Part shown: positions 1 to 64,000 of the stretch, piece by piece
Numbering within the stretch: position 1 is the stretch's first letter
How the letters are laid out: each line of letters begins with the position of its first letter
Virus record (IMG/VR): IMGVR_UViG_3300023184_004198
Location: 148,615-212,614 of that record
Direction: 5' to 3' (one strand)
Length of the DNA: 64,000 nt
Program-made: the position numbers and the translations under genes
The notes under the pieces: generated by a model
What the model was told of the DNA's origin: nothing
Seen by the model: the letters and a program-made list of their open reading frames with translations, nothing else
Database searches by the model: none

Positions 1-20
1 AGAAGGACACTGAGTGGCAA

Positions 21-206
21 GTGGCCACCACGTTTGATCAGTTCCTGGAACAATGCGACAACTGTGGTGCTGAATACTACTACATCATGAAAGATGGCGT
101 TTGGTATTGCGGTGACACTTACGAGTCTAGCCCGTTAAGCAAAAAGTTAACAGTTTTGGCTGAAGCTTTGGAACAGTTTGCAGACGCTGAAGAGGTTGAC
201 CAATAA
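21..206 (+). CDS. Hypothetical phage protein, probably the 3' part of a gene starting before the window
   Basis: ORF track; no clear RBS; acidic C-terminus. Confidence 0.5.
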   Translation: MATTFDQFLEQCDNCGAEYYYIMKDGVWYCGDTYESSPLSKKLTVLAEALEQFADAEEVDQ

Positions 207-224
207 TTGCCAAAATGCTATAAT
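196..224 (+). promoter_or_regulatory. Sigma70-type early promoter
   Basis: TTGACC-N17-TATAAT with extended TG; AAGGAG RBS downstream. Confidence 0.8.
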
Positions 225-254
225 ATGAACATATTGTAACAAAAGGAGCCCACA

Positions 255-479
255 ATGCAAGACACAAAAGAAATCTATTACGGCATGTTTTCAGATGCAG
301 GCAACCAGGCTGTGCATGCTATCGTTGAACAGGCTCGTGAGAGCAAAATGGCTTGGCTCGAAGTGTACCAAGAACTGTGTCGTCTTGCTGATGTCAAGGC
401 ATTTGGTGAAGCCACTGACACCATGGTGCGTGAGATTGTTTATGACGCCCTGGGTTTCAATTCTGATTTTTACGTTTAA
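255..479 (+). CDS. Hypothetical early protein
   Basis: AAGGAG RBS, 74 aa. Confidence 0.75.
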   Translation: MQDTKEIYYGMFSDAGNQAVHAIVEQARESKMAWLEVYQELCRLADVKAFGEATDTMVREIVYDALGFNSDFYV

Positions 480-489
480 GGAGATCACA

Positions 490-675
490 ATGCGTGAAGA
501 ATATTTTTGGCTTGCACTGTTGATAGTTGTTGTTGTTGCAGGTCCGCTGTTGAGTATTTGGGCCTTGAACACCTTGTTCCCAGTGTTGGCTATTCCCTAC
601 ACCATGGAAACTTGGGCCGCAATGGCCTTGGTTGGTGGCGTGTTTCAAGGTTTGAGAATTGGTAAGAAAGACTAA
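490..675 (+). CDS. Small membrane protein (2 TM)
   Basis: AAGGAG RBS before ATG 490; MREEYFWLALLIVVVVAG... hydrophobic. Confidence 0.7.
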   Translation: MREEYFWLALLIVVVVAGPLLSIWALNTLFPVLAIPYTMETWAAMALVGGVFQGLRIGKKD

Positions 676-676
676 T

Positions 677-1444
677 ATGTTTGTAGATGTTTCTAACATG
701 ACAGCCCGCGAAATACAACGCCTGGGCCACGAGGACGATGAAGGTCCTGTGCAACGCCGGTGGACTTCACGTACCACTGCCGGTAGTGGGCATCGCGGCT
801 ACAGTATCAGCGATGTGTGGGGTGCGGCATGCCATGCGCAACGCATCAACGGTGCCTACATCAAACAAGATGAATGGGAACTGCCTTCAGAGTCGGCCAC
901 TGCTGTGCAACTCAAACGCAAGAGCAATCGCAACATCATGATGGAAGCACTGGAAAATCCTTTCATGATCACAGATGAAGATCGAGTGGCAGGTGCGGAG
1001 TGCCTAAAGTTCTTGCAAAATGACTTAACTTTCCGCGCACTGCAAAACCGGCTCACAGACTTTGACCGCGGTGTGATCAAGATCACTGCTTGGTCAGACC
1101 AATTCTTTCCGCAGGCACACAAACTGGAATTGGCCACAGTGGCTTGTTTGCCCAACAGTCACCAACGTGCCCTGAAACGCATTGAAGAACAGGACAGACT
1201 CAATCAAACTGCTGGCTATATTGGCGCCATTAGTGACAAAGTCACAGTCACAGTGGACATTGTTCGTTGTGTTTTCAGTCAAAAGTGGAACACCTACTAC
1301 GCCACTGGTATCACCAGCAACAACGAAACAGTGTTCTTTTCCATCCGTGAACCACTAAACACCGGCACACTGCTGACCGTCCGTGGTACTGTGAAAGCAC
1401 ACAGGGACGGACAGACTCAACTCAACCGTGTAGCAGTGGTATGA
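677..1444 (+). CDS. Hypothetical protein with C-terminal OB-fold-like domain
   Basis: C-terminus VTVTVDIVR...LTVRGTVKAH...TQLNRV resembles an OB-fold nucleic-acid-binding domain. Confidence 0.6.
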   Translation: MFVDVSNMTAREIQRLGHEDDEGPVQRRWTSRTTAGSGHRGYSISDVWGAACHAQRINGAYIKQDEWELPSESATAVQLKRKSNRNIMMEALENPFMITDEDRVAGAECLKFLQNDLTFRALQNRLTDFDRGVIKITAWSDQFFPQAHKLELATVACLPNSHQRALKRIEEQDRLNQTAGYIGAISDKVTVTVDIVRCVFSQKWNTYYATGITSNNETVFFSIREPLNTGTLLTVRGTVKAHRDGQTQLNRVAVV

Positions 1445-1575
1445 GGGCTGTGCTGATTGCGTTTGTGTTAACCGGATGCAGTGTGTTTCACGATGCCCGT
1501 GATGAGCTCCGAAAAGACATCATAGGCGTTCAGGCAGAATTTGCTAGACTTTACAACAAGGAGAACTCGCAATGA
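1441..1575 (+). CDS. Small lipoprotein (44 aa, not in ORF track)
   Basis: MRAVLIAFVLTGC: lipobox LTGC; ATGA overlap with upstream stop. Confidence 0.6.
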   Translation: MRAVLIAFVLTGCSVFHDARDELRKDIIGVQAEFARLYNKENSQ

Positions 1576-1700
1576 GAGGATACTTAATTGGTTTTGTATT
1601 GGGCTTGGTTGTGGCGTCAGTGGGTTTTTCGGGCATTGCTCGAATTGCCGACCGCGGTGTCCAAACCATCCAAACACAGAGCCGAGAATTGGCCCAGTAA
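1572..1700 (+). CDS. Small membrane protein (42 aa, not in ORF track)
   Basis: MRGYLIGFVLGLVVASVGF...; AAGGAG RBS, ATGA coupling. Confidence 0.6.
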   Translation: MRGYLIGFVLGLVVASVGFSGIARIADRGVQTIQTQSRELAQ

Positions 1701-1736
1701 AACGGGCAACCAGAACCAAAATTATGCAAAAAGTAG

Positions 1737-1765
1737 TTGACCAATATATCATCTTTTGCTATAAT
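1737..1765 (+). promoter_or_regulatory. Sigma70-type early promoter
   Basis: TTGACC-N17-TATAAT with extended TG. Confidence 0.8.
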
Positions 1766-1833
1766 AATGGTATGTTGTGCAGTAGTGCAACATTTTTTAA
1801 ACGTGATAGGCAACTTTTTTGAAAGGCAACACC

Positions 1834-2187
1834 ATGTCAAATGACAAAACTTTTACCGTAGCAGGTACTGCAACTAACAAAGATGGCACCGTCAAGGTCC
1901 GCTTTGCAAACGACCTTGTGGCTCGTATCAAGATCCTGAACAAGGCAGGTTGTAGCAACATCAACTTGATCGAATTGCCCCGTGCAATGACCAAGTTGGA
2001 AGCTCTGCAACACCTGCAGGCACAAGGCATCACCGGTGGTGATGAAGGCTATGCTGTGGCCAATAAATTGGCTGAAAAGAGCAAGGTCGCTAAGAAAGGC
2101 GAAGTCAAGGTCTCTGCAAAGAGTGCCAAGGCCAAGAGTGCTCCTGCAACTGTTAAGTCAGATGCAGTTGAAAGCACCAACGCCTAA
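1834..2187 (+). CDS. Hypothetical protein with Lys/Ala-rich tail
   Basis: MSNDKTFTVAGT...VKVRFAND; GAAAGG RBS. Confidence 0.75.
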   Translation: MSNDKTFTVAGTATNKDGTVKVRFANDLVARIKILNKAGCSNINLIELPRAMTKLEALQHLQAQGITGGDEGYAVANKLAEKSKVAKKGEVKVSAKSAKAKSAPATVKSDAVESTNA

Positions 2188-2203
2188 TCTACTAGGCTCC
2201 CAC

Positions 2204-2229
2204 AGCGCCGTTTAATACGGCGCTTTTTA
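2204..2229 (+). terminator. Rho-independent terminator
   Basis: AGCGCCGT-TTAAT-ACGGCGCT followed by a T run. Confidence 0.85.
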
Positions 2230-2257
2230 TTGGCCGCACAAAAGAGATAATTACTGT

Positions 2258-2518
2258 ATGCACGATTTTGAAGATGACCCCATTTACGAATATGCAAAAA
2301 CTGTGATGTTTCAAATCATGACAGTGCTGTACATGAACGGTCGCCGGGAAGCACATGTGGGTGCCATAATGCGCCTGTTGGGCGTGGATGAAGACCACGC
2401 CCGCCTGCACGATGATGAGCGCATAGAGTTGGATGAAAATTTTGCCAGGATGGCGGCAGAATTAAATATGCATGAGCTTGTGTCTGCTCAAATCCCCCTA
2501 GGAACCACAATCCATTAA
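2258..2518 (+). CDS. Hypothetical protein
   Basis: 86-aa ORF coupled to next gene. Confidence 0.7.
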   Translation: MHDFEDDPIYEYAKTVMFQIMTVLYMNGRREAHVGAIMRLLGVDEDHARLHDDERIELDENFARMAAELNMHELVSAQIPLGTTIH

Positions 2519-2763
2519 TGTCCATACCCACGTACCGTGCAGTTGAACCGCTGTACATTGTAATGTTACGCAACACCCAAGCAGAACCCATGTTCAAGAC
2601 TTGGATACGTAAAAATCAAATCGAGCATGCCACGGTCGCCGGCAACAAGATGATGCTTCACCACCAGCAGGCATTTGATCGATTTCTTGTGACTTGGACC
2701 CATGAGTGGAATATGATCACTGTATGGGATACGTGGAACCGCAGACACATCTACGTTGACTAG
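2518..2763 (+). CDS. Hypothetical protein
   Basis: TAATG coupling, 81 aa. Confidence 0.7.
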   Translation: MSIPTYRAVEPLYIVMLRNTQAEPMFKTWIRKNQIEHATVAGNKMMLHHQQAFDRFLVTWTHEWNMITVWDTWNRRHIYVD

Positions 2764-2791
2764 GCTGGAGTGCCAAAATCAATGATTTTTC

Positions 2792-2820
2792 TTGACATGC
2801 TCACACAAGGCATGTATAAT
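2792..2820 (+). promoter_or_regulatory. Perfect consensus sigma70 promoter
   Basis: TTGACA-N17-TATAAT. Confidence 0.9.
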
Positions 2821-2845
2821 TACTATTCACAACAAAGGAGTCTCG

Positions 2846-3037
2846 ATGACTAATCATGAACAAATCGTAGCCGCTTACGAAACATACATTGCGGAAAATG
2901 AAAAATTCACAGCCAAGGGTGTCAAAGCCGCGGCTGCCCGTGCCAGAAAAGCCTTGCAAGAAATGAGCAAAGGCATCAAAGAACGTCGCAAGGAAATCAC
3001 AGCGGAGAAGGAAGCTCTTGCGGCAGCACCCAAGTAA
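2846..3037 (+). CDS. Histone H1-like (Hc1 family) basic protein
   Basis: KF.AKGVKAAAARARKALQEMSKGIKERRK matches the Hc1-like pattern; AAGGAG RBS. Confidence 0.7.
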   Translation: MTNHEQIVAAYETYIAENEKFTAKGVKAAAARARKALQEMSKGIKERRKEITAEKEALAAAPK

Positions 3038-3186
3038 CGCCCAGCCTGAGATGCATGAACTACATTCATGGCCAGTGCATCTCACTGCCGACCTCAGGCA
3101 GAAACTGTTGGATGACAAACTGCGTCGAGCCCAGCATTACTGGCAGGCGCAACAAAAATCCGCAGTGCCAAAAATCGCAAATTCCC

Positions 3187-3675
3187 ATGTCAATATCAGC
3201 AACACCAATTCCCACGCTAACATTAGATGAAGTTAATGAGTTGACCACTAGTATAACCAGTGGTATAGGAACCGACACTATCACCTACAGTCCAATCTGG
3301 AGCACAACAGGCACAGTGGTACCAGGTTATGGTGCTGCCATTGGTAATGGTGGAACTGGATACACCTACACAACCAATACAACCGGTCCTTGGATTGCCA
3401 CTGGTAGTAGCCCTGGTACTTTAAGTGTCGAACAAAGCGGTACCATTGATCTGCGAGGCGAAAACCCTGACATCAAGATCAACGGCAAAAGCATGGTGGC
3501 CTGGATGGAAAAGGTAGAGGAACGACTAAACATCCTCACACCTAATCCTGAGCTGGAAAAAGAATGGGACGATTTGCGCAGACTGGGTGAACGCTATAGA
3601 GCATTGGAAAAGAAGTGTAAGGAAAAAGCCCAGATGTGGGAAGCCTTGAAAAAAGTACAACCTAAACAACCATGA
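3187..3675 (+). CDS. Hypothetical protein (Thr/Gly-rich N-terminus, coiled-coil C-terminus)
   Basis: ORF 3055..3675; start chosen at MSISATP. Confidence 0.65.
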   Translation: MSISATPIPTLTLDEVNELTTSITSGIGTDTITYSPIWSTTGTVVPGYGAAIGNGGTGYTYTTNTTGPWIATGSSPGTLSVEQSGTIDLRGENPDIKINGKSMVAWMEKVEERLNILTPNPELEKEWDDLRRLGERYRALEKKCKEKAQMWEALKKVQPKQP

Positions 3676-4460
3676 TACCCAAGCAAATGACACCCAAACA
3701 ACGCATCAAACACATCTCCAAATGGATCCGAGACTATGCCCGCAAGGCCAAGGTAGATACTTTGGTAGTAGGCATTTCGGGCGGTATTGATTCATCAGTT
3801 GTCAGTGCCTTGTGTGCAGAAACTGGCCTAAAAACTGTTGTGGTACAAATGCCTATTCGGCAGAATCGCAAATTGGACAATCTAAGTTCAGCACAAGCAG
3901 GCTGGCTGTTGGAGCACTATCCCAACAACGTCACGCACATGAGCATGGATCTAACTCCAGTGTTCACTGCATTTGAGAAAAAAGTTTCTCCTTTTGGAGA
4001 CAGTGAATTAGCGTTTGCTAATAGCAGAGCCAGATTGCGCATGATGACCCTGTATCAAATTGCACAAAGTCATGGTGGTATTGTGGTGGGCACAGGCAAC
4101 CGAGTGGAAGACTTTGGCGTGGGATTCTTTACCAAGTATGGTGATGGCGGTGTGGATATTTCCCCCATTGGCGACTGCATGAAAACTGAAGTGTGGGACC
4201 TGGGCCGCGAACTGGGCCTGCTGAAAGAAATCATTGATGCACCACCCACAGACGGCTTGTGGGCTGATGGTCGCAACGACGAAGATCAGTTAGGCATGAC
4301 TTATCCTGAACTGGAAAAGGCCATGTTGCAAGACACTTACTCAGGCATTCGCGAGTATGCCACTGCGCCAGAAAAGAAGTTACTCAAACGTTATCGTGAG
4401 ATACGTGCAAGAAATCTGCACAAGATGACACCTATTCCTGTTTGCACAATACCTCATTAA
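3672..4460 (+). CDS. nadE: NH3-dependent NAD+ synthetase
   Basis: GISGGIDSS PP-loop, N.RARLRM, GTGN, GFFTKYGDG, PT.GLW...DEDQLG. Confidence 0.95.
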   Translation: MIPKQMTPKQRIKHISKWIRDYARKAKVDTLVVGISGGIDSSVVSALCAETGLKTVVVQMPIRQNRKLDNLSSAQAGWLLEHYPNNVTHMSMDLTPVFTAFEKKVSPFGDSELAFANSRARLRMMTLYQIAQSHGGIVVGTGNRVEDFGVGFFTKYGDGGVDISPIGDCMKTEVWDLGRELGLLKEIIDAPPTDGLWADGRNDEDQLGMTYPELEKAMLQDTYSGIREYATAPEKKLLKRYREIRARNLHKMTPIPVCTIPH

Positions 4461-4537
4461 CTACAATGTTAATGACAAAAACACACCATTTTGACAGTTT
4501 TTTGACCGGCCTAGTGCCAAATAAAATAAGTAAAAGT

Positions 4538-4845
4538 GGTGGTAGAACAACACATTGCAATCAAATAGGATCTTCTACTGCTGATTGGTATCTTGTCCAA
4601 TTGAAAAAAACAAGTACCCGTAGCACTGGCAGAGGTTTGTCCAAGCCAACATCAGTGTTCGAAAGAGACTCTCGGAAAGTCTCTTCGTTGACAACTAGAA
4701 TTGGACAGGGTCATTTCTCAGGACGCGACCTTGTCCCAAACGAGTATGCCAAGGAGGCCCGAGGTCTATCTATGCTCATCTCAATCCCTAATCTGTCAAC
4801 GTGATTTACTCGGGTAACCGCGTACGGCCACGTATTGGCTTCTAA
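4538..4845 (+). ncRNA. Putative highly structured non-coding RNA / 5' leader of unknown family
   Basis: At least 7 complementary helices in a ~395-nt intergenic gap of an otherwise gene-dense genome (see findings). Confidence 0.55.
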
Positions 4846-4855
4846 AGGAAATCTA

Positions 4856-5431
4856 ATGAAATTGAATGTTAATCGACCCAATGCTCTAGCAACTTGGGCA
4901 GGTAGAATTATCAAAACTGTGGCTCTGTTTGCAGTGGCATTTACAGTATGGTCAGTGTGTCAATCACGCATGGAAGACCTAAGACAGAATCAAAACAATT
5001 GGGACCAGTCACATGTGAGTGCCGCAGAACGACTGCGCCAGTTGAACTGCTTGACCCAAAACATCTACTGGGAGGCAGCCTCAGAACCATTTGAGGGCAA
5101 AGTAGCAGTGGCGCAGGTCACGTTAAATAGAGTGGAATCAGGTAGATTTGCACCCACAGTATGCGGTGTGGTTTACCAGAAGAATGTGTTTTACGAAAAG
5201 GTAGTTTGCCAATTCAGCTGGTTGTGTGAGAGCACACACAAAACACGCCCAGTTTATCAGCCCATGTGGCAAGAGAGCGAACTAGTGGCCAAGAAAGTGT
5301 TGTTGGAAAACTTCCGATTGCCCAGCATGAAAAATGCGTTATACTATCACGCTGACTACGTAAACCCCAACTGGCGCAAGCCAAAAATTGACCAAATTGG
5401 TCGTCACATCTTTTATGGAGAACGTTCATGA
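4856..5431 (+). CDS. Cell wall hydrolase, SleB/Hydrolase_2 family, with N-terminal TM anchor
   Basis: CLTQNIYWEA..EP.EGKVAVAQVTLNRV, CQFSW, YYHADYVNPNW, IGRHIFY. Confidence 0.9.
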   Translation: MKLNVNRPNALATWAGRIIKTVALFAVAFTVWSVCQSRMEDLRQNQNNWDQSHVSAAERLRQLNCLTQNIYWEAASEPFEGKVAVAQVTLNRVESGRFAPTVCGVVYQKNVFYEKVVCQFSWLCESTHKTRPVYQPMWQESELVAKKVLLENFRLPSMKNALYYHADYVNPNWRKPKIDQIGRHIFYGERS

Positions 5432-5739
5432 ACAACTGGCCCTTTAATCTGCAAACTATCCGTGATTTTTTGAACAACCATTTGCACAAAATTTCGGCAG
5501 ACACCCTGGGCTGGTTGGCAGCCATTGTGTTGCATTGTGCCACTGTGCCTACATTGCTGGCACTAATGACTGGACTTTCAGATCGAGTGCCCAGTTTGGA
5601 TGTGGTGGCATTTCTTTGGGCAGGACTGGTCATGCTGTTCCTGCGAGCCATTGTGTTAAAAGACACCCTAAACATCATCACAATTGGGGTGGGTTTTATA
5701 GTGCAAGCCGGGCTCATGGCCTTGATCCTGTTTAGGTAA
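5428..5739 (+). CDS. 3-TM membrane protein
   Basis: Three hydrophobic segments; coupled to the hydrolase gene. Confidence 0.7.
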   Translation: MNNWPFNLQTIRDFLNNHLHKISADTLGWLAAIVLHCATVPTLLALMTGLSDRVPSLDVVAFLWAGLVMLFLRAIVLKDTLNIITIGVGFIVQAGLMALILFR

Positions 5740-5752
5740 TACTTCAGTAGTA

Positions 5753-5781
5753 TTGACCGGAAATTGCGATCATGCTATAAT
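5753..5781 (+). promoter_or_regulatory. Sigma70-type promoter
   Basis: TTGACC-N17-TATAAT with extended TG. Confidence 0.8.
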
Positions 5782-5812
5782 ACAGCATGATTAGCAACTC
5801 TGGAGTACTGCA

Positions 5813-6205
5813 ATGACTATGCATCTTGAAGGTCCGTGGCTCAGCATGAGCGGTAAAAAGCGCGGCAAGGTCAAGTTCCGCAATGCCGAAGAGGCCCGGC
5901 GTGCCCGCGAACTAGAACAGTCGTGGCGAGAACTGCTGAAACGCCAAGGCGTTGAAGCAGAAGAAAAGAAACGTGCTAGAGCCATGAAGGCACCTGCACT
6001 GGATTACAAACTGAGTGCCCCTCCTGGGCGTACAACCAGCACACACATTCCCAGCCGCGACACAGGTGGCAACGCTACACTGGCCGCACCCAAGGTTTAC
6101 ACAGGCACCAAGGTCAAGGGCATTGCCACCATGCACAAGTCAAATGCTGTGCCAGTGTTCTCGGACGAGGAGGCAGTGGAGATTTCCAGGATGCGCCGTG
6201 GCTAA
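5813..6205 (+). CDS. Basic phage protein of unknown function
   Basis: YTG...GIATMHKSNAVPV motif recalled from T4-like phage hypotheticals; GGAG RBS. Confidence 0.75.
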   Translation: MTMHLEGPWLSMSGKKRGKVKFRNAEEARRARELEQSWRELLKRQGVEAEEKKRARAMKAPALDYKLSAPPGRTTSTHIPSRDTGGNATLAAPKVYTGTKVKGIATMHKSNAVPVFSDEEAVEISRMRRG

Positions 6206-6479
6206 TACTTACTACGGGGTCGCTGGTGCTGTTGTATGGAAACTACAATGGCAACACGTATCGGGTTCCTTGGAACGAAACTGGTATCATCAACCCCGAC
6301 TCATACGTGAAAGTGAACAGGTGTGGTGTCAAGGCCCACGTGGTGGCGTCAAGTTGGTCAAAGACAGCAGTGAATCACTTCCCTGGAATGTATGGGCACC
6401 GTATCTGCGGCAGGATTCAGAAAAAATGAAACAGTTTGCCTGGATCAAACTACGAGCACGGGCGTTGAAGCAATCATGA
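6198..6479 (+). CDS. Hypothetical protein (GTG start assumed)
   Basis: 3' part of ORF 6015..6479 fills the gap between coupled genes. Confidence 0.5.
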   Translation: MANTYYGVAGAVVWKLQWQHVSGSLERNWYHQPRLIRESEQVWCQGPRGGVKLVKDSSESLPWNVWAPYLRQDSEKMKQFAWIKLRARALKQS

Positions 6480-6718
6480 TGCTACTGGGACATGGCACAG
6501 TGTATGGCGCACAGTATTATACTGTGGCTCCGCCCATGGCAGGTGTGTCATGGAGTGATATGGAAGAATGGTGTACGGAAACTTTTGGGTCCAGCACTGG
6601 CAGTATTTGGTTCAAGGCCAATATACAGGCACCTAATGAACGTTGGTATCAAAACAACAGCAAGTTTTGGTTCCGTGATGAAGCAGATAGAACTTGGTTC
6701 TTGTTGAGGTGGTCATGA
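6476..6718 (+). CDS. Small hypothetical protein (WC...F...A.WF.LRW type)
   Basis: ATGA coupling. Confidence 0.65.
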   Translation: MMLLGHGTVYGAQYYTVAPPMAGVSWSDMEEWCTETFGSSTGSIWFKANIQAPNERWYQNNSKFWFRDEADRTWFLLRWS

Positions 6719-6954
6719 AACGATATCACAGTGAAGGTGGCACACAAAATCCTGACTTCCTGTATCAGGTTCGAGTGCGCGATTTCACCACAGAAATGTA
6801 TGACTGGTGTGAGGCCTATGATGATCAAGGCGAAACATTTTGTAGATTTCATGTGAAATGGAATCTGTATGACGATCACAATGAATATGATCGTGTGACA
6901 TTTGAGCAGGAAGCACCGGCCATAATGTTTGCACTGAGATTTGGCAAGGCATGA
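6715..6954 (+). CDS. Small hypothetical protein, likely paralog of the upstream gene
   Basis: MYDWCE...VTFEQEAPAIMFALRF; GAGGT RBS. Confidence 0.65.
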   Translation: MKRYHSEGGTQNPDFLYQVRVRDFTTEMYDWCEAYDDQGETFCRFHVKWNLYDDHNEYDRVTFEQEAPAIMFALRFGKA

Positions 6955-7397
6955 AAAAGAAACGTTTATTAACCTATAGAGGAGAACCTATGTTTGAAGA
7001 ACCATTGAGCTGGGAACAGCAAGAAGTGTTTAGGTTGTTGAAAGCACAACCGGGCACCACTTACCAAGAAGCCGATGAAACAGGCCGGCACGTTTTTAGA
7101 GACTGGATGCGCGGCCTGCTGAATGTGGCAGAAATCACAGTGACGTTTGTCAAAGCAGATGGCACACTGCGTGACATGCGATGCACCCTGGACCAGGATC
7201 GTATTCCGCCCCAGCCACCACGTGCAGCCAAGCCTGCTAAGGAAGCACCAGTAGATGGTATTGTGCGTGAGAGCAAAGAAGTCACCAAGCCCGAAGAAAA
7301 CCACACCCAAAAAGTGTTTGATTTAGACGCAGGTGCTTGGCGCAGTTTTCGTTATGATCGGCTCAAAAAGGTCAGTGCCAGCATGAGTTTTGAATAA
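6951..7397 (+). CDS. WYL_2-like SH3 beta-barrel protein
   Basis: VTFVKADGTLRDMRCTL...VFDL....WRSFR. Confidence 0.7.
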   Translation: MKKKRLLTYRGEPMFEEPLSWEQQEVFRLLKAQPGTTYQEADETGRHVFRDWMRGLLNVAEITVTFVKADGTLRDMRCTLDQDRIPPQPPRAAKPAKEAPVDGIVRESKEVTKPEENHTQKVFDLDAGAWRSFRYDRLKKVSASMSFE

Positions 7398-7423
7398 GTA
7401 ATAGTATCACTTTAAGGAAACGC

Positions 7424-8419
7424 ATGGCCGCAGAATTAACTATCAAATATGTTGTAGACTCTATTGAAGGCAATTCATTGAGTACCACTGTCACTGGACC
7501 GGAACATGGTTGGGTAGAATATTGCAATCAACGAGGACAACTTGTTTATGCTGATGCGGTCAGTGAAGAGTTTTATAAAAAATGCCACCAACAAGTCATT
7601 GAACTCATTACCAAACATGCCATAGAAGATAACAAAAAAAATCTTGGATTTATAAATCACATAAGCAACATACTAGTCAATGATGATTTTGTATTTCCCA
7701 TGTTCGGATCAGTGCCCAACGGCGGCAGTGAACTTGAAATTACCACGGGGGTTACAAGATTAATTGCCAGCATAATGAATGGTCGTACCGCTCGAGAATT
7801 AAAGACTGTGGCATTTACACCTAAAGGACAATCAGCAACGCAATTAGAAAATTTAAAACCTTTGACCAGTACTGCTAATTTTGAAAAAATATACAATCTT
7901 GCAGATATTGATTACGAAATCAGCATGTCGGACTCCCCAGCTGGCGATATGAGTGAGTTTCGATTTGATCGAAGTGTGCTGAAATATTCAATCTATGACA
8001 AAAAAGATCAGGCACTGCCACATACTCAAATAGGAGCAAACGTTTCAAATTTTTGGAGTAGACATATTAAAAAAGATAAAATTCAATTGAACATAAGATG
8101 TACTCCTGAAGTAGAAAAATTAATTCAACCCAGTAAAATTTTTAACTGGAATGTAGTGCATGAAAAACACGAAGAATGGCAATGGAGTTATGGAAGAATT
8201 TTGGGTGCATATCGAAAAACAGAAGTACCTTTGTCCTTTGATGAGTCTCAAATTCATCTCTGGTTGTACGATGTGTCTGAACCTGTGTACTTGGAATTGT
8301 TATTGCCTTGGGTCACTGGACAATATACTTGTTGCCATACCAAAAATAAAAAAGCATTGTTTTTTGACACTTCCAGTGATGTGACCAGTATGCAAATTGT
8401 TGGAGACTGGGTCAAATAA
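7424..8419 (+). CDS. Hypothetical protein (AT-rich)
   Basis: 331-aa ORF, AAGGA RBS. Confidence 0.75.
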
Positions 8420-8637
8420 TGGCCAAGGAAGAAACAATTAATATGGAAGGCAAGGTGCAAGAAATTCTACCCAATGCCATGTTTAGAGTATTGCTGGATG
8501 ATGTCAACACAGAAGTTATAGGATACTTGTCGGGAAAAATGCGCACTCATAATATCAAGGTGTTGCTGGGTGATAGGGTTGCCATGGAATTTAGTCCTTA
8601 CGATTTGACACGTGGGCGTATTACAAGAAGAAGATGA
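8419..8637 (+). CDS. infA: Translation initiation factor IF-1
   Basis: [19 protein letters not shown]...[23 protein letters not shown]. Confidence 0.95.
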
Positions 8638-9254
8638 TAACAGAGTACAGTGCAAAGAAACCCAATATACGAGGATTGATTTTATTAGATTGTTGGGAAC
8701 CGGAAGTTCGCGATCATTTTTATAAAGACAAGTATTATGTAAATCTCATTGAAAAACTCAAAGATAAAAATTTTGAGTACATAGTTCACAGCGCCCATGG
8801 ATTACAAATAGATTTAAATGATACTGTCATGTCCAACACCTTCAAAGTTTGCGACTACTCTGACAATCATTCAATCATGCGTAGTTTGTTGGAACACGCA
8901 GGGGATCTTAGAACATCAAATTTGTTGGAAAAATATCTTCTCAAGCAAAATGGAGCTTCAATTAACATCATAAACATCCACGACTTTGTTTGGTTCTCTA
9001 AGGATTATTTGTTAAACCGGATAAAAAACTGGTTGATTGTAGGACATACCTGGCAGATGTGTACGCATGACCATGCACTTGGGTTGCCTCGACTGGCCAA
9101 CTTATCAAAAACATATAATTTAAATTTTTATGCTACTGATTACAGTTTTTGCACTATGACCGAGCAAACAGCAGGATTAAAAGAGTTTGAACAAGACAGT
9201 CTGAATTGGTGTTTGATTGAAGATTTTGGATATCAATTACTGCCGCAGGACTAA
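8634..9254 (+). CDS. Hypothetical protein, weak isochorismatase-like fold
   Basis: GLILLDCW near N-terminus; LIVG..W..C.H. Confidence 0.55.
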
Positions 9255-9270
9255 CTAGATAAATATCTAC

Positions 9271-9819
9271 ATGGAACTGAGAGATCACATTAACCTAGTA
9301 GAGGCCAGTACTAGACCGGCCAAGTTGGAAACCACTCCCTTGCCTTATGGTCCCAAAGACTTGGCACCGGTGATGAGTGCTGACACAATTAATTATCATT
9401 TTGAACACTTGGCCAAGGGCTATGCAAAACGTTATAATGCTGGAGAAGGCAATGCAGATTTCAATCGTGCTGGCAGTTTTTTACACAATAAGTTTTTCCC
9501 TCAGCTTCGCGCTCCCAAAGGTGCCAACAGACCCCGTGGTGCTGTACTTGCCTTGATTGAAGAGCATTTCAAAACCTACGAAGACTTCAAAGAGGCTGTT
9601 AAAGAAAAGGCCATGAAGATACAGGGTTCAGGTTGGGTGTATTTGAGCACTGGTGGTGAAATCAAAACCATTGCCAACCATGCTGTGCGCACAGATATCT
9701 GTGTGCTCATTGACTGGTGGGAACACGCCTGGGCATTGGATTATCAAAGCGACAAAGAACGCTATCTAGATAACATCTGGAAAATAATAGATTGGGACGT
9801 CTGTAACGAACGTCTGTAA
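9271..9819 (+). CDS. sod: Fe/Mn superoxide dismutase with an extra N-terminal leader
   Basis: PLPY...LAP.MS..T..YH, FN..G..LH, QGSGW.YL, DWWEHA; all four metal-ligand positions present. Confidence 0.9.
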   Translation: MELRDHINLVEASTRPAKLETTPLPYGPKDLAPVMSADTINYHFEHLAKGYAKRYNAGEGNADFNRAGSFLHNKFFPQLRAPKGANRPRGAVLALIEEHFKTYEDFKEAVKEKAMKIQGSGWVYLSTGGEIKTIANHAVRTDICVLIDWWEHAWALDYQSDKERYLDNIWKIIDWDVCNERL

Positions 9820-9828
9820 GGAGTCGGC

Positions 9829-10092
9829 ATGTGGCAACTACTGTGGGTACTACTGCCCGTTGTGGCACATGCGGACATGAATGATTGTGTGAGAGAACCC
9901 AACCAGGATAAAAAGAATTATTGTATGGCTACTTACAGCGGGAGTGCCGCTTTTTGCGATCGAATACGAGGCTACGAATATCGAACACAATGCATGCGAA
10001 TGGTCATTGCCAAGCAACGAGAAGTCGCATATCAAACACCCAAACCACCCACAAAGGAAAAAAAGAATGAACCTGCAACCAGCGGCCATTAG
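9829..10092 (+). CDS. Small secreted Cys-containing protein
   Basis: Signal peptide ending AHA; four Cys; AAGGAG RBS. Confidence 0.7.
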
Positions 10093-10387
10093 CAAACTAA
10101 AAGAACTTGTTGCTGAAGAAGGCAACCCTGAACTAAAACTACGAGTATTTGTACAAGGTGGAGGATGTTCAGGATTCAGTTATGGTTTTACATTTGATGA
10201 AGCTCGAAACGAAGATGATTTTGATTTCTCTTACGACACTGTGCAAGTTGTTGTAGATGCCATGAGCATGCAGTATCTACAAGGATCAGAGATTGATTAC
10301 AAAGAAGATATGATGGGCGCCAGCTTTGTGATCAACAATCCGCAAGCAGTCAGCACTTGCGGATGTGGATCAAGTTTTAGCATTTAA
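10067..10387 (+). CDS. erpA: Iron-sulfur cluster insertion protein, ErpA/IscA (HesB) family
   Basis: [17 protein letters not shown]...[13 protein letters not shown]. Confidence 0.9.
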
Positions 10388-13161
10388 ACTGTTTCACCAT
10401 TTTCGCGGATGAACTCAGTGTCTCCGCCTACAATATCAAACACACGCATCCAGAAGCGTTCCACTGGTCGGAATATCCAACCCCAGCGGTTTTCGCCGTA
10501 ATAGTATTTGCCATAGCATACCAAGGGATCTGCAAAAGTCTTTGTGACCAAGAACTTGAACACACGTGACTCACGCATGAGTGGCACCAGTACTTCTGCC
10601 AGTCGGTAGTAGCCTCTGCGGTTTCGACCAGTCATCTTCTCATCACGGTATCTGCGTACCACTGAATCCATGGTGCCATCACCGTAGCGAGCTTCAAGCA
10701 TGATGAAGCAGCAACCACCACCACCACCGCCGCCGCCACCTGCACTGCAACCACTGCCGGCTGAACTGCTGCAACTGCCTGCACTGCCGTCGCCACCAAA
10801 TCCTGTTTGTCCCTTGTTATGAACCACAAGGTTGTTGGCTATGTAAGTGTTGTTGCCATCTAGTTTGAAATTATAGATTACTTGTTGTTGATCTTGATCG
10901 CTGTATTCTTCAATTGAGTCGATTACAACCCCCACGCCGTCTTCAGTTTCGACTACATCGCCCACGGCATATTTGCCCACGGTCATTTTATACTTGGCGT
11001 AGGTCATTACAGGGTCAAAAGATCGCCAACCATGGCCACGTATCCATACTGGGTGATCGCTGGTCATAAATGGTGTGCTGCCGTTGAATGCCATCATGGT
11101 GGCACCGGTTTCGCCCAAAGTGGGTCGCAAAAACTCCAGCACGGTGTTGTGTGCGCCATCCATACCCAGCACAACTTCCCCTAGCGCAACATCTTCGATA
11201 TTTTTGCGTGAACCGTCGGCCATGGTAATTTGTGTACCAGCCACAAAGCAACAACAAATACGAACAGTGTCATACACTTTTGGTGGGGGAGGAGGCAACG
11301 CTCTCAAATCCGGGGGTCTAGATACTCTGGCCCAATCATCTGATTGAGATATAAAATAGGGCACAAAAGTTCCAACCACCGGTTCCCATACCCCAGCTTC
11401 GTTTACATACATGCCGTCAATTTGTTTCCACTCGCCATCTACATTAACAAAAATAGTTTTAACTTCTTGCCAACCGCCGGCAGTTCTCACTCTAGGACCA
11501 AAACTGTTGAATATGAACACAGCGCCACCGTTGCCACCTTGCACCGAACCTGGCAGTCCACCTTGTCCTACTCCGGGCAACAGGTTATGATATGGACCAG
11601 TAAAAGCCACACCCGCACCATTGGGACTTAATGCTGTGCCAGTGGCAATTGGATTTAGATAACTTACTCCTACACCACCGGCTTGTCCGTAAGCATCACC
11701 TTCGCTACTGTAACCATTTTTTCCAGCGCCGCCAGGACCGCCAGGACCGCCTGCCCCTCCACCGCCACCATCTTTGTAGAAATCGCCTTGATTTTGGCCA
11801 ACTTGTCCATTGGAAATTCCAGCGGCAGTCTGTCCACGTGGTCCTGGTGCATTGGATTCAGAAATACCAGTATCACTGTTGCCAGCACCACCGCCACCAG
11901 CGCCACCTACTGCAACTGCTATCAATGTTTCATTTGGTGTTTGTGGATTTAGTACCAATGTGGTACAACCGCCAGACCCACCACCACCACCTGAACTGCC
12001 CACAGGACCTGCCAGTCCACCAGTGGCGCCTGACCAACTTTTACTAATGACAATGGCCACACCTGCACTTGGCAAAGCTGTTTGACTAAATGAAGCAAAG
12101 AATGAAATTGTGTGATAGCCTTGACTTACTGTAACATTTGTAGTGTATGCTGTGCTGTATGAATCAGAACCCGGTGTGGTATACACCACAACACCATCAA
12201 TGCTGAGTGTGGCTGTGTTGGCAGCAGCCATCTCAACTTGATAAGACCCAGTGTAAGGAAAATACACATTGGCATAGGTTCTAGCGCATGAACTGGCTTT
12301 GAAATTTTGTTCCCACATACCAAAGTCCAACATCAAATTGCTGTAAATATTGTCAGGCTCTGTGTCAGGATTTGGCACGTATAAAGGCGGACTGGCTACA
12401 GCACTTCTAGTATCAAATACATTTCTCACCAAACCATATCCACCCAACCCTGCATTGCCAGTTGTGGCTATGGTAAGTCCTACTCCAAATACGCCGTATG
12501 TGGCTCCAACATTGGCATTGGCAAGAATACGTATGGTATGATTACCCGGAGTTATAGTGCGTACAAATTGCACACCGCCTGACTCTTGTGTCTTCCAACT
12601 GTCAACACCGGATTCCAACAATACTTCGCCGTCAAGAAAAACTGTGGCTTGGTAATACGCTGCTAATCTAAAAACATAAGTGATAGAAAAAGGAAAAAAT
12701 ACAGTAAATGATTGATCAAAGTTTAAAGTATTGGCTAAACTGGTGGTACTGCCATCCAATGCTGTGCCAGTGTTCCACACACCAGTGTCATTCAAAAATT
12801 TTGACCAGCGAGCAACCGTGGTAGCACTGGCACGAGGCAGTGCTGTGGTTCTTCCAATAGGAACAGCGGTGCGTGTGTTAAAAATACTGTCTTCGTAAGA
12901 ATTGGCTATGCTACTGTTTCGGCCACTGCCACCAGCAGCGCCCACTGCAATCTCAATCACATCACCAGGATTAACAGTAAACGACGCTGATACATATCCA
13001 CCACCAGAGCCTGAGCCACCTTGACGACTCCCGTCGCTGCCGCCGGAACCTCCGCCTGCACCCCAGAGATAAGCCTGTACAGTTTGTGAATATCCGGCAG
13101 CAGGCAAAGTCAGGGTTTGCCGAGCGTTGATCATGCTCAAAGGTCTAATTAGTGTGGTCAT
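10384..13161 (-). CDS. Gly-rich tail fibre/adhesin with Hint domain and CFI-box-like C-terminus
   Basis: WGAGGG Gly-rich domain, PA14-like segments, CFVAGT...VHN Hint, CCFI...RRYRD...YY tail. Confidence 0.8.
10816..11250 (-). other. Hint (bacterial intein-like) autoprocessing domain, ~145 aa
   Basis: Block [14 protein letters not shown], block B TSDHP, blocks [21 protein letters not shown]; the +1 residue is K. Confidence 0.85.
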
Positions 13162-13164
13162 TGT

Positions 13165-14562
13165 TTACGCTACAATTTGATACCAAATATCTCCAGTGAC
13201 ACCAGCAATGTTGGGTCCTGTGGTTCCAATGTAACGTGTGCCGTATCCGTTACTGGTGGTGGCGATAGTAATAGTTCGATCGGCACTGAGATCGCCACCA
13301 CCAGTCAAACCACCTGTGCCTGTAATTGTTCTAGTGTTGGGTGGCACGCCAAGATTGGTTCTTGCCACTGCGGCAGTTGCACCACCGGTACCACCATCTG
13401 CCACAGCCAGTGGAGTGATACCACTTACAGCACCGCCAGTTATGACAACAGCATTGGCATTTTGCACTGCCATGGTGCCCACTGTTGTGATAGCACCTGT
13501 GGCTAGTCCAAGATTGGTTCTTGCATCAGCAGCATTGCTGGCGCCAGTGCCGCCATCTGCTACAGCCAGGTCTGTAATGCCTGAAATACTTCCGCCCAAA
13601 ATAGACACAGCAGTTCTATCTTGTGTGGACATCGTGCCCAGGCCGAGGTTGGTTCTTGCGCCGGCTGCGGTACTAGCACCTGTACCGCCATCTGCTACAG
13701 CCAGATCTGCAATACCTACAATGAACCCACCAGTGATAGCAACCACAGTGGAGTCTTGGAATGCCATGGTGCCTAGAGTGTTTATGTTGTTGATTACAAA
13801 CTCAGTACTGGCAATTTGTGTGGTGCTGGTTCCATTGGCAGCAGTGGGCGCTCTAGGTATTCCAGTAAAAACAGGACTGACTTTTTCATTTTGCACAAAA
13901 CTAGTTGTGGCAATTTGTGTGGTGTTAGTGCCATATGCCGCAGTGGGTGCAGTGGGTACACCGTTGAATGCTGGACTGTTGGACACAAACGCTGTGGTAG
14001 CAATTTGTGTGGTGTTGGTTCCTGCCACAGCAGTGGGTGCTGTGGGTGTGCCAGTAAATGCAGGTGAAACTTTTTCTCCTTGTACAAATGCTGTGGTAGC
14101 AATTTGTGTTGTTCCGGTTCCTGCTGTGGCTGTGGGTGCAGTAGGTGTGCCCGAAAATGCAGGAGATACTTTGTTGTTTTGTACAAATGCTGTAGTAGCA
14201 AGTTGTGTAGTACTGGTGCTGGTGCTGGCTGTGGGTGCAGTGGGTGTGCCTGAGAATGCAGGACTAATTTTTTGTAATTGCACATAATCTTGACTGGCCA
14301 GCGCAACCCAAACATTTGCTGTGCTGTAAGCACTGATGATATCATTGCCGGAATCATACCAAAGTTGACCCAAAATAGGCTGGGTAGGTGCAGTACCGTT
14401 GGCAAAATTTTCCAACAAATATACATAGTTTTCGTTTTGATAATCCCCGTAGTTGGTAACAGCACGACCCACTAGGGCAAGATCTGTGGCAGTGGTGTTA
14501 ACTGTGCCGTCTCCTACAACTGCTACAATTTGTCCACGAGTGTTATTGATGATATATGACAT
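13165..14562 (-). CDS. Tail fibre protein with internal repeats
   Basis: Five SPAFxGTPTAPTA...TTQIATTAFV repeats, three LAVADGGTGA..ARTNLG repeats, GDIWYQ end. Confidence 0.85.
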   Translation of the reverse strand: MSYIINNTRGQIVAVVGDGTVNTTATDLALVGRAVTNYGDYQNENYVYLLENFANGTAPTQPILGQLWYDSGNDIISAYSTANVWVALASQDYVQLQKISPAFSGTPTAPTASTSTSTTQLATTAFVQNNKVSPAFSGTPTAPTATAGTGTTQIATTAFVQGEKVSPAFTGTPTAPTAVAGTNTTQIATTAFVSNSPAFNGVPTAPTAAYGTNTTQIATTSFVQNEKVSPVFTGIPRAPTAANGTSTTQIASTEFVINNINTLGTMAFQDSTVVAITGGFIVGIADLAVADGGTGASTAAGARTNLGLGTMSTQDRTAVSILGGSISGITDLAVADGGTGASNAADARTNLGLATGAITTVGTMAVQNANAVVITGGAVSGITPLAVADGGTGGATAAVARTNLGVPPNTRTITGTGGLTGGGDLSADRTITIATTSNGYGTRYIGTTGPNIAGVTGDIWYQIVA

Positions 14563-14630
14563 TGACCGCTCCGATTGTCAGTATTTAGCGGCACGCAAAG
14601 TTTTGGTAAATACTCAACTGGAACACAAAC

Positions 14631-16820
14631 ATGGCACAAGAAATTATCAACATCGGAGCAGTGGCCAACGACGGCGCTGGAGATCCTTTACGCACTGCGT
14701 TTACCAAAACCAACAACAACTTCAGTCAGTTGTTTGCAGCAGGTGGCGTGTCAGGTATTTCAAACGGCACTAGTAATATCAACATATTAAACAGTGGTGC
14801 TATATTGATGAGCCCACAAGGCGTGGCCAATGTGATCACTGTCACTGCAACTGGCGCTACTGTTACAGGAACACTGATTGGAAACACCACAATCAGTGCC
14901 GTGGGCAACGTTTTAGCAGGTCAGTTTTTCATTGGCAATGGATCACAACTTACTGGTGTTGTGTCTGTGGCTGCTGCGGCTCTGATTACCGGAAACACAT
15001 TGAGTTCTAACGTTGTAACCAGCAGTTTGACCACAGTGGGCACATTGGGTACGCTCAGTGTCACTGGTAATATTCGCGGTGGCAATATCAATACTCCTGG
15101 TGCAGTAGTTGCATCAGGTGATGTTTCTGGCACAAATGTCAATGCAGGCAGCAATGTTAACGCTTCAGGCAATGTCACTGGTGGAAATGTAATAGTTGTA
15201 GCAGATGTATCAGCAGGTGGTGTTGTCAGTGCTGTGGGCAATGTCAGTGGCGCATATTTCATTGGCAATGGATCACAACTATCAGGTATTTCTGTAAGCT
15301 CTAATGCAGCATTATTGACTTATACCACATTGAGTAGTAATGTTACAGACAGTAGTCTGCGACAACTTGGTACATTGAATTATTTAAATGTTGGAAATGC
15401 ATTAGGTGGCAATGGTGCCATCAACTCCAACAGTATTTCTGCTGGAACAACCATTGTGGCCACCGGCAACATCACTGGTGGTAACATCAACACTGGAGGC
15501 ATAGTCACCGCCACAGGGAATATTAATTCAGGTGCAATTATTTCTGCATTTGGCAACATTGCCACAGCAGCCAATATCTCAGGAGGCAATTTAAATATTG
15601 CTACTCAAATTTTCAGTGCTGGAGACATCAACGCTGTTGGTAATATTACAGGCGGTAATGTCAACACCGGTGGCGAATTGTTTGCTGCTGGCAATGTTTA
15701 TGGCGCCAATATTCAAGGTGGTGCCAATGTATTTGCTACATTGCACACAGGAACCACAGTGTCAATGACTGGTAATATACGTGGTGGTAACCTGATCACA
15801 GCCGGTTTGGCCAATGTAGCAGGACGAGTAGAAGCTGGCAACATTTTAACTTATGGTACAGTTACTGCTATTGGCAACGTCACAGCACCAAACTTCATAG
15901 GCAATGTTGTTGGTAATATCACTGGTACATTGTCTGCACCAGGATCCAATACACAAGTGGTGTTTAACGATTCTGGTACAGCCAATGCCAATGCAAGTTT
16001 AACATTCAACAAGACCACTGGAGCACTCACAGCCAATGGTACTATAACAGGCGGCAATATTAACACAGCAGGCACACTCAGTGTTGGTGGTAGCACCATT
16101 ATTGCTGGCAACTTGACAGTGAGTGGCACAACTGAATATACCAACGTTTCCACTTTGGCCATACAAGATCCTATCATCAGCATAGGTCGTGGTGCCAACA
16201 ATGCTGCGCTGTTGAGCAGTGACGGCAAAGATCGCGGCGAACAATTGTATTATTTTAGTTCTGCTGAGCGATCGGCGTTTATTGGTTATCAAGCCAGCTC
16301 AGGCAAATTGATAGCAGCAGTACAAACTACCATTACCAACGAAGTTGTAACAGTCAACAGTTATGGAACCATTGTGGTTGGCACAGTAGAAGGCACAGCA
16401 CTCAATGTCACCGGCAATGTACAAGGTGGCAATGTGATATCCAATGCTCTGGTGCAAGGTGCAAGCCTCAGCGTTACTGGTAACACCGCCACAGTCACAA
16501 GTGCCAATTATCAAATTGGCTACAGAGACTTGCCGCAGATTACCACATTCAGCACTTTGGTTGCAGATGCCGGTGGCAAACATTACTACGGTTCGGGCAC
16601 TATTACTATCCCTGCCAGTGGTACACTGAATTTTGCTGTGGGCACTGCTATCTTGATTATTGCTAGTAACAGCACTACCATTGCTAATGCCGCTGGTGTC
16701 ACACTGATTCAAGCCGGCACTGGATCCACAGGATCAAGAACTTTGGCACAATACGGTGAGGCCAGCTTGGTCAAAGTGGCCACAGATACCTGGTACATAT
16801 CAGGCGTAGGAATAAGTTAA
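14631..16820 (+). CDS. Tail fibre / baseplate-attached fibre
   Basis: N-terminal INIG..ANDG.GDPLR.AF.K.N.NF (T4 gp9/gp10-like); many GN(I/V)xGGN repeats. Confidence 0.8.
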   Translation: MAQEIINIGAVANDGAGDPLRTAFTKTNNNFSQLFAAGGVSGISNGTSNINILNSGAILMSPQGVANVITVTATGATVTGTLIGNTTISAVGNVLAGQFFIGNGSQLTGVVSVAAAALITGNTLSSNVVTSSLTTVGTLGTLSVTGNIRGGNINTPGAVVASGDVSGTNVNAGSNVNASGNVTGGNVIVVADVSAGGVVSAVGNVSGAYFIGNGSQLSGISVSSNAALLTYTTLSSNVTDSSLRQLGTLNYLNVGNALGGNGAINSNSISAGTTIVATGNITGGNINTGGIVTATGNINSGAIISAFGNIATAANISGGNLNIATQIFSAGDINAVGNITGGNVNTGGELFAAGNVYGANIQGGANVFATLHTGTTVSMTGNIRGGNLITAGLANVAGRVEAGNILTYGTVTAIGNVTAPNFIGNVVGNITGTLSAPGSNTQVVFNDSGTANANASLTFNKTTGALTANGTITGGNINTAGTLSVGGSTIIAGNLTVSGTTEYTNVSTLAIQDPIISIGRGANNAALLSSDGKDRGEQLYYFSSAERSAFIGYQASSGKLIAAVQTTITNEVVTVNSYGTIVVGTVEGTALNVTGNVQGGNVISNALVQGASLSVTGNTATVTSANYQIGYRDLPQITTFSTLVADAGGKHYYGSGTITIPASGTLNFAVGTAILIIASNSTTIANAAGVTLIQAGTGSTGSRTLAQYGEASLVKVATDTWYISGVGIS

Positions 16821-17359
16821 TGACTGGCATAATGACCGCTATCTCAGGATCAGTTGCTGGGAGAGTTTACGCCAGTGGCCTGTATCGAAGAACATATTCT
16901 GGATATTTCGCGGACAATGTAAACTATTTTGATGGTGCCTCACCCACTGCCTCGGCAGTGGACACATCACCTGTTGCTGTGCCAGGAACAATCCCCGCCG
17001 CAACCAGTTATCAATGGCTGGGCTACTGGTTGTCCACAGCAGACACACTGGTTGGTGGCACTAATACATTTTTTGGAATCACCTCAGATGATGCCAGTTA
17101 CATGTGGGTTGGCAATACTGCAATCACAGGATATACCACAGGCAATGCCTTGATCAACAACGGTGGCCTTCATTCACCGGCTAGCATTTATGCTGCATAC
17201 CCAATGACTGCAGGAGTGTATTATCCCATTAGAATACAATATGGCAATAGTGGCAGCGGTGGCGCATTTGAATTTGTTGTGTACAGCAATTCTCTAGGGC
17301 TCTATACCACCACAATGACCAGTAATATCTTTTATAATTTGGTGCTAAATGGCTTCTAA
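16820..17359 (+). CDS. PA14/GLEYA-like carbohydrate-binding virion protein
   Basis: SDDASY.W.G...NNGG.H...AG.YYPIRIQYGN. Confidence 0.75.
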   Translation: MTGIMTAISGSVAGRVYASGLYRRTYSGYFADNVNYFDGASPTASAVDTSPVAVPGTIPAATSYQWLGYWLSTADTLVGGTNTFFGITSDDASYMWVGNTAITGYTTGNALINNGGLHSPASIYAAYPMTAGVYYPIRIQYGNSGSGGAFEFVVYSNSLGLYTTTMTSNIFYNLVLNGF

Positions 17360-17394
17360 CGTCACAATAAATATGTCAAAGGCTTAATAACAAC

Positions 17395-20300
17395 ATGGCA
17401 CAACCTGTTTGGATCACCCCCGCTGGAAGCCTAGGCATCATACCTGAAGGCATATTTTATCAAAACAGCATGCGGGCCTACGATCCTGATCCTGCACCAG
17501 GCACAGATCTGTATTATCGAGTCATATCAGGTACCTTGCCAGCCGGAATTCAATGCAGTGTCACTGGTTTAATTGCCGGCGTACCTCAGGCTGTGGCCAG
17601 TTTGCAAGGTGTACCACAACCAGTTAATCGCAACGAAACCAGCAAATTTACTCTGCGTGCCTACACTGAAAATGAAGCCACTGGGCAAATTTTGCGCATT
17701 GCGGATCGTACATTTACTCTCACAGTCAGTGGCAATGACATACCTGAATTTACCACGCCTATTGGATCATTCACCGCTAGTAATACTGCACAGTTTGTGG
17801 GTGCAATTTCCGGCACAGAACTCACTGTAAGTTCTATTACATCAGGCACATTGAGCAATGGCATGGTTTTGCGCGGAACCAATATTGTTCCTGGAACAAC
17901 CATTGTTGACACAGGAACAGCCAATGGCGGCACAGGCAAATACACTGTAAATATCAGTCAAACCAATTTAGGTACAACAATCACCGGCTGGATAGGCACC
18001 TATTACGACGGAGACCTTGTTGATCTAACATTTGGGTATACCAGTTTGGATCCCGACGAAACTATCACAGTCAGGCTGGTGTCAGGTGAATTACCATTGG
18101 GGCTGACACTCAGTACTTCAGGGCGTTTGTATGGATACATAGAACCTGCTGCCAATGTAAACAAAACTCCAGGTTACGACGAAACACAAATTGACACAGT
18201 GCCTTATGACTTTGTAGTGTCTGCTATCAACAAAAATTATCAATTCACACTAGAAGTCACTGATGGGAAAAGCAGTAGTCTAAGAACATTTACAATTTAT
18301 GTTTACAACAAAAGTGATCTCACAGCAGACAATTCAATAGTAACAGGGGACAACACATTTGTCACAACTGATCAAATTGTGGATCGAAATCCATTCTTGG
18401 TCAATGCTGAGCCCAGTTATCTTGGTCGTGTGCGTTCTGACAACTATTTTGCCTATCAATTCAGGGCCAATGACTACGACACTGTGGATCTCACATATTC
18501 AATTGAAGTCAATCAAGGTGAGGGTCTTCCACCAGGATTAACACTGGATCCCACAACTGGTTGGTACTACGGATACATTCCAGATCAGGGACTGTTGGAA
18601 GTTACCTACAGTTTCAACATCACGGTAAGTCAAACTGACAATCCCACAATTACCAGTCAGCCATATCCTTTTACCTTGACCATTGTGGGCATTACCGACA
18701 GTGAATGTACTTGGATAACAGATTCAGATCTTGGTGTACTGGAAAATGGTGCCACAAGTTTGCTCAAAGTTGAAGCCATCAATCGTGGCAACAAACCACT
18801 GAGTTACAGATTAAAGAGTGGTGCATTCAATGAGTTACCACAGGGACTGACATTGTTGCCATCGGGAGAAATTGCCGGACGAGCAACATTCAACACGTTT
18901 TCAGTGGACTTGGGATTTACCACATTTGATAAATCACAAAGCAACATCACCGGTATTAGTGAAACCACGTTTGACAGCTCATACACGTTTACTGTAAACG
19001 CTTATGCTGAGGATCCCAGCCAAGATGTTTACAATGTGGCCAGTGTCACTGTGACCAATGGTGGTTCAGGCTACAGCGGCATCAATTTACCTACATTGGA
19101 ATTTTCAGCACCAATTGGTGCTGATGCAGAGCGAGCACAAGGAACGGCAGTGGTTTCAGGAGGTCAAATAGTTGCGGTTAATGTGACCAATCAAGGTGCT
19201 GGTTACTACAGTCAACCCACACTGACAGTGACTCAAGGATTTGGTGGATCAGGTGCTGTGCTTACGCCGGTGATACAACCCTATGGCGCCAGAGATGCTA
19301 TCTCAGTGTTCAAAACTTTCACTATCAGAGTATTCAGAGCTTACAACTATCCATATCAAAACTTGTATGTGGTGGCCATGCCGCCTGTAAATGACCGTGT
19401 ACTGTTGGATCAACTGCTGACTAATCAAGAAATTTTTGTACCTGAATACATTTATCGCCCAGACGATGCCAACTTTGGTGTCAGTACCGCGGTAAAATAC
19501 GAGCATGCATATGGATTAGCACCTGAAACAATCGACACTTACGTGGCTAGTTTGTATCTGAATCATTATTGGAAGAATTTGATCTTAGGATCAATTGAAA
19601 CAGCCCAGGCATTGGATGCCAATGGCAACGTGGTGTATGAAGTTGTTTACAGTAAAATTGTTGATGACCTTGTAAATTCAGCCGGAGAAAGTGTGAGCAA
19701 AATTGTAAATTTGCCATATTCCATAACTGATCCTGCAGATGGCAGCACAGAAATCACACAGGTGTATCCCAACAGTCTTGTGAACATGCGAGATCAAGTT
19801 ATTGACGTTGTGGGACAAATCAGCACAAAACTACCACTGTGGATGACTTCAAAACAAACCAATGGTCGTGTGTTGGGCTTTACCCCTGCTTGGGTGATAT
19901 GTTATGCCAATCCTGGGCGATCAAAACAGATTGCTTATTATATTTCTGAATATTTTGCTCAACAATTAAACAGTGTAGATTTCAAAGTTGATAGGTATGT
20001 GCTAGACCGTACATTGAGCAAAAATTGGAATACCGAAACACAACAATGGACTCCCACAGGAAGTCTTACCACATTTGACTACTATAATACCACTGGATAT
20101 GTTGACATTGGTCTAGTGGAATGTGCTACCAATCTAGCCTATGACGACATCAATTACAGAACCCTGGACGAAATAAATGCCTTGGGCGGCATAGATGGAC
20201 TGACCTGGATCGATGATGGTGGTGTAGCACCATTTGGCACCAAGGTAGTAATCAGAGATGGTACACGAATTATTTTTGTCAAACAAGAAGGATATTTCAA

Positions 20301-21225
20301 TTATAGCACACCAGACGATGCTTGGCAACAATACACTTCTTTGTATGATGAAACTTCATTTGACCCTGTGTTGATAAATGATGCTGTGGGCAGTTTTGAT
20401 AGTGCTTACACCATTCCCGGCGGATATCAAGTGCAATGTTCTGCCACTGTTGCTGCCACAGATCGAATCACTTGTTCAGATACCACAGACATGACTGTGG
20501 GGGACATTATTTGGTTCACTGGTTCAACATTTGGTGGAGTCGTAGGATTTGGCACCAACAATCAAATTTATTGTGTGTATGACAAACCCAATGCCACTCA
20601 ATTCCGTATTGCAGAAATTGATGGCACTTTTCGAGCATCAATTTCAGGAACCACACTTGTTGTGAGCACTGTGCTCACTGGTGTTTTACAAGTTGGTGAC
20701 GTTTTATTAGGAAGCGGAATTGCGGCTGGCACCCAGATCACTGCTTTTGCTAATGGCAGTGGGGGGACAGGAACATACACTGTTAGCATAAGTCAAACTG
20801 TGGCTCTTTCTACTGTGACTGCTACTGCCAGTCCGCCTTTGCAACTGACCACTGCCACAGGAGATATGACCGCTAGTTGGGGCAATTACCGCATGGACAT
20901 TTATAAGATTTCTATACAACCTGCCACAGCAACTGATCCAGCAATTGTTACGTTGAATCCATTACAACAAGTTGCACCCAATGACTTTGTCACAGTCACG
21001 CAAGGTACAACGTACGGTACAGCACAGTTGTACAGACCCACTGCACCAGGATCTGGGCTGAACTTAATAAATTGGCAGTCACTGATCACTGTGATCACTG
21101 TGATTGGCAATGAAACCACATTTGATGAAGCCAGTATGCAGTTCATTGAGCCTGTGGATATGTACGATACTAGCGATGCACTAGATAAATATCTGGTATT
21201 TCCCAAACAGAATATTTTGGTATAA
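17395..21225 (+). CDS. Large virion structural protein with putative Ig-like domains
   Basis: Repeated SG.LP.GL.L...G.I.G motifs; V.VTNGGSGY motif; 1276 aa. Confidence 0.8.
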
Positions 21226-21237
21226 CAAGGATAACCA

Positions 21238-22740
21238 ATGTCAAGTAATATTAACCCAAACAACATTGACGGCACATACCCCATTGCTGGTCAAGACAAT
21301 AACTCACAAGGTTTTCGTGACAATTTCACGCAGACCAAAGTTAACTTTCAGTATGCAGCCGATGAAATCAATGACTTGCAGGCCAAGGGTATTTTCAAAG
21401 CAGCACTTACTGGTACCACACTTGACAACAACATGAATGATGCGCTGTTGTATGCTGCCTTGATTCAAGATTTTGCCGCGGTAAAAATTGCACCCAGTCC
21501 GATTTCAGGCACATTAACATTGAATTATGCATCAGCACACTATCAAAGTTATACCACTGCCTCAGCAGGCAGTGTAACTCTGGCATTTTCTAACTTTCCA
21601 CCGTCGGGTACATATGGTTACATGAAATTGCAATTTACTGTGACCAATGTGAGTTACACATTGACCTTGCCTGCCGCAGTGAGTTTGGGTATCACAGGTG
21701 TGCAAGGTATTAGTCCTGGCACAGCAGGTATTCCCAATACCATTACATTTGGAACTACTGGTGTATATGAATTTGGTTTTGGCAGTTATGATGGTGGTAG
21801 CACCATAACCGTGTTTGACTTGAATCGTCCGTTGACATCCTTAGGAGGTGGTGCAGTCACTGTAGGTAGCCTAACTGCCAGTAGTTTTGTCAGCGCAACA
21901 GGCAATGTGATTGGTGGCAACATCAACTCAGCAGGTCTAGCATCAATCACTGGCAATGTGATTGGTGGCAACATCAACTCAGCAGGTCTAGCATCAATCA
22001 CTGGCAACATTCAAGGTGGCAATCTTCGCACAGTTGGCTTGGTCAGTGCCACAGGCAATGTCACAGGTGGCAACATTAATGGATTTGTCAGACCCTCCGT
22101 AGGCACTGCAACAGTTCCTGCATTGTCATTTACCACAGGCCTCAATATGACCACTCCTACAGCAGGTGCTGTAGAGTATGACGGTGTTACATTCTATGGT
22201 ACTCCCAATGCCAGCAATCGCGGTGTTTTAAACACATCGCACTTCATGGTCCTGGCCAGCGATTACATTGGCAGCGATACAAGTTCTGCACAAAAAGTTT
22301 TTAACCTAGGCACAGGATCAGCAGGTGCAATCACACTGCCTGCCAGCACCGCTTATTTCATGGAAGCAGTGTACTACATCACACGAGGAGTGGGATCAAA
22401 TTCACACACATTGAGCACACTGTTTGCACTGAGTTCAGCATTGACCGGTATTACATACACTGCCGATACTACTAGTACCACTGGTAATACCCTGGGTGCT
22501 GTGAGTAGAATATATGGTACAGCGGCCACAGCAGTGGCAGTCACTGGTGCCAGTACCAGTACAACTGAAAACATCACTGTGGTAATTCGTGGCATTGTTC
22601 GTACCAATGCATCTACAACCTTTACACCACAAGTGCAATACAGTTCGGCACCAGGTGGCGCTCCCACATTCTTGACCAACAGTTATATTCGATTGACACC
22701 AATCGGTAGCGGTGCTGTGACTTATGTGGGCAACTGGTAA
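21238..22740 (+). CDS. Virion structural/fibre protein
   Basis: YP.AGQDN.SQGFRDNF N-terminus; GNV.GGN repeats. Confidence 0.75.
   Translation: MSSNINPNNIDGTYPIAGQDNNSQGFRDNFTQTKVNFQYAADEINDLQAKGIFKAALTGTTLDNNMNDALLYAALIQDFAAVKIAPSPISGTLTLNYASAHYQSYTTASAGSVTLAFSNFPPSGTYGYMKLQFTVTNVSYTLTLPAAVSLGITGVQGISPGTAGIPNTITFGTTGVYEFGFGSYDGGSTITVFDLNRPLTSLGGGAVTVGSLTASSFVSATGNVIGGNINSAGLASITGNVIGGNINSAGLASITGNIQGGNLRTVGLVSATGNVTGGNINGFVRPSVGTATVPALSFTTGLNMTTPTAGAVEYDGVTFYGTPNASNRGVLNTSHFMVLASDYIGSDTSSAQKVFNLGTGSAGAITLPASTAYFMEAVYYITRGVGSNSHTLSTLFALSSALTGITYTADTTSTTGNTLGAVSRIYGTAATAVAVTGASTSTTENITVVIRGIVRTNASTTFTPQVQYSSAPGGAPTFLTNSYIRLTPIGSGAVTYVGNW
21901..22007 (+). repeat. Perfect 51-bp in-frame tandem duplication
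   Basis: GGCAATGTGATTGGTGGCAACATCAACTCAGCAGGTCTAGCATCAATCACT twice. Confidence 0.95.
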
Positions 22741-22750
22741 TCCAAACGCC

Positions 22751-22780
22751 TTGACTTTCATCAGCGGTCTGCTGTATAAT
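22751..22780 (+). promoter_or_regulatory. Sigma70-type promoter, probably giving a leaderless transcript
   Basis: TTGACT-N18-TATAAT; ATG 5 nt downstream. Confidence 0.7.
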
Positions 22781-22785
22781 ATACT

Positions 22786-23022
22786 ATGGAACATCCGCTG
22801 ATAGGCCCACTTGATGAATTAACGCTGGAAGAACTCGGCGCCAAAGTCAACGAACTGGGTAAAAAATTGGGCATTGCTGCCCGCACTGGAAATGGCCATT
22901 TGTGTAATCAAATACGCATGGCCATGGAAAACTATCAAAACATGTATCAAACCCGGTTGCAAGAGAGTTATAAAAAAGCTCAAGGTGACTCAAACTTCGA
23001 CGACAAAATAAACATCCAATGA
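22786..23022 (+). CDS. Hypothetical protein
   Basis: 78 aa, helical. Confidence 0.7.
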   Translation: MEHPLIGPLDELTLEELGAKVNELGKKLGIAARTGNGHLCNQIRMAMENYQNMYQTRLQESYKKAQGDSNFDDKINIQ

Positions 23023-23621
23023 ACGTTAGACTACAATACGACCTAGATTTCCTGGCAGGAATCTACTACGACGACCGATTGCAATTAAACAGTTACTCAG
23101 TGAGCATGAGTTTGTTGACCAAAACCATGGATGCTGCCAACACTAACATTGCCATGGATCGACTGAAAATGTTCATGCACGGTGAATTGGCCAATACTGT
23201 GTTCGTTAACCAAGCACACAGAGAACGTGCTGAAATGTTGCAGATCATGGGTGTGAATGTGACCACATTGCCCGAAGAACCAGTAGACCAGATTGTGGGC
23301 ATGATGCTATACTACAAGCTCAATGCCATCATGGAAGGACGCATGAGTGTGACCAGATTGGATCTCATGAGTGCATTAGGCGATTCAGTTTGGTATCAAC
23401 ATGACGCTGATGAAGACTCACCAGGTCCATTCAGAGCCGAAGGCTGGTGGCATGAACCCACTGTGCAACATGACACTGTGGCTCAGGGAGATGCTGGAGA
23501 CAACGTGGTCAAAGTCATACCCAATGCCTGGATTGAATACGGCTTGACCTGGCCCGAAAACACACCTGAACCCACTGCCAACACTGTGGTATTTGCCAAT
23601 TTCTCAAAAAATGAAGACTAA
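23019..23621 (+). CDS. Hypothetical protein, possibly a degenerate T-fold
   Basis: 200 aa, coupled on both sides. Confidence 0.7.
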   Translation: MNVRLQYDLDFLAGIYYDDRLQLNSYSVSMSLLTKTMDAANTNIAMDRLKMFMHGELANTVFVNQAHRERAEMLQIMGVNVTTLPEEPVDQIVGMMLYYKLNAIMEGRMSVTRLDLMSALGDSVWYQHDADEDSPGPFRAEGWWHEPTVQHDTVAQGDAGDNVVKVIPNAWIEYGLTWPENTPEPTANTVVFANFSKNED

Positions 23622-24123
23622 TCAATACGGCGAAATTATATATAACGAAAGTGATCTTGTGAACATGATCATGAGTGGCGCTACTATAGATGGCTTGAAA
23701 GGCATGCTGGTTGAGTCAGGCGTGAATTTAGAAACAGCGTCAGCATATTTAGAGCAGGTGCCGGAACTAATTGAATACTCATTTACAGACATGACTGTGG
23801 AAGAGTTTGATGTAATGAAACAGAACTCCTGGCACATGCCTGAAGAGTACAAACAGTTGGACATTGCCGAATATGTGTTGAGCCTGTGCGACTCAGATGC
23901 TCGACTGCAACGCTGTGGTCAAGAACTGTTGTTGTTTCAAGAACGCAACTTGTTTGATTTGTTGCGTTATCTCAAATATCTTGTGGATACGTTGACAGCC
24001 AACCACATGATTTGGGGAGTAGGACGTGGGTCCAGTGTGGCCAGTTACGTGTTGTACTTGTTGGGTGTGCATAGAATTGACAGTATGTTCTATGATTTAG
24101 ATCCCACAGAGTTCTTGCGTTAA
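23611..24123 (+). CDS. DNA polymerase III alpha (DnaE)-like fragment
   Basis: WGVGRGSSVASYVLYLLGV.RID...Y.L....FL; ends before the catalytic PDxDxD. Confidence 0.8.
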   Translation: MKTNQYGEIIYNESDLVNMIMSGATIDGLKGMLVESGVNLETASAYLEQVPELIEYSFTDMTVEEFDVMKQNSWHMPEEYKQLDIAEYVLSLCDSDARLQRCGQELLLFQERNLFDLLRYLKYLVDTLTANHMIWGVGRGSSVASYVLYLLGVHRIDSMFYDLDPTEFLR

Positions 24124-24144
24124 ATAGAGTTTTAGGAGAAAGAC

Positions 24145-24372
24145 ATGACCAAAGAAGTATACAAAAGTGCTCGTGGCAAACCTGTGGACATGGGAGCATT
24201 GCGTTTAAAAAATGAAAAAGAACGTGCAGTAGGCAATATGAAAGTGAATGCTCGTGGTGACGCTGTGGATGAAGGCAATCACCCAGTTCAAAGCCGACCA
24301 CAACAGGTGCATAAACAATATCAACAACAGATTCAAGCAAAAACTTCTTCACACAAATGGGATTTAGATTAA
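24145..24372 (+). CDS. Hypothetical protein
   Basis: AGGAG RBS; YKSARGK.VDM...AVGNMKVNARGD. Confidence 0.7.
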   Translation: MTKEVYKSARGKPVDMGALRLKNEKERAVGNMKVNARGDAVDEGNHPVQSRPQQVHKQYQQQIQAKTSSHKWDLD

Positions 24373-24749
24373 TGAAAGCAGCATACAGCGCACATAGAGT
24401 TAGCAAGTTACAAGCATTAAATGATTCAGTGTTAGTAGAAGATATGGTATTTGATGAACGCCTTTCAAATGGCGGTATTGTGCTGTTAAACGACAATGGC
24501 AAGAGTTCAGGTATTCGTCCACGCTGGGGGCGAGTGTATGCCATTGGTCCTGAGCAGCAAGATGTGCGGGTAGGTGAGTGGATTTGTGTGGCACACGGAC
24601 GTTGGACACGTGGCCTGGACATTGAAGATGACAAAGGCAAACGTACCATTCGCAAAATTGACCCCAAAGATATCTTGATGTCAGCAGATGAAAAACCATC
24701 AGATGTCACATTCTCTGATGCTATTCACGTTGAACGCAAAGAACGATGA
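24372..24749 (+). CDS. groES: GroES-like co-chaperonin
   Basis: L.AL.D.VLV...GGIVL...G.V.AIGP....V.VG. Confidence 0.8.
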   Translation: MKAAYSAHRVSKLQALNDSVLVEDMVFDERLSNGGIVLLNDNGKSSGIRPRWGRVYAIGPEQQDVRVGEWICVAHGRWTRGLDIEDDKGKRTIRKIDPKDILMSADEKPSDVTFSDAIHVERKER

Positions 24750-24979
24750 AAATTGACTGGAACGTTGACCAAGTGATTGGTGAATGTCAAAAAATGTATT
24801 ACGGGGCAACGGATCCATATGTCACAGGTTGGAACAATTGGCCTTGCAAACAAGACTTGTATCGTGTAAAATTTGCTGTGGACGAAATGTTAAAAAACAC
24901 CAGTACGTTCACTGGTGAAGAAAAGTGGTTGTTGGAACAAGAACAACAACAGATGTGGAAAATACTAAAATCAAGGTAA
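24746..24979 (+). CDS. Hypothetical protein
   Basis: 77 aa, coupled. Confidence 0.65.
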   Translation: MKIDWNVDQVIGECQKMYYGATDPYVTGWNNWPCKQDLYRVKFAVDEMLKNTSTFTGEEKWLLEQEQQQMWKILKSR

Positions 24980-24982
24980 AAC

Positions 24983-25906
24983 ATGAAACAGTTATGGACA
25001 GAAAAATATCGGCCCAACACTTTGGCGGATTATGTTTTTCGTGACCAAGCACAGCGAGAGCAGGTAGAGGGTTGGGTCAAATCTGGCGCTATCCCACACT
25101 TGCTGTTCTCTGGATCACCAGGTGTGGGCAAGACCACCTTGGCCAAGATCCTGATACATGAACTAGGCATTGATCCGTTTGATGTCATGGAAATCAATGC
25201 GTCAAGAGAAAACAACATTGATACTATTCGTGCCAAGATCACAGGCTTTGTGCAGACCATGCCGTTTGGTGATTTTAAAATTGTGTTGTTGGACGAAGCA
25301 GATTACATCACTCCCAACGGCCAAGCAGCCTTGCGTGGTGTAATGGAAACCTACTCCAGCACTGCCAGATTCATACTCACTTGCAATTATCCCAATCGTG
25401 TTATCCCGGCCTTGCACAGCAGATGTCAAGGATTCCACATTGAGAAAGTGGATGTCACAGAATTCACTGCTAGAATGGCCACCATCTTGGTAACAGAGAG
25501 TGTGGAGTTTGACCTGGATACCTTGGACAGTTATGTCAAGGCCACATATCCAGACCTGCGCAAGTGTATCAACTTGTGCCAAATGAACACAGTGGATGGC
25601 AGGTTGTCAGCCCCTCATGGGGACGAAGGTGGCGCAACATCTGACTATTTGTTGGCGGCTGTGGACATGTTCAAACGTGGCAAAATACGTGAAGCCAGAA
25701 CATTGTTGTGCCAAAATGTGCGCAGTGAGGACATGGAAGCCCTGTTCCGCTGGATGTACGACAACTTGGACTTGTGGGGCACAACACCCGAACGCCAGGA
25801 CCAAGCCATTATAATCATACGCAACAGTGCGGCCAATAACAGCCTTGTGGCGGATCACGAAATCAACTTGAGCGCAACCATTGTAGAACTGTGCAACATT
25901 CAATGA
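24983..25906 (+). CDS. Sliding-clamp loader AAA+ subunit (RFC small / T4 gp44-like)
   Basis: WTEKYRP, GSPGVGKTT, EINAS, LDEAD, SRC motif. Confidence 0.93.
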   Translation: MKQLWTEKYRPNTLADYVFRDQAQREQVEGWVKSGAIPHLLFSGSPGVGKTTLAKILIHELGIDPFDVMEINASRENNIDTIRAKITGFVQTMPFGDFKIVLLDEADYITPNGQAALRGVMETYSSTARFILTCNYPNRVIPALHSRCQGFHIEKVDVTEFTARMATILVTESVEFDLDTLDSYVKATYPDLRKCINLCQMNTVDGRLSAPHGDEGGATSDYLLAAVDMFKRGKIREARTLLCQNVRSEDMEALFRWMYDNLDLWGTTPERQDQAIIIIRNSAANNSLVADHEINLSATIVELCNIQ

Positions 25907-26193
25907 GATACTTACTTTTAACCTATTACAAAAAACCCGACGGCAAGATTGACGAAGTCATGGCCGTGGCCAAAAACTTGAAAAAACGCGACATTGCAAC
26001 TTGCAACGTCATACTTGACTTTAAAAAATTAGAAGTGATCAAAGCCAGTATGTCGGGCACAGATGTACCAAAAGATTTTGACCGCATTGCAGGGTATTAC
26101 CATCAACACTATGCTGCCACCATAGAGCGATTGTTCAACGAGAATGGCTACGAAGTTGAAGTCAACAAACCCCAACAAGATGCGGCTGGATGA
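25903..26193 (+). CDS. Hypothetical protein
   Basis: ATGA coupling, MRYLLLTYY. Confidence 0.7.
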   Translation: MRYLLLTYYKKPDGKIDEVMAVAKNLKKRDIATCNVILDFKKLEVIKASMSGTDVPKDFDRIAGYYHQHYAATIERLFNENGYEVEVNKPQQDAAG

Positions 26194-27118
26194 TTTAGAT
26201 GGTTTACACATTGAACTGACCAATCTGTGTACGTTGAAATGTCCAGGTTGCCTGAGAACACAGTTGATTAAAAAATGGCCTCGCCATTGGAAAAATTACA
26301 GTTTAGATTTGGATGTTGTTGCAAAATTCTTAGACGTTGATTTGCAGGGCAAAACCATTACCTTGTGTGGCAACACAGGCGATTCTATATATCATCCCAA
26401 GTTTCATGACTTTGTGGCATATTTTAAAAATCGCGGTGCCCAGCTTCGAGTGTTTACCAATGGTAGTTATCGCAATCAGTCTTGGTGGGACACCACTGTT
26501 TCTTATTTGGACAGCGCAGATACAGTGATTTTTAGCGTGGATGGTCTGCCAGAAAATTTTACACAATATCGAATCAATGCAGATTGGCAATCAATTTTGA
26601 TTGGCATGCAGGCTTGTATACAAGCATCTTGCAAAACTGTGTGGAAATACATTCCGTTCAATTTCAATGAAAATGACATTGCTGCCGCAGAACAACTCAG
26701 TCAAAACATGGGCTTTGATGTTTTTAAAATTGAACAAAGCAGCAGATTTGACGAACGCAATGGAGTAGATTATCAGTTGATGTCTTTCATGCCCAGCGGC
26801 AATCAACACATAGATGCAAGATATCAACATCAAGCAGAATGGAAAAACTCAAGGCTCACAATCCAGATTGATCCTGTTTGCAATGATCAAAGAAGTCATT
26901 ACATTTCGGCCAACGGGTTTTACAGTCCCTGTTGTTTTGTATCTGACTATGCATTTTATTACAAGACAGAATTTGGTAAAAACAAAAAAATGTACAACAT
27001 TGCAGACCGTACACTCACCGGGTTGTTTCAACAAACAGAATTCAATGAGTTTTACAATAATTTACACGATCACGCAGTTTGTCAATTTAGTTGTCCCGCT
27101 ACACAGGAAAGAAAATGA
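26180..27118 (+). CDS. Radical SAM protein with Twitch/SPASM-like C-terminus
   Basis: CTLKCPGC, TNG, SVDG, C...G..SPCC...C...C. Confidence 0.88.
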   Translation: MRLDDLDGLHIELTNLCTLKCPGCLRTQLIKKWPRHWKNYSLDLDVVAKFLDVDLQGKTITLCGNTGDSIYHPKFHDFVAYFKNRGAQLRVFTNGSYRNQSWWDTTVSYLDSADTVIFSVDGLPENFTQYRINADWQSILIGMQACIQASCKTVWKYIPFNFNENDIAAAEQLSQNMGFDVFKIEQSSRFDERNGVDYQLMSFMPSGNQHIDARYQHQAEWKNSRLTIQIDPVCNDQRSHYISANGFYSPCCFVSDYAFYYKTEFGKNKKMYNIADRTLTGLFQQTEFNEFYNNLHDHAVCQFSCPATQERK

Positions 27119-27696
27119 AAAAGAAATTAATATTAGTTGATGCAGATGGTGTATTGTTAGACTGGGAGTTTGCGTTCTCAGTGTGGATGGAAGAACACGG
27201 GTTTGCCAAACAGGAAGGACATCAGTTTGAATACGATATTGGTGTTCGCTACGGCATTGATCGAGAGCAGAGTTTCAAACTGATCAAAATGTTCAACGAG
27301 TCGGCTGCAATTGGATTTTTGCCACCGCTGCGTGATGCCATGTACTATGTGAAACGCCTGCACGAAGAGCATGGCTATGTGTTTCACTGCATCACCAGTT
27401 TGAGTACAGACGTCAATGCTGGTAGATTGAGAGAAATGAACCTGCGTAAGTTGTTTGGCAAGACTGCATTTACAGGTGTCACATGTTTGGCCACTGGTGC
27501 AGATAAACACTCGGCACTGGAGCCTTATACCAATTCGGGTCTGTGGTGGATTGAAGACAAGCCCGAAAATGCTGACCTAGGCTATGATCTGGGTTTGCAG
27601 AGCATATTAATGGAACACGGGCACAACATGAATCATGAGTGCCCGTATCCTGTGGTTAAAAATTGGCGGGAAATCTACGCAATAATCACCTCCTAA
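27115..27696 (+). CDS. HAD-superfamily phosphatase (5'-nucleotidase-like, T4 30.2-like)
   Basis: DADGVLLD motif I; WIEDK motif. Confidence 0.8.
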   Translation: MKKKLILVDADGVLLDWEFAFSVWMEEHGFAKQEGHQFEYDIGVRYGIDREQSFKLIKMFNESAAIGFLPPLRDAMYYVKRLHEEHGYVFHCITSLSTDVNAGRLREMNLRKLFGKTAFTGVTCLATGADKHSALEPYTNSGLWWIEDKPENADLGYDLGLQSILMEHGHNMNHECPYPVVKNWREIYAIITS

Positions 27697-28427
27697 GCGG
27701 CGTAGAGTTTCAACACTGACCCAATGATGCTGTGGCGTTGCACGTCACGAGTTTGCATTTCGCACACAGCAATTCCCGCCACTGGTGTTTGACCCAGTTT
27801 AGCGCATAGATCGTACAAGCCATTGTCCCCTCTAGCACGATCGGCTTGTTCCACATCTCCTGTAATCACTATCTTAGAGTTCTGTCCAATGCGTGTCATC
27901 AGCATTTTTACTTGTGCTGGTGTGGCATTTTGCATTTCGTCTGCGATGATCCACGAATTTTTGAAGGTTCGGCCTCTCATGTATGCCAGAGGAGATATTT
28001 CCAGAACTTGATCTTCAATCATGGCCACGATGTCTTGTGGCCTATAGTATTCACGCATGACATCCAATAAGGGACGAGTCCAAGGTTCCATTTTGGCAAC
28101 TAAATTGCCGGGCAAAAAGCCATGGCTTTCGCCCTCTACACCCACTGCGGGTCTTGTCAGCACTATTCGATCGCATACTCCTTCTCTTAGATTTTTAACA
28201 GCAGCCAGCATCGCCAGGTACGTTTTACCTGTTCCAGCGGGACCTGCTGTGACGACAATGTGTTGATCAGGGTCCTGTAGTGCCATGACCAGGCGCTCTT
28301 GATTTCGTGTTCGAGGGATCAAGTCTATGCGGCGAGGTTGTGCCCGCGGCGCTTGGTTAAAGTTAATGGTGTTTTCTACTGCCTGATTCATACGTTTTTG
28401 TGCTTTTGTTGCTCGTTGTCTACTCAA
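27693..28427 (-). CDS. phoH: PhoH family ATPase
   Basis: GPAGTGKT, RPAV, GFLPG, YMRGRTF, DEMQN, TRIG, GD..Q.D; TTG start with AGGAG RBS. Confidence 0.95.
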   Translation of the reverse strand: MSRQRATKAQKRMNQAVENTINFNQAPRAQPRRIDLIPRTRNQERLVMALQDPDQHIVVTAGPAGTGKTYLAMLAAVKNLREGVCDRIVLTRPAVGVEGESHGFLPGNLVAKMEPWTRPLLDVMREYYRPQDIVAMIEDQVLEISPLAYMRGRTFKNSWIIADEMQNATPAQVKMLMTRIGQNSKIVITGDVEQADRARGDNGLYDLCAKLGQTPVAGIAVCEMQTRDVQRHSIIGSVLKLYAA

Positions 28428-28593
28428 GTGTGATTCTCCTAAGCCCTGTAGGGCCAGGTATTTACGGTCAGCATTTTGATGATAACGGAGTGGTATTCTT
28501 TAATTCTTGGTCACTAAATACTGACCAGGCCGCAAAAAGCACACAGGCCTAAGTCTATTGTGCGCTCACAACAACTTTGGTAAATAATGCATT

Positions 28594-29205
28594 ATGCAAA
28601 CAAAGAACATACACGGCACCAACGACAAAGAACTGTTCAAGAATCACGAAGATTATTGGCAGGTCGCTGACAACATTCGTGACATTTACATGAGCGATGG
28701 CAGTCTGACCACGCTGTTGGACTTTGAACGTGTGTTGGACGAGATGGATATTTACGCATTTCGTAACTGGGAAATTGGCGAATTAGTTGCTGGCCCAGAC
28801 ATTGGCAAATACACAGTGGGTGTGACATTTATGTGGCCAGAAAAAATGATGCCTGACCCACGCGGCGGCAAAAGGCTGCTGCCATTTGATTGCAAAGTCA
28901 CATACAAAAAACAAAAGATCAAAATCCCCATCAAAATTGATGATCCATCGGATTACATTCCTGGCACCAAGAAAGCCAAGATTGTTGAGAAGCCTGTGTG
29001 GCTGGTGGAGATTGTCATGCCCAAGCGCCTCATGAGCGAGATCCGTACAGGCTCAATTGAGATGGAAGATCAAGAAATTGACTTGGATGAACTAGACGCA
29101 GCCTACGAGCAGGATCTAGACAAAGAAGACACACAAAGTGATGCAAAGGCACAAAATGCACAACAAAACTTACAACAAGACCTCCAACCCGTCCCGGCTG
29201 CTTGA
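28594..29205 (+). CDS. Hypothetical late protein
   Basis: 203 aa, TAAATA motif upstream. Confidence 0.75.
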   Translation: MQTKNIHGTNDKELFKNHEDYWQVADNIRDIYMSDGSLTTLLDFERVLDEMDIYAFRNWEIGELVAGPDIGKYTVGVTFMWPEKMMPDPRGGKRLLPFDCKVTYKKQKIKIPIKIDDPSDYIPGTKKAKIVEKPVWLVEIVMPKRLMSEIRTGSIEMEDQEIDLDELDAAYEQDLDKEDTQSDAKAQNAQQNLQQDLQPVPAA

Positions 29206-29725
29206 AGGGTTGCAATATCGTGACCTAGAAGGCATGATGAAGCCTACCATTCATGTGGATGAATTTAGTGGCAAAATGGGCGATGATGAGGATATCATTG
29301 TGTTGAGTTTCTTTGTGCGTGACAAACAAGCAGCCAAAGACCTAGTGGCCTGGTTTGAAAAAGGCTATGATTTTGTACTGGATGCTGACCGCAGCCCAGG
29401 TGAAATCAAACCCAGCCGCTATTTGGTGTATGTGGAAATGCGTCGCCGCAGTGCTGCACCACAGTATGTGGCCGAATTGATTAATGATTTAACTACACTC
29501 ACAGAACATGAACCTGAAGATTGGATAATGCGATATAATAATCAAACACAGCCTTGGAGTGAAGAAGCATTTGCAAGCACTGTGCCGCTGACTCCAGATG
29601 AGTATCGTAGAACACACGAATCAGATTTGAATGAGTGGCGCACTGCCGCTGGGTTGCCTGTAAAACAGATTCACGAAACCCGGCCTGACATGCGGGCACT
29701 ACAGGCTGCTGCTGGACTTATCTAA
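29156..29725 (+). CDS. Hypothetical protein
   Basis: ~190 aa; exact start uncertain. Confidence 0.7.
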   Translation: MHNKTYNKTSNPSRLLEGLQYRDLEGMMKPTIHVDEFSGKMGDDEDIIVLSFFVRDKQAAKDLVAWFEKGYDFVLDADRSPGEIKPSRYLVYVEMRRRSAAPQYVAELINDLTTLTEHEPEDWIMRYNNQTQPWSEEAFASTVPLTPDEYRRTHESDLNEWRTAAGLPVKQIHETRPDMRALQAAAGLI

Positions 29726-30233
29726 TCCATTCACAGTAGATTCTATTGTTGCTGTCCTGCTGTAAATCAGCAACACGGAATCCAAACTGGTCAGCATATT
29801 GATGCAACCGTTCAGGAGTCCAGTCAAAAAAATCAATAGACTTGCATTGTTCATTGCCGTGGTCTTGACGTCCAGGATTGCAACGCCAGTATATTCTAGC
29901 ATGCGGAGTCAGCAATTGAACCACATGATCAATTTGCTTTAATATTGTTTCCTCACTACCAAAATTGATACTGCCCAGGCAAAATGCCACATTAAATTGT
30001 ATATTGCTTTCAAACTCTTCAATGGTGCATTTGTAGTCAGCCTGATCAAACGCAGGATCTATGCCGGTTAGATTGGCAATGCGTCCTCGAAACGGATTGG
30101 TGCCGCAGCCTACATCCAGCACTGATTCGCCTAGTTTTATTTTTTGGAGAAGTGCCCATCCAGAATATTCATATTGATCAATGTTTGAGTGCCAATGAGT
30201 GCTGAAATATTTGTCTAAGGTGTGTTGGTCCAT
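29718..30233 (-). CDS. Class I SAM-dependent methyltransferase
   Basis: VLDVGCG, GIDP; start set at MDQHTL to avoid overlap with the divergent gene. Confidence 0.8.
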   Translation of the reverse strand: MDQHTLDKYFSTHWHSNIDQYEYSGWALLQKIKLGESVLDVGCGTNPFRGRIANLTGIDPAFDQADYKCTIEEFESNIQFNVAFCLGSINFGSEETILKQIDHVVQLLTPHARIYWRCNPGRQDHGNEQCKSIDFFDWTPERLHQYADQFGFRVADLQQDSNNRIYCEWIR

Positions 30234-30249
30234 ATAATTAATTATACAC

Positions 30250-30825
30250 ATGCTTCCCAACAGAATATTTCTAACAGGCGTGCCCGGCTCACGCTGGTCA
30301 GGTATTGCACAAACACTAGAAACCATTCCAGGTTTTAATACCACAGACCGCACACCAGCACGTACATACAGTCATCATAGTTACACAGGACACCAAGGTG
30401 CTTACTTTGGTCCAGGTATGGAACTGGAATGTAGATTAAATGACCAGTATATTGATGCGGCCTGGACTGAGCCTGGTGGCACACGATTGATTAAAAGTCA
30501 TGACTGGGCATATGTGTTGCCTCAAGTACAACATTATTTTCCCAAAGACTGGATCATGTTGGTGTATCGTCCAGACATGGCGTCATATGCATGGTGGCAC
30601 GAAGCAGGCGGGTTTCAAATCAAATACCCTTGCTATAATGCTTACCAGGACAGTACAGGCATGTTGGCAGCCATAACAAGACAGAATCAGTGCATACTTG
30701 AATATGCACACAGTCGTAATGCCACTTGGCATCACTTTACACCTGAATGGGTTGAAAGTACATTTGGACATAAGGTTGAAATTAAGAAGACTTTTCCAGA
30801 TATTTTAGTAACGGTGCTCAAATGA
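30250..30825 (+). CDS. Sulfotransferase-like P-loop protein
   Basis: IFLTGVPGSRWS resembles the 5'-PSB loop; IKSH; LVYR.D. Confidence 0.55.
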   Translation: MLPNRIFLTGVPGSRWSGIAQTLETIPGFNTTDRTPARTYSHHSYTGHQGAYFGPGMELECRLNDQYIDAAWTEPGGTRLIKSHDWAYVLPQVQHYFPKDWIMLVYRPDMASYAWWHEAGGFQIKYPCYNAYQDSTGMLAAITRQNQCILEYAHSRNATWHHFTPEWVESTFGHKVEIKKTFPDILVTVLK

Positions 30826-31052
30826 GAGATCATGTTTGGTATATCAAATACGCCAGTGCCATAACCATATTATGTGCAATGGTGTTACACGTTTTGGGCA
30901 TCACGCCCTGGAACAGTTTTGTGCAAATGATCGGAGCCGCTGGCTGGATCTATGTGGGCTATCGCTGGAATGAGCGAGCTCTGATGTTGAATTTCTTGCC
31001 CCAGTTCTTCATTATTATCCCGGGGCTGGTGTACATGTATTTTTTGCGATGA
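30822..31052 (+). CDS. Small 3-TM membrane protein
   Basis: Hydrophobic, coupled. Confidence 0.7.
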   Translation: MRDHVWYIKYASAITILCAMVLHVLGITPWNSFVQMIGAAGWIYVGYRWNERALMLNFLPQFFIIIPGLVYMYFLR

Positions 31053-31450
31053 AACGCATACTGATCATGGGTTTGAGTGGTACAGGCAAGACCACACTGG
31101 CTAAGTCACTGCAAACCAAATTGAACTCTGTACATTTTAATGCAGATCAAGTTAGAGGTATGTTCAATGACTGGGACTTCAGTGCAGAAGGACGCATACG
31201 TCAAAGTCAACGCATGCGAGATCTTGCTGATGCAGCCCAGGCTGACTATGTGATTGCTGATTTTATTGCACCATTGAATCGCATGCGAGTAATATTTGAC
31301 GCTGATTTTACCATATGGATGGACACTGTACAGCGCAGTCGGTTTGCAGACACTGACCAAATGTTTGTACCTCCTACTAGTTGGGAATATGACATGAGGA
31401 TCACCTCATTTGACTACAATATAGATAATATCTTAAAGGAACTACCATGA
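31049..31450 (+). CDS. Adenylylsulfate (APS) kinase-like P-loop kinase
   Basis: GLSGTGKTT, NAD.VR, DFS.EGR..Q, IADFIAP...R. Confidence 0.75.
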   Translation: MKRILIMGLSGTGKTTLAKSLQTKLNSVHFNADQVRGMFNDWDFSAEGRIRQSQRMRDLADAAQADYVIADFIAPLNRMRVIFDADFTIWMDTVQRSRFADTDQMFVPPTSWEYDMRITSFDYNIDNILKELP

Positions 31451-32412
31451 AACGATTACTCTTACTGTTATTAATGATTCCCATGATGGCCCTGGCCTGG
31501 GAACCCAGCCGCCCAGTTACTGTGGTGATAGGCAATGCACCTGGTGCAGGCAATGAACTAGCATTTAGAAAACTGTCACAGATCATCAATCGCACCAACA
31601 AAAAAATTACGTTTGTTGTTGAAAACCGTGCAGGCGCAGACAGCGTGATTGCAATGAATCACATGATGCAAGTATTGCCAGATGGGCATACCATTGCTGC
31701 TTTTAATCACATGAGCCAATATGTTACCCAGGACATTTGGCAGCGCGACATCAAAAAGTATGACTACAACACATTTGAGGATGTGCTTACCATAGGCAAA
31801 AGTCCCTTAGTGCTTGTTGCTATTTCCACCAGCGCAGTCAACACTCCAGATGAATTTGCTACACTGTTGCGTACCACACAACAACCCGTGTTTGTGGCTG
31901 TGGGGTCAGGCGCACATAGAATCACATTTGAGTATTTGATGCTGAAGACCGGGGGCAATAAAAACTTGGTTCGGCACATTGCTTTTAATGGGCCGGCACA
32001 GGCATTGCAAAGTGTTGCTAGTAGTGCAGGTGGCACAGAGTTTGGTATCATGCCCTTGACTGTGGCCCGTCCCTTGATCGAAGCAGGCCGGGTCAAAGCC
32101 ATTGGCATCACTGGTGATCGAAAAATAGCGCAAATGCCAAATATCCCACTATTACGAAAGATCGCCCCGGGCATCAACATATTTGCTGCCTGGAACATTG
32201 TGTTGCCGCCACGCACTGATCGTGTGATTGTGGACTATTATGCGGATTTATTTGCTCGGGCTATAAATACTACAGAATACCAAGAATGGATGGATCAAAA
32301 CTTGGTATTTGTGGAAAGCCGAGAGTTAGATCCAGATGGTTTACGGCAACATGCCCAAGAACTACGCCGAACATTCCTACCCCTAGCAAACCAAATCAAC
32401 CCCACCGAATAA
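31447..32412 (+). CDS. Bug/TctC tripartite tricarboxylate transporter substrate-binding protein
   Basis: Signal peptide, P.RPV.V.....PG.G, VVENRAGA, PDG.T, AGRVKAI.ITG..R....P.IP. Confidence 0.85.
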   Translation: MKRLLLLLLMIPMMALAWEPSRPVTVVIGNAPGAGNELAFRKLSQIINRTNKKITFVVENRAGADSVIAMNHMMQVLPDGHTIAAFNHMSQYVTQDIWQRDIKKYDYNTFEDVLTIGKSPLVLVAISTSAVNTPDEFATLLRTTQQPVFVAVGSGAHRITFEYLMLKTGGNKNLVRHIAFNGPAQALQSVASSAGGTEFGIMPLTVARPLIEAGRVKAIGITGDRKIAQMPNIPLLRKIAPGINIFAAWNIVLPPRTDRVIVDYYADLFARAINTTEYQEWMDQNLVFVESRELDPDGLRQHAQELRRTFLPLANQINPTE

Positions 32413-32451
32413 CATAAATATTCGTGTATCGATACACTTAAGGAGAATTCC

Positions 32452-33147
32452 ATGGATGCAAAACAATTTGTTAAAAAACTAGTTGAGGACAATCAAGCAT
32501 TGTTCAAGGCCAGCCAGTATAACGTTAAAGAATACTTCGACAGCAAACCTGCTCAAGAAGAATTAGTCGAGCACTTTGTTGGCCGCATGGTCAACGAGCG
32601 CATGAACATGGTGGAAATTGCCAATGCAGTTGCTGCCATGCCTGCTGACACCCCAACAGAAGAACTAGAACTGTTGACACGTCAGGCACAAGACGAAGCC
32701 CGTCACTTCCGCATGGTCAAAGAAGTCATTGAGCACATGACTGGTCAGCCGCTAGACGTAGCCGCTGCCATCGCTGCTGAGGCTGCCAAACCCACTGCCA
32801 AAGGTGCTGGCTTGTTGGCCAAGTACGAAGCAGAAACTGATCCTGTTGCCCTGGCAGCATATCAGTTGGTTGCTGAAGGCCGCGCTGAGGCTGTATGGAA
32901 CCAAATGGCTGACTGCATTGAAGACGAGTTCATCTCTACTAGTTACGCCAAGATTGCCAAAGACGAAGGTTTCCACGCCAACATTGGTGGTTGGAAACTG
33001 GAAAAATTGGTTCAAGACGAAGCCACACAACAACGTGTTGAAGTGTTGGTCGCTAAAATGCGCCGGGACTTGTATGACATTTCATGCCGGAACACCACTG
33101 CTGCTGCGGCAGGCAAGCAACTAGTGGCCGAAGCCTACGGTTGGTAA
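32452..33147 (+). CDS. Ferritin-like diiron-carboxylate protein
   Basis: E...DEARH...E...DEGFH (two ExxH motifs); AAGGAG RBS. Confidence 0.8.
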   Translation: MDAKQFVKKLVEDNQALFKASQYNVKEYFDSKPAQEELVEHFVGRMVNERMNMVEIANAVAAMPADTPTEELELLTRQAQDEARHFRMVKEVIEHMTGQPLDVAAAIAAEAAKPTAKGAGLLAKYEAETDPVALAAYQLVAEGRAEAVWNQMADCIEDEFISTSYAKIAKDEGFHANIGGWKLEKLVQDEATQQRVEVLVAKMRRDLYDISCRNTTAAAAGKQLVAEAYGW

Positions 33148-33680
33148 TGAAGATAGGACTCACACAACGAGTCCTGTTTCACCAAGATCGGGCGTATGAT
33201 TCCTTGGAGCACTCGTGGTACGAGTTTTTGCAAGGACATACGCTCATTCCAATTGCAAACAGACTTCCTGTAAACATCACAGATCTAGACGCACTAATCA
33301 TCACAGGTGGCGATGATCATGTCATACGCAACCAAGTAGAACATGAACTAGCAGATTGGATGTTTTTGCTCAATCTTCCTGTGTTAGGTATTTGTCATGG
33401 ATGCCAATTCCTAACACAGAAACTGGGTGGCACAGTTGTGCCCGTTGACGATCACATGGACAGTTATCATGAAGTTGATTATCACGGTGAATCGCACCTG
33501 GTCAACAGTTATCATTCTCTGCGTATAGAACACCCACCCCCAGGCGCCACAGTGCTGGCACGTGACCCCGATGGCTATGTAGAATCCTGGATCCAGGGAC
33601 GCACCGCTGGCATCATGTGGCATCCTGAGCGCATGTCACAACCTTGGATACCCCAAGAAATACAAAACTTACTAAATTGA
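33147..33680 (+). CDS. Class I glutamine amidotransferase (PuuD/peptidase C26-like)
   Basis: LIITGGDD, LGICHG, VNSYH, WHPE. Confidence 0.88.
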   Translation: MKIGLTQRVLFHQDRAYDSLEHSWYEFLQGHTLIPIANRLPVNITDLDALIITGGDDHVIRNQVEHELADWMFLLNLPVLGICHGCQFLTQKLGGTVVPVDDHMDSYHEVDYHGESHLVNSYHSLRIEHPPPGATVLARDPDGYVESWIQGRTAGIMWHPERMSQPWIPQEIQNLLN

Positions 33681-34678
33681 ATCGACTGGTTTATTATCCC
33701 ACAGGCAGTTACGGTACATTTATGCAGTGGCTGTGCAATACTCCCAATATTTCTTCAGCAGAAGATTTACCATTCCATGTTGATGGCAACAGTCATCAAT
33801 ATGTGCTGAGTGATCAATTCAAATTATTAGTGTCAGATCAAGACACTGAAGAATTTGTTTTGACTAAAAATTCTACTGTGGTATCCTGTATTCCTCCAGT
33901 AGACCACAACAGCAAACTTTACAACAAACATGAACAACAAGATTTTTATTACCAGACCACTTTACAACACATAGAATATTTTGATAAACGATTGGTAAAA
34001 ATATTGGTACTTTATCCAACTGAAACTAGTAAAATATGGTGGTGGCATAACAACTGCAAAAAAGTATTTTACACCGAAGAAATGTTTGATAGAAAAATCA
34101 AACATGCTCATCCTGATATCCCTTGGTTGACCACAATAGATCCTGTACAACGTGCTAGGGTGCAAATGAATTATTATCAAAGTCGTGCATGGTATCAAAC
34201 ATTGTTAGAAAATTTTAACTGCGTAAATGCACATCAACTCAGGCCTGGGCAACTGCGCACAGTGATGGCGCAAGCAATACATTACGAAACATTTGACAGT
34301 TTGAGTCATTGGGCGCAATTGCCCCCACAATTGCCCAATGTTAAATTTGTGTCTTTAGATCAACTACGAGATTGCACAAAGCAAACAGTACAAAACATAT
34401 TTGAATATTTCAAAGTGCAATCTAATTTGCCATTGGATTTTGTTTTGGATCAGTGGACTATGCGACAAACAACTCGCAATAGAGACGTCGAACACAGTAA
34501 AATTATAAACTGCATAGTTAACAATCAAACCTGTGATTGGAGCAATTTGAATTTTGATTTGTTTGACGAAGTGTACCTTTATTATGCATTAAAATATCAA
34601 CACAATATCTTATTAGACACAGACAGCATAGATTGTTTGCCAACCAACTCACAGGATCTACTGCGCCTGGCCCGCTAA
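33677..34678 (+). CDS. Hypothetical protein, possible sulfotransferase-like fold (AT-rich)
   Basis: Y.TGSYGTF..W N-terminal loop; TTG start. Confidence 0.55.
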   Translation: MNRLVYYPTGSYGTFMQWLCNTPNISSAEDLPFHVDGNSHQYVLSDQFKLLVSDQDTEEFVLTKNSTVVSCIPPVDHNSKLYNKHEQQDFYYQTTLQHIEYFDKRLVKILVLYPTETSKIWWWHNNCKKVFYTEEMFDRKIKHAHPDIPWLTTIDPVQRARVQMNYYQSRAWYQTLLENFNCVNAHQLRPGQLRTVMAQAIHYETFDSLSHWAQLPPQLPNVKFVSLDQLRDCTKQTVQNIFEYFKVQSNLPLDFVLDQWTMRQTTRNRDVEHSKIINCIVNNQTCDWSNLNFDLFDEVYLYYALKYQHNILLDTDSIDCLPTNSQDLLRLAR

Positions 34679-34686
34679 ATAATCAC

Positions 34687-35145
34687 ATGTGGATTTTACA
34701 CTTCTTACCGGACACACTCATACTTTGGATCTGCAACACGGTGTTGTTGGCAGGCATCTTGCTGACTGTGACAGCATTTTTTATCAAACGCATACCTGTC
34801 ATAAACCAATACCGGATACCCGCACAAGTTCTGGGCATCGCACTGCTGGTGATAGGCGTATACTGGCGCGGTGGCTATGCTATCGAAATGGAATGGCGAG
34901 AACGTGTGGCCGAAGTAGAAGCCAAGGTAGCGGCTGCTGAAGCACAGAGCCGAGAAGCCAACACAAAAATTGTAACCAAAGTTGTTACAAAAACACAGGT
35001 TATACGAACTCGTGGCGAAACTATCACCAAATACATTGACCGGGAAATTGTACAGTATGATACAAAGTTTGCCCCAGGTGGCCAGTGTGAAATACCACAA
35101 GAATTTATCAAAGCACACAACAGTGCAGCAGAGGCACCCAAATGA
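34687..35145 (+). CDS. Rz-like inner-membrane spanin
   Basis: TM segments, coiled coil, IVTKVV...TKYIDRE...C.IP..F...HN.AA. Confidence 0.65.
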   Translation: MWILHFLPDTLILWICNTVLLAGILLTVTAFFIKRIPVINQYRIPAQVLGIALLVIGVYWRGGYAIEMEWRERVAEVEAKVAAAEAQSREANTKIVTKVVTKTQVIRTRGETITKYIDREIVQYDTKFAPGGQCEIPQEFIKAHNSAAEAPK

Positions 35146-35678
35146 AAATTAACGACATTATTACAGAAGCCAAATCGGCACATCCACGACAGGCTGCAAA
35201 AGCCATAGCCATGAGAAATGCGGGCATAAAACCCAAGCACATGGGCGAGAGTGCAGAGTTGGCTGAAGAGTTTGATCTCATTGAATCAATCATTGAACGC
35301 CTGGCCGAACACAACGGTGTGGATTCTGAAGTGATCTGGGAAGATTTAGAAACACTGTCAGAAGATGAACTGTATGTGTTTGCTGTGACATCAGAGCCCA
35401 TCATGGAAAGTGAAGCCTGGCAAAAAGCCAACAACCGTGACAAAACAGATGGCATGAGTCGCAAAGCAGTGAAAACTTATCGCAGAGAACATCCAGGCAG
35501 TAAACTACAAACAGCAGTTACTACCAAGCCTAGTAAACTCAAGCGTGGTAGCAAGGCCAGCAAGCGTAGATCAAGTTATTGCAGTCGCAGTCGTGGACAG
35601 ATGAAGATGCACAGCATTTCGTGTTCCAAGACTCCAGACAAAGCAATATGCAAAGCACGTCGTCGTTGGAACTGCTGA
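35142..35678 (+). CDS. Leader-bearing putative internal head protein with basic Cys C-terminal domain
   Basis: MKINDIITE leader, acidic middle, RRSSYCSRS...KARRRWNC end. Confidence 0.7.
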   Translation: MKINDIITEAKSAHPRQAAKAIAMRNAGIKPKHMGESAELAEEFDLIESIIERLAEHNGVDSEVIWEDLETLSEDELYVFAVTSEPIMESEAWQKANNRDKTDGMSRKAVKTYRREHPGSKLQTAVTTKPSKLKRGSKASKRRSSYCSRSRGQMKMHSISCSKTPDKAICKARRRWNC

Positions 35679-35938
35679 TGCGAGTACTACTGTTATCATT
35701 GCTACTCACCGGTTGCAGTACTGTGGTACCTGTCACTGCCAAGTTTCCTGAAGCACCGGGTAACATAGCAATGACCCCTTGTCCACAACTGCAAAAATTA
35801 GCAGAAGATGCCAAGTTAAGTGACATCACAAAAACTGTCACAGTAAACTATGGCACGTATTATGAATGTGCTGTGAAAACAGATGCCTGGATTGAGTGGT
35901 ATCAAAAACAACAACAAATATTCAACAACATAAAATAA
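35678..35938 (+). CDS. Rz1-like outer-membrane spanin lipoprotein
   Basis: MRVLLLSLLLTGC lipobox; P..P....PCP.L..L...NY..Y.EC. Confidence 0.7.
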   Translation: MRVLLLSLLLTGCSTVVPVTAKFPEAPGNIAMTPCPQLQKLAEDAKLSDITKTVTVNYGTYYECAVKTDAWIEWYQKQQQIFNNIK

Positions 35939-35948
35939 GGAGCCACAA

Positions 35949-36563
35949 ATGGAACTAACAATCGGTCAACTAAAACAAATGGTGCCCGGCATACCCTATG
36001 CTGAACACTGGTATGAAGCATTAGACCAATTATTACCCGACTATGAGATCAACACACCCGAACGCATTGCTGCCTTTATAGCACAGTGCGCACATGAGTC
36101 AGGCGGATTCCGGTTCATCAAAGAAAACTTGAACTACAAAGCAGAAAGTCTGCGTAAAATTTTTAGCAAGTATTTTCCCACAGATGAACTAGCACAGGCC
36201 TATGCTAAAAAGCCTGAAATGATTGCCAACAGAGTTTACGCTAATCGCATGGGCAACGGTGACGAGCACTCCGGTGACGGGTATCGCTACTGCGGACGTG
36301 GGCTGATCCAACTTACTGGCAAAAGCAATTACGAAAACTTTGCTGCCAGTTTGGAAATTTCCCCAGAAGAAGCCGCAGAGTACCTGGGCACATTTGAAGG
36401 TGCCGCACAAAGTGCCTGCTGGTTCTGGGAAAGCAACAACTTGAATGTGGAAGCCGACGCCGGCGACATCAAGAAAATGACCAAGAAGATCAATGGTGGT
36501 TACATTGGTTTGGAAGATCGTATCAAGCACTACGAACACGCATTACACATCATGGGAGCATAA
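35949..36563 (+). CDS. Glycoside hydrolase family 19 endolysin
   Basis: AAFIAQCAHESGGF...ENLNY, NRMGNG, GRGLIQLTG..NY, TK.INGG..GL.DR. Confidence 0.92.
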   Translation: MELTIGQLKQMVPGIPYAEHWYEALDQLLPDYEINTPERIAAFIAQCAHESGGFRFIKENLNYKAESLRKIFSKYFPTDELAQAYAKKPEMIANRVYANRMGNGDEHSGDGYRYCGRGLIQLTGKSNYENFAASLEISPEEAAEYLGTFEGAAQSACWFWESNNLNVEADAGDIKKMTKKINGGYIGLEDRIKHYEHALHIMGA

Positions 36564-36564
36564 C

Positions 36565-37278
36565 ATGCCAATACAAATTGGCGGCGGCATTAGTATAGGT
36601 GGTGGGATTACTATAGATCAGGGATTTGCACCAAGTGTGACCTTGTCGTATGATTTAGATGCTGCCAACTATTCAGCAGTGCCCACAAACGGTTCATTGG
36701 ATGCCACAGGTACCTATGCTATCACTGTGGCCAATGCTGGTGCTAGTATTTCTTGGCAGGCTGACAATGGTGGATTATTTAGAAAAAGCAACGCTACAGG
36801 CACAGATGTAATCTACGGTGGACCCAACTGGGTTACTGGGCAAAGTTATTCAGTATTCATGGCCTACAGACGCATAGCCACATCCAGTGGACGACTGCTG
36901 AACACACAAAGCGAAGCATCAAAAGACTGGCTCATGGGATTGTACAACGGCAACCCCAACACATTCTATCCCAACTTCTCAGTGAACTTGCCTGCCACTG
37001 GTGCTGACCTTGTGTGGCGCTTTGGCTGGGCCACATGGAATACCTCTACCAGCACAGGACAGATATGGGGCGCCACTAATACTTTGCCCACAAATTACTT
37101 GTTCACAGGTACCAATGGTGCTGGCGGCGGCTTCAATCAACTGCGAATGTTCAGCAGATCCGCAGGCAGCGAAGTGCAAACCGCTGACATAGGCTTTGTC
37201 AAAGCCTACAGTGGTATACTGACATTGGCAGACATACAAGGTCTATACAATCAATACCGAACAAGATTTGGATACTAA
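36565..37278 (+). CDS. LamG/concanavalin-like virion protein
   Basis: LDAANY N-terminus; ...Y...LT..DI..LYN..R.RFG C-terminus. Confidence 0.7.
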   Translation: MPIQIGGGISIGGGITIDQGFAPSVTLSYDLDAANYSAVPTNGSLDATGTYAITVANAGASISWQADNGGLFRKSNATGTDVIYGGPNWVTGQSYSVFMAYRRIATSSGRLLNTQSEASKDWLMGLYNGNPNTFYPNFSVNLPATGADLVWRFGWATWNTSTSTGQIWGATNTLPTNYLFTGTNGAGGGFNQLRMFSRSAGSEVQTADIGFVKAYSGILTLADIQGLYNQYRTRFGY

Positions 37279-37289
37279 AGGAGAATACC

Positions 37290-37835
37290 ATGGCTGAAGA
37301 GCAAACACAACCCAAACCACTGTCACGTAGCGAACGTGAAGCAGCAATCAAAGACAAAGCAGGCCTAGTGATTGTGATCATGGCCCTGTTCATGGCTGTG
37401 ACCACTTACTTTAGCAACAGTTACTCAGGTGCTGTGTTAAAGAACATGCTCAAGGCCACAGACACCTATGCTTTCTATCAGAGCAAAAGTATCAAGCAAA
37501 GCATTGCCGAAGGACAGTTAGAACAAACTCAAAATCCTCAGCGTCGAGCAGAACTCGAAGCCAAAATTGCACGTTACGAAAGTGACCCTGCCAAGGGCGA
37601 AGGCAAACGTGAACTGTTGCAAAAGGCACAGGCCTATGAAGCAGCACGTGATGAAGCCACCCGACACTCGCCATGGTTGACATTTGCGTCCCTGGCATTT
37701 CAACTGGCCATTGTGCTGTTGAGTGCCAGCATTTTGAGTGTGAACAACACCATGTACAGAATAAGTGAAGTTGTGGCTGTGATTGGCACAGTGCTGTTGA
37801 GCCAGGGTATCTGGCTGTGGATTCCGTTCATCTAA
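37290..37835 (+). CDS. DUF4337-like membrane protein
   Basis: A.D.YAFYQSKSIKQ, RYE, FQLAIVL.SAS; 3 TM. Confidence 0.7.
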   Translation: MAEEQTQPKPLSRSEREAAIKDKAGLVIVIMALFMAVTTYFSNSYSGAVLKNMLKATDTYAFYQSKSIKQSIAEGQLEQTQNPQRRAELEAKIARYESDPAKGEGKRELLQKAQAYEAARDEATRHSPWLTFASLAFQLAIVLLSASILSVNNTMYRISEVVAVIGTVLLSQGIWLWIPFI

Positions 37836-37892
37836 CACGCACTTAATCTAGCACAAGATCCGTTAAATACTCATAGCCACCATCGAAGTGGC

Positions 37893-38726
37893 ATGAGTTA
37901 TAATAAGATGGATCCACTAACACTATTTGCATTAGCCAACGGTGCAGTTCAGGCTGTGAAAAAAGGATGTCAACTGTACAAGGACATCAAATCCGCTGCG
38001 GGCGATGTAAAAGGCGTACTTAAAGATCTTGACAATCAGTTTCACAAAAAGTACGATGGCAAGCCTGTGCCTGACGCTGCTGTCAAACAACTCAACGAAG
38101 AAAAAGCCCGGGTCAAAGACCTAAACAAACGCAGTGAAGAAAGCACCAATATCTACACAGAGATTGGAGATGCCTTGGGACAGTACTACGACAACTATTT
38201 CAAATGTTTAGCAGTGCTGGAAGATGAAGAAAAACGTAGCAAAACTGAAGTATACAGTGGTGGTGACAGTCTGGCCAAACGTGCGTTGAAACGTGTGTTG
38301 ATGAAAAAGCAACTGGAACAAATGGGCACTGAACTGCGTGAACTCATGATTTATCAAAGCCCACCTGAACTGGGTGCGCTGTTCACTGAAGTAGAGGCCA
38401 TGACCAAAGAACTAGGCAAAGAACAACGAGTTCTCATGGCACGTGAACTAGAAAAAGCACATCGTCGCCGGCAACGCATGGCCAAGTATCAATTTGAATT
38501 TGCATTAGGCATTGCTATTCTTGTGTTGATTCTCATCATGGGCGGATTTTTCATGTGGGTAGCCTATGATGCGCAACGTCGTTGGGGTAACCCCACTCAA
38601 TACCGAGACACCTTGGCTGCGGTACAAAAACAAGAATGGTTTGAGCAACAGAAAAAACTCAAAGACTACGAACAATTTTTAGAACAACGTCGGCGTGAGG
38701 CGGAACAAAATGAATCCAGTCGCTAA
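37893..38726 (+). CDS. Coiled-coil membrane-anchored protein
   Basis: MDPLTLFA.AN.A...VK.G; C-terminal TM; start 37893 or 37908. Confidence 0.75.
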   Translation: MSYNKMDPLTLFALANGAVQAVKKGCQLYKDIKSAAGDVKGVLKDLDNQFHKKYDGKPVPDAAVKQLNEEKARVKDLNKRSEESTNIYTEIGDALGQYYDNYFKCLAVLEDEEKRSKTEVYSGGDSLAKRALKRVLMKKQLEQMGTELRELMIYQSPPELGALFTEVEAMTKELGKEQRVLMARELEKAHRRRQRMAKYQFEFALGIAILVLILIMGGFFMWVAYDAQRRWGNPTQYRDTLAAVQKQEWFEQQKKLKDYEQFLEQRRREAEQNESSR

Positions 38727-39045
38727 AACTCTGTTGTTGGTCATGGGCACAATACTTGCTGTGTTTGCAATACCTGCTGTATTAATCATATTTCATGAGT
38801 ACTTGAATGCGTTTTTTGCCATTGTGCTGGTGCTGGCCTGTTTTGTGTTGTTTGCCTATTACACCTATCAAGAGTTCTTGCCAGAGTTTCAGCGAGCACA
38901 ATTAGAAGAAGAGCAAATTGTAGCCGGCTTTGACGGTGACCCTGAAAAAATACGTTTTTACCGGGGATTCAAAAAACACTTTGATGGTGATTTAAACTTA
39001 GATGAGTTAAAGCAGTGGTTAATTGATCATCCAAGAAAATATTAA
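38710..39045 (+). CDS. 2-TM membrane protein
   Basis: Hydrophobic N-terminal half. Confidence 0.65.
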   Translation: MNPVAKTLLLVMGTILAVFAIPAVLIIFHEYLNAFFAIVLVLACFVLFAYYTYQEFLPEFQRAQLEEEQIVAGFDGDPEKIRFYRGFKKHFDGDLNLDELKQWLIDHPRKY

Positions 39046-39182
39046 TGTCGGGTGTATACCCATACAAAGGTCAAAGTCACTGCGCCGGCCACAATAAAAA
39101 TCAAACCCACGGTCAGCATGAATGACCATACAGCAACATTTTCTAAGTATTTTATAAGACGATCAACAAAGGATTTACGCAT
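39042..39182 (-). CDS. Small single-TM protein (46 aa, not in ORF track)
   Basis: MRKSFVDRLIKYLENVAVWSFMLTVGLIFIVAGAVTLTFVWVYTRH; TAAATA-N5-ATG upstream. Confidence 0.6.
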   Translation of the reverse strand: MRKSFVDRLIKYLENVAVWSFMLTVGLIFIVAGAVTLTFVWVYTRH

Positions 39183-39267
39183 TTTATTATTTAAATACAA
39201 GTTGTTTAAAGAATACACAGCAGTTATCTGTATGCAAAAACCATAAATATTCTAAAAGGAGCCTGAC

Positions 39268-39702
39268 ATGGCAGAAGAACAAAAACCAGAAAAGAAAGAC
39301 GAAGACTGGATGCAGAAAAAATGGCGTCCAGCCATGGGATGGATGTACATGTTGGTATGTACCCTGGACATGGCAGTATTCCCTGTGCTGTGGTCAGTGT
39401 TGCAGATGTTTCAACACACTACCATCACTCAATGGCAACCACTGACCTTGCAAGGCGCAGGACTATTCCACTTGGCCATGGGTGCTGTGCTAGGTATTGC
39501 TGCCTTTGGTCGCACACAAGAAAAGATTGCAGGCGCTGCAGTCAATCCTGCCCCCACAGCATCTGGTGTACCACTACCAGCACCTGCTCCGGTGGTAGCA
39601 TCAGCACCTCCACCTGCTCCACCAGTGGACACACCCCCAGCAGTTACCACAGGCTTTGGCGGAAAGAAAGCGCCACCTGAACCTGCTTTCCCAGAAATCT
39701 AA
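39268..39702 (+). CDS. Holin (3TM / GTA-release holin-like)
   Basis: W...WRPAMGW.Y...MGAVLGI.A.GRT.EK; in the lysis region. Confidence 0.7.
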   Translation: MAEEQKPEKKDEDWMQKKWRPAMGWMYMLVCTLDMAVFPVLWSVLQMFQHTTITQWQPLTLQGAGLFHLAMGAVLGIAAFGRTQEKIAGAAVNPAPTASGVPLPAPAPVVASAPPPAPPVDTPPAVTTGFGGKKAPPEPAFPEI

Positions 39703-39714
39703 AAGGAAAACATC

Positions 39715-39939
39715 ATGCAAAATCGTTTATATTCAATATTACCCATCCTAGTTGGCATTGGCCTGTTGTTCCTGGCTAACCTTGCTCACGCCGAAGCACA
39801 AATCAAAGAAGTATGTAAAGATAAATTAGACAAAACTGGCAAGGTCGTAATGGATAAATCAGGCAAACCCAAACAAGACTGTAAAAAAATCAAAGTACAC
39901 AAGAAACTTGAAGGCACCAAAGTACCTGAAAAGAAATAA
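39715..39939 (+). CDS. Small secreted Lys-rich protein
   Basis: Signal peptide ending AHA; two Cys. Confidence 0.7.
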   Translation: MQNRLYSILPILVGIGLLFLANLAHAEAQIKEVCKDKLDKTGKVVMDKSGKPKQDCKKIKVHKKLEGTKVPEKK

Positions 39940-39968
39940 TTGACCTCCACACCAGGGTCCTGTATAAT
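39940..39968 (+). promoter_or_regulatory. Sigma70-type promoter for dnaJ
   Basis: TTGACC-N17-TATAAT. Confidence 0.8.
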
Positions 39969-39989
39969 TAAACATACAGGACCTTTCTT
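39954..39989 (+). terminator. Hairpin/terminator overlapping the dnaJ promoter and RBS
   Basis: AGGGTCCTGTAT-N8-ATACAGGACCTT then TCTT. Confidence 0.6.
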
Positions 39990-40775
39990 ATGACCGACTA
40001 CTACGCCACACTGGGCGTCTCTCGAACTGCCACTGCTGACGAAATTAAACGAGCCTTTCGTCGGCTGGCCAGTCAACATCATCCCGATAAAGGTGGCGAC
40101 ACACAGAAGTTTCAGGCCATACAAGCAGCCTACGCTGTGTTAGGCGAAGAGCAGAAACGTGCTGAGTATGACAATCCCAGACCACAGTTTTCGGGATTCA
40201 ACGGCGGTGTAAACATCAATGATATTTTTAACATGTTTGGACAAGGTGGCTTTCCAAGTGGGGGATTTGCACAACAACATCCCAGACGCAGTCATGTAAG
40301 AATGACACTTTGGATTACTTTGTTGGATGTAGCCACTGGTGGTCGACGCACCGTGAGTCTAGGCACACAAGCCGGAGTCAGTGCAGTAGAAATTGACATA
40401 CCCTTGGGCATTAACGACGGCGACAATGTGCAATATGAAGGAATTGGACCTGGTGGCTCAGATCTTGTGGTGCAATTCAAAATAAATCCTGATCGCAAAT
40501 GGCAGAGAGATGGGTTGAACTTGATACAAGAAGTTCGAATTGATATCTGGAATCTAATTCTAGGCGGCGAACTTACCATTGACACTTTAACTGGAAAAAC
40601 ACTCAGCACTCGTGTGCCAGAACGCACACAGCCCGGTACTGTATTACGACTCAAAGCACAAGGCTTGCGGGATCGAGCAGGGCATATAGGAGACATTTTG
40701 ATTCGAATACAGACTTTTTTGCCTGATCAAATTGCACCCGAAATCATTGATGCCATCCAAAAGCACCAAGAATAA
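39990..40775 (+). CDS. DnaJ-class chaperone (CbpA-like, no zinc finger)
   Basis: DYY..LGV...[17 protein letters not shown]-domain, G/F region, C-terminal domain. Confidence 0.92.
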
Positions 40776-40795
40776 ATATTTTGGCACAGCCCAGG

Positions 40796-40824
40796 TTGCA
40801 CCAAATATGAAAATAGCATATAAT
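40796..40824 (+). promoter_or_regulatory. Sigma70-type promoter for clpA
   Basis: TTGCAC-N17-TATAAT. Confidence 0.65.
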
Positions 40825-40851
40825 AACCCATAGGACAACTCAAGGACCCAC

Positions 40852-43107
40852 ATGCAAAATAATCCCGAAATTGAACATATTGTTGAACAAGCAGTGAAAA
40901 TTGCGCGAGACAAACATCATGAATATGTGATCACCGAACACTTGTTGTTGAGCCTGATCAGGCATACACCTTTTCGTAAAACACTGGATCGTTTTGGTGT
41001 AGAAATTACACAAATGGATCAAGAAATTGAGGCCTATCTTGATGGATTGAAACACTTGGTCAAGACTGATGCAGATTTGCAACCACGCAAAACACAGACA
41101 CTAGAACGACTGTTCAATCGTGCCAATGTGCAGGTTATGTTCACTGGTCGTAGAACACTAACAACTTTGGACCTGTACTTGAGCATCATGGCCGAAACCA
41201 ACAGCCATGCACACTACTTCTTGCTGAAATATGGTGTGAAGAAAACTGAATTTGCTGATTTCTACAGCAAAAATTACACAGCCGCCGAAACAGCCCGGAT
41301 GAATACCAATCAGGCCAACGACATTTTGAACGAGTACTGCACCAATTTAACAGCACAGGCACAAGCAGATCAGTTGGAACCACTTATTGGTCGCCAAACC
41401 GAACTGCACGAAATGATCACAGTAATGGCACGACGTTTCAAAGCCAACGTGCTCATGGTGGGTGATCCTGGTGTGGGCAAGACCTGCATTGTGGACGGCC
41501 TTGCACAGGAAATTGTTGCTGGCCGTGTGCCCAAATTCATTCAGGACCACGAAGTATGGGGTTTGGAAATTGGTAGTCTGTTGGCAGGATCAAAGTATCG
41601 TGGTGAATTTGAAGAAAAATTCAAGGCTGTGATTGCTGCCTTGGAAACCAAGAAAAAATGTATCCTGTTTATTGACGAAGCACACACTATGAAAGGTGCT
41701 GGTTCAGGTTCACAAAGCAGTCTAGACTTTGCCAACATGTTGAAACCTGCAATCACCAAAGGCCACTTGAAAGTAATTGCTAGTACAACCTGGGAAGAAT
41801 ACTACGAATCATTTGAAAAGGATCGCGCACTCATGCGTAGATTCTACAGACTCAGCATTGACGAACCCGATCAGGACACCACAGAAAAGATTTTGATTGG
41901 GTTAAGCCCCAGATTGGAAAAATTTCATGACGTCATGATTGACACAGATGCTATCATGGCCTCTGTTGAACTGGCCAATCGATACATTCATGATCGTAAG
42001 AATCCTGACAAAGCCATTGATTTGTTGGATGCGTCATGTGCTAGAGAGCGTGTAAAGGATGCGGGCACAGTCACAGTCACCAAAGAAATGATTCAAGCAC
42101 AAGTAAGCCGTGTGGCAGGTGTACCTGTGGATCGCTTACAGAATGAACGCAGTGCAAAGATTGTGGATCTCGAAAGCAATATCAAGCAGAAGTTGTATGG
42201 ACAAGACTCAGCAGTGGATTCAGTGCTGGAACGTGTGTACATCAACTTTGCTGGTATTGGCAATGCCCGGCGTCCTATTAGCAGTTTCCTGTTCCTAGGC
42301 CCCACAGGTACAGGCAAAACTGAGTTAGCCAAACTGCTCGGCGAACACTTGGAAATGAAACTGTTGCGTTATGACATGAGTGAGTATCAGGAAAAACACA
42401 CAGTGTCAAGCCTGATTGGTGCGCCTCCTGGCTATGTGGGCTTTGAAGATGGCAACGTGGGCGGCGGCAAGTTAATTTCAGACATCAGCAAGAATCCCTA
42501 TGCTATTATCTTGTTTGACGAGATTGAAAAAGCACACAGTGATGTCACCAACATCTTGTTGCAGATGCTGGACGAGGGGCACATTACTAGTGCAAATGGC
42601 AAAAGAGTTGATGTGAAAAACTGTATCATTATTATGACATCAAACTTGGGTGCTCAAGCCAATGACACCAACAACATTGGTTTTGGATCATTGGAGAAGT
42701 CAGGAGAAGAAGACCGTGCAATGAAAGACTTCTTCCGTCCTGAACTGCGCAATCGCATTGACAAGATTTGCAAGTTCAACAAACTGAACACCTTGGCCAT
42801 CAAGAAGATTGTGGTCAAGTTCGTGGACGAACTCAAAGCCAGTATGACACACAAAAACATCAGACTGGTGCTGACTGAACCGGTGATTGACTACTTGGCT
42901 GACAAAGGCTACGACTCCAAGATGGGCGCACGTCCACTGAGTCGTAAGATTGATGAACTGATTCGTGTGCCACTGAGTAAGAAGATCCTGTTTGATCGAC
43001 TGGAAAATTGCACCATCACTGCTGTGATGACTGAAGATACAGTAGAGTTCAACATTGAGCAAGATGCTGTGACCATTGTGAACTCTGAGGGGATTATTAT
43101 TGTATAA
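40852..43107 (+). CDS. clpA: ATP-dependent Clp protease ATP-binding subunit, ClpA-like
   Basis: N-domain EHLLL; GDPGVGKT and GPTGTGKT Walker A; GAPPGYVG; IGF loop; no ClpB middle domain. Confidence 0.9.
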   Translation: MQNNPEIEHIVEQAVKIARDKHHEYVITEHLLLSLIRHTPFRKTLDRFGVEITQMDQEIEAYLDGLKHLVKTDADLQPRKTQTLERLFNRANVQVMFTGRRTLTTLDLYLSIMAETNSHAHYFLLKYGVKKTEFADFYSKNYTAAETARMNTNQANDILNEYCTNLTAQAQADQLEPLIGRQTELHEMITVMARRFKANVLMVGDPGVGKTCIVDGLAQEIVAGRVPKFIQDHEVWGLEIGSLLAGSKYRGEFEEKFKAVIAALETKKKCILFIDEAHTMKGAGSGSQSSLDFANMLKPAITKGHLKVIASTTWEEYYESFEKDRALMRRFYRLSIDEPDQDTTEKILIGLSPRLEKFHDVMIDTDAIMASVELANRYIHDRKNPDKAIDLLDASCARERVKDAGTVTVTKEMIQAQVSRVAGVPVDRLQNERSAKIVDLESNIKQKLYGQDSAVDSVLERVYINFAGIGNARRPISSFLFLGPTGTGKTELAKLLGEHLEMKLLRYDMSEYQEKHTVSSLIGAPPGYVGFEDGNVGGGKLISDISKNPYAIILFDEIEKAHSDVTNILLQMLDEGHITSANGKRVDVKNCIIIMTSNLGAQANDTNNIGFGSLEKSGEEDRAMKDFFRPELRNRIDKICKFNKLNTLAIKKIVVKFVDELKASMTHKNIRLVLTEPVIDYLADKGYDSKMGARPLSRKIDELIRVPLSKKILFDRLENCTITAVMTEDTVEFNIEQDAVTIVNSEGIIIV

Positions 43108-43798
43108 AGTTGAAAAAGACGATCGTAGCAGTCTGTACTATAACCAGTACGAATATTGTGTGACCCTCAACATCTCAGATGCTAGTTGCTTACGCGATCT
43201 GCAGCCTGTGAGATTTGAGGCATCCATTCGCAATGCCAAGTACTGGGCCGAAATGGACCGTGGTGGCGCCTATCAAAATCGTGGCCGAGATGTTTGGGAA
43301 GGTACAGCCAAAGAACTTGCCTTGCGTGAAACTCGCGATATCTTGTTGGAACAAGCCGGCACATACAAAGCAGTGATCAGTTTCAATGTGTTGAGCCTGT
43401 ACACCAACAATCGCCGGTTGGCTGATCAGTTTGTCGAACTGGACAATCCCGGTGTTCGACTACATCTAGTGCGTCAAGCCATGATCACCAAACCCTCAGG
43501 TGTCGTACAGTTGCAAGAATCCAAACACGGTTACAGAACTTATCTGCGAGAACGCAAATACAGTCTGGATCAACGAAACTTGTTGCTGGATTTTTTGCGA
43601 GCACGTGAGGGAACCCTGCGTCCCTGCGGTGCATTGATGGCGTGGTTAGAGGCTCGACCCAAGTACTATATGGCCAATCTCAACTACAGCCGAAGCCACT
43701 ACTTTGTGGACCATGATCACCCCAACGAAGGCACCATGATCAGCCTGGTGATGCCGGGCATTGTAAGAAAGACTCTGCCCATTGAAACGACTAAATAA
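43100..43798 (+). CDS. Hypothetical protein
   Basis: 232 aa, TTG start with GAGGGG RBS. Confidence 0.7.
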   Translation: MYKVEKDDRSSLYYNQYEYCVTLNISDASCLRDLQPVRFEASIRNAKYWAEMDRGGAYQNRGRDVWEGTAKELALRETRDILLEQAGTYKAVISFNVLSLYTNNRRLADQFVELDNPGVRLHLVRQAMITKPSGVVQLQESKHGYRTYLRERKYSLDQRNLLLDFLRAREGTLRPCGALMAWLEARPKYYMANLNYSRSHYFVDHDHPNEGTMISLVMPGIVRKTLPIETTK

Positions 43799-43804
43799 TA
43801 TACT

Positions 43805-43969
43805 ATGGCTAAAATACACGAAGAAGTAGTTGTGATCAAACTCTCAAAATTGGTCAAAGATACCGATGCTGGCAGCGAAATTGCTACCACAGACATCGTT
43901 GCTGCCTTGCAATCAGTGGCTGAAGAGCTGGTAGGTGCAGGTGTTGTTGTAGAAGCGGACAAAGCCTAA
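43805..43969 (+). CDS. Small hypothetical protein (54 aa, not in ORF track)
   Basis: MAKIHEEVVVIKLSKLVKD...; TAAATA-N7-ATG; TAATG coupling to next gene. Confidence 0.7.
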   Translation: MAKIHEEVVVIKLSKLVKDTDAGSEIATTDIVAALQSVAEELVGAGVVVEADKA

Positions 43970-44331
43970 TGACCACAAAGACCATTCTTGCGACCACTGA
44001 GTATGGTGTGCCTTCGGGCAACTATGATGGGTCAAGTCAAGACTGGTCAAGTGATCCTGTCACTGCTGCCAACTACTATCGCGGACGCGGTGGCGTGCAG
44101 ACTATTACGTTCTCAGTCACAGATTTTGAAGGCGACATGTACCTTGATGCTTGTTTGGACGAAAATCCTGCTGAAGCCAATTGGTTTAACACATACATTT
44201 ATGGCGACGGAAGTACCATCCCACTCACTGACTATCATCCTGCTACCATCACTGGCAACTTTACATGGATGCGAGTGCGTGTTGAAGGGTTTTCAGGCGG
44301 CACTATCAACTCAGTTACTATCACTTACTAA
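43969..44331 (+). CDS. Hypothetical beta-rich (virion) protein
   Basis: 120 aa; GNFTWMRV. Confidence 0.7.
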   Translation: MTTKTILATTEYGVPSGNYDGSSQDWSSDPVTAANYYRGRGGVQTITFSVTDFEGDMYLDACLDENPAEANWFNTYIYGDGSTIPLTDYHPATITGNFTWMRVRVEGFSGGTINSVTITY

Positions 44332-44349
44332 ACTCAATTTGAGGTAAAA

Positions 44350-44784
44350 TTGGAAACTATAAACATATCATTTGATATAGATACATCAGACTCTGAATGT
44401 CCATTGGGTGTGGAAATTTTACTAGACAACATTGTGCTGTTAAAAATTGATCATGTTCAAGAAAAAATCAAATTTTCACACGCTATAAACGACGATGACG
44501 GTGAACATAAACTGAGTGTGATTATTTGTGGGAAAACGCACGAGCACACCAAAATTGACGAATTAGGTAACATTGTCAAAGACGCCACATTGCAGTTATC
44601 AAATGTTGTCATTGATGATATTGATGTAAATCAATTGTTTTTAGACAAGTGCGTGTATACACATGATTTCAATGGTACACAGTCTGAAATCGCAGACACA
44701 TTTCATGGTGTTGCAGGCTGTAATGGTACAATCAGTTTTGAATTTTCCACTCCCATTTACCTATGGTTGCTGGAAAACATGTGA
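44350..44784 (+). CDS. Hypothetical protein
   Basis: GAGG RBS, TTG start; F.TPIYLWLLEN end. Confidence 0.7.
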   Translation: METINISFDIDTSDSECPLGVEILLDNIVLLKIDHVQEKIKFSHAINDDDGEHKLSVIICGKTHEHTKIDELGNIVKDATLQLSNVVIDDIDVNQLFLDKCVYTHDFNGTQSEIADTFHGVAGCNGTISFEFSTPIYLWLLENM

Positions 44785-44799
44785 CGCTAAATACAGTTT

Positions 44800-46128
44800 A
44801 TGACAACTGTAGTAATCATGCCCGGTGGGTTTCACCCTTTTCATGCAGGACATTTGGCCCTGTATCAATCAGCGCAACGAGCCTTCCCTGGCGCCGACGT
44901 GTATGTTGCTGCCACTGATGATACCAGCACACGCCCGTTTCCCTTTCAAGTCAAAGAAAAACTAGCACAGTTGGCCGGGGTTGACCGTGGCAGATTCATG
45001 CGTGTCAAAAGCCCATTCCAGGCTGCAGAAATCACAGCACCATACAATCCCCAAAAAGATCAGTTGATATTTGTTCGCAGTGAAAAAGACGCAGACAAAC
45101 CACCACGAGCCGGTGGAGTTAAAAAGAACAGCGAGCCATCATACTTGCAACCATTGCTGGGTGCAAAAAAACTAGAACCATTTGCAAAACATGCTTACAT
45201 GGCCTACTTGCCCACAGTGGAGTTTGGTCCAGGTATGACTTCGGCCACAGAGATACGTGCTGCTTGGCCTAAATTGGATGAGCGTAGAAAAACTGCATTG
45301 GTAATGAGCTTGTATCCAAAAACACAGGCCAATCCTAAATTGGCCGCTAATGTGGTCAAAATGTTAGACAACGCTATTGGCACAGAAGTTGCTGAAAATC
45401 AAGGCTGGGCAGCCACTTACGAGTCGGACGGCATCACTGCTGGTACCGGCGTGACTGGTGGCATGCACGCCACATATCAAGATAGATACAACCAACCTGT
45501 GGACGAAGCCAAGTTGCATTTTACTGATCCCACAATCCGAGTCAACTTGTACTATGTTCCGCCAAAACTACAGCATCAAGGCAAAGTGCAGAATGTAGCT
45601 CACAATATTCCTTACTCAACTGTGCAACCATTGATTGATAGACTGATGCAAAAATATCCCAACATGCATCCTGAATATCTAGTTGTGGGACCAACAGACA
45701 AAAATCAGTATGGTCAACGACTAAAAGAACAAGAGCAGTTGTCTGGAACAATTAAAGCAATACCCAAAGACGACTCAGAATATGATTGGGACTATTACTA
45801 CAAAGATCAACAGATTCAACCGGGCACAGACATACATTCAAAGATAAAAGATTTGCACATGAGTCAAAAATATCCTGAGTATAATGCTCTGAAATCAGCA
45901 TTTGAAAAACCTTATACCTCAGGCAAAGTAATACCGCCTGAACAGTGGCCAGAAAATCAACCATCGCAGGATCGTGTTGTGCCAAACTTTTCGGATGTTG
46001 GAGGCCCTGATTATACCATTCCCAAGCAGTTTATTAAAGATCCAGAAGGTAAACCCATCAGGCTCAAAGACTTTTTACCGCATGATCCAGACATGAACGA
46101 AGACTACATTGAAGAATGTCGGTCGTAA
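44800..46128 (+). CDS. HIGH-motif nucleotidyl/cytidyltransferase-like protein with accessory C-terminal modules
   Basis: PGGFHPFHAGH; SATEIR; C-terminal modules separated by xxE linkers. Confidence 0.75.
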   Translation: MTTVVIMPGGFHPFHAGHLALYQSAQRAFPGADVYVAATDDTSTRPFPFQVKEKLAQLAGVDRGRFMRVKSPFQAAEITAPYNPQKDQLIFVRSEKDADKPPRAGGVKKNSEPSYLQPLLGAKKLEPFAKHAYMAYLPTVEFGPGMTSATEIRAAWPKLDERRKTALVMSLYPKTQANPKLAANVVKMLDNAIGTEVAENQGWAATYESDGITAGTGVTGGMHATYQDRYNQPVDEAKLHFTDPTIRVNLYYVPPKLQHQGKVQNVAHNIPYSTVQPLIDRLMQKYPNMHPEYLVVGPTDKNQYGQRLKEQEQLSGTIKAIPKDDSEYDWDYYYKDQQIQPGTDIHSKIKDLHMSQKYPEYNALKSAFEKPYTSGKVIPPEQWPENQPSQDRVVPNFSDVGGPDYTIPKQFIKDPEGKPIRLKDFLPHDPDMNEDYIEECRS

Positions 46129-46186
46129 AAAATAACACCCGCTGTTATAATCTTTAAATACTAACATAATTTTTAACGGAGAACCC

Positions 46187-47125
46187 ATGTCAGACCAAGC
46201 ACCGGTGACTACCACGCCACCAACCGATCCTGCCCAAACCAATCAGCAAAACATTCAAGTAAACATTGACTATTTGCGTACCACACGAGTGCATATTTGT
46301 ATGCCTTGTTATGGTGGACAACTAACAGAACAAACTTTTATGAGTTTTGTGAAATGGGCCAACCTATGTCGTCAACTCAACATTGACTGGACAGTGGAAA
46401 CCATGACCAATGAAAGTCTGATCAGCCGAGCACGTAATACACTTACCGCTAAATTTTTATACACCAAAGAGTCAACACATTTGATGTTTATTGACGCTGA
46501 CATTGGTTGGGAACCTTGGCACCTGTTGGTCATGCTGGATGCACAAAAAGATGTAATCGGCGGATTGTACCCTATGAAGAGCTTGCCGGTCAAATGGTGT
46601 GTGAATGGCATTCCTGGACAAGTGGAAGAGCCTGGTGCTAACTTGATCGAAGTTACCAAAACCGGCACAGGTTTCTTGTTGATCAAGCGTGATGTGTTTG
46701 AAAAGTTAAATGCACACCCTGCCACCAAGCCGTTCAACAACGACATTGGCTTGCCTGTGGAACTCAACCCTTATATGAAAACCTACTTTGACACTGCTGT
46801 GCGTGAGAACCGCTACTACAGTGAAGATTGGACTTTCTGCGAAAACTGGCGCGACATTGGTGGACAAGTATGGGTGGACAAACGTATCCTGTTGCGTCAC
46901 GTGGGCACTTACACATTTGACTATGCCACACACGAACAACTGTACAAGGACCTTAAACAGATGTTTGAACCCAGTGCAGTAACAGTTACACCTGTGTCAC
47001 AGCCAGAACAAATCACTGGCAAACCTGCTGAAGGACACGATCTAGCCAAAGAACCGCCGCCTGTGCCTGAACCCACAGTGATGGCATCCAGCAAAAAGAG
47101 CAAGAAACCAGCAACTGTTGAGTAA
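46187..47125 (+). CDS. GT-A (GT2-like) glycosyltransferase
   Basis: PCYGG, ESLISRARN, FIDADI, GTGFLLIKR, SEDW.FC, L.HVG. Confidence 0.8.
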   Translation: MSDQAPVTTTPPTDPAQTNQQNIQVNIDYLRTTRVHICMPCYGGQLTEQTFMSFVKWANLCRQLNIDWTVETMTNESLISRARNTLTAKFLYTKESTHLMFIDADIGWEPWHLLVMLDAQKDVIGGLYPMKSLPVKWCVNGIPGQVEEPGANLIEVTKTGTGFLLIKRDVFEKLNAHPATKPFNNDIGLPVELNPYMKTYFDTAVRENRYYSEDWTFCENWRDIGGQVWVDKRILLRHVGTYTFDYATHEQLYKDLKQMFEPSAVTVTPVSQPEQITGKPAEGHDLAKEPPPVPEPTVMASSKKSKKPATVE

Positions 47126-47142
47126 CGGTAAATATAGTTCGT

Positions 47143-50100
47143 ATGAACATCAACGAACTAGACTCCTATAATCTTGCAGACGCAGTAAAATTTCACCGCC
47201 GTCTCAATCCCAGAATCTGGGGGCGAGACGAGCACTTGCTGCCTGAAGTGCGTGAAAAATTACTGGCCATTGCTGCGGATTTTCAAGAATTCCTGGGCGT
47301 GGATGATCTCAACGTTCAAGACATCACTATATCAGGCTCAAATGCAGCCTATTCATATACAAAAAATTCAGACATTGACCTGCATCTTGTGGTTGAGATG
47401 CCTGATGATCCTGTGTATCAGGAACTGTTCAACGCTAAAAAATATCAATACAACGACGAGCACAATATAAAGATTGGTGGTGCGGATGTAGAGTTATATG
47501 TACAGCCTAGTGATCAAGCACATCACAGCCAAGGCATTTATTCAATTCAAGACAACCAATGGTTGCAGGTACCTCAACGCAAACGTGCTCAAATAGATGA
47601 TGCGTGTGTGCGTGACAAGGTTGCAGACCTGGATGCCAGAATTCACGCTGCCGTCAAAAGCAAAAATATCGACGCTGTGACCACATTGTGGAACAAGATC
47701 AAAACCATGCGTCAAGCGGGACTCGAACAACATGGTGAGTTTGGCTGTGAAAACATTGCTTTCAAAATGTTGCGCAACAGCGGCTGCATTGGTGCGTTGA
47801 AAGATGCTAAAACAGCACTGCAAGATCGTGAACTCAGTCTGCATGAAGAGCCACGAAAGAGATTTCGTTATGGGTATGGTTCGACAATGGTTGAAGCATC
47901 TACTCCTGATGGAGTCAGTCCTACCACTCAAATGTTTTTGAATGAAGATGACGAGATTGAAACCAAAGTACGTGACTTCATCCAACATGTGACCACAGAA
48001 CTGGGTATTGACCCCATGCCAGAAATTCACTTGCACACTGATCCCGAATGGAGTGTACACAATCACAGTTTTGGTCGTTACGACCCTGACAGTCATACTT
48101 TGAATGTCAGCATGCCCAACCGCCACATCCTGGATGTGTTGCGTACAGTGGCACATGAACTGGTGCATTGCAGTCAAAACCAACAACATGGGCACTTGCC
48201 CGACGATGCAGGTGAAACTGGCAGTCGCTGGGAAAATGATGCCAATGCTCGTGCAGGTATCATCATGCGCGACTGGGCCAACGCACACCCAGAAGATTTT
48301 GAACAAGCACCCTTGGCAGAAAATGCTTCGGGCTATATTCCCAAGAACAAACGAGAAGCAGCCCGGCCACAGTATGCCATGGCACTGAGTGTGGATATCA
48401 AACCTGGGCAGGTGGGCAAAGAAGCCAACAAGTTGGCATTGAAAACTGGACGCAATGGTGAGCCAGGCTTGCTACAACCTGATGCACAAAACTTGTTGCG
48501 TGAGTTTGCAGAATTCGCAGAAGAACAAGAAAACTTGTTTGAAATAACCATGAGCCCCTCAAGTCTGCGCAAATTGAGTGCGCAAACTGGTGCCTTGGCC
48601 GGCATGGAATTTGAAATGTGTGTGCCCAACGTCGAAGGCAACGACGACGGTGATCAAGAACCTGACTATGACTATGATGAACGCTGCCGTAGCATTGAAG
48701 ATGCTGTGCAATTTTTCTATGATGGTGATTGGAACGGTCGTAGAGACGTAGAACGCATGCGTGAAAGAATGCAGAGTGATTTCAGTGATTGGCTGATGGA
48801 CAAGGTCTATCAAGACTGGGAACGCCATGGCGAGGAATATCTGGAAGAATGGGTGCCCAACAACGTGGACGAATCTGAGTGGAATCCTGAAGGCCTGGAA
48901 GGTGAGGCTCGTCAAGAAGCACTAGAAGAATACATCGCTGCTATGCATGCCGATGCCGGCAGCAGTGGTGATGCGTTTGATGAGTACAGAGAAGAAAATC
49001 AAGAGTCATATGACGAAAGTGACTGGTTGGATGACGAAGACCTAGACCGCATGAGTAGTATTGAAAATGCCTACTCAATGAACTGGCCGCACTGGACCAA
49101 CCCCGGCCGTGGCGAAACCAGCATTGAAGATATTGCTGACAGTTTTAGAGACGCAGTGGGCCGCCCAATACTAGCCAGCACCAGTTATCACAGCAGCCGA
49201 GTTGAACGACCCAGCACCAAAAACTTGGAATACATTGTAGAACCTGACAGCAGTATTGATGTTGATGACAACGACGATCGAGGCCTGGAGTTTGTAAGCC
49301 CGCCCTTGCCTATAGAAGAACTGCTGAGTGATTTGAACAAGGTCAAAGCCTGGGCTGATCGTACTGGTTGTTATACCAACGATTCAACCGGCCTGCATAT
49401 CAACGTGTCAGTACCTGGCTGGTCCGGCGACCTCAGTCAATTGGACTATGTAAAACTGGCCCTGTTGCTGGGCGATGAGCATGTGTTGGAATCTTTTGGA
49501 CGTGCTGGCAATACCTATTGCAAGTCAGCCATGGGCAAGATACAAAAAGCAGTGAAACAAAATCCTGACAAGGCAGAAGAACTGTTGGAACGCATGCGAC
49601 AGGGCATGGATCAACTGGCCAGCAAGGCCATACACTCAGGCGTCACAGACAAATACACATCAATCAACCCCAAAAATGGCTACATTGAATTCCGTTCACC
49701 CGGGGGCGATTGGTTGAATGATAACTTCAAAGAAATCGACAACACCCTGCGTAGATTCACAGTGGCCCTGAGTGCAGCCGTGGATCCTAAAGCGTATCGC
49801 CAAGAATATCTAAAGAAACTGTACAAATTGTTGGATGTTCACAGTGAAAAAGATCCCTTATCATACTTTGCAAAATTTGCCGCAGGCGAGTTGCCCAAGG
49901 CAGCACTGAAAAGTTTTGTGCGTCAAGCACAGTTAGAACGTGGTGTCAAGCGTGGCAAAGAAACAGGCCCAATGTGGTGGCGGGTGTACAAAGAAGGCAA
50001 AAATGCTGCCAACGGTGCCGTAATCGAAGTTGTGGCTTCTAGCCGAGAAGAAGCATTAGACAAAGCCGCCGAAGAATGGGGTGTGTTTAGCAACGAATAC

Positions 50101-52059
50101 CGACGTGCCATGTATGCCGAACCTGTACGTCCTTATGACGGAGTTGATACCAGCAGAGAGTATGAATTTTACGACCGACGGTCTGGTGCAGTGGTAGCCA
50201 CATTCCGTGCCAGTGATGATGATGCAGCCATAGCAAAACTGGATCAGTTCCGCGCAGCCCAAGTGCGAACACAGGGAATAACAGTGCCTCAAGCCAATGA
50301 GATATACGGTGTTCGTTCATCAGGAGTGGTCACTGCGCCGCCCAGAGATAGACCATCCACTGCTCCTATTCCAGGAAGCACCTTGGATCTACAACGTCAA
50401 CGACTGGCACAGGCACAATCGGGCGGCAACTGGGGTATTCTAATCACATCAAATGGTCGATTTGTTCGCATGTCTGGCACAGGTGATCCAACTGATAGAG
50501 CCCTGCGCAGATTTCCAAGTCGTGAGGCTGCTGAAGAATTTCTAGCACAAACTCGTGCAGAAAATCCCAACATGAGAACTGACATTGAGATTCGTGAGAT
50601 TCCTGCAGATTATCAATCACCCGGCCAACCTGCAGCAGCAATTCCCACCATTGACATTGATGTTGAACCTGCACCAGCACCACAGCCAGCGGGCATGGGA
50701 CAATGGAACGGACAATGGCGGGTCTTGGTTGGCGGTCAAGAAGTATACCGTTTTGGTGGTGTGGGCAACAGTCAAGCAGACGCCAATAGAATAGCAGCCG
50801 CTTGGTTGCGTGACAACGGACAAGGTGTATCTGGCGAAGGCTTTGAAGTATATCCGGTGATGAACGAAAGTTTGACTGAATCCAATCAACTGCAATTAAA
50901 AGATTTTGTGGTTACAATAAGTCCACATGCCCTGAGCCAAGCATATAACAAGGGTGTGGATGTTGACATTGTAGATGACATTTTGCGCAACATCAGTACA
51001 GTCAAAGATCGTATCATGAGCCTAGAACCTGGCAGAGCCCTGATCCTTCACAACGGACAAGGTACTGGCTTAGGCGTTCGTCGACAACAAGGCAACCGAT
51101 TGACCTTGGCCACAGTGTTTCCCACCAGTCCAGGATTTACTAAAGGCAAACATCCAACTTTTCGAGTTGAAGCAAACACTGTAGATGAAGGTGTAACGTC
51201 TGCCATGGATGCTGACCAAGTATTACACTATGTAAAAAAAACACATGGCGCCGACAAATTCAACATTGAATACAGCATAACTGATCATCCCCAGTGGGAA
51301 TTAAAAAATATTCCGTTGTCACAGTTGCACTTGGATCCTGATGGTGAACAACAGGATCCTTACAATAGAACCAACTGGGTTGACTACGATGTTGTGCGTG
51401 ATTTGATACCTAAGATCAAAAGCGTTCTGAAAAATACACCTATTGTGGTAGACGCCGACGGTTGGATCATTGACGGAAATCATCGTGCCATGGCAGCACT
51501 AGATGCAGGATTAACAAGTGTGCCTGCACTTGTACCTGTTATAGTTAAAGAAGATCTGACAGAAGCCAAAACAACCCGAGAAGATTTTGAGGGTATGACC
51601 ATTGAGATGATTAAAAATGGTCATGTATTAGTGATCAATGCGATTGATGATTGGGGCAATAATATCCTGGGTTCTGTTGCTTTCAATATTGGTGATGACA
51701 ATGATTTAGATCCACAAGACTTAAAGGTCGATGAAAGATATCAAGGTCAAGGTATTGCTCGAGTCATGTATGATTATGCAAAAAGCAAGGGCTACGAGAT
51801 TCATCGTAGTTATGACCAAACTGATGCCGGTCGAGGCTTTTGGGACAAGCATCGCGGAGCGGATGTGCGTGTATGGGAAAACTTTGCGGATGGCAAGAAT
51901 CCCGGACGCAAGGGTTTGAGCAAGCGTGTAGGAGTCAACACCAAAGCGTCAGTGAGTGATTTACGTAAGACTGCTAAAAATTCATCAGGTGAGAAACAAC
52001 GCATGGCCCACTGGCTGGCCAACATGAAAGCCGGCAGAGCCAAGGCCAAGAAGAAATGA
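47143..52059 (+). CDS. 1638-aa polyvalent protein: Pol-beta NTase, zincin peptidase, amidoligase, ParB-like, GNAT and basic modules
   Basis: GSNA.Y...SDIDLH; AHELVH; GMEFE...LEFVSPPL...TGLHIN...IEFRS; IDGNHRA; YQGQGIARVMY. Confidence 0.85.
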   Translation: MNINELDSYNLADAVKFHRRLNPRIWGRDEHLLPEVREKLLAIAADFQEFLGVDDLNVQDITISGSNAAYSYTKNSDIDLHLVVEMPDDPVYQELFNAKKYQYNDEHNIKIGGADVELYVQPSDQAHHSQGIYSIQDNQWLQVPQRKRAQIDDACVRDKVADLDARIHAAVKSKNIDAVTTLWNKIKTMRQAGLEQHGEFGCENIAFKMLRNSGCIGALKDAKTALQDRELSLHEEPRKRFRYGYGSTMVEASTPDGVSPTTQMFLNEDDEIETKVRDFIQHVTTELGIDPMPEIHLHTDPEWSVHNHSFGRYDPDSHTLNVSMPNRHILDVLRTVAHELVHCSQNQQHGHLPDDAGETGSRWENDANARAGIIMRDWANAHPEDFEQAPLAENASGYIPKNKREAARPQYAMALSVDIKPGQVGKEANKLALKTGRNGEPGLLQPDAQNLLREFAEFAEEQENLFEITMSPSSLRKLSAQTGALAGMEFEMCVPNVEGNDDGDQEPDYDYDERCRSIEDAVQFFYDGDWNGRRDVERMRERMQSDFSDWLMDKVYQDWERHGEEYLEEWVPNNVDESEWNPEGLEGEARQEALEEYIAAMHADAGSSGDAFDEYREENQESYDESDWLDDEDLDRMSSIENAYSMNWPHWTNPGRGETSIEDIADSFRDAVGRPILASTSYHSSRVERPSTKNLEYIVEPDSSIDVDDNDDRGLEFVSPPLPIEELLSDLNKVKAWADRTGCYTNDSTGLHINVSVPGWSGDLSQLDYVKLALLLGDEHVLESFGRAGNTYCKSAMGKIQKAVKQNPDKAEELLERMRQGMDQLASKAIHSGVTDKYTSINPKNGYIEFRSPGGDWLNDNFKEIDNTLRRFTVALSAAVDPKAYRQEYLKKLYKLLDVHSEKDPLSYFAKFAAGELPKAALKSFVRQAQLERGVKRGKETGPMWWRVYKEGKNAANGAVIEVVASSREEALDKAAEEWGVFSNEYRRAMYAEPVRPYDGVDTSREYEFYDRRSGAVVATFRASDDDAAIAKLDQFRAAQVRTQGITVPQANEIYGVRSSGVVTAPPRDRPSTAPIPGSTLDLQRQRLAQAQSGGNWGILITSNGRFVRMSGTGDPTDRALRRFPSREAAEEFLAQTRAENPNMRTDIEIREIPADYQSPGQPAAAIPTIDIDVEPAPAPQPAGMGQWNGQWRVLVGGQEVYRFGGVGNSQADANRIAAAWLRDNGQGVSGEGFEVYPVMNESLTESNQLQLKDFVVTISPHALSQAYNKGVDVDIVDDILRNISTVKDRIMSLEPGRALILHNGQGTGLGVRRQQGNRLTLATVFPTSPGFTKGKHPTFRVEANTVDEGVTSAMDADQVLHYVKKTHGADKFNIEYSITDHPQWELKNIPLSQLHLDPDGEQQDPYNRTNWVDYDVVRDLIPKIKSVLKNTPIVVDADGWIIDGNHRAMAALDAGLTSVPALVPVIVKEDLTEAKTTREDFEGMTIEMIKNGHVLVINAIDDWGNNILGSVAFNIGDDNDLDPQDLKVDERYQGQGIARVMYDYAKSKGYEIHRSYDQTDAGRGFWDKHRGADVRVWENFADGKNPGRKGLSKRVGVNTKASVSDLRKTAKNSSGEKQRMAHWLANMKAGRAKAKKK

Positions 52060-52592
52060 AGATGTTAAAAAAATTTCCGCAGTTGGCTACATCTGCTATG
52101 TTGTTTGCTCCCTCGTTGGATGAGCATTACAAAATATTTGCTACGTTTTTCAATGACAAAGATACAGTATTGGATGTAGGGTATGGTGATGGCAGTTTTG
52201 CTAGATACATAGGTGCAGTTGGAGTAGACGAAAATACTGATCTCAGCACAATCAATTTGCAACAATTCGATACATTATTATTTTCTGAATCAATAGGGTA
52301 TTTGAGTTATTATGAATTTTTAACATACTTCAATCAAGTTCAACCTAAAAAAATAGTGATCAAAGATTTTTTGTGTACCCAACCCGTTGCTGTTCCATAT
52401 TTTAATTACAACTTTGAATTTTTTCATTCAACAATTTTGCCTTTTTTATTGAAACAAGGATATCACGCAAATGTTTCGATGTTTGATCCACACGTTGGCC
52501 GTTGGATCTCGTTGTTAGAACAATGCGGACTAGAATTTGTACCTGCACTGGACATTAAAAATATAATTGCAGTGTTTGAAAGATCATTATGA
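52056..52592 (+). CDS. SAM-dependent methyltransferase (AT-rich)
   Basis: VLDVGYGDG; FSESIGY; IKDF. Confidence 0.7.
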   Translation: MKMLKKFPQLATSAMLFAPSLDEHYKIFATFFNDKDTVLDVGYGDGSFARYIGAVGVDENTDLSTINLQQFDTLLFSESIGYLSYYEFLTYFNQVQPKKIVIKDFLCTQPVAVPYFNYNFEFFHSTILPFLLKQGYHANVSMFDPHVGRWISLLEQCGLEFVPALDIKNIIAVFERSL

Positions 52593-53017
52593 GAAACTAC
52601 ATCAACCTAATCGAAGCAGTACAACGGGGTTGTCCCTTGGCCACACATGACATTGATGAGAACTTGAAGAATCGTCAAACAGCCATAGATGAATATCACT
52701 ATGGTCCTGCCAATCCTGCCCGTGCTGAAGACTACTGGAAAAAGAGTGCCAAGATTTTTGGTGTCAGTGAGGCCACTGCAAAGACCATGCAATGTGGCAA
52801 CTGTGCGGCATTTGATGTCAGTGACAGCATGAGAGAATGTATTGCTGCGGGCATACGTGGTGATGCCACCGGAGTTGATGCCAACGCCAGCATCAACTTG
52901 GCTGACCTGGGCTACTGTAACTTTTTACACTTCAAGTGTGCAGGCACACGTAGTTGCAAGGCCTGGATCACTGGTGGGCCCATCACCGAAAAAGACAAAA
53001 ATAAAAGCGCGGACTGA
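52589..53017 (+). CDS. Cys-rich (HiPIP-like spacing) protein with leader
   Basis: MRNYINLIE leader; CGNC.AF...GYC.....C...RSC.AW. Confidence 0.65.
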   Translation: MRNYINLIEAVQRGCPLATHDIDENLKNRQTAIDEYHYGPANPARAEDYWKKSAKIFGVSEATAKTMQCGNCAAFDVSDSMRECIAAGIRGDATGVDANASINLADLGYCNFLHFKCAGTRSCKAWITGGPITEKDKNKSAD

Positions 53018-53020
53018 ACT

Positions 53021-53596
53021 GTGCAACAACATGAATTCACTGCTGAAGCCAGCCCGGACACATTGTCAGGTAGTTTTACTCCAGATCTTGTGAGCAGCAA
53101 GACTTGGTTGTGTAATCAACTCAAAAAACAACTGGGCGATACCAGTGCTGGCGACATCTATATCTTGGGCTCATGGTACGGCAACCTGGGCATATTTTTA
53201 CAGCAGGCCAACATTGACTTTGATCGCTTGATCATGGTAGAAACTCGTCCACGCTTGTTGGCCACAGCACGCCGACTGCTAGAACCACTATATCAAGCGG
53301 GGCAACTAAAGTTGGTGCTGGGTCGTGCTGAACAAATTGAGTATCCACGCAAAAACTTCACAGTGATCAACACCAGCGCCAACGACATGAGTCGTAGTTG
53401 GATAACTAGAGTACCCCTGGGCACTCTTACTGTGATACAATCACGTGACAATGTCAAAGACGTCAAGGTCATTACAGACACAGCAGCACAGTTTTATGCC
53501 AAGTTTCCCCTGGAAAACACTGTGTATTGGGGGCAACGCAGACTGCGTGATCCAGAAACACGCTACACACGCTTCATGAAGATTGGCTATAAATAA
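53021..53596 (+). CDS. Rossmann/methyltransferase-like protein with leader
   Basis: SK.WL, ILGSWYG, INTS, RFM.IG; GTG start. Confidence 0.65.
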   Translation: MQQHEFTAEASPDTLSGSFTPDLVSSKTWLCNQLKKQLGDTSAGDIYILGSWYGNLGIFLQQANIDFDRLIMVETRPRLLATARRLLEPLYQAGQLKLVLGRAEQIEYPRKNFTVINTSANDMSRSWITRVPLGTLTVIQSRDNVKDVKVITDTAAQFYAKFPLENTVYWGQRRLRDPETRYTRFMKIGYK

Positions 53597-53602
53597 ACAA
53601 TC

Positions 53603-53956
53603 ATGAAGTACAGAGAAATTCTTGAAGCCTGCTGGACTGGTTATCGCCAAGCAGGCATGAAAAACAAAGGTGGTCGCCAGGTGCCCAATTGTGTACCAGT
53701 GCATGAAGCTGAACTGGAAGAAAATCTCCGTGACTGGTTCAAAGAAAAATGGGTGCGTTTTGGGCCTGATGGCAAAATTCGCGGCGATTGTGCCAGAGGA
53801 TCAGAATCGGAGGGCAAGCCCAAGTGTTTGCCCCAGGCCAAAGCACATGCCTTGGGCAAAAAAGGTCGTGCAAGTGCAGCGGCTCGCAAGCGCAGAGAAG
53901 ATCCCAACCCCAACCGTACAGGAAAGGCCATCAACGTGGCCACTAAAAAGAAATGA
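53603..53956 (+). CDS. Leader-bearing protein made of two basic Cys micro-domains
   Basis: MKYREILE|ACW.GY...VPNCVP; LEE|NLRDWFKEKWV...C...KPKCLP. Confidence 0.75.
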   Translation: MKYREILEACWTGYRQAGMKNKGGRQVPNCVPVHEAELEENLRDWFKEKWVRFGPDGKIRGDCARGSESEGKPKCLPQAKAHALGKKGRASAAARKRREDPNPNRTGKAINVATKKK

Positions 53957-55464
53957 TCATAGACGAACTATTTGAAGCCCCACAACAGTGTCCCGAATGC
54001 GGTGGCATCAGTTTCTCAGACTTGATCTTGGCTGAAAAGAAAGACGCCTGCTACTACAAAGTCAAAGCGTCAGCCAAAGTATGGCCGTCGGCGTATGCGT
54101 CAGGACGCTTGGTACAGTGCCGCAAAAAAGGTGCTGCCAACTATGGCAACAAGTCGGAAGGTGTGGCGGAAGTATACAATGCAATTACTGGTGCATTACT
54201 AGCATACGATGAGCATGAAAAAAACAAGGGTGTGGCGGAAGGCTCCGGCAACGTTGGCAATGCTATTAAATCTTTATACCAAAAGATCTATGCTGCTGGC
54301 GACGATGAAATAGAATATTTCTACAACGACAGTCCCATTTTTGCACAATACTGGGACGAATACGAAGGTGATCTAAACTCAATCATTGCCGAAGTTGATC
54401 CCGGCGAATTACAAGTAATGCTAGACGAATTAGAATCCTATGCTCAACAGGCAGGGTTGGCGGAAGAACAAGAGTTAGACGAAAAGTGGAGCCAAAAATA
54501 CAAGAGTTCAATCAACTGTGCCAACCCCAAGGGCTTCTCACAAAAGGCACACTGTGCTGGTCGTAAGAAAAATGAATCAATAGCAGAAGCACCACTACCT
54601 GGACAACGTCGTGACCCATTGGATCTTCAACCGTTGGAAGGTGGGTCAGCCGGTGGAGGATCTCTTGGCAGCGGCATTGGCCCACGTCCTGTTGAGCCTT
54701 TGCCTAAGTGGACTCCAACACGAATACCCGGAGTTGATGTTCACACTGGTCCACCTCCTGTGGTAACAAAACCCCCAAACATCAATTCAAAAATAGATCC
54801 AGCTGCAGAAGTACCTGCTTATGTAAGACAAGGTAAACCAGATCCTGTTACTACACCTGTTGGCAAACCCAAAATTCAAATCAAGCCTGGCGAGACCATG
54901 GATCAGGCCATACAACGCACCCGGGCCGAACAAGAATTCAGCAATTTTCTCAAGGGCCAAGGCGGTCAGTCATTTGGCACTGCAGGTGGCGGGCGTGGAG
55001 GTCAAGGTGGGCCAACAGCCTCTCAAGCAACATCTGGCTCTGACCAAGTACCAACAATAAGACTTCCCGGTGGGAAATTAAGCGTGGATCCCGATCGTTT
55101 GTCTCCAAGTGGCAATTATAAAACACCGGCAACATCATCAGATCATGTCGGGGACAAAGAAGCCTATAATGCAGCCTTGAAGATACGAAAAGATCAGTGG
55201 AATCAACTGAAGACTGGCAAAGAAAAAGAAGGCGAGAAACGTCGAAGTGCATGGAAAAATCCCGAAACTGACGTAGACCTAGAAGAAACACGTAAAAAAC
55301 GTGAGCAGCCTGAAGCCAACTACGACGACGAATACGATGCCATGGTTGCTAGAGTTAAAAAATTAGCCGGATTGGGTCCCATGAAAACTGTGTATGATCC
55401 CAACAAGCGACAATATCGCAACATGCCCACAGCAGTACAACCCAAAGTACAGCCTAAAAAATGA
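53953..55464 (+). CDS. Leader-bearing modular polyprotein
   Basis: MIIDELFE; modules bounded by LAE, GVAE, GVAE, GLAE, LDE, IAE, LEE. Confidence 0.8.
   Translation: MIIDELFEAPQQCPECGGISFSDLILAEKKDACYYKVKASAKVWPSAYASGRLVQCRKKGAANYGNKSEGVAEVYNAITGALLAYDEHEKNKGVAEGSGNVGNAIKSLYQKIYAAGDDEIEYFYNDSPIFAQYWDEYEGDLNSIIAEVDPGELQVMLDELESYAQQAGLAEEQELDEKWSQKYKSSINCANPKGFSQKAHCAGRKKNESIAEAPLPGQRRDPLDLQPLEGGSAGGGSLGSGIGPRPVEPLPKWTPTRIPGVDVHTGPPPVVTKPPNINSKIDPAAEVPAYVRQGKPDPVTTPVGKPKIQIKPGETMDQAIQRTRAEQEFSNFLKGQGGQSFGTAGGGRGGQGGPTASQATSGSDQVPTIRLPGGKLSVDPDRLSPSGNYKTPATSSDHVGDKEAYNAALKIRKDQWNQLKTGKEKEGEKRRSAWKNPETDVDLEETRKKREQPEANYDDEYDAMVARVKKLAGLGPMKTVYDPNKRQYRNMPTAVQPKVQPKK
54160..54240 (+). repeat. Direct repeat GGTGTGGCGGAA(G) encoding GVAE
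   Basis: Copies at 54160-54171 and 54229-54240; variant GGGTTGGCGGAA at 54454-54465. Confidence 0.85.
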
Positions 55465-56285
55465 GAGCCCAAGAATTCATCAATGAGGCAACTGATATAA
55501 ATGCACCGCCACCTAATGTCAGGTGGAGCATGGATACAGACGTAGAAGATGGTAAACCAGTGCATGTAGCCACCTGGAAAGATCCCAAAGGCAACAATGT
55601 AAGAAGTTTTTTCAAACCAAATGATGAAGGTACATCTGCCAGGGTATTGTTTGATCGGCCAGACAAAGAAGGCAATCCTTCATACAGTAGAACTGGTCAA
55701 GGTAACGCACCACAAGTTTTTACTGGAGCATTAAGCAATACTAAAACTTTTTTAGATAATAATCCCAATATCCAATCAGTAAATTTTGACAGTCAGGCGC
55801 CTACCCGTAGTAGTCTCTATGCCAGGATGATCGACAAACACGCACCACAAGCAGGCTTGGTTGGCTCAGCAAATGTGAAAACACCTGCTTATGGCGAAGT
55901 AGAGTTTGCACTAAATCGCGCCACAAACGATCAACAACATCAGCCCATTTACAAGCAAGTACGTGATAGTATACCAGCGTTGCAGAAGGATTTTAGAAAT
56001 CCTCCTGGTACACGTTTAGGAGCACCTGTTCCGCAAACTGATTCCCCAACTGGTCCAAAAACTGGTCCGGGTGTTAGCCTAGAGAGACCGCCAGGCTATA
56101 AACAAAACACTGGTAGTTCTACCGCTGCTGCAACAAAATTACCACCGTCCGGAAAGGCTATTCCTCCCTCTGTGACGGGCCAACCGTTTACTCCTAGTTT
56201 TGCTGGTTCCCACAGCAACTCTCCTGGTGCCCAGGCCTTCCAGGACTATCAAGATTGGTTCAAACGGAAGATGCCCCGCATTTAA
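55461..56285 (+). CDS. Leader-bearing hypothetical protein
   Basis: MRAQEFINE; R.SLY.RM motif; Pro-rich tail. Confidence 0.75.
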   Translation: MRAQEFINEATDINAPPPNVRWSMDTDVEDGKPVHVATWKDPKGNNVRSFFKPNDEGTSARVLFDRPDKEGNPSYSRTGQGNAPQVFTGALSNTKTFLDNNPNIQSVNFDSQAPTRSSLYARMIDKHAPQAGLVGSANVKTPAYGEVEFALNRATNDQQHQPIYKQVRDSIPALQKDFRNPPGTRLGAPVPQTDSPTGPKTGPGVSLERPPGYKQNTGSSTAAATKLPPSGKAIPPSVTGQPFTPSFAGSHSNSPGAQAFQDYQDWFKRKMPRI

Positions 56286-56290
56286 TTAAT

Positions 56291-56932
56291 ATGAGAGCAC
56301 GAGAATTCATCAGAGAACTGGACGTAAATCCCATAGCAGGTCAAGAGTTTGATCGGTATGGCCGTCAAGATATTGCAGGACTCGATGCAAGTGAAAAACT
56401 AGGACCGGGTACGGCATCAGTGCAGGGAATTGCAAGGTCGTCTCCAGATTTTGATCCAACACATATTGACAGCAATATTTCTGCAAATTATAGATTGCCA
56501 TTGGGCAAAGGCGACGTTAGTGCTGGTGTTGTAAAAAATTACAATTCTCCTGACAACCAATACAATGTTCAAGGAAATCTTCCTGTGGCAGGTGGTAATT
56601 TCTCTGCTGGAGTTTCTGCTGCCAAAGGCCAACCCAACAATTTTAACTTGGGATATTCTCGTACAGTGGGCCCGGGGCAACTTGATCTTGGCGTCAACAA
56701 GCAAGCCCAAGGCGGACCAAGCAACGTGCAAGCCCGCTACACCATGCCTTTTGAAGAAGAATTAGATGAACAGCAACTGGACGAACTCAACTTCTTGGGA
56801 AGTGAATGCACCAAAGACTGTTCAGGACATCGTGCCGGATATGAGTGGTCAAAGCGCAAAGGTCTGCGCCAAGCCAATTCATGGTCGCCCAGTTTCAACA
56901 AAGGTGCTGGCCTGGCAGTAGCAGGAAAATAA
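56291..56932 (+). CDS. Leader-bearing protein with beta-hairpin repeat domain and Cys micro-domain
   Basis: MRAREFIRE; four amphipathic hairpins ending ARYTMPF; LDE|LNF...CTKDCSGH.AGY.W. Confidence 0.75.
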   Translation: MRAREFIRELDVNPIAGQEFDRYGRQDIAGLDASEKLGPGTASVQGIARSSPDFDPTHIDSNISANYRLPLGKGDVSAGVVKNYNSPDNQYNVQGNLPVAGGNFSAGVSAAKGQPNNFNLGYSRTVGPGQLDLGVNKQAQGGPSNVQARYTMPFEEELDEQQLDELNFLGSECTKDCSGHRAGYEWSKRKGLRQANSWSPSFNKGAGLAVAGK

Positions 56933-56964
56933 CACCCTAGCCATCAATTGCAAATACATAATGC

Positions 56965-57807
56965 ATGATTGATATTGTCACAGTTGTTTTTGAACCCGAA
57001 ATCCCCATTTTAAGAGCACAAGCACAAAGTATTGCACTAAACTGCCAACGCATTGGCATACGCAACATCTATGTGGTGTTGAATGATGTAGAAACCGTTG
57101 CGGCACAAATTGACCCATCCTGGTGGGGACCGCTAGCCAACGCAGTGTTGGTGATCCCACGCACAGCATTCTCTACACCTTTTGTGGCGAATGGCTGGGT
57201 TAGTCAGCAGGTACTAAAAATGTTGACCGCTGCAATGAGTTACAACACTTATTCAATGATCTTGGATGCCAAGACTATATTTGTGCGTGAACTAGATCCT
57301 GACACAGTAGTAGATGCCACAGGTCGAATACTCACCGGTCGGTGCCCTATATACCCTGTGTTTGAGCCCAGTAAAAAAATAGTAGAGCAGTTGTTTGAAG
57401 TTGAACTGCCAGAGCAACTGGGCCCAGGTGGAGTTCCGTTTATTGTACACAATGACACAGTACGAATGATGATTGCTGAAACCACCTTGCGCACACGCAC
57501 ATCATTTCCTGCGTGGTTCCAACAACAAGGTATGGTAACAGAATTTATCTTGTACGCAGGATTTGTAAAATTCTTGTGTGGTGATTTATCAGTGTTGTAT
57601 GATGAACAAAACAAACTTGGGCACGTGGTCAATGTCAGTCACGACGAAACTGATTCTTGGTTGATCAAAATCAGTCAAATGGCAAATAAAAAAGCCATCA
57701 CAGTGAGTGTGCATAGAGGTGCGTGGGCCAGACTCACCACGCAACAACGCCAAGAGTATCGCGACTTGCTGATACAACGTGGTATAGAAGCAGCAGGCGA
57801 CTTATGA
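56965..57807 (+). CDS. DUF6492-like putative glycosyltransferase
   Basis: GW.SQQ.LK, ILDAK.IF, TEF.LY. Confidence 0.65.
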   Translation: MIDIVTVVFEPEIPILRAQAQSIALNCQRIGIRNIYVVLNDVETVAAQIDPSWWGPLANAVLVIPRTAFSTPFVANGWVSQQVLKMLTAAMSYNTYSMILDAKTIFVRELDPDTVVDATGRILTGRCPIYPVFEPSKKIVEQLFEVELPEQLGPGGVPFIVHNDTVRMMIAETTLRTRTSFPAWFQQQGMVTEFILYAGFVKFLCGDLSVLYDEQNKLGHVVNVSHDETDSWLIKISQMANKKAITVSVHRGAWARLTTQQRQEYRDLLIQRGIEAAGDL

Positions 57808-58316
57808 AAGCACTTTGTTTGGTAGCACATCCTGATGACTGTGTGATATTTGCGTACAGTTACATCTACAATCATTCTGAGCATGACTGGACCATTGGGT
57901 ATCTGACCTACACCGCGGAAGAACCACGTGCTGCAGAACTTGCAGCCTTTTGGCAACGTCGTGGTATACCTTGTGTGTTTTTGGGATTTGAGGATCACTG
58001 GCATGACAATGAACTAAAACAATTTACTCGATGGACAGAAGAACGTGCTGAGCGAGCCTGTTGGGAATTGGCCCGGCAGTTTGACCTGGTGCTCACACAT
58101 GATGAGCATGGAGACTATGGACACATACATCATGCATTGGTACACCGTGCAGTACAATGGCATCCGTGCCTGGTAACATTTGCTCCGCCTGGACAAGGCA
58201 CAACATACACTGTGCCTAATACTGCATACAGCCTGGATGAGTTGCCACGGCACGCCAACATCATTGCTGGTTTTCACACTATACAACATCAAAATAGTTA
58301 CAAAGAACCCGTATGA
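57804..58316 (+). CDS. PIG-L family de-N-acetylase
   Basis: VAHPDD; LTHD..GDYGH.HH. Confidence 0.8.
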   Translation: MKALCLVAHPDDCVIFAYSYIYNHSEHDWTIGYLTYTAEEPRAAELAAFWQRRGIPCVFLGFEDHWHDNELKQFTRWTEERAERACWELARQFDLVLTHDEHGDYGHIHHALVHRAVQWHPCLVTFAPPGQGTTYTVPNTAYSLDELPRHANIIAGFHTIQHQNSYKEPV

Positions 58317-58984
58317 ACTTAGTAATTTGCGGCGACAGTTTTATGAGCGCTGATACTGGTCGCCCAGGCACACACTTCAGTGAACTTTTAACAACATATG
58401 GTCATTCAGTTATTAATTTAGCACGTGGAGGTATTAGCAATATTGGCATTGCATTTCAACTTGAAACAGCAGTAAACCTTAAGCCAGACATGGTTATATT
58501 TTCATCAACAGGGCCAGATAGAATTGATATTGTTGTAAAAAATAGAAAATTTAATCCTAAATTAGGATTGAAAAATTTTATATATCCTTATAAATCTGAT
58601 TCAAGCACAGGAAGCAAACATGTTGGAGGATTAGATTCATCAGTGCTGTCTGACGTGATTCCTGCGTTTTTATCTCCGCGACCCGACTTGCCTGTTGAAT
58701 TAAATGATCCTGATAGAATTGAATCAATTAAACAGTATCTGGCATTGTACCATGATGCTAGTTTTAAAAACGTTACAGATAATTGGATAATAGGATATTG
58801 GAAATATAAATTAATTGAAAAACAAATACCGTTTATATACCTGCATCATGGCAGCAAATTAGGAAAATTAATGTACGAATACGTAAAACAAAATCCAGAT
58901 AAAATAACGCAATCTGTATATCACACTGATGAACAGACACAAATTTTGATAGCATTAGAATTAAAAAATGAATTAGAAAGATAA
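58313..58984 (+). CDS. SGNH-hydrolase-like protein (AT-rich)
   Basis: GDSF, NLARGG.SN, C-terminal YH. Confidence 0.65.
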   Translation: MNLVICGDSFMSADTGRPGTHFSELLTTYGHSVINLARGGISNIGIAFQLETAVNLKPDMVIFSSTGPDRIDIVVKNRKFNPKLGLKNFIYPYKSDSSTGSKHVGGLDSSVLSDVIPAFLSPRPDLPVELNDPDRIESIKQYLALYHDASFKNVTDNWIIGYWKYKLIEKQIPFIYLHHGSKLGKLMYEYVKQNPDKITQSVYHTDEQTQILIALELKNELER

Positions 58985-58990
58985 CAAGTT

Positions 58991-59803
58991 ATGAAGAAAT
59001 TAATGATAGCAGGATGCAGCTTCAGTGCTGTGAGCAAAACGTTGCCAGGTACATCATGGAGTGAAGTGTTGGCCTCTAAACTTGGCGATTGGGAATTGAT
59101 CAATTTAGCACGTCAAGGCTGTAGCAATGGCGGCATTAGAATTCAAATAGAAGAAATACGCAAACAGCGTCCAGACTTTGCTGTGATAACTCCCACGTTT
59201 TGGGACAGAATGGAAATACCCGCCAAGTCAGTACCTTACGATTGGAATCAAAAACCCAGTTCAGGAGAGAATCCTCCACTAGAACAACACCTGCAGAACA
59301 GAGCCTTGGGCAATGGCTATCGCAGAGAAGATGGCATACGCAATGTCAACTATGGTCGAGAACCGTCAAACATGATCTGCGAAACTATCTTTACACTGGC
59401 AGAAAACTTTGATCATCCTTACAGAATGGGACGCATCACCCGACAATCACAAACAGGTGTGCGGCATTGGATTGACAGCATCTATGACAATGCTTGGAAA
59501 AAACAGTGTGATGAATGGATCATGCGAGATGGCATTACAATGATGTACCTGGATGGAATAAAATTTATTGTGTGTCCCAACTTGCTGTGGCCATTTGATC
59601 CTGACAATCAAACACAATGGCGTGATTCATTTCCAGCATTGATTCCTGATCACTATATCAATCTGGATCCTGCACAGTCACCGCAGGCCATATGTGGCAA
59701 TAATCCATTTAGTGGAGAAGATCCTGGCTATCACTCAAATCCAGTAGGACAAGAAATCATTGCAGAACATTTTTATCAAACGTGGAACGCTTACTTCAAG
59801 TGA
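58991..59803 (+). CDS. SGNH-hydrolase-like protein
   Basis: GCSFS, NLARQGCSN, D.GYH....GQ. Confidence 0.65.
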   Translation: MKKLMIAGCSFSAVSKTLPGTSWSEVLASKLGDWELINLARQGCSNGGIRIQIEEIRKQRPDFAVITPTFWDRMEIPAKSVPYDWNQKPSSGENPPLEQHLQNRALGNGYRREDGIRNVNYGREPSNMICETIFTLAENFDHPYRMGRITRQSQTGVRHWIDSIYDNAWKKQCDEWIMRDGITMMYLDGIKFIVCPNLLWPFDPDNQTQWRDSFPALIPDHYINLDPAQSPQAICGNNPFSGEDPGYHSNPVGQEIIAEHFYQTWNAYFK

Positions 59804-60876
59804 CTGATTACAAACTGCTGTAGTTCTTGAGTCTTTTCTTGTTCAAATTCATACAGTCTGTTGTGATTGTGATCCAGTTTAGGCCGTAGTTTTTGCAATA
59901 GTGCTGGCAAGTCTTGATTGCACAACCACTCAACTTGTTCAAATGCACCACTCCAACGACGTACATCATCTATCTCAGTGTCATACGTTTCGTCTATGAC
60001 ATCACCAAAGGTTTCAAATCCCCAGTCCCGGTATTGCTGTAAGAAGTTTTGTATGGCAAACACCACAAACAGTCTACGAGCTTGAAAACACTTGGCAGTT
60101 TTTTCAGCAGACAAAAAAATACGATCCTTGCCCAGGGTTTCACATACCACACTGAACCAAGAGCGATTGTAAATTTCCCAAGGCACTAGACCACTCACAG
60201 AGTTGTCCATGTCTTTTTTGACTTCCCACTCAGGATTTAAATGCGGACTCACATAGGGATATTGTAAAGTAGTGTTGTTGAATAACTTGGCCACACGTTC
60301 AGGCGTCGAATCAATCCAGTGTCCCACAAACAAGTCTCTGTAGGTCACAATACCACGATCCAGCAAGTCTGATTGTTGCATGTTCAACATCACAAAATCT
60401 CTGTGCTCACGCCTAGCACCCAGCAAACATTCAAATGCATAAGGACGTTGTAGTGGAAAATCTTCACGTGGTTGATTCCAACGCAGGAAATTGAAACTCC
60501 AGGCTGGTCTGTAAATTACTCGTGGATCAGCAGGTTCATCTAGCCACACACCTGCTGTGTGCAACAACCAGTTTTCTACACCTGTGGTTTCAATCCACGC
60601 AATGAGTTCTTTTTTACTGTGCCACTCAATGTCTGTGAACAACACTAAATCAAATTGGTGCAAGGGCAACTGCATGAATTGTTCATTGTATTCATGCTTG
60701 TTGGGCAGGCTGTAAAACACAGGCATCACTGCTATCTTATGAGGTTGTGTCAATGCAGTATCCATGTCCACAATCTGATCGTAACCAAAGCCCCATTCAG
60801 TGGCCTGATAGCCTGGAGAAAATACTTTAAGAGAGGCGTGCAAGTCGTTCACGTATCTTGTCCATGTAGTAATCAA
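59791..60876 (-). CDS. Putative GT-B glycosyltransferase
   Basis: FSVVCET...FLSAEKT.K....R.F...GFETF...IDE.YD; start may be GTG 60852. Confidence 0.6.
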   Translation of the reverse strand: MITTWTRYVNDLHASLKVFSPGYQATEWGFGYDQIVDMDTALTQPHKIAVMPVFYSLPNKHEYNEQFMQLPLHQFDLVLFTDIEWHSKKELIAWIETTGVENWLLHTAGVWLDEPADPRVIYRPAWSFNFLRWNQPREDFPLQRPYAFECLLGARREHRDFVMLNMQQSDLLDRGIVTYRDLFVGHWIDSTPERVAKLFNNTTLQYPYVSPHLNPEWEVKKDMDNSVSGLVPWEIYNRSWFSVVCETLGKDRIFLSAEKTAKCFQARRLFVVFAIQNFLQQYRDWGFETFGDVIDETYDTEIDDVRRWSGAFEQVEWLCNQDLPALLQKLRPKLDHNHNRLYEFEQEKTQELQQFVISHLK

Positions 60877-61711
60877 ATCGTACCACTTCTTGTTTGTCCC
60901 AGTCCATTTGCAAACTGAATCTTAGATCTGGCACAGCATCACACACAGCAGTGTGATAGTCAGGATCAAAGTCGCCAATGGCTTCCATGTTGTCGTAGTG
61001 ATATCTGCGTTGGAACTCCATGGTTATGGGTCTGCGACTCATGGTCCAGTTGCCAATGAATTCGTACTCTGAGAACCAGCGTATGAGTTCACCATTGCCC
61101 CAGGGTGGTACAGTTGGCTCAGGTGGACATGAATCAATCATGGCATCCAGCCATTTCTTTTGATGTCGCTCCTCTAAGAATTTTACTAAATCATTAAAGT
61201 CTTGTTTGAGCACAGGCACGTTTTCTGAAATAAAGCAGTGTGGAGTGAGTCGTTCAAAGCCCAGGCCGTTCTTGATACTTTCATAATAACCCCAACTGTG
61301 GCGTTCATTTTCCAACACTTGGAAATTCAACACACCATCTTTCATGGGCTCGTAAGGTTTAATCAGCAAACAATCACAGTCGTGCATGATCATCAAGTCA
61401 TAGTTGAGATAGTCTAGAAAAGCAAACTTGATGGCTTGTTGTCGCAACCAGTATGTTCTGTAGTCACCATCGAACACCCAGTTGTTGACTTCGGGATAGA
61501 TACGATATATTTCACTATCAGGTGCATAGTCTAGTTTGGAGGTATCAATGCCATACTTTTCAAACACTGGCCACAGTTCTTCTTTGGGCACCGGGCTGGC
61601 AATACAGGTGCGATCAATGCCAATGAGATTGTTGGCAAACTCAGGTTGAAGGCTCATGATGGCATGTGGCACACGATATCGTGCTAGGTATAAAATTCTT
61701 GCTGAAGTCAT
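60827..61711 (-). CDS. DUF6492-like putative glycosyltransferase
   Basis: WLRQQAIK, DCD, FSEYE..GNW; AAGGA RBS. Confidence 0.6.
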   Translation of the reverse strand: MTSARILYLARYRVPHAIMSLQPEFANNLIGIDRTCIASPVPKEELWPVFEKYGIDTSKLDYAPDSEIYRIYPEVNNWVFDGDYRTYWLRQQAIKFAFLDYLNYDLMIMHDCDCLLIKPYEPMKDGVLNFQVLENERHSWGYYESIKNGLGFERLTPHCFISENVPVLKQDFNDLVKFLEERHQKKWLDAMIDSCPPEPTVPPWGNGELIRWFSEYEFIGNWTMSRRPITMEFQRRYHYDNMEAIGDFDPDYHTAVCDAVPDLRFSLQMDWDKQEVVRFDYYMDKIRERLARLS

Positions 61712-61718
61712 ACGTTCC

Positions 61719-62708
61719 TTAGGTAATTGAGCAACTGTTGACACATTGATACAGCCTGCCGTCAGCAATGCTGCTTCTGGACCAGGTCTGTTCCACACGA
61801 TCAAACCACTCCAAGCAATGCGCCAAATCATATTTAAGTGCGTTGTTTTCTTGCACCAATTCTTTTGTCTGTGAATTGCCAGCATGATTCATAGTGTCAG
61901 GATAAAAACCCAGGTAACAACAAGGATATACTGAACCGTCAGCGGCTAGGTATATTTCCTTTTTGAGCTTGTGTTGACAACGTAGTTTTAACTCTGGTGT
62001 GTCTTTGTGCGACTGTACAGTGTGCGGATCAAACCATGTGATGTGACTTTGTAATAGGTCTTTTATGAGTGGCACATGTCCGCTGGGGTCTGTGCCAATC
62101 CTGTGACTGTATTCTCCTGACCTAGTGAACACTGGTCCAGAATCTCTGCCATCGTAGATGTTTTCAAACGCCGCAAATCCCATGTCCTGGGCCAGTTGTT
62201 GACATTGTTGTTCTTGATGCCTGTTATGATCAAACGGAACAAAACGCCATACTGCACGGCCACCTGCGCCAATAAACGCCTGTGCATTGGCTGTGACTCG
62301 GTTCCAATCAGTGTCTTGTCTGTACAAGGCATGAGTATCTGCCAGTCCATCCAAGGCAAATCCCACTGTAACTCCAGGCAAGGCCAGTCTGCGCCACCAG
62401 TCTTGATTGCGTAAACTACCATTGGTGTTGATGTTTATTTTGATACTGTGCGCAACAAGGTACTCGACTATTTCCACAGCGTCACGAGCACTTGCAAAGT
62501 CTCCCAGGTTGCCGTTGAAATTGGCATGTGTTAATTGTGAAATTACGGGACCGACAATGTGTTGAAATTGTGCCAAACTCAGTTCTACATCAGGGTAACC
62601 AGAGTTGTAGTCCATGCCACGATAGTTGCGCATGCACATAGGGCAGCGAGCATTGCACCGGGTAGTGAGTTCCACGTGCACCTGGCGTATTTGATCTAAC
62701 TTTAGCAT
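61719..62708 (-). CDS. Radical SAM protein with Twitch/SPASM-like C-terminus
   Basis: [27 protein letters not shown]; TATAAATA-N4-ATG. Confidence 0.88.
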
Positions 62709-62712
62709 GGGA

Positions 62713-62740
62713 TATTTATAGGCTGCTATTTTGCTAAATA
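62713..62740. promoter_or_regulatory. Divergent pair of late-type promoters
   Basis: TATAAATA on - (62713-62720) and TAAATA on + (62735-62740), each 4 nt from an ATG. Confidence 0.65.
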
Positions 62741-62744
62741 CAAT

Positions 62745-63050
62745 ATGCAAACACATTTTGTCCGAGTTGAATGCGATGTCACAGCCAAGGTACATGGTCA
62801 GCCACTGCGTTACCGAGCTTATGTAAACAATGAACTGTTTGTTGAACGCACCTGGATCTGGACTGACTGCTATTTGGAAGAGTCATTTCAAATCCAAGCC
62901 GGACCGGGAGTGTATCCCATACGATTTGAAACTGTGGACGAAGCCAATGGTCGCATCAAAGTGCGCAATCACAGAATTGTAACAGGCCCAGGCAGAATAA
63001 TAGAGTATCAAGGCGAACCAAGTTTGGAGATATCAGATGCAAGTACGTGA
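62745..63050 (+). CDS. Hypothetical protein
   Basis: YR.YVN.ELF.ERTWIW; 101 aa. Confidence 0.7.
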
Positions 63051-63255
63051 AATTGTAGAATCAGCGTCAGCAGGCGCCAGCAGTGCAGGCGGTATTGCAC
63101 CTGTGTCCATGCCCATGGGTACGTTATCAAGATCTGGCGGTTCCCTGCTGACAGGTAAATATACAACAGGTTCGGATCCAACACCGAATACACCTAAAGA
63201 ATACAAGAGGAATAATGATGCTCGCGGACAGTTTAAAAACTCTATTAGCAACTGA
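63037..63255 (+). CDS. Small leader-bearing protein
   Basis: MQVREIVE|SASAGASSAG; GGAG RBS. Confidence 0.6.
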   Translation: MQVREIVESASAGASSAGGIAPVSMPMGTLSRSGGSLLTGKYTTGSDPTPNTPKEYKRNNDARGQFKNSISN

Positions 63256-63661
63256 ATATGCTTTCAGTATCAAGGCCCAGTTGTTTCACTGGAATGTGGA
63301 AGGCCCTGATTTTGCACAACTGCACGAGTTTTTTGGCAACTTGTACGAAGAAGTCTACAACGGCAGCATAGATAAAACTGCCGAATACATTCGTGCCATG
63401 GGCGACTATGCACCAGGCAGTTTTGAACGCTTTGGTGAACTCAGTATCATACAGGGTCAAACAAAGATTCCACGTGCCCGACTCATGATTGAAGAATTGT
63501 TGGCCAACAATGGTCAATTGCTAGAACTACTCAACGAGAATTTTGCCATTGCTGAACAAGAAAATCAACAAGGCATTGCTAACTTTATTGCAGAACGCAT
63601 TGATGCACATCAGAAACATGCATGGATGCTGAGAAGTTTCTTGAAAGACCAACGAGCATGA
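63215..63661 (+). CDS. dps: Dps DNA-protection ferritin-like protein
   Basis: FHWNVEG..F..LH.FF...YEE....D..AE.IR; H.K.AWML. Confidence 0.92.
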   Translation: MMLADSLKTLLATEYAFSIKAQLFHWNVEGPDFAQLHEFFGNLYEEVYNGSIDKTAEYIRAMGDYAPGSFERFGELSIIQGQTKIPRARLMIEELLANNGQLLELLNENFAIAEQENQQGIANFIAERIDAHQKHAWMLRSFLKDQRA

Positions 63662-64000
63662 GCAACGACATCCGTGATATAATACGACGCCTGGACATGG
63701 TGGAGGGACGACTGAGCCCTGCTCAGCAAAAGGTACCACAACTGCCTGCGCTGTTCAAACCACACGGTATTCGAGCACTAGGCAGCAAAACAGATCCTGC
63801 TCATCCAATGGACGGATACATGGTTGGTGACTCAGTAGAGCCAAAGCGTACTGCTCTTGAAGAAGCCATGGCTGAGATTGAAGAAGACATGCTCAGCAAG
63901 GTCAAGAAAGACTTGACACACTATCTGGACCGACTAGAAAAGAAAGTGCGTGTTGATCGCGCATTAAAAGACAAGGCCTTGGATGCTGTGGAAAAACGTC
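63658..64000 (+). CDS. Partial leader-bearing hypothetical protein, runs off the window
   Basis: MSNDIRDIIRRLDMVE|GRL...; open to the end. Confidence 0.6.
   Translation, partial: MSNDIRDIIRRLDMVEGRLSPAQQKVPQLPALFKPHGIRALGSKTDPAHPMDGYMVGDSVEPKRTALEEAMAEIEEDMLSKVKKDLTHYLDRLEKKVRVDRALKDKALDAVEKR

What the first reader, a model, noticed from the sequence alone, without database searches (positions are those of the whole stretch)
9271..64000. Candidate novel system: capsid-targeting leader plus Glu-specific processing shared by about 11 unrelated cargo proteins
Unrelated proteins begin with a similar short leader ending hydrophobic-X-E followed usually by a small residue: SOD MELRDHINLVE|AS (9271), MKINDIITE|AK (35142), MNINE|LD (47143), MRNYINLIE|AV (52589), MQQHEFTAE|AS (53021), MKYREILE|AC (53603), MIIDELFE|AP (53953), MRAQEFINE|AT (55461), MRAREFIRE|LD (56291), MQVREIVE|SA (63037), MSNDIRDIIRRLDMVE|GR (63658). 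This resembles the T4 internal-protein capsid-targeting sequence (MKTYQEFIAE), removed by prohead protease gp21 after (I/L)-X-E. The same xxE motif recurs at domain junctions within these proteins. Inference: the phage loads a broad payload (SOD, NTase, peptidase, amidoligase, GNAT, methyltransferase-like, Fe-S-like proteins) into its head, matures it proteolytically and may inject it. This would be a much larger enzymatic cargo than T4's IPs and Alt, and a possible protein-delivery tag.
Basis: partly seen in the sequence, partly recalled or inferred. Interest (0 to 1): 0.92.

Follow-up and report, generated by a model that had tools for sequence, protein, structure and literature searches.

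The report
Capsid-targeting leaders on jumbo-phage cargo proteins
An uncultured giant phage related to Pseudomonas phage PA5oct puts a short T4-like "load me into the head and cut me after Glu" leader on at least nine unrelated proteins, including a superoxide dismutase and a 1638-residue multi-enzyme protein. This extends a known T4 trick to a much larger, freely exchangeable cargo set.

Summary
All 11 N-termini are present as described. The loose rule "hydrophobic-X-E" is not enriched at N-termini. A tighter leader, [D/E/N][F/I/L][I/L/V/F/T]x0-1E ending by residue 12, is enriched: 8 of 89 ORFs against about 1 expected.

Relatives give the stronger evidence.
- **Orthologues:** they keep the leader and an invariant Glu while the rest diverges.
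- **Variable locus:** the leader MRAQEF(I/V)xE sits on different proteins in different relatives, with DNA similarity ending right after it.
- **Spread:** this leader starts more than 120 IMG/VR ORFs in at least 19 unrelated families.
- **Head proteins:** the same kind of leader heads scaffold-like and gp67-like proteins beside a Peptidase_S77 (T4 gp21) protease and a gp23-type capsid gene in related contigs.
- **T4 similarity:** the T4 leader is MKTYQEFIAE.
- **Module borders:** modules inside multi-module proteins are almost always preceded by h-x-E.
- **PA5oct virions:** mass spectrometry detected its SOD homologue and a protein starting MKINDIITE.

Best reading: T4-type capsid-targeting and cleavage leaders on an enlarged, cassette-like cargo. 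Packaging, cleavage and injection are inferred, and this contig's own protease gene was not retrieved. This is a new variant of a known kind.

The parts
9271..9819 (+). Fe/Mn superoxide dismutase homologue. It has an 11-residue leader MELRDHINLVE|AS (9271-9303) and a 7-8 residue linker ahead of the SOD fold.
   Evidence: Pfam Sod_Fe_C E 1e-21. The fold starts at about residue 20, which aligns with residue 3-5 of bacterial SODs, and the metal ligands H43, H72, D148 and H152 are kept. The top 120 of 3359 homologues keep [IL][DN][LI][VIL]E|A[ST] while the leader's length and sequence vary. PA5oct homologue gp261 starts MNDSIKKYISIAE|AA and is flagged ESI-MS/MS.
9260..9265 (+). TAAATA element 5 nt upstream of the SOD start; putative T4-like late promoter core.
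   Evidence: 12 of 26 + strand TAAATA end 1-40 nt upstream of a gene start, against 1.06 expected (P about 1e-10). The genes include tail-fibre genes 14631 and 17395.
35142..35678 (+). Two-module basic protein: leader MKINDIITE|AK (35142-35168), an AKSAHP module, junction PIME|S (Glu codon 35406-35408), then DUF6321.
   Evidence: Pfam DUF6321. The leader is identical to that of PA5oct gp150, a virion protein next to the portal. In 118 of 119 homologues h-x-E precedes DUF6321. The AKSAHP module always follows h-x-E, whether that comes from the leader or from an internal junction.
47143..52059 (+). 1638-residue polyvalent protein. Order of parts: MNINE|LD; NTase-like (10-233); HExxH region (about 336-345); Amidoligase_2 (659-857); variable cassettes; ParB-like (about 1387-1476); GNAT-like (1489-1554); NFADGK basic tail (1580-1628).
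   Evidence: Pfam and PHROG hits. Orthologues share residues 1-940 and swap C-terminal cassettes at conserved Glu sites: 393 (48319-48321), 1242 and 1246 (50866-50880), 1579 (51877-51879). The NFADGK module exists elsewhere as a stand-alone protein, MRAREFVIE|NFADGK.
47129..47134 (+). TAAATA element 8 nt upstream of the polyvalent gene, at the start of a tightly coupled operon 47143-56932.
52589..53017 (+). 142-residue virus-only protein with leader MRNYINLIE|AV.
   Evidence: Orthologues start MRNLINLIE|AK. ESM Atlas: the fold is also found fused to portal, S78 prohead protease, ferritin+DUF5824 and DUF6321 proteins; this is a lead only.
53021..53596 (+). 191-residue protein with leader (GTG)MQQHEFTAE|AS; class I SAM methyltransferase-like fold (lead only).
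   Evidence: Orthologues start MRHHEITQE|AS or MRHYEITAE|AS. Atlas structural neighbours are SAM methyltransferases at TM 0.74-0.78, and alignments to the closest viral clusters start at about residue 11-13.
53603..53956 (+). 117-residue basic two-module protein with leader MKYREILE|AC and internal junction ELEE|N (Glu codon 53720-53722). A TAAATA element lies at 53590-53595.
   Evidence: phrog_727 and phrog_23735. Orthologues start MTY(R/K)EILE|AC. The modules recur in cyanomyovirus multi-module proteins, each after a Glu.
53953..55464 (+). 503-residue multi-module protein with leader MIIDELFE|AP and junctions ELDE|K (54481-54483) and SIAE|AP (54586-54588).
   Evidence: Orthologues are 383-617 residues long with MII(D/S)ELFE|. 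The module KWxxKYKxSINC exists as stand-alone MRAREFITE|KWTKKYKKSINC, aligned exactly after the Glu. The modules occur in 365 cyanophage records.
55461..56285 (+). 274-residue protein with leader MRAQEFINE|AT, sitting in a hypervariable cargo slot.
   Evidence: Relatives carry MRAQEFVxE on unrelated proteins of 130, 445, 186 and 201 residues at the same locus. DNA identity is high upstream and in the 27-nt leader, then random. P6-P3 and P1 are identical to the T4 CTS MKTYQEFIAE (PMC8442874).
56291..56932 (+). 213-residue protein with leader MRAREFIRE|LD and C-terminal module after QLDE|L (Glu codon 56783-56785).
   Evidence: The C-terminal TKDCSGHRAGY module is found in stand-alone or differently combined leader proteins.
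63037..63255 (+). 72-residue basic protein with leader MQVREIVE|SA. A TAAATA element lies at 62735-62740, upstream of the operon.
   Evidence: Orthologues start MRACEIVE|SA or MRAYEITE|SA. The same cargo follows MRAQEFIME| and MRAQEFIKE| in IMG/VR. phrog_17311 matches residues 1-25.
63658..64000 (+). Protein cut by the window end, with a longer leader MSNDIRDIIRRLDMVE|GR (weaker candidate).
   Evidence: Relatives have MSNDIR(S/D)IL(D/Q)RL(A/T)(T/A)VE|(G/S)R on proteins of 219-430 residues.

Best explanation
The short N-terminal peptides are T4-type capsid-targeting sequences (CTS).

**Proposed mechanism.** Each leader is an amphipathic leader of 5-16 residues. It would bind the assembling prohead core. 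A gp21-family (Peptidase_S77) prohead protease would then remove it by cutting after the invariant Glu of an (I/L/V/F/T)-x-E site.

**Lineage.** The phage belongs to a large uncultured lineage of T4-like-headed jumbo phages related to PA5oct. In that lineage one leader type is attached to many unrelated proteins.

**Cargo.** It includes:
- an Fe/Mn SOD;
- a polyvalent NTase / HExxH / amidoligase / ParB / GNAT protein;
- a SAM-methyltransferase-like protein;
- many small basic Cys-containing modules.

**Polyproteins.** Multi-module proteins are strings of such modules separated by the same h-x-E sites. The same protease would cut them into pieces inside the head.

**Cassette exchange.** New cargo is acquired by recombination at the leader-coding sequence and at the junctions.

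**Shown.** The leaders exist. They are enriched at N-termini. They and their Glu are conserved. They resemble the T4 CTS and head-module proteins of related phages. Cargo and module borders coincide with them.

**Inferred.** Binding to the core, cleavage, retention in the capsid and delivery into the host.
For: **1. Enrichment and specificity.**
- 8-9 of 89 ORFs carry the leader against about 1 expected.
- No gene with a recognisable housekeeping function carries it. These include clamp loader, PhoH, DnaJ, ClpA/B, IF-1, NAD synthase and radical SAM.
- 36 kb further upstream in the same phage hold only one more hit.
- The same expression is selective for gp21 substrates in T4.

**2. Similarity to T4.** The T4 CTS is MKTYQEFIAE (PMC8442874); the window has MRAQEFINE, MRAREFIRE and MQQHEFTAE. 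T4 Alt is cut at ITE-6 and LTE-619 (PMC5694885); compare MNINE|, DIITE|, DLTE| and SLTE|. Three of the four positions mutational work found important in IPIII (F7, I8, E10) are matched; the fourth (Y4) aligns with Ala in MRAQEFINE (PMC9026906).

**3. Head context.**
- PA5oct gp152 is Peptidase_S77 and gp154 is Gp23.
- PA5oct gp150, between the portal gene and gp151 in the head-gene cluster, starts MKINDIITE.
- In 160 related head-module loci the scaffold-like, gp67-like and capsid proteins start MAKKIDEILSE|S, MKAKDLLVE|, MIVTELFE|P and MSQELLE|S.
- One 15-kb contig holds portal, S77 protease, scaffold and capsid genes followed by at least 5 genes with MRAxEFIxE-type leaders.
- A 345-kb contig from the window's own metagenome has both a T4-like capsid gene and MRA-leader genes.

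**4. Selection acts on the peptide.**
- SOD homologues at 83-93% identity vary the leader's length and sequence but keep [IL][DN][LI][VIL]E|A[ST].
- 35142 homologues keep MK[IV][NT][EDQ]I[IL]xE.
- Leader codons differ synonymously between relatives.

**5. Portability.**
- The same leader sits on different cargo at one locus, with a sharp DNA breakpoint after 27 nt.

**6. Junctions.**
- Stand-alone leader-tagged modules align to internal modules exactly after a Glu.
- 118 of 119 DUF6321 modules follow h-x-E whatever lies upstream.
- The polyvalent protein's cassette borders lie at conserved Glu sites.

**7. Virion data from a relative.** PA5oct gp261 (SOD homologue with a leader) and gp150 are flagged ESI-MS/MS. 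In relatives the leader block is followed by homologues of PA5oct gp310 and the DNA polymerase. That places it in the ClpA-to-DNA-polymerase interval, which in PA5oct is a run of mostly mass-spectrometry-detected proteins.

**8. Timing.** A TAAATA element lies 4-40 nt upstream of the SOD gene, of the polyvalent operon, of 53603 and of 62745. The same element precedes the tail-fibre genes.
Against: - There is no proteomic or biochemical evidence for this phage.
- Its own protease, scaffold and capsid genes were not retrieved. The contig is 212 kb, and about 36 kb upstream of the window showed no head genes.
- The PA5oct virion list also contains RNR, thymidylate synthase, FtsH and ligase, so detection there is weak proof of packaging.
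- The residue after the Glu is not restricted to small residues in the IMG/VR set (Q, S, N, G, A, T, D, K ...).
- The motif definition was tuned after looking at the data.
- One window junction (TMVE|AST, residue 251) is not conserved.
- PA5oct's own proteins in the syntenic block lack such leaders.
- The TAAATA element is inferred to be a late promoter only by analogy with T4's TATAAATA; the full octamer is not enriched.
Confidence: 0.78

Rival explanations
1. The leaders do target proteins to the prohead core, but most of these proteins are expendable core or scaffold components or precursors of small DNA-associated internal peptides (like T4 gp22, gp67 and gp68). They would be cut up and partly expelled, not delivered as an enzymatic payload.
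For: The same kind of leader heads scaffold-like and gp67-like proteins in related head modules. Many cargo modules are short, basic and Cys-containing, and are strung together with many Glu junctions. T4 core proteins are cut into fragments (PMC5694885).
Against: Several tagged proteins have intact enzyme folds or motifs: the SOD keeps all four metal ligands, and there are Amidoligase_2, GNAT-like and methyltransferase-like domains. The cargo slot is hypervariable, like the T-even IP loci, which encode injected anti-defence proteins (PMC3012670). For the small modules this rival and the best explanation overlap.
Confidence: 0.12
2. The shared N-terminus is a recognition tag for another machine, for example the phage's own Clp chaperone-protease system (ClpA/B in the window, two ClpP genes upstream), or some other localisation or turnover signal. 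It would not be a capsid-targeting signal.
For: The phage encodes ClpA/B-like and ClpP proteins. From my own knowledge, not checked here: N-terminal Met-basic-hydrophobic motifs can act as ClpX recognition signals.
Against: The motif is shared with T4 (MKTYQEFIAE). It sits on capsid, scaffold-like and gp67-like proteins adjacent to an S77 protease. It also occurs in cyanomyoviruses. A turnover tag does not explain the invariant Glu at internal module borders.
Confidence: 0.04
3. The polyvalent and multi-module proteins are processed by their own embedded zincin-like metallopeptidase, as proposed for polyvalent proteins in general. The prohead protease plays no part and the Glu junctions are incidental.
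For: An HExxH motif lies at about residues 336-345 of the 1638-residue protein. Iyer et al. propose autoprocessing by the MPTase domain (PMC5512222).
Against: No profile hit supports a peptidase domain. The small multi-module proteins (35142, 53603, 53953 and the cyanophage proteins) have the same Glu junctions but no HExxH domain. The two mechanisms are not mutually exclusive.
Confidence: 0.04
4. Chance or compositional similarity of amphipathic N-terminal helices, or common descent of paralogous genes.
For: The loose hydrophobic-X-E rule is as common inside proteins as at N-termini.
Against: The tight motif is about 8-fold enriched. It is conserved in thousands of homologues. It sits on proteins with no detectable similarity to each other, with DNA breakpoints exactly at its end.
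Confidence: 0.02

Closest known systems
T4 internal proteins IPI/IPII/IPIII and their capsid targeting sequence (CTS, MKTYQEFIAE), cut by prohead protease gp21 (Peptidase_S77)
   Same: An extreme N-terminal leader of about 10 residues ending (I/L)-x-E. P6-P3 and P1 (QEFI..E) are identical in 55461. The leader is conserved while the cargo is polymorphic and the locus hypervariable. Most of the predicted mature proteins are basic (PMC8442874, PMC9026906, PMC3012670).
   Different: The host phage is an uncultured PA5oct-related jumbo phage. There are at least nine tagged genes in 64 kb, against three IPs plus Alt in T4. Several leader variants exist (MRAxEFIxE, MKINDIITE, MIIDELFE, xINL(I/V)E). 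The cargo includes recognisable enzymes and multi-module polyproteins. No experimental proof.
T4 Alt (ADP-ribosyltransferase packaged in the head; cut at ITE-6 and LTE-619)
   Same: An enzyme carried in the head, with a very short N-terminal propeptide and a second internal or C-terminal h-T-E cut. Compare MNINE|LD, SLTE| and DLTE| in the 1638-residue protein (PMC5694885).
   Different: The window protein is a five-or-more-domain polyvalent protein with no ART domain detected, and it has many candidate cut sites.
T4 gp67/gp68/gp22 prohead core proteins and the internal peptides derived from them
   Same: Small proteins encoded next to the portal and protease genes, which the protease cuts into fragments (PMC5694885). 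PA5oct gp150 and its relatives occupy the gp67 position and share the leader with window protein 35142.
   Different: The window's modules are encoded away from the head module and are shuffled as cassettes. Their fate (retained or expelled) is unknown.
Polyvalent proteins of phages and conjugative elements (Iyer, Burroughs, Anand, de Souza, Aravind 2017)
   Same: One polypeptide combines NTase-like, HExxH, ParB-like, GNAT-like and other domains, sits in a late or virion gene context, and is predicted to be delivered with the DNA (PMC5512222).
   Different: That paper proposes autoprocessing by the embedded MPTase. Here the module borders carry prohead-protease-type Glu sites and an N-terminal Alt-like leader. 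'Amidoligase' does not occur in that paper's main text.
phiKZ / 201phi2-1 / SPN3US ejection and inner-body proteins cut by S80 proteases
   Same: Giant phages that load many proteins into the head and cut them after Glu in a short motif (PMC5694885).
   Different: In those phages most propeptides are long (over 100 residues), though one of 20 residues is reported. The motifs reported have a small residue at P3 (AXE, SXE). The protease family is S80. Here the leaders are 5-16 residues with a hydrophobic P3, and the associated protease family is S77.
Phage P1 Dar system (DarA/DarB/Hdf/DdrA/DdrB head-packaged anti-restriction proteins)
   Same: Large accessory proteins incorporated into the head and injected; a ParB-like domain is present in DdrB (PMC5512222).
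   Different: From my own knowledge: P1 incorporation depends on an ordered protein hierarchy, not on a shared short N-terminal CTS. No homology was detected here.

Membership tests
T4-type capsid-targeting sequence / internal-protein system | Short (about 5-20 residue) propeptide at the extreme N-terminus of otherwise unrelated proteins | tested here: met
   Homologous folds start after the leader (SOD at residue about 20; methyltransferase-like at about residue 11).
T4-type capsid-targeting sequence / internal-protein system | Leader ends in the gp21-type site (I/L or other hydrophobic)-x-Glu, with the Glu indispensable | tested here: met
   The Glu is invariant in the top 120 SOD homologues and the top 120 homologues of 35142, and in the orthologues L092-L096. 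P3 is I, L, V, F or T.
T4-type capsid-targeting sequence / internal-protein system | Sequence resemblance to the experimentally defined CTS (MKTYQEFIAE; residues 4, 7 for targeting, 8, 10 for processing) | tested here: met
   MRAQEFINE, MRAREFIRE and MQQHEFTAE share QEF(I)xE or EFxxE. Other leaders keep only the acidic-hydrophobic-hydrophobic-x-E pattern (PMC8442874, PMC9026906).
T4-type capsid-targeting sequence / internal-protein system | The genome encodes a Peptidase_S77 (gp21) prohead protease with a gp23-type capsid protein | tested here: inconclusive
   Present in PA5oct and in related IMG/VR contigs that also carry the leaders. The window contig's own head module was not retrieved.
T4-type capsid-targeting sequence / internal-protein system | Conserved leader with polymorphic cargo at hyperplastic loci | tested here: met
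   one locus, at least four cargo types; at least 19 families behind one leader.
T4-type capsid-targeting sequence / internal-protein system | Proteins are physically in the prohead or virion and lose the leader | not testable with these tools
   Indirect only: PA5oct gp261 and gp150 are flagged ESI-MS/MS. Peptide-level data are not held.
T4-type capsid-targeting sequence / internal-protein system | Expression together with late (structural) genes | tested here: inconclusive
   The TAAATA element is shared with tail-fibre genes and strongly positioned upstream of starts. There are no transcript data, and the full T4 octamer is not enriched.
Polyvalent proteins (Iyer et al. 2017) | Two to fifteen unrelated effector-type domains in one phage polypeptide | tested here: met
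   phrog_36119 NTase-like (1-233), Amidoligase_2 (659-857), ParB-like (about 1387-1476), GNAT (1489-1554, below the Pfam cut-off).
Polyvalent proteins (Iyer et al. 2017) | Embedded zincin-like MPTase domain for processing | tested here: inconclusive
   Only an HExxH motif (VAHELVH, about residues 336-342) is seen. No Pfam, PHROG or PDB profile hit.
Fe/Mn superoxide dismutase | Sod_Fe_N and Sod_Fe_C domains with the His, His, Asp, His metal ligands | tested here: met
   C-domain E 1e-21. The N-domain scores 24.9 bits, just under the 27-bit cut-off, and is shortened. Ligands H43, H72, D148 and H152 align with solved SODs. Activity was not tested.
phiKZ-like S80 protease / inner-body system | Mostly long propeptides and small-residue-x-Glu sites (AXE, SXE), with an S80 protease | tested here: not met
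   The leaders are 5-16 residues with hydrophobic P3. The associated protease in relatives is S77 (PMC5694885).

The most novel reading that the evidence does not exclude
A very abundant, uncultured lineage of T4-like-headed jumbo phages, and in part the cyanomyoviruses, may use a universal 8-11-residue leader and Glu separators as a plug-and-play loading system.

- Any protein or small module that acquires the leader, by recombination at the leader-coding 27 nt or at a junction, would be packed into the head, trimmed by the prohead protease and delivered with the DNA.
- That would yield a fast-evolving injected arsenal far larger than T4's. It would include redox enzymes (SOD), nucleotide- and protein-modifying enzymes, and polyproteins that are cut into many small basic DNA-associated peptides.
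- It would also mean that polyvalent proteins are matured by the capsid protease rather than by their own peptidase.
Probability: 0.45. Interest if true: 0.75.

Novelty: new variant of a known kind. Interest (0 to 1): 0.62.

Why it matters
If confirmed, a short sequence signature would let one read the head-packaged proteome of a large group of uncultured giant phages, and of cyanophages, straight from sequence.

- **Candidate early effectors.** It would point to dozens of protein families that may be injected and act against host defences.
- **Polyvalent proteins.** It offers a concrete, testable mechanism for how they are matured: the prohead protease cuts at Glu junctions.
- **A packaged redox enzyme.** I know of no report of a phage carrying a superoxide dismutase in its particle, and the one literature search I ran found none.
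- **Protein-packaging tags.** It would provide new natural tags for phages other than T4.

It does not change the known principle, which was established in T4.

Tried and rejected
1. **Near-identical DNA in cultured phages.** None found. The closest cultured relative is PA5oct, at 56% protein identity for the clamp loader.

2. **The loose hydrophobic-X-E rule.** It is not enriched at N-termini, so it was dropped as evidence.

3. **The full T4 late promoter TATAAATA.** 3 hits against 1.25 expected, not significant. Only the TAAATA core is positioned upstream of starts.

4. **Paralogy among the leader proteins.** Rejected.

5. **This contig's own head module.** Not obtained.
   - Searches with the PA5oct capsid protein and with a more divergent capsid protein each returned 80 other contigs.
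- Walking about 36 kb upstream with the look-up of encoding contigs found only small mostly unnamed genes and a few metabolic genes (ClpP, radical SAM, amidase, UvdE).

6. **The PA5oct paper.** It has no discussion of cleavage or of SOD, and no supplementary peptide tables are held.

7. **PDB sequence searches for 53021, 52589 and the 1638-residue protein.** Nothing significant.

8. **The roughly 125-residue MRA-leader family against cultured phages.** No match.

9. **Literature strings MRAREFI, MRAHEFI and similar.** In no paper of the searchable library.

10. **32452 (MDAKQFVKKLVE|D) as a further leader.** Rejected, because the Glu is Gln in relative L094.

11. **LLATE in 63215.** This is part of the ferritin/Dps fold, not a leader.

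12. **TMVE|AST at residue 251 of the polyvalent protein.** Not conserved.

Full report
**What the window is.** It is the last 64 kb of IMG/VR contig 3300023184_004198, which is 212,614 bp long. A 99.99% identical ENA contig from another sample overlaps it. No cultured phage is close at the DNA level. The best protein relative is the Pseudomonas jumbo phage PA5oct, at 56% identity for the clamp loader. The two share synteny across clamp loader, PhoH, gp295, DnaJ, ClpA and gp299. PA5oct has a T4-type head: gp149 is the portal (as annotated in the record), gp152 is Pfam Peptidase_S77 (the gp21 family) and gp154 is Pfam Gp23 (PMC7318152).

**The observation.** Beyond the leader the proteins are unrelated, apart from some shared small modules.

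A tighter pattern, [DEN][FIL][ILVFT].?E ending by residue 12, is enriched:
- It matches 8 of 89 ORFs against 1.07 expected (P about 2e-5). The pattern was defined after seeing the data.
- The count is 9 with the 56291 start.
- Six hits are consecutive genes, 52589-56932.

In T4 (bases 50-150 kb) the same pattern recovers ipII, ipIII, gp24, alt, alt.-1 and gp68. It gives one false real gene (lysozyme e) and two spurious ORFs. It misses ipI, gp67, gp21, gp22 and gp23. So in a T4-type phage it is selective for gp21 substrates but not sensitive.

None of the window's recognisable housekeeping genes carries the pattern. These are NAD synthase, IF-1, an IscA-like protein, radical SAM, clamp loader, PhoH, DnaJ, ClpA/B and ferritin/Dps. 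About 36 kb of small mostly unnamed genes and a few metabolic genes (ClpP, radical SAM, amidase, UvdE) upstream in the same phage adds one hit.

**Resemblance to T4.**
- The T4 CTS is MKTYQEFIAE (PMC8442874). Window 55461 has MRAQEFINE, which is identical at P6-P3 and P1. 56291 has MRAREFIRE and 53021 has MQQHEFTAE.
- Three of the four positions found important in T4 IPIII (F7, I8, E10) are matched; the fourth (Y4) aligns with Ala in MRAQEFINE (PMC9026906).
- T4 Alt is cut at ITE-6 and LTE-619 (PMC5694885). The 1638-residue protein begins MNINE|LD and contains SLTE| and DLTE|.

**Head-module context in relatives.**
- PA5oct gp150, between the portal gene and gp151 in the head-gene cluster and detected in virions, starts MKINDIITE. 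This is the same nine residues as window 35142.
- 160 head-module loci were fetched with two capsid-protein queries. Their scaffold-like proteins start MAKKIDEILSE|S or MTKFADILAE|S. Their gp67-position proteins start MKAKDLLVE|, MIVTELFE|P or MNITE|LF. Their capsid proteins start MSQELLE|S.
- One 15-kb contig carries portal, S77 protease (53% identity to PA5oct), scaffold and capsid genes. At least five genes follow, starting MKIKDILAE, MRAIEFIIE, MRIAEFITE, MRAKEFINE and MRAHEFIIE.
- A 345-kb contig from the same metagenome as the window has both a T4-like capsid gene and MRA-leader genes.

**Conservation.**
- The SOD has 3359 database homologues, and the top 120 are 83-93% identical. Their leaders differ in length and sequence (MREHIDLIE, MELRDHINLVE, METASAIMDFLHIVE and others). 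All but about five end in [ILVM]-x-E|A[ST], most of them [IL][DN][LI][VIL]E.
- The SOD fold begins at about residue 20, aligned with residue 3-5 of bacterial enzymes. The leader plus a short linker is therefore an extension that cellular SODs lack. The four metal ligands are kept.
- Homologues of 35142 (3200 hits) keep MK[IV][NT][EDQ]I[IL]xE.
- Five related operon loci keep every leader of the 52589-56285 cluster, of 63037 and of 63658.
- Leader codons differ synonymously between relatives, so selection acts on the peptide.

**Portability.**
- At the 55461 locus the relatives carry MRAQEFVxE on unrelated proteins of 130, 445, 186 and 201 residues.
- Where two relatives carry different cargo (for example L092 and L093), DNA identity is 80-90% upstream and in the 27-nt leader, then drops to random right after it.
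My estimate of chance hits is about three.
- Almost all matches sit at ORF starts, and the cargo falls into at least 19 unrelated families.
- No paper in the searchable library contains these strings.

**Junctions.**
- Stand-alone leader-tagged modules align to internal modules of the window's proteins exactly after a Glu. Examples are PIME|SEAW (35142) and ELDE|KWSQ (53953). VWE|NFADGK (polyvalent tail) and QLDE|LNFLG (56291) were placed by eye.
- In 118 of 119 homologues the DUF6321 module follows h-x-E whatever lies upstream.
- The AKSAHP module always follows h-x-E, supplied either by the N-terminal leader or by an internal junction such as PRMME| or PKMFE|.
- Orthologues of the polyvalent protein share residues 1-940 and exchange C-terminal cassettes at conserved Glu sites 393, 1242/1246 and 1579.
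- The same modules are concatenated in T4-like cyanophage proteins (S-PRM1, 704 residues; P-SSM4 gp156), each after a Glu. S-PRM1's next gene starts MKTYNQFVLE|A.

**Expression and virion hints.**
- TAAATA occurs 26 times on the + strand. Twelve occurrences end 1-40 nt before a gene start, against 1.06 expected (P about 1e-10).
- These genes include tail-fibre genes and the SOD, 47143, 53603 and 62745 transcription units.
- dnaJ and clpA/B instead have sigma-70-like promoters.
- PA5oct's SOD homologue gp261 (37% identity, MNDSIKKYISIAE|AA) and gp150 are flagged ESI-MS/MS. That list also holds obvious non-structural enzymes.
- In relatives the leader block is followed by homologues of PA5oct gp310 and the DNA polymerase. 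That places it in the ClpA-to-DNA-polymerase interval, which in PA5oct is a run of mostly mass-spectrometry-detected proteins.

**Interpretation.** The most economical reading is a T4-type CTS and cleavage system with an enlarged, cassette-like cargo (confidence about 0.78).
- Shown: existence, enrichment, conservation, portability, junction coincidence, and association with S77-type head modules in relatives.
- Inferred: core binding, cleavage, retention and injection.
- The main rival is that many of these proteins are expendable core components or precursors of internal peptides rather than delivered enzymes.
- A Clp tag, exclusive autoprocessing by the HExxH region, and chance are all unlikely.

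**Novelty.** The principle is known from T4, and it has been suggested to be general for T4-like phages (PMC9026906). What is new:
- the lineage;
- the leader variants;
- the number and kinds of tagged proteins (SOD, a polyvalent protein, a methyltransferase-like protein);
- the Glu-separated module architecture;
- the link to polyvalent proteins (PMC5512222).

**Limits.**
- There are no experimental data for this phage.
- Its own protease was not found.
- The motif and the junction definitions were partly made after seeing the data.

Noticed in passing
window 9260, 14607, 17368, 28581, 32415, 37864, 39244, 44788, 46155, 47129, 53590, 62735 (+ strand): A TAAATA hexamer sits 4-40 nt upstream of 12 gene starts, against 1.06 expected. 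It precedes tail-fibre genes and the leader operons. It looks like a shortened T4-type late promoter, often too close to the ATG to leave room for a Shine-Dalgarno sequence.
   Followed up: partly
window 39930-39989 and 40790-40851: Near-consensus sigma-70 promoters (TTGACC ... TATAAT and TTGCAC ... TATAAT) precede the phage dnaJ and clpA/B genes, in contrast to the TAAATA genes.
   Followed up: no
window 3672-4460, 8419-8637, 9944-10387, 26144-27118, 31447-32412, 63215-63661: Auxiliary genes: NAD synthase, a translation factor IF-1 homologue, an IscA/HesB-type Fe-S assembly protein right after the SOD, a radical SAM/SPASM enzyme, a TctC-like binding protein with a signal-peptide-like N-terminus, and a ferritin/Dps-like protein embedded between two leader genes.
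   Followed up: no
L305:12404-14700 (same phage, about 25 kb upstream of the window): A 395-residue protein starts MRDLINLIE|N and is followed by a LysM/SLT lytic transglycosylase starting MRLKEFTND. This second start is a CTS-like leader with Asp where the Glu should be. In T4, Asp at this position blocks cutting but not targeting (PMC9026906). The pair is flanked by two ClpP genes.
   Followed up: partly
L092:13460-14695, L093:6351-9266, L095:19352-20578 (just beyond the window end in relatives): Further large proteins (408 to 971 residues) start MIINDLFxNKKxxxAE|G. They are followed by a homologue of PA5oct virion protein gp310 and the DNA polymerase.
   Followed up: partly
L097-L216 (IMG/VR): The commonest cargo behind MRAxEFIxE is a cluster of 81 proteins of 73-134 residues (mostly about 125) in the sample, with subtypes such as ...LPPEQADPMRYTYVIPGLSAADPY... 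and ...GKISKRNQSATVGLNTF.... Two subtypes often lie in tandem. It has no Pfam hit and no match in cultured phages.
   Followed up: partly
L218:2267-5010 (Synechococcus virus S-PRM1), L217:921-3845 (Prochlorococcus phage P-SSM4): T4-like cyanophages carry the same small Cys-containing modules, concatenated with a Glu before each. They also have neighbouring genes with CTS-like starts: MKTYNQFVLE|A, MLSFKAYLAE|K, and MKKFSAFLKE|A on a cytidylyltransferase.
   Followed up: partly
window 52589-53017: The ESM Atlas places the fold of this virus-only 142-residue protein inside larger phage proteins annotated as portal, S78 prohead protease, ferritin+DUF5824 or DUF6321 proteins. This hints at a head-associated domain.
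   Followed up: no
window 10384-13161 (- strand): The 925-residue fibre-like protein's counterpart in the ENA contig carries precomputed Hom_end_hint and weak Gly_rich_2 hits, so an intein or Hint-like segment in a tail-fibre gene is possible.
   Followed up: no
window 47143-47880 and L007-L009: The N-terminal NTase-like domain of the polyvalent protein exists as a stand-alone protein of about 240 residues in Synechococcus myoviruses and Maribacter phages (35-39% identity). Its starts are similar: MNLQEF, MNLKTL, MKRLLSEL.
   Followed up: partly

Follow-up and report, generated by a model that had tools for sequence, protein, structure and literature searches.

The product of a 1638-aa open reading frame (ORF) in IMG/VR virus record IMGVR_UViG_3300023184_004198 is best explained as a polyvalent protein of an uncultured jumbo myovirus, distant kin of PA5oct. 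It is laid out as an invariant N-terminal core, a hypervariable and exchangeable cargo, and an invariant 59-residue basic tail, and every exchangeable boundary appears to bear the motif [LIVM]-x-E|[S/G/N/A]. Comparison of protein sequences indicates a genuine, position-specific junction motif that at least 1,493 relatives conserve, as expected of processing sites. The code most likely encodes proteolytic processing that would separate the effector modules.

The window (the whole stretch of DNA analysed, 64 kb) contained the ORF exactly as the first-pass annotation of the sequence had given it, and the same 1638-aa product, letter for letter, comes from three assemblies made independently, one from JGI (3300023184) and two from ENA (ERZ27247968 and ERZ3460575). 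The ORF and its parts are as follows.

47143..52059, + strand: whole ORF, polyvalent/cassette protein (ATG start, 1638 aa)
47143..47847, + strand: module 1, Pol-beta-type nucleotidyltransferase (NTase) plus helical domain, aa 1-235 (phrog_36119)
47848..48321, + strand: module 2, zincin-like metallopeptidase after a disordered linker (236-269), aa 236-393
48322..48543, + strand: module 3, basic segment, aa 394-467 (conservation 0.89-0.94)
48544..49962, + strand: module 4, COOH-NH2 amidoligase (glutamine-synthetase-like), aa 468-940 (PF12224)
49963..50868, + strand: four small alpha/beta units, aa 941-1242 (AF2 secondary structure only)
50860..50880, + strand: double junction MNE|SLTE|S (E1242, E1246), boundary of conserved core and variable cargo
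50881..51189, + strand: cargo cassette C, small alpha+beta domain, aa 1247-1349 (AF2 model)
51190..51564, + strand: cargo cassette D, ParB/sulfiredoxin-like (DGNHR), aa 1350-1474 (PHROGs, Foldseek)
51565..51879, + strand: cargo cassette G, GNAT acetyltransferase, aa 1475-1579 (PF13508, PF00583)
51880..52056, + strand: cassette A, basic helical C-terminal tail, aa 1580-1638 (starts NFADGKNPGRKG)

Homologues of the protein (at least 1,493) were found on contigs of up to 365 kb. Genes for tail fibres, a clamp loader, endolysin/spanin, and virion structural proteins provide the phage context, and PA5oct is the nearest cultured relative of the source phage; megablast against phage records gave no match. 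A domain in the tail-fibre region shares 79% identity with a protein of a Roseobacter phage, and the hosts are probably Proteobacteria of fresh or marine waters. The ORF is adjoined by DnaJ, a ClpA-like ATPase, and proteins without assignment, no recognised head module was found around it, and weak virion-structural-protein matches at 43969-44331 and 28594-29725 were the sole hints of a virion link. DnaJ-ClpA is common to this phage and PA5oct, and the two 144-aa neighbours are unrelated. PA5oct gp184, a large virion protein encoded after DnaJ-ClpA, was considered as a counterpart and rejected as an unrelated tail-fibre repeat protein, so the PA5oct virion proteome is uninformative on this gene.

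Profiles, fold matches, and conservation upheld the domains read earlier from the sequence, namely the Pol-beta NTase, the zincin, the amidoligase with its acidic insert, the ParB/Srx and GNAT domains, and the basic tail. Module 1 is a member of the Pol-beta superfamily, as identified by its GS...DxD signature (G65-S66 ... D77-x-D79, nearly invariant among relatives) and by a match to phrog_36119, whose members are annotated as nucleotidyltransferases (residues 10-233, E = 2.5e-42). It scored just under the gathering score of Pfam NTP_transf_2 (18 vs 21), and its fold match to ANT(9)/AadA was weak. Stand-alone phage homologues of the NTase span residues 1/11-233 and stop at 233, where the C-terminal motif L233-H-E235 begins; a further motif at the N terminus, I3-N-E5, is 98% conserved.

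The zincin carries HELVH at 338-342, with H338, E339, H342, and E364 invariant in 64 of 64 aligned relatives, and ends in L391-A-E393, followed by N. In a viral structure library, Foldseek matched it to SprT-like proteins and to IrrE-like ones that stand alone (one with E = 3e-7, rmsd 1.7 A, and TMt 0.61; another with TMt 0.82), and an atlas lead pointed to Peptidase_M78; by fold, the embedded zincin is IrrE/SprT-like. Its Pfam matches were sub-threshold, those to the MPTase families of polyvalent proteins included, and neither sequence profiles nor Foldseek on the multidomain model gave a match in the PDB. Module 3, for which no family or atlas match was found (394-467), combines an invariant ASGYIP with low pLDDT and ends in L465-F-E467, followed by I.

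The amidoligase matched Amidoligase_2 (PF12224; E = 1.8e-9, 38.3 bits vs a gathering score of 22), phrog_33777, and glutamine synthetase folds. It resembles viral amidoligases, including that of Atu_ph07, and also free-standing phage genes. Its first strand bears an invariant GMEFEM (487-492) and is parted from the core of the domain (659-857) by an acidic helical insert of ~165 aa (about 495-658). The four small repeats claimed downstream by the first-pass annotation appear as four alpha/beta units in the AF2 model only, and BLAST self-comparison found no similarity among them. Of these units the last (1189-1242) is conserved, with M1240-N-E1242 at its end and S thereafter; this M-x-E|S was present in 65 of 65 relatives with a variable P2, and pLDDT falls below 50 at the double junction (1241-1249). 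Neither the stretch from the amidoligase to the small units nor any disordered linker between units contains [LIVM]-x-E, a gap that agrees with the parse of the first-pass annotation. Among relatives, the whole core (NTase, zincin, basic module, amidoligase, and four small units) is invariant, and the zincin is never exchanged.

The cargo behaves otherwise. Cut at the motif, it falls into recurrent cassettes of tight length in 40 architectures among 54 proteins, with some cassette pairs found in both orders, and its Pfam families among relatives include GH19, LysM, GNAT, deaminase, NUDIX, NTase, and ParB. Cassette C (n = 17, 103-105 aa) ends in V1347-D-E1349, then G, and had no Pfam match and no family. 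Cassette D (n = 14, 116-125 aa; ending in L1472-T-E1474, then A) matched a ParB-like PHROG (E = 1.3e-7) and, in Foldseek, ParB/Srx (probability 1.00, E = 6e-3), and stayed under the gathering score of Pfam ParB_N (16.2 vs 26.3 bits). Cassette G (n = 5; ending in V1577-W-E1579, then N) passed the GNAT gathering scores when scanned alone (PF13508, 28.0 bits vs 27; PF00583, 22.9 vs 20.7) and was below threshold in the whole-protein scan. The tail, helical in the AF2 model (pLDDT about 90), recurs in 1,932 clusters (50% identity), where it is 82-98% identical and almost without exception forms the very C terminus. As a lead only, a small gene of its own may also encode the tail.

With a phage-encoded multidomain chain, disparate effector domains, a zincin, and mosaic orthologues, the protein belongs among the polyvalent proteins of phages and conjugative elements, for which release of domains by proteolysis and delivery with DNA have already been proposed (PMC5512222). 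Those proteins likewise join disparate catalytic domains in a large single phage polypeptide, draw on a repertoire that includes NTase, GNAT, ParB-like, peptidoglycan hydrolase, deaminase, and NUDIX domains, and show an embedded zincin and extreme mosaicism among orthologues; a zincin-like peptidase is the hub domain in about 36% of them (PMC5512222). Unlike typical phage polyvalent proteins, the 1638-aa protein contains no MuF, portal, or other virion-anchoring domain. Its core holds Amidoligase_2, whereas the word "amidoligase" is absent from Iyer et al. 2017 (PMC5512222), and our literature search found nothing on this protein family or on any amidoligase-containing polyvalent protein. Its zincin is IrrE/SprT-like by fold and under threshold for every Pfam MPTase family, and the fixed core, cargo, and tail layout sets the family apart from the polyvalent proteins of PMC5512222. 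Processed polyvalent proteins are thus known as a concept; the specific, explicit junction code [LIVM]-x-E|[SGNA], previously undescribed for polyvalent proteins, and the cassette behaviour are new.

[LIVM]-x-E occurs 28 times in the protein, a total that matches chance expectation (25.2 +/- 4.3). Hydrophobic-x-E is common, at about one per 60 residues, and the first-pass annotation, which had placed such a motif at every junction, might simply have picked the copies in linkers; three of its sites, 249 (MVE), 266 (LNE), and 1468 (VKE), lack conservation and are probably incidental. Placement and matched controls nevertheless effectively refute chance, which we regard as a highly improbable explanation. 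The motif occupies 7 of 9 inter-domain linkers and the core, cargo, and tail boundaries, and the remaining sites of the earlier reading are conserved (233, 391, 465, 1240, 1244, 1347 as a cassette boundary, 1472, and 1577). The predicted linker enrichment was borne out within the protein: L, I, V, or M stood at P3 of 15 of 30 Glu residues in low-pLDDT segments vs 13 of 93 in folded ones (Fisher p = 1.2e-4), in AF2 models that are moderate (mean pLDDT 63-65) and in which some low-pLDDT stretches are intradomain loops. Control motifs, [SAG]xE and [LIVM]xD among them, showed no linker enrichment within the 1638-aa protein.

Family-wide, at objectively defined homology breakpoints, [LIVM]xE fell within +/-5 aa in 209 of 697 contexts (105 expected; z = 11) or, collapsed to junction types, in 106 of 390 (58.7 expected; z = 6.7), with flat control motifs; junction p-values are inflated because the sequences are phylogenetically related, and the argument rests on effect sizes and controls. 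Most often the motif Glu lies exactly at the breakpoint (modal offset 0). A small P1' residue follows 77% of junction Glu with a hydrophobic P3, vs 20% of other junction Glu and 23% away from junctions (about 30-40% with Asp, Gln, or Lys instead of Glu), which extends the motif to [LIVM]-x-E|[SGNA]. The phiKZ-type [SAG]-x-E was rejected as a junction motif, being enriched neither at junctions nor in linkers.

When only the cargo was cut at the motif, 58% of homologous segment pairs were full-length reciprocal matches; most control motifs gave 5-16%, one gave 33%, and random cuts gave 2-4%. A whole-protein version, in which one control scored equally, was dropped for this cargo-only test; it is uninformative because any shared-core motif yields co-terminal segments. 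In an independent and diverse sample, [LIVM]xE stood directly before the tail in 110 of 131 distinct contexts (84% vs ~20% expected from L/I/V/M frequency), with Glu at P1 in 130 of 131 and P2 free. Site 391 is kept when a module of ~60 aa is inserted at that junction.

Such a code could mark boundaries in a chain that is never cut. The protein would then be a single multi-enzyme chain and the motif a structural or evolutionary linker signature, such as an element that caps domain ends or a junction that recombining cassettes can tolerate. Cutting of any family member is a prediction, and many polyvalent and multidomain effectors work uncut. The cargo also sits between highly conserved arms (unit 4 and the tail) across which homologous recombination could swap cassettes, and conserved [LIVM]xE occurs within folded domains too (575, 594, 698, and 724). 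However, unrelated folds (the helical NTase end, the zincin, the beta-strand of unit 4, ParB, and GNAT) share a coupled three-position end code with P2 free, and fold-specific capping therefore fails as an explanation. Asp is no substitute for Glu, with [LIVM]xD depleted at junctions, and a 3-4-residue element is too short for guiding recombination. The core modules (NTase, IrrE-like zincin, and amidoligase) exist as free-standing phage genes and so can function apart. We consider an uncut chain rather unlikely and cleavage after the junction Glu probable.

If the code is read as a processing site, the single translation product would therefore be cut after its Glu residues, giving about seven predicted products (1-235, 236-393, 394-1242, 1247-1349, 1350-1474, 1475-1579, and 1580-1638). 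The prohead proteases of T4, phiKZ, and SPN3US recognise a three-residue motif, cleave behind its Glu, and favour Ser at P1' (PMC5694885, PMC10052503), and [LIVM]-x-E|[SGNA] in low-pLDDT junction linkers fits the L/I-x-E form of gp21 sites at the sequence level. By this analogy the likeliest cutting agent would be a gp21-type enzyme as in T4, a serine protease of head maturation that is specific for Glu and works within the prohead, an assignment that we put forward tentatively. T4 Alt, a head-packaged and injected enzyme, is cut by gp21 at ITE-6 and LTE-619 and loses a 63-residue C-terminal propeptide (PMC5694885, PMC9958956); the parallels here are INE-5, the multiple [LIVM]-x-E sites, and the 59-residue piece after VWE-1579. 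Alt is a single enzyme trimmed at its ends, whereas the present protein is a chain of enzymes, shares no sequence homology with Alt, and has a tail far more conserved than a typical propeptide. In the jumbo phages phiKZ, 201phi2-1, and SPN3US, many internal head proteins are cut after Glu at three-residue sites that prefer Ser at P1' (gp175/gp245-type proteases), but P3 is small there (A/S/G-x-E) and hydrophobic here, and the cuts mostly remove propeptides instead of separating enzymes.

T4 has gp21, whereas here the 64-kb window and the ~26 kb upstream (~90 kb of the 212-kb contig) yielded no gp21-type protease (or gp21 orthologue) and neither a portal nor a capsid gene. The search for such a protease turned up only two ClpP paralogues; they lie in the upstream ~26 kb, which otherwise held only accessory genes and an SLT/LysM protein. 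One ORF of 925 aa matched a "major head protein" PHROG weakly and was not recognisable as a capsid protein, and PA5oct gp212, a "head maturation protease" tried as a guide, is ClpP-like and without a homologue in the window.

A prohead protease would not be needed if the embedded zincin (aa 270-390) recognised the junction code itself and cleaved the chain, in cis or trans, whether ahead of delivery or following it. The four invariant catalytic residues, the resemblance of the fold to site-specific M78/IrrE-type and SprT-type peptidases, the place of the zincin in the never-exchanged core between flanking motif sites, and the gp21-less ~90 kb all favour self-processing. Zincins usually select on P1', however, and to our knowledge specificity for P1-Glu with hydrophobic P3 and small P1' is not typical of them; the enzymes documented to have this signature are the T4-type prohead serine proteases. 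Iyer et al. 2017 predicted that zincin MPTases, as hub domains, release the other domains (PMC5512222), but all matches of the present zincin to the Pfam polyvalent-protein MPTase families are under threshold. The zincin could equally be an effector against a host protein, as IrrE/ImmA-type enzymes cleave repressors. We regard self-processing as rather unlikely, although the zincin is the chief rival candidate for the protease and may be a processing enzyme instead of the host-directed effector that the first-pass annotation made of it; the roles it gave to the modules, such as a zincin attacking host targets, are speculation.

The reading that we prefer as a whole, plausible if somewhat short of probable, is a polyvalent protein cut at the junction code by a gp21-type protease in the prohead, with the enzymes injected. 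The freed enzymes would then enter the cell together with the DNA; packaging of the products in the virion and their injection are what we infer. Since the phage already encodes a separate GH19 endolysin, the LysM+GH19 cargo that 15 of 65 relatives carry fits a protein borne in the virion and associated with entry. A broader and doubtful, though possible, extension is plug-and-play effector delivery, in which the core and 59-residue tail would bracket a slot for any cassette ending in [LIVM]-x-E|[SGNA], one Glu-specific protease would free them all, and the tail would act as a packaging/ejection or protease-recruitment signal. Eukaryotic RNA-virus polyproteins offer an operational analogy only (one product, an embedded or partner protease, and short junction motifs); unlike them, this protein belongs to a dsDNA phage, shares no domains with them, and carries accessory effectors, not replication or capsid machinery.

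Polyvalent proteins are thought to be a major route for anti-defence and takeover enzymes of phages and plasmids, and their cutting has so far been conjecture. The present family offers a statistically supported junction code with explicit predicted cut sites, and its full-length relatives (at least 1,493) and clusters with the tail (about 1,900) amount to a very large natural library of shuffled cassettes. Should the code prove to be a cleavage signal, the processing hypothesis would be directly testable at defined residues, effector boundaries would be readable from sequence alone in uncultured jumbo phages, and cassettes B, C, F, L, and others would be candidate host-takeover or counter-defence modules. 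The T4 Alt paradigm would then be widened from end-trimming of one enzyme to separation of an enzyme chain. Were the plug-and-play reading true, dsDNA phages would have in this family their counterpart of RNA-virus polyproteins, and its readable cleavage grammar would allow effector boundaries to be predicted straight from metagenomes.

The 1638-aa ORF (47143..52059, +, ATG start) was present exactly as the first-pass annotation had claimed. Its product was identical on three independently assembled contigs (one from JGI, 212,614 bp long, of which the window is the terminal 64 kb, and two from ENA), which ruled out an assembly chimera or read-through artefact. The DNA comes from a jumbo myovirus that has not been cultured. 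The window encodes tail-fibre and virion structural proteins, a T4 gp44-type clamp loader, lysis genes (GH19 endolysin and Rz-like spanin) and a DnaJ and ClpA-like pair. No near-identical relative was found among 50,697 phage records; the closest cultured relative was Pseudomonas jumbo phage PA5oct (clamp loader, 56% identity; ClpA-like protein, 39%), with gene order locally in common, and contigs carrying relatives of the polyvalent gene reached 365 kb.

Genes around the polyvalent gene (window coordinates, strand)
3672-4460 (+), NAD synthase
4856-5431 (+), Hydrolase_2-type cell-wall hydrolase
6990-7397 (+), WYL_2
8419-8637 (+), eIF-1a-like protein
9271-9819 (+), Sod_Fe_C-like protein
10067-10387 (+), Fe-S biosynthesis protein
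10384-13161 (-), 925-aa ORF beside tail-fibre genes
26144-27118 (+), radical-SAM
34633-35145 (+), Rz-like spanin
35142-35678 (+), ORF matching phrog_727 and phrog_3477
35949-36563 (+), stand-alone GH19 (chitinase-fold) endolysin
39990-43107 (+), DnaJ and two-ring ClpA/ClpB-like ATPase
53603-53956 and 53953-55464 (+), ORFs matching phrog_727 and phrog_3477
60827-62795 (-), radical-SAM

The first six form an auxiliary-gene run, labelled from precomputed Pfam annotations of the identical ENA contig. The 925-aa ORF carried a Hint/intein-like domain (PF05203, aa 638 to 737) and a Gly-rich region; its C-terminal 107 aa share 79% identity with a protein encoded by Roseobacter phages CRP-13 and CRP-345, and this segment could represent a swapped receptor-binding tip and give a clue to the host. 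The DnaJ-ClpA/ClpB-like order directly upstream of the polyvalent gene was kept in both PA5oct and a relative of 364 kb; together with two ClpP paralogues ~16 to 20 kb upstream of the window (L010, the upstream sequence, 11762-12352 and 14703-15275), these genes resemble a Clp chaperone-protease system carried by the phage. The three phrog_727/phrog_3477 ORFs matched different parts of these same profiles (function unknown), perhaps as members of one gene family, dispersed or split, on both sides of the locus. The flanking radical-SAM genes and the PIG-L and DUF6492 genes downstream of the polyvalent gene were all kept in relatives, a pattern suggestive of a modification pathway.

Modules of the 1638-aa protein (residues)
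1-235, Module 1, Pol-beta-type NTase (phrog_36119, E = 2.5e-42)
270-390, Module 2, predicted zincin (invariant H338, E339, H342, E364)
394-467, basic module, among the most conserved residues
487-492 and 659-857, amidoligase, first strand (invariant GMEFEM) and core, above the Pfam gathering score
941-1242, four small alpha/beta units, folded in the AF2 model
Cargo cassette D, ParB/Srx-like domain (PHROGs; Foldseek probability 1.00)
Cargo cassette G, GNAT domain, above gathering score when scanned alone
Final 59 residues, basic helical tail, confident in the AF2 model

Profile, fold or model evidence supported the NTase, zincin, amidoligase (first strand and core parted by an acidic helical insert), four small units, ParB/Srx, GNAT and basic tail called from sequence. 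Stand-alone Module 1 homologues (cyanophages, Maribacter phages, Lak phages) stopped at residue 233, and the Pol-beta signature G65-S66...D77-x-D79 was nearly invariant in relatives. Module 2 had no match above threshold in Pfam and PDB sequence searches; its AF2 model superposed on stand-alone viral IrrE-like proteins (E = 3e-7, rmsd 1.7 Å, TMt 0.61; another, TMt 0.82) and on SprT-like proteins, which, with the four invariant residues, supports the zincin prediction. Searches found no family match for residues 394 to 467, and no sequence similarity was detectable among the four small units. The proposed match to polyvalent proteins held in four defining features (large phage protein, disparate enzymes, embedded zincin, mosaic orthologues). 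Unlike those surveyed by Iyer et al. 2017 (PMC5512222), however, the protein has neither a virion-anchoring MuF nor a portal link, and its core includes an amidoligase, unmentioned there. A literature search found no paper on this family or on a junction code.

Total [LIVM]-x-E in the protein was at chance (28 versus 25.2 ± 4.3 in shuffles). Enrichment in disordered linkers, on which the earlier proposal had been staked, was found: with non-folded sequence defined independently as AF2 segments of pLDDT < 50 (31% of the protein), L/I/V/M stood at P3 of 15/30 Glu there versus 13/93 in folded parts (Fisher p = 1.2e-4), despite hydrophobic residues being rarer in such segments. Controls ([SAG]-x-E, [KRH]-x-E, [LIVM]-x-D, [LIVM]-x-[KR] and others) had no such bias. 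The motif occupied seven of nine inter-domain linkers.

Module boundaries were also set without the motif: in BLAST comparisons of 66 non-redundant members, any point where homology began or broke off inside a protein counted as a breakpoint. [LIVM]-x-E lay within ±5 residues of the breakpoint in 209 of 697 contexts (105 expected; z = 11) and, collapsed to junction types, in 106 of 390 (58.7 expected; z = 6.7), the commonest Glu position being the breakpoint itself. [SAG]-x-E and [LIVM]-x-[QKSAR] were flat, and [LIVM]-x-D was depleted. S/G/N/A/T followed 77% of junction Glu with hydrophobic P3, 20% of other junction Glu and 23% off junction (small P1' for Asp, Gln and Lys, ~30 to 40%); given this P3-P1' coupling, the junction code is [LIVM]-x-E↓[SGNA] (arrow, putative cut). 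Because the sequences are related, p-values are inflated, and effect sizes, matched controls and context diversity carry the argument.

At least 1,493 relatives shared a layout of conserved core (1 to ~945), variable unit zone, conserved last unit (1176 to 1242), hypervariable cargo (~1245 to 1575) and conserved tail. Conserved sites were 233 (L-[RH]-E↓A), 391 (L-x-E↓[SNG]), 465 (LFE↓I), 1240 (M-x-E↓S in 65/65 relatives, P2 variable, with no fewer than five unrelated cargo modules found after it) and 1577 ([VI]-x-E↓N); 249, 266 and 1468, also proposed as junctions, were unconserved. The motif at 391 was retained despite an extra ~60-aa module inserted exactly at the zincin/basic-module junction (391 to 393) in relatives P0028, P0033, P0038, P0042 and others; the insert itself ends in hydrophobic-x-E, then invariant ASGYIPKN.

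Cutting the cargo of 54 proteins at the code gave recurrent cassettes of tight length (tail, 57 to 60 aa; C, 103 to 105; ParB, 116 to 125; F, 211; GNAT, 105 to 113) in 40 architectures, both orders occurring for D-F/F-D and B-C/C-B; the window protein is C-D-G-tail. Homologous segments matched full-length reciprocally in 58% of pairs, versus 5 to 16% with most control motifs (one 33%) and 2 to 4% with random cuts. The stand-alone endolysin's GH19 fold recurred, LysM-fused, as a cargo cassette in 15/65 relatives. An exhaustive tail-only search gave 1,932 clusters at 50% identity, with the tail nearly always at the extreme C-terminus (two copies in some proteins), [LIVM]-x-E immediately upstream in 110/131 distinct contexts (84%), P1 Glu in 130/131 and P2 unconstrained. 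In P0125, P0130 and P0136, the tail opening NFADGKNP also starts a different internal module (NFADGKNPVK...), likewise preceded by V-A-E; recognition may extend to the P' side.

Judged by sequence, this short, position-specific, fold-independent code (obligatory Glu, hydrophobic P3, free P2, small P1') looks like a protease recognition site. A non-proteolytic role is possible, but offers no mechanism for requiring Glu over Asp across unrelated folds. Prohead proteases of T4 (gp21), phiKZ, 201phi2-1 and SPN3US cleave C-terminally to the Glu of a three-residue motif, with Ser preferred at P1' by SPN3US, and the classic injected effector T4 Alt is cut at ITE-6 and LTE-619, losing 63 C-terminal residues (PMC5694885, PMC10052503); in the window protein, INE-5 is conserved and 59 residues follow VWE-1579. 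No gp21-type protease gene was found in the ~90 kb of the 212,614-bp contig that the search covered (the 64-kb window and ~26 kb upstream); it brought up only the two ClpP paralogues. PA5oct gp212 (L008, the PA5oct genome, 44349-45020), annotated "head maturation protease" and MS-detected in virions, is by sequence a ClpP-family protease, not a gp21 orthologue. The chief alternative is that the chain may be cut by its own invariant zincin; IrrE/M78-type enzymes are site-specific, and zincin release is the mechanism put forward for polyvalent proteins (PMC5512222). By analogy with prohead-protease sites and the T4 Alt cut layout, we favour processing in which a gp21-type head-maturation protease would cut the protein at the junction code, and injection would follow.

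Follow-up and report, generated by a model that had tools for sequence, protein, structure and literature searches.

Prohead proteases of T4-type phages cut after glutamate (PMC5694885, PMC9026906), and the T4 capsid-targeting sequence, MKTYQEFIAE, ends in I-A-E (PMC8442874). The T4 internal proteins processed by gp21, grouped with the inner-body and ejection proteins of phiKZ and SPN3US, which are cleaved several times, are among the closest described systems to the gene reported here. The likeness consists of a T4-type head, a gp21-like protease in related records, a leader resembling the T4 targeting sequence, a presumed cut after Glu in a hydrophobic-x-Glu motif and products that are presumably packaged. 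The differences are that here many unrelated modules lie in one open reading frame (ORF) with a putative cut site between each, and that this presumed cut site, the cleavage of which is inferred, is also fixed in the DNA.

The polyvalent proteins described by Iyer et al. 2017 (PMC5512222) consist of two to fifteen unrelated domains in mosaic architectures, are carried by a phage or plasmid, and are believed to be delivered together with the DNA and divided into units by processing. The 503-aa gene studied here fits this definition, and in both cases long chains are built from small conflict-type domains that are unrelated to one another and extremely mosaic in arrangement; the domains in common are ParB-like, GNAT and zinc ribbon domains and many of unknown function. 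On the other hand, we infer that in our case the prohead protease would do the processing, at a linker of uniform type. No zincin-like (MPTase) or other peptidase family was found in the 503-aa gene or 10 relatives (E 0.01), and a search of the text of Iyer et al. 2017 turned up no reference to any linker conserved in its DNA.

Short conserved sequences bordering hypervariable segments are also known from the glycine-rich motifs of T-even gp37/gp38 and from the PeSL cassettes, and in T4-type phages exchanges take place in or near such sequences (PMC3157838, PMC2839356). The gp37/gp38 motifs are structural parts of one protein and PeSL are intergenic promoter-terminator elements; neither is so here, where the motif would be a disposable linker, probably also a protease site, separating whole unrelated domains. 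In CdiA, VENN-type demarcation motifs are conserved peptides that border a variable module as in our gene, with a possible role in proteolytic release, and their coding region serves as homology for swapping in 'orphan' modules (PMC7662968). However, CdiA has one border per protein and its homology extends far upstream, whereas here a short word occurs in many tandem copies per ORF and every module is flanked on both sides. Finally, integron attC and shufflon sfx sites are repeated short DNA sites that bound exchangeable cassettes, and the shufflon sites lie within a coding region as ours do. Unlike those systems, our locus shows no dedicated recombinase nearby and no inverted-repeat structure, and its repeats are direct and translated. 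Nothing relevant emerged from literature searches on the GVAE motif or on conserved linkers in phage polyproteins.

The modular gene and its phage

The window is the whole stretch of 64,000 nucleotides that was analysed. It contains a multi-module gene whose N- and C-terminal modules are conserved while the modules between are variable; the IMG/VR orthologues keep both ends and differ in their internal modules. There are at least 5 modules in this gene and up to about 10 in its relatives, whose chains include GNAT, ParB_N, zinc ribbon, DUF5872 and DUF6321 domains. The features, all on the plus strand, are listed below.

53603-53956 (+): upstream ORF of 117 aa, two more modules from the same repertoire, with leader MKYREILE
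53953-55464 (+): multi-module ('polyprotein') gene, 503 aa, defined by ORF and translation
53953-53976 (+): N-terminal leader M-I-I-D-E-L-F-E with a hydrophobic-x-Glu end, resembling the T4 capsid-targeting sequence
53977-54159 (+): module A, a CPxCGG zinc-ribbon-like stretch and a DUF5872-type WPSAYASG...CRKKGAANYG motif, with PHROG matches
54160-54172 (+): junction 1, GGT GTG GCG GAA G = G-V-A-E, identical to the core of the family consensus
54173-54228 (+): module B (VYNAITGALLAYDEHEKNK), a short strain-specific insert flanked by two identical junctions
54229-54241 (+): junction 2, GGT GTG GCG GAA G = G-V-A-E, with GGC next to it, the consensus codon there
54242-54453 (+): module C (GSGNVGNAIKSLY...ESYAQQA), mobile, following other neighbours elsewhere, with an internal IIAE
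54454-54466 (+): junction 3, GGG TTG GCG GAA G = G-L-A-E, a core variant differing in two bases
54467-54576 (+): module D (EQELDEKWSQKYKSSINCANPKGFSQKAHCAGRKKNE), widely shared (66 related loci), with high contig depth in all runs
54577-54588 (+): degenerate junction, TCA ATA GCA GAA = S-I-A-E, without the consensus codons
54589-55274 (+): low-complexity Gly/Pro-rich variable region, parts of which are common to related loci L006 and L009 only
55275-55461 (+): conserved C-terminal module (...YDDEYDAMVARVKKLAGLGP...), present in 25 related loci, where aligned-contig depth climbs again

Module A is common to hypothetical proteins of cyanomyoviruses (tblastn and blastn against Synechococcus and Prochlorococcus phages), and its DNA match to these phages stops at 54161; DUF5872 was also detected in relatives of the 503-aa gene. 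In three relatives (L012, L015 and L061) the upstream ORF and module A are a single fused ORF. Module B has no homologue among about 200 related loci and is covered solely by contigs of its own strain, while homologues of module C were found in different contexts in L197 (71% aa), L157, L101 and L006. Single-sequence AlphaFold2 on residues 1-230 gave a mean pLDDT of 39.6 and no usable structure.

A gp23-type capsid gene is found at the start of the record (bases 57-1253); the phage, an uncultured huge freshwater phage of about 350 kb, has a T4-type head. The gp21-type prohead protease family, PF03420 (Peptidase_S77), was not found in the window's record, which is 61% complete; 3 of 5 related records, two complete ones among them, do contain it, with E values of 1e-24 to 1e-28, and in these relatives the gene stands next to the scaffold and capsid genes, on their upstream side. 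Due to this gene order and the position of the capsid gene at the record's start, the protease gene probably lies just beyond that start and was cut off there. An HK97-type protease (PF04586) was absent. A RecA/UvsX-type gene (E about 5e-16) is carried both by the window's record and by two complete relatives.

The junctions follow the pattern G-(V/M/L/I)-A-E, that is, they end in Glu with a small or hydrophobic P3 residue, which matches the criterion for the protease motif. The leaders follow the pattern M-(K/R/N)-x-x-(E/D)-(F/I/L)-(I/F/L)-x-E, and [LIVMF]-x-E occurs in residues 3-14 of 88 of the 127 distinct N-termini (69%) compared with 41 of 262 ORFs of the record (16%). The likeness of the leaders to T4 was judged by eye and motif, without a statistical alignment. 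The first-pass annotation had proposed that the junction encodes a cleavage site; this is plausible, with cleavage inferred from the T4-type head, the relatives' gp21-type protease, the hydrophobic-x-Glu motif and the leaders.

Codon fixation at the junctions

The first-pass annotation had claimed that a 13-mer occurs identically twice, with a variant copy further on, at junctions between unrelated modules. All of this held: GGTGTGGCGGAAG is found at 54160-54172 and 54229-54241, 69 bases apart, the variant GGGTTGGCGGAAG is found at 54454-54466 with two mismatches, and the three copies are in frame, encoding GVAE, GVAE and GLAE, with unrelated modules on either side. When exact copies of the 13-mer were counted in the whole 212.6 kb record, only the window pair was found. 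A similar close pair (13-mer, within 100 bases) appeared in 23 of 200 codon-shuffled windows, and so the pair taken alone is weak evidence, within chance; the family-wide signal is decisive.

The claim that all three junctions use GCG, not a common Ala codon in this gene, was also correct, GCG accounting for 6 of the 46 Ala codons of the gene, 3 of them at the junctions. Across the record the GCG share of Ala codons is 6.5%, and it is 7% in the G-GCN-G context; judged against the background codon frequency, p is about 3e-4 for three GCG of three. The remaining two G[VL]AE sites of the record have the Ala codons GCT and GCA, and in the same gene the IIAE inside module C has GCC and the SIAE has GCA.

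For the family-wide analysis, related genes on 80 viral contigs were picked by protein patterns without the junction, and 97 distinct junction contexts were analysed. The consensus junction is CAA GGT GTG GCG GAA GGC, encoding Q-G-V-A-E-G. Junction Ala is GCG in 66 of 97 contexts (68%) compared with 7% elsewhere in the same genes, with a binomial p of about 1e-52; the p-values are nominal, as the junction contexts are phylogenetically non-independent. Similarly, junction Val is GTG in 58 of 73 (79%, versus 22% elsewhere in the same genes), the preceding codon ends in A in 88 of 97 (for Gln, CAA 50 times and CAG 0), and the Gly after the junction is GGC in 35 of 49 (71%, versus a background of 30%). 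The core 12-mer has 63 occurrences on the coding strand and 0 on the opposite strand in 697 kb, nearly always in a long coding frame. At least 120 IMG/VR stretches contain the 18-mer, with as many as 4 copies of it in 4.5 kb, and the copies of the junction word in any one genome together span about 20 kb or less. Core variants are mostly one transition away from the consensus (GCA, GTA, GGC, GAG). As a control, another linker conserved in these genes, ES[SA]I[LM][KE]G[IL], shows ordinary codon variety. The annotation's own refutation, that GVAE elsewhere uses random codons, thus failed, the codons being non-random in the 97 distinct contexts.

One explanation for these codons is an RNA or translation function that selects nucleotides, such as a G-rich pause, a two-layer G-quadruplex, a Shine-Dalgarno-like AGGUG or a tRNA need; it would act in module folding or release during translation, and the word would stand at module boundaries merely as a linker. 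In its favour, the preferred GTG and GCG followed by GG give four GG runs, and GG-N-GG-N-GG-N-GG is present in 38 of 97 contexts versus 1.2% of random windows; the rare codon GCG is chosen despite general CpG avoidance (CpG observed/expected 0.63), and the word is strictly specific to strand and frame. However, the predicted quadruplex is marginal (-1.36 kcal/mol) and is missing in 59 of 97 contexts, including the first site of the window; the GMAE variant lacks AGGUG, and there is no cluster of rare codons, GGT, GAA and CAA being common. Phage tRNAs for GCG or GTG were not seen, no tRNA gene being found in the partial record. Orthologous pairs give no sign of purifying selection at core synonymous sites: synonymous differences are 21% in the core and 13% in the flanks, although with only 7 groups there is no power. 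The trend is against selection; the result fits a recombination filter but is no positive proof. An RNA signal would also leave unexplained the 95-99% identical cassettes bounded by junctions, and we regard it as unlikely.

Some other readings of the word were tried and rejected. Apparent junction 'alleles' (linkage of GGT with GTG and of GGC with ATG) reflect a gene-wide Gly-codon preference before G-initial codons, with CpG avoidance at the codon border. Internal starts at the junction GTG, ATG or TTG were rejected, as only 8 ORFs begin near the word and no ribosome-binding motif shows in the logo of the upstream sequence. The two-layer G-quadruplex was dropped as the main cause, given its marginal energy and restricted occurrence, and survives only within the minor RNA rival. 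A Chi-like or genome-wide signal does not fit a word that is limited to few genes and one strand and that numbers 2-5 copies in a 350 kb genome.

Breakpoints of likeness at the junctions

Of the internal BLAST segment ends, 18-19% are 12 bases or less from a junction, compared with 3-4% for random positions, an enrichment of about 5-fold. Among 14 high-identity internal segments, 13 end at a junction and 5 are junction-bounded on both sides, so that cassettes of 95-99% DNA identity sit between two junctions with unrelated flanks. Two ORFs on one contig (L139) have such a cassette in common, and a hybrid junction there has its crossover inside the word. There are 60 pairs that share only the right module and 105 that share only the left one; relative to the junction, likeness on the left breaks off at -3 and that on the right begins at +13. 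In contigs from other lake samples, likeness to the window is lost exactly at 54172 and regained at 54458, and foreign contigs break at 54576, where they continue with D-V-A-E compared with S-I-A-E in the window. The second refutation, that breakpoints do not map to the repeat, therefore also failed. The check for gain or loss at the repeat was negative for the 69-base module between the identical 13-mers, for which none was seen in contigs matched to the window; only assembled contigs were searched, in which rare variants drop out.

One alternative is that there is no DNA-level role at all: the codons would come from common descent of linkers copied with their modules, and protein selection would retain exchanges at domain boundaries. 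An exchange between unrelated modules necessarily ends at a module boundary, core variants resemble neutral decay by transitions, and the window pair alone is within chance. On the other hand, core variants are inherited with neither flanking module, which shows that the linkers are not simply carried along; the control linker of the same genes has no codon fixation; the rare codons are common to at least 97 unrelated contexts; and left and right likeness overlap exactly on the word. This explanation is improbable.

Alternatively, the 18-base word could be recognised by a dedicated enzyme (a site-specific recombinase, a homing-type nuclease or a ParB-like nuclease module), with modules moved as cassettes in the manner of integron attC or shufflon sfx. 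The very sharp joints at -3 and +13, the retention of the word across many divergent contigs and the ParB_N-like modules in several chains support this. However, a scan of the 9 neighbouring ORFs (the neighbourhood only) turned up no gene for a recombinase, integrase or homing nuclease, sequence inspection and folding of the 18-base consensus gave no internal complementarity and no inverted-repeat core such as these sites commonly have, and the crossover inside the word in the L139 hybrid junction is what homology-driven exchange predicts. We regard a dedicated enzyme as unlikely.

Assembly artefact, in which assemblers fused different phages at the repeated word, is the least credible explanation. 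All the sequences are metagenomic assemblies, and shared modules of 100-400 bases could yield some chimeric contigs. Nevertheless, the 18-base word is shorter than usual assembly k-mers, contigs of two other studies reproduce 54143-54487 with its three junctions without a difference, the codon statistics are independent of contig joining, and both cassette copies in L139 lie on a single contig.

The criteria for homology-driven exchange are met: a DNA motif borders the variable segments, the joints fall in or beside it, and a general recombination gene is present. The proposal of the first-pass annotation that the identity reflects a DNA function, a recombination site that inserts modules in frame, is thus largely supported, while the recombination mechanism is inferred. 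It remains possible that the DNA identity is a by-product of recombination that needs a near-perfect short match; selection on the identity itself was not demonstrated.

A proposed dual-role junction and its meaning

Our main reading, to which we give a probability of roughly 0.6, is that the junction has a dual role: a linker for the prohead protease whose coding DNA is also a patch of microhomology for in-frame module exchange, both the cleavage and the recombination mechanism being inferred. The 503-aa protein would be a chain of small modules, each folding independently, which enters the prohead by its T4-like leader. The gp21-type protease would then cut after Glu at every (V/M/L/I)-A-E junction, and the freed modules would be packaged alongside the DNA, some of them probably to be ejected with it. 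Since all modules have this nearly fixed word, 12-18 bases long, on both sides and always in one frame, whole modules could be swapped, inserted, duplicated or deleted when one junction recombines with another by homology, within one genome or between co-infecting relatives. The phage carries a RecA/UvsX-type recombinase; the pattern is seen in the sequences, and the enzymology is inferred. Every such exchange would preserve the reading frame and a cleavable linker.

Recombination would in addition act as a filter. If only near-perfect junctions recombine, new module combinations start with a consensus junction, and old fixed junctions would decay afterwards, mainly through single transitions. 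We infer that this filter best explains the synonymous-site identity, with no recombination event directly observed. Against the main reading, none of cleavage, packaging and recombination was directly observed, and eighteen bases are short for RecA-type exchange. The absence of the protease gene from the incomplete record, core synonymous sites no better conserved than the flanks in the 7 orthologous groups, and the lack of any deletion of the 69-base module among assembled contigs also count against it.

A bolder reading takes the 18-base word as an active recognised element, a nuclease or recombinase target or an RNA release signal, and not as passive homology; we think it unlikely. If true, the nuclease or recombinase version would mean in-frame capture of cassettes, a protein-level 'integron' in a capsid-delivered polyprotein, and the RNA version would tie the freeing of single modules to translation. 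Both versions would amount to a system of programmed diversification of a type new to phages.

The proposed dual-role junction offers a concrete and testable rule for how huge phages build and reshuffle multi-domain proteins that are probably injected with the DNA: with the same translated word round every module, exchange from junction to junction stays in frame and cleavable. It joins three topics that are usually separate, namely processing by the prohead protease, polyvalent or ejected proteins, and modular evolution by means of short conserved sequences. The word can serve as a probe, at least 120 viral contigs having been retrieved with nothing but the exact 18-mer, and a catalogue of the module repertoire is thus feasible, including hundreds of small domains of unknown function, which are candidates for roles in host takeover or anti-defence. 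It also suggests a natural design for packaging several cargoes in T4-type capsids.

The window gene and its junctions

The record (IMG/VR) is 212.6 kb long, with an estimated completeness of 61% and a GC content of 44.6%, and the window is its final 64 kb. The gene under study and its parts are as follows.

53953-55464 (+): multi-module ORF, 503 aa
before junction 1: module A, zinc-ribbon-like CPxCGG stretch and DUF5872-type motif
54160 (+): junction 1, GGTGTGGCGGAAG, GVAE, exact 13-mer, in frame
between junctions 1 and 2: module B, insert of 19 residues
54229 (+): junction 2, GGTGTGGCGGAAG, GVAE, exact 13-mer, in frame
between junctions 2 and 3: module C, about 70 residues
54454 (+): junction 3, variant GGGTTGGCGGAAG, GLAE, in frame
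after junction 3: module D, widespread motif EQELDEKWSQKYK...GRKKNE
54577-54588 (+): fourth junction, degenerate, SIAE
downstream of the SIAE junction: Gly/Pro-rich region, then a conserved C-terminal module

The first-pass annotation had claimed two identical 13-mers 69 bp apart and a variant at 54454, set between unrelated modules, and this held; no further exact copy of the 13-mer was found across the whole record. A close pair of 13-mers (100 bases or less) was also seen in 23 of 200 codon-shuffled windows, and on the evidence of the window only, the junction pattern exceeds chance just in part. Alanine is encoded by GCG at 3/3 window junctions, against a low GCG share of alanine codons (6.5% record-wide, 7% where the context is likewise G|GCN|G) and a depletion of CpG (observed/expected 0.63). 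The record's other two G[VL]AE sites and the gene's IIAE and SIAE use GCT, GCA, GCC and GCA.

Over 54038-54161, the DNA of module A matches hypothetical genes from myoviruses of marine Synechococcus and Prochlorococcus with 75-77% identity; the match stops where junction 1 begins, at its first base pair. The module is locally CpG-rich (TGG CCG TCG GCG TAT GCG). Elsewhere in the window, a tail-fibre-like gene (13165-14562, -) contains in-phase direct repeats of about 90-99 bases at 13809-14229, and the ORF at 21238-22740 has a 51-base repeat at 21901-21966. The 751-aa ORF at 40852-43107 (+), an unusual phage cargo, matches phrog_4871 (ATP-dependent protease) very strongly (E 1e-236). No tRNA genes were found in the 212 kb record.

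Fixed codons across the family

The family set consisted of 80 viral contigs retrieved through peptide patterns that excluded the junction. Its orthologues keep the N- and C-terminal modules while their internal modules differ, with borders of the form Q-G-(V/M)-A-E-G. GCG makes up 68% of the junction alanines in 52 distinct ORFs; for the rest of these genes the figure is 6.9%, and for A-E dipeptides outside the junction 7.1%. GTG supplies 81% of the junction valines (vs 22%), and GGT 76% of the glycines (vs 46%). When the junctions were collapsed to 97 contexts, each differing in at least one flank, GCG remained in 66 and GTG in 58 of the 73 with valine. A is the last base of the codon in front of the junction in 88/97 (CAA 50, CAG 0; background CAA 74%) and the following glycine is GGC in 35/49 (background 30%), which gives the consensus CAA GGT GTG GCG GAA GGC. 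The p-values (e.g. 1e-52 for GCG) are nominal, as junction contexts share phylogeny; still, the effect sizes are very large.

The 12-mer part of this word has 63 copies on the coding strand and none on the opposite strand (697 kb), nearly all within a long open frame. The exact 18-mer occurs in at least 120 IMG/VR stretches, with a maximum of four per 4.5 kb; complete relatives of 340-365 kb carry 2-5 copies on a single strand, all inside about 20 kb or less. Codon variety is ordinary in a control linker of the same genes, ES[SA]I[LM][KE]G[IL]. A linkage between the glycine codon and V/M was dropped, being ordinary CpG avoidance.

This second linker, E-S-(S/A)-I-(L/M)-(K/E)-G-(I/L), occurs in related loci such as L018, L069, L078 and L080. 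It matches MSSILKGL and MSNIVKGL, N-terminal leaders found on other genes, which suggests that internal linkers stem from leaders upon gene fusion; its codons are not fixed, unlike those of GVAE.

Probable module exchange at the word

Contigs of four other freshwater and marine runs were compared with the window. Likeness is lost exactly at 54172, with 7 loose ends and joints from there to 54458, 54465 and 54511; in foreign contigs it returns at 54458 and is broken again at 54576. Contigs of many phages extend over modules A and D; over B and C there are only those of the own strain. Two contigs, each from a different study, match 54143-54487 without a single difference, which rules out an assembly artefact as the source of the arrangement. 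Module C also occurs in four related loci (L197, L157, L101, L006) with other neighbours in front, and no relative of module B was found in the related-loci set. Several studies account for the runs with this gene, and most of these runs are metagenomes of lakes or other fresh water. Parts of the conserved modules are also present in one marine run.

Joints were mapped by all-against-all blastn of 222 multi-module ORFs with 466 junctions. Of the internal segment ends, 18-19% fall no more than 12 bases from a junction; random positions do so in 3-4%. Segment starts are most frequent at -6 to -2, segment ends at -1 to +5. There are 14 internal segments with 93% identity or more. In 13 of them the end coincides with a junction in each partner, and 5 have a junction on both sides and flanks that are unrelated. 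For example, two ORFs of one contig (L139) have a 167-base cassette in common (99.4% identity), and L011 and L198 share one of 423 bases (95%). Only the right-hand module is common to 60 context pairs and only the left-hand one to 105; left-hand likeness stops at -3 and right-hand likeness starts at +13. Non-consensus core bases follow neither flanking module. We consider it very likely, with a probability of roughly 0.9, that the word is a cassette border.

A module with the ending ...YEEAVAELKHC(L/M)KQ-GVAE is found in L137 and in L174 (ORF from base 1). It forms a tandem pair in L174, possibly a junction-to-junction duplication.

The annotation had proposed that constant GCG reflects a DNA function, a view to be refuted if GVAE sites elsewhere used random codons and breakpoints fell away from the repeat. 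Neither check refuted it: GVAE-type sites elsewhere use fixed codons (97 contexts, GCG in about two thirds), and joints map to the word both by blastn and in the window contigs (54172, 54458). A DNA function is thus supported, with exchange as the cause of codon identity unproven. No compared contig has a joint deleting the 69-base module, but rare variants are hidden in assembled contigs.

We account for the fixed codons, with moderate confidence and without proof, by homology-dependent exchange, the best available explanation. Exchange would occur only between near-identical junctions; every new module combination would start with the consensus word, and older junctions would decay. The sharp joints and a hybrid junction in L139 agree with such a recombination filter. 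Core variants are mainly single transitions (GCA, GTA, GGC, GAG) and not the otherwise common GCT/GCC, and they travel with neither flank. Orthologous pairs (few, in 7 groups) show no added core conservation, with synonymous differences of 21% in the core vs 13% in the flanks. Among the phage's genes is one for a RecA/UvsX-type recombinase.

Direct selection on RNA or translation could also fix codons, and the preferred ones do produce GG runs. However, this is unlikely: the two-layer quadruplex that is predicted has marginal energy, and most contexts, the window's first site among them, lack it; no ribosome-binding logo was found, and junction codons mix common and rare ones. A dedicated site-specific enzyme acting on the word is not excluded but is likewise improbable, as no such gene was found nearby and the word lacks an inverted-repeat core.

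The junction peptide, the modules and known systems

The annotation also took the junction for a cleavage site. Prohead proteases of the gp21 family cleave after Glu (A-X-E in SPN3US, S/A-X-E in phiKZ; PMC5694885, PMC9026906), and in T4 the cut in the capsid-targeting sequence MKTYQEFIAE follows the terminal I-A-E (PMC8442874); the junction (V/M/L/I)-A-E agrees with this pattern. A T4 gp23-type capsid gene opens the record (G000:C1:57-1253, outside the window; E 2e-97). In complete relatives, a gp21-type protease gene (Peptidase_S77, E 1e-24 to 1e-28) immediately precedes those for scaffold and capsid. No gp21-type match was found in this record (61% complete), probably because the gene would sit just beyond its first base: the record breaks off within the block of head genes, with scaffold and protease just upstream in relatives including L209.

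The multi-module genes start with M-(K/R/N)-x-x-(E/D)-(F/I/L)-(I/F/L)-x-E (53953-53976 and 53603-53626 in the window; loci L006-L208), much like the T4 sequence, and the window gene with MIIDELFE. Some leaders pass straight into the junction, e.g. MRATEFIIE + GVAE. [LIVMF]-x-E lies in residues 3-14 of 88/127 distinct N-termini, compared with 41/262 ORFs of the whole record. From the T4-type head, the protease of relatives, the motif and the leaders, we infer that the chains go to the prohead, where the head protease would separate them into their modules. Cleavage at the junction peptide is likely, but it is inferred and not shown.

The modules recognised in relatives include GNAT acetyltransferase, ParB_N, zinc ribbons, DUF5872 and DUF6321, with weak RMF-like and peptidoglycan-binding matches. 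This mix resembles that of polyvalent proteins (Iyer et al., PMC5512222); unlike those, no peptidase domain was found in the chains. Directly upstream, a 1638-aa protein (47143-52059, +) with amidoligase, ParB-like and GNAT matches and without GVAE junctions has the look of a polyvalent protein.

Short conserved in-frame motifs likewise guide exchange in T-even tail-fibre genes (PMC3157838); the PeSLs of T4-type genomes are also short conserved cassette borders, but intergenic (PMC2839356), and demarcation motifs of CdiA-type toxins unite processing and swapping (PMC7662968). In the literature searched, we found no disposable linker that is repeated many times in one ORF, is a probable prohead-protease site and keeps a fixed nucleotide sequence between hundreds of unrelated module pairs. 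We therefore regard this linker as a variant of a known phenomenon and not as a new category.

Hypothetical proteins of cyanomyoviruses contain these modules too, without the GVAE word. The cultured Xanthomonas jumbo phage XacN1 (385 kb; L213) has a stand-alone 81-aa ORF (AP018399.1 17450-17695) that matches one chain module, residues 123-226 of the protein of related locus L019, and XacN1 may thus offer an experimental handle on module function.
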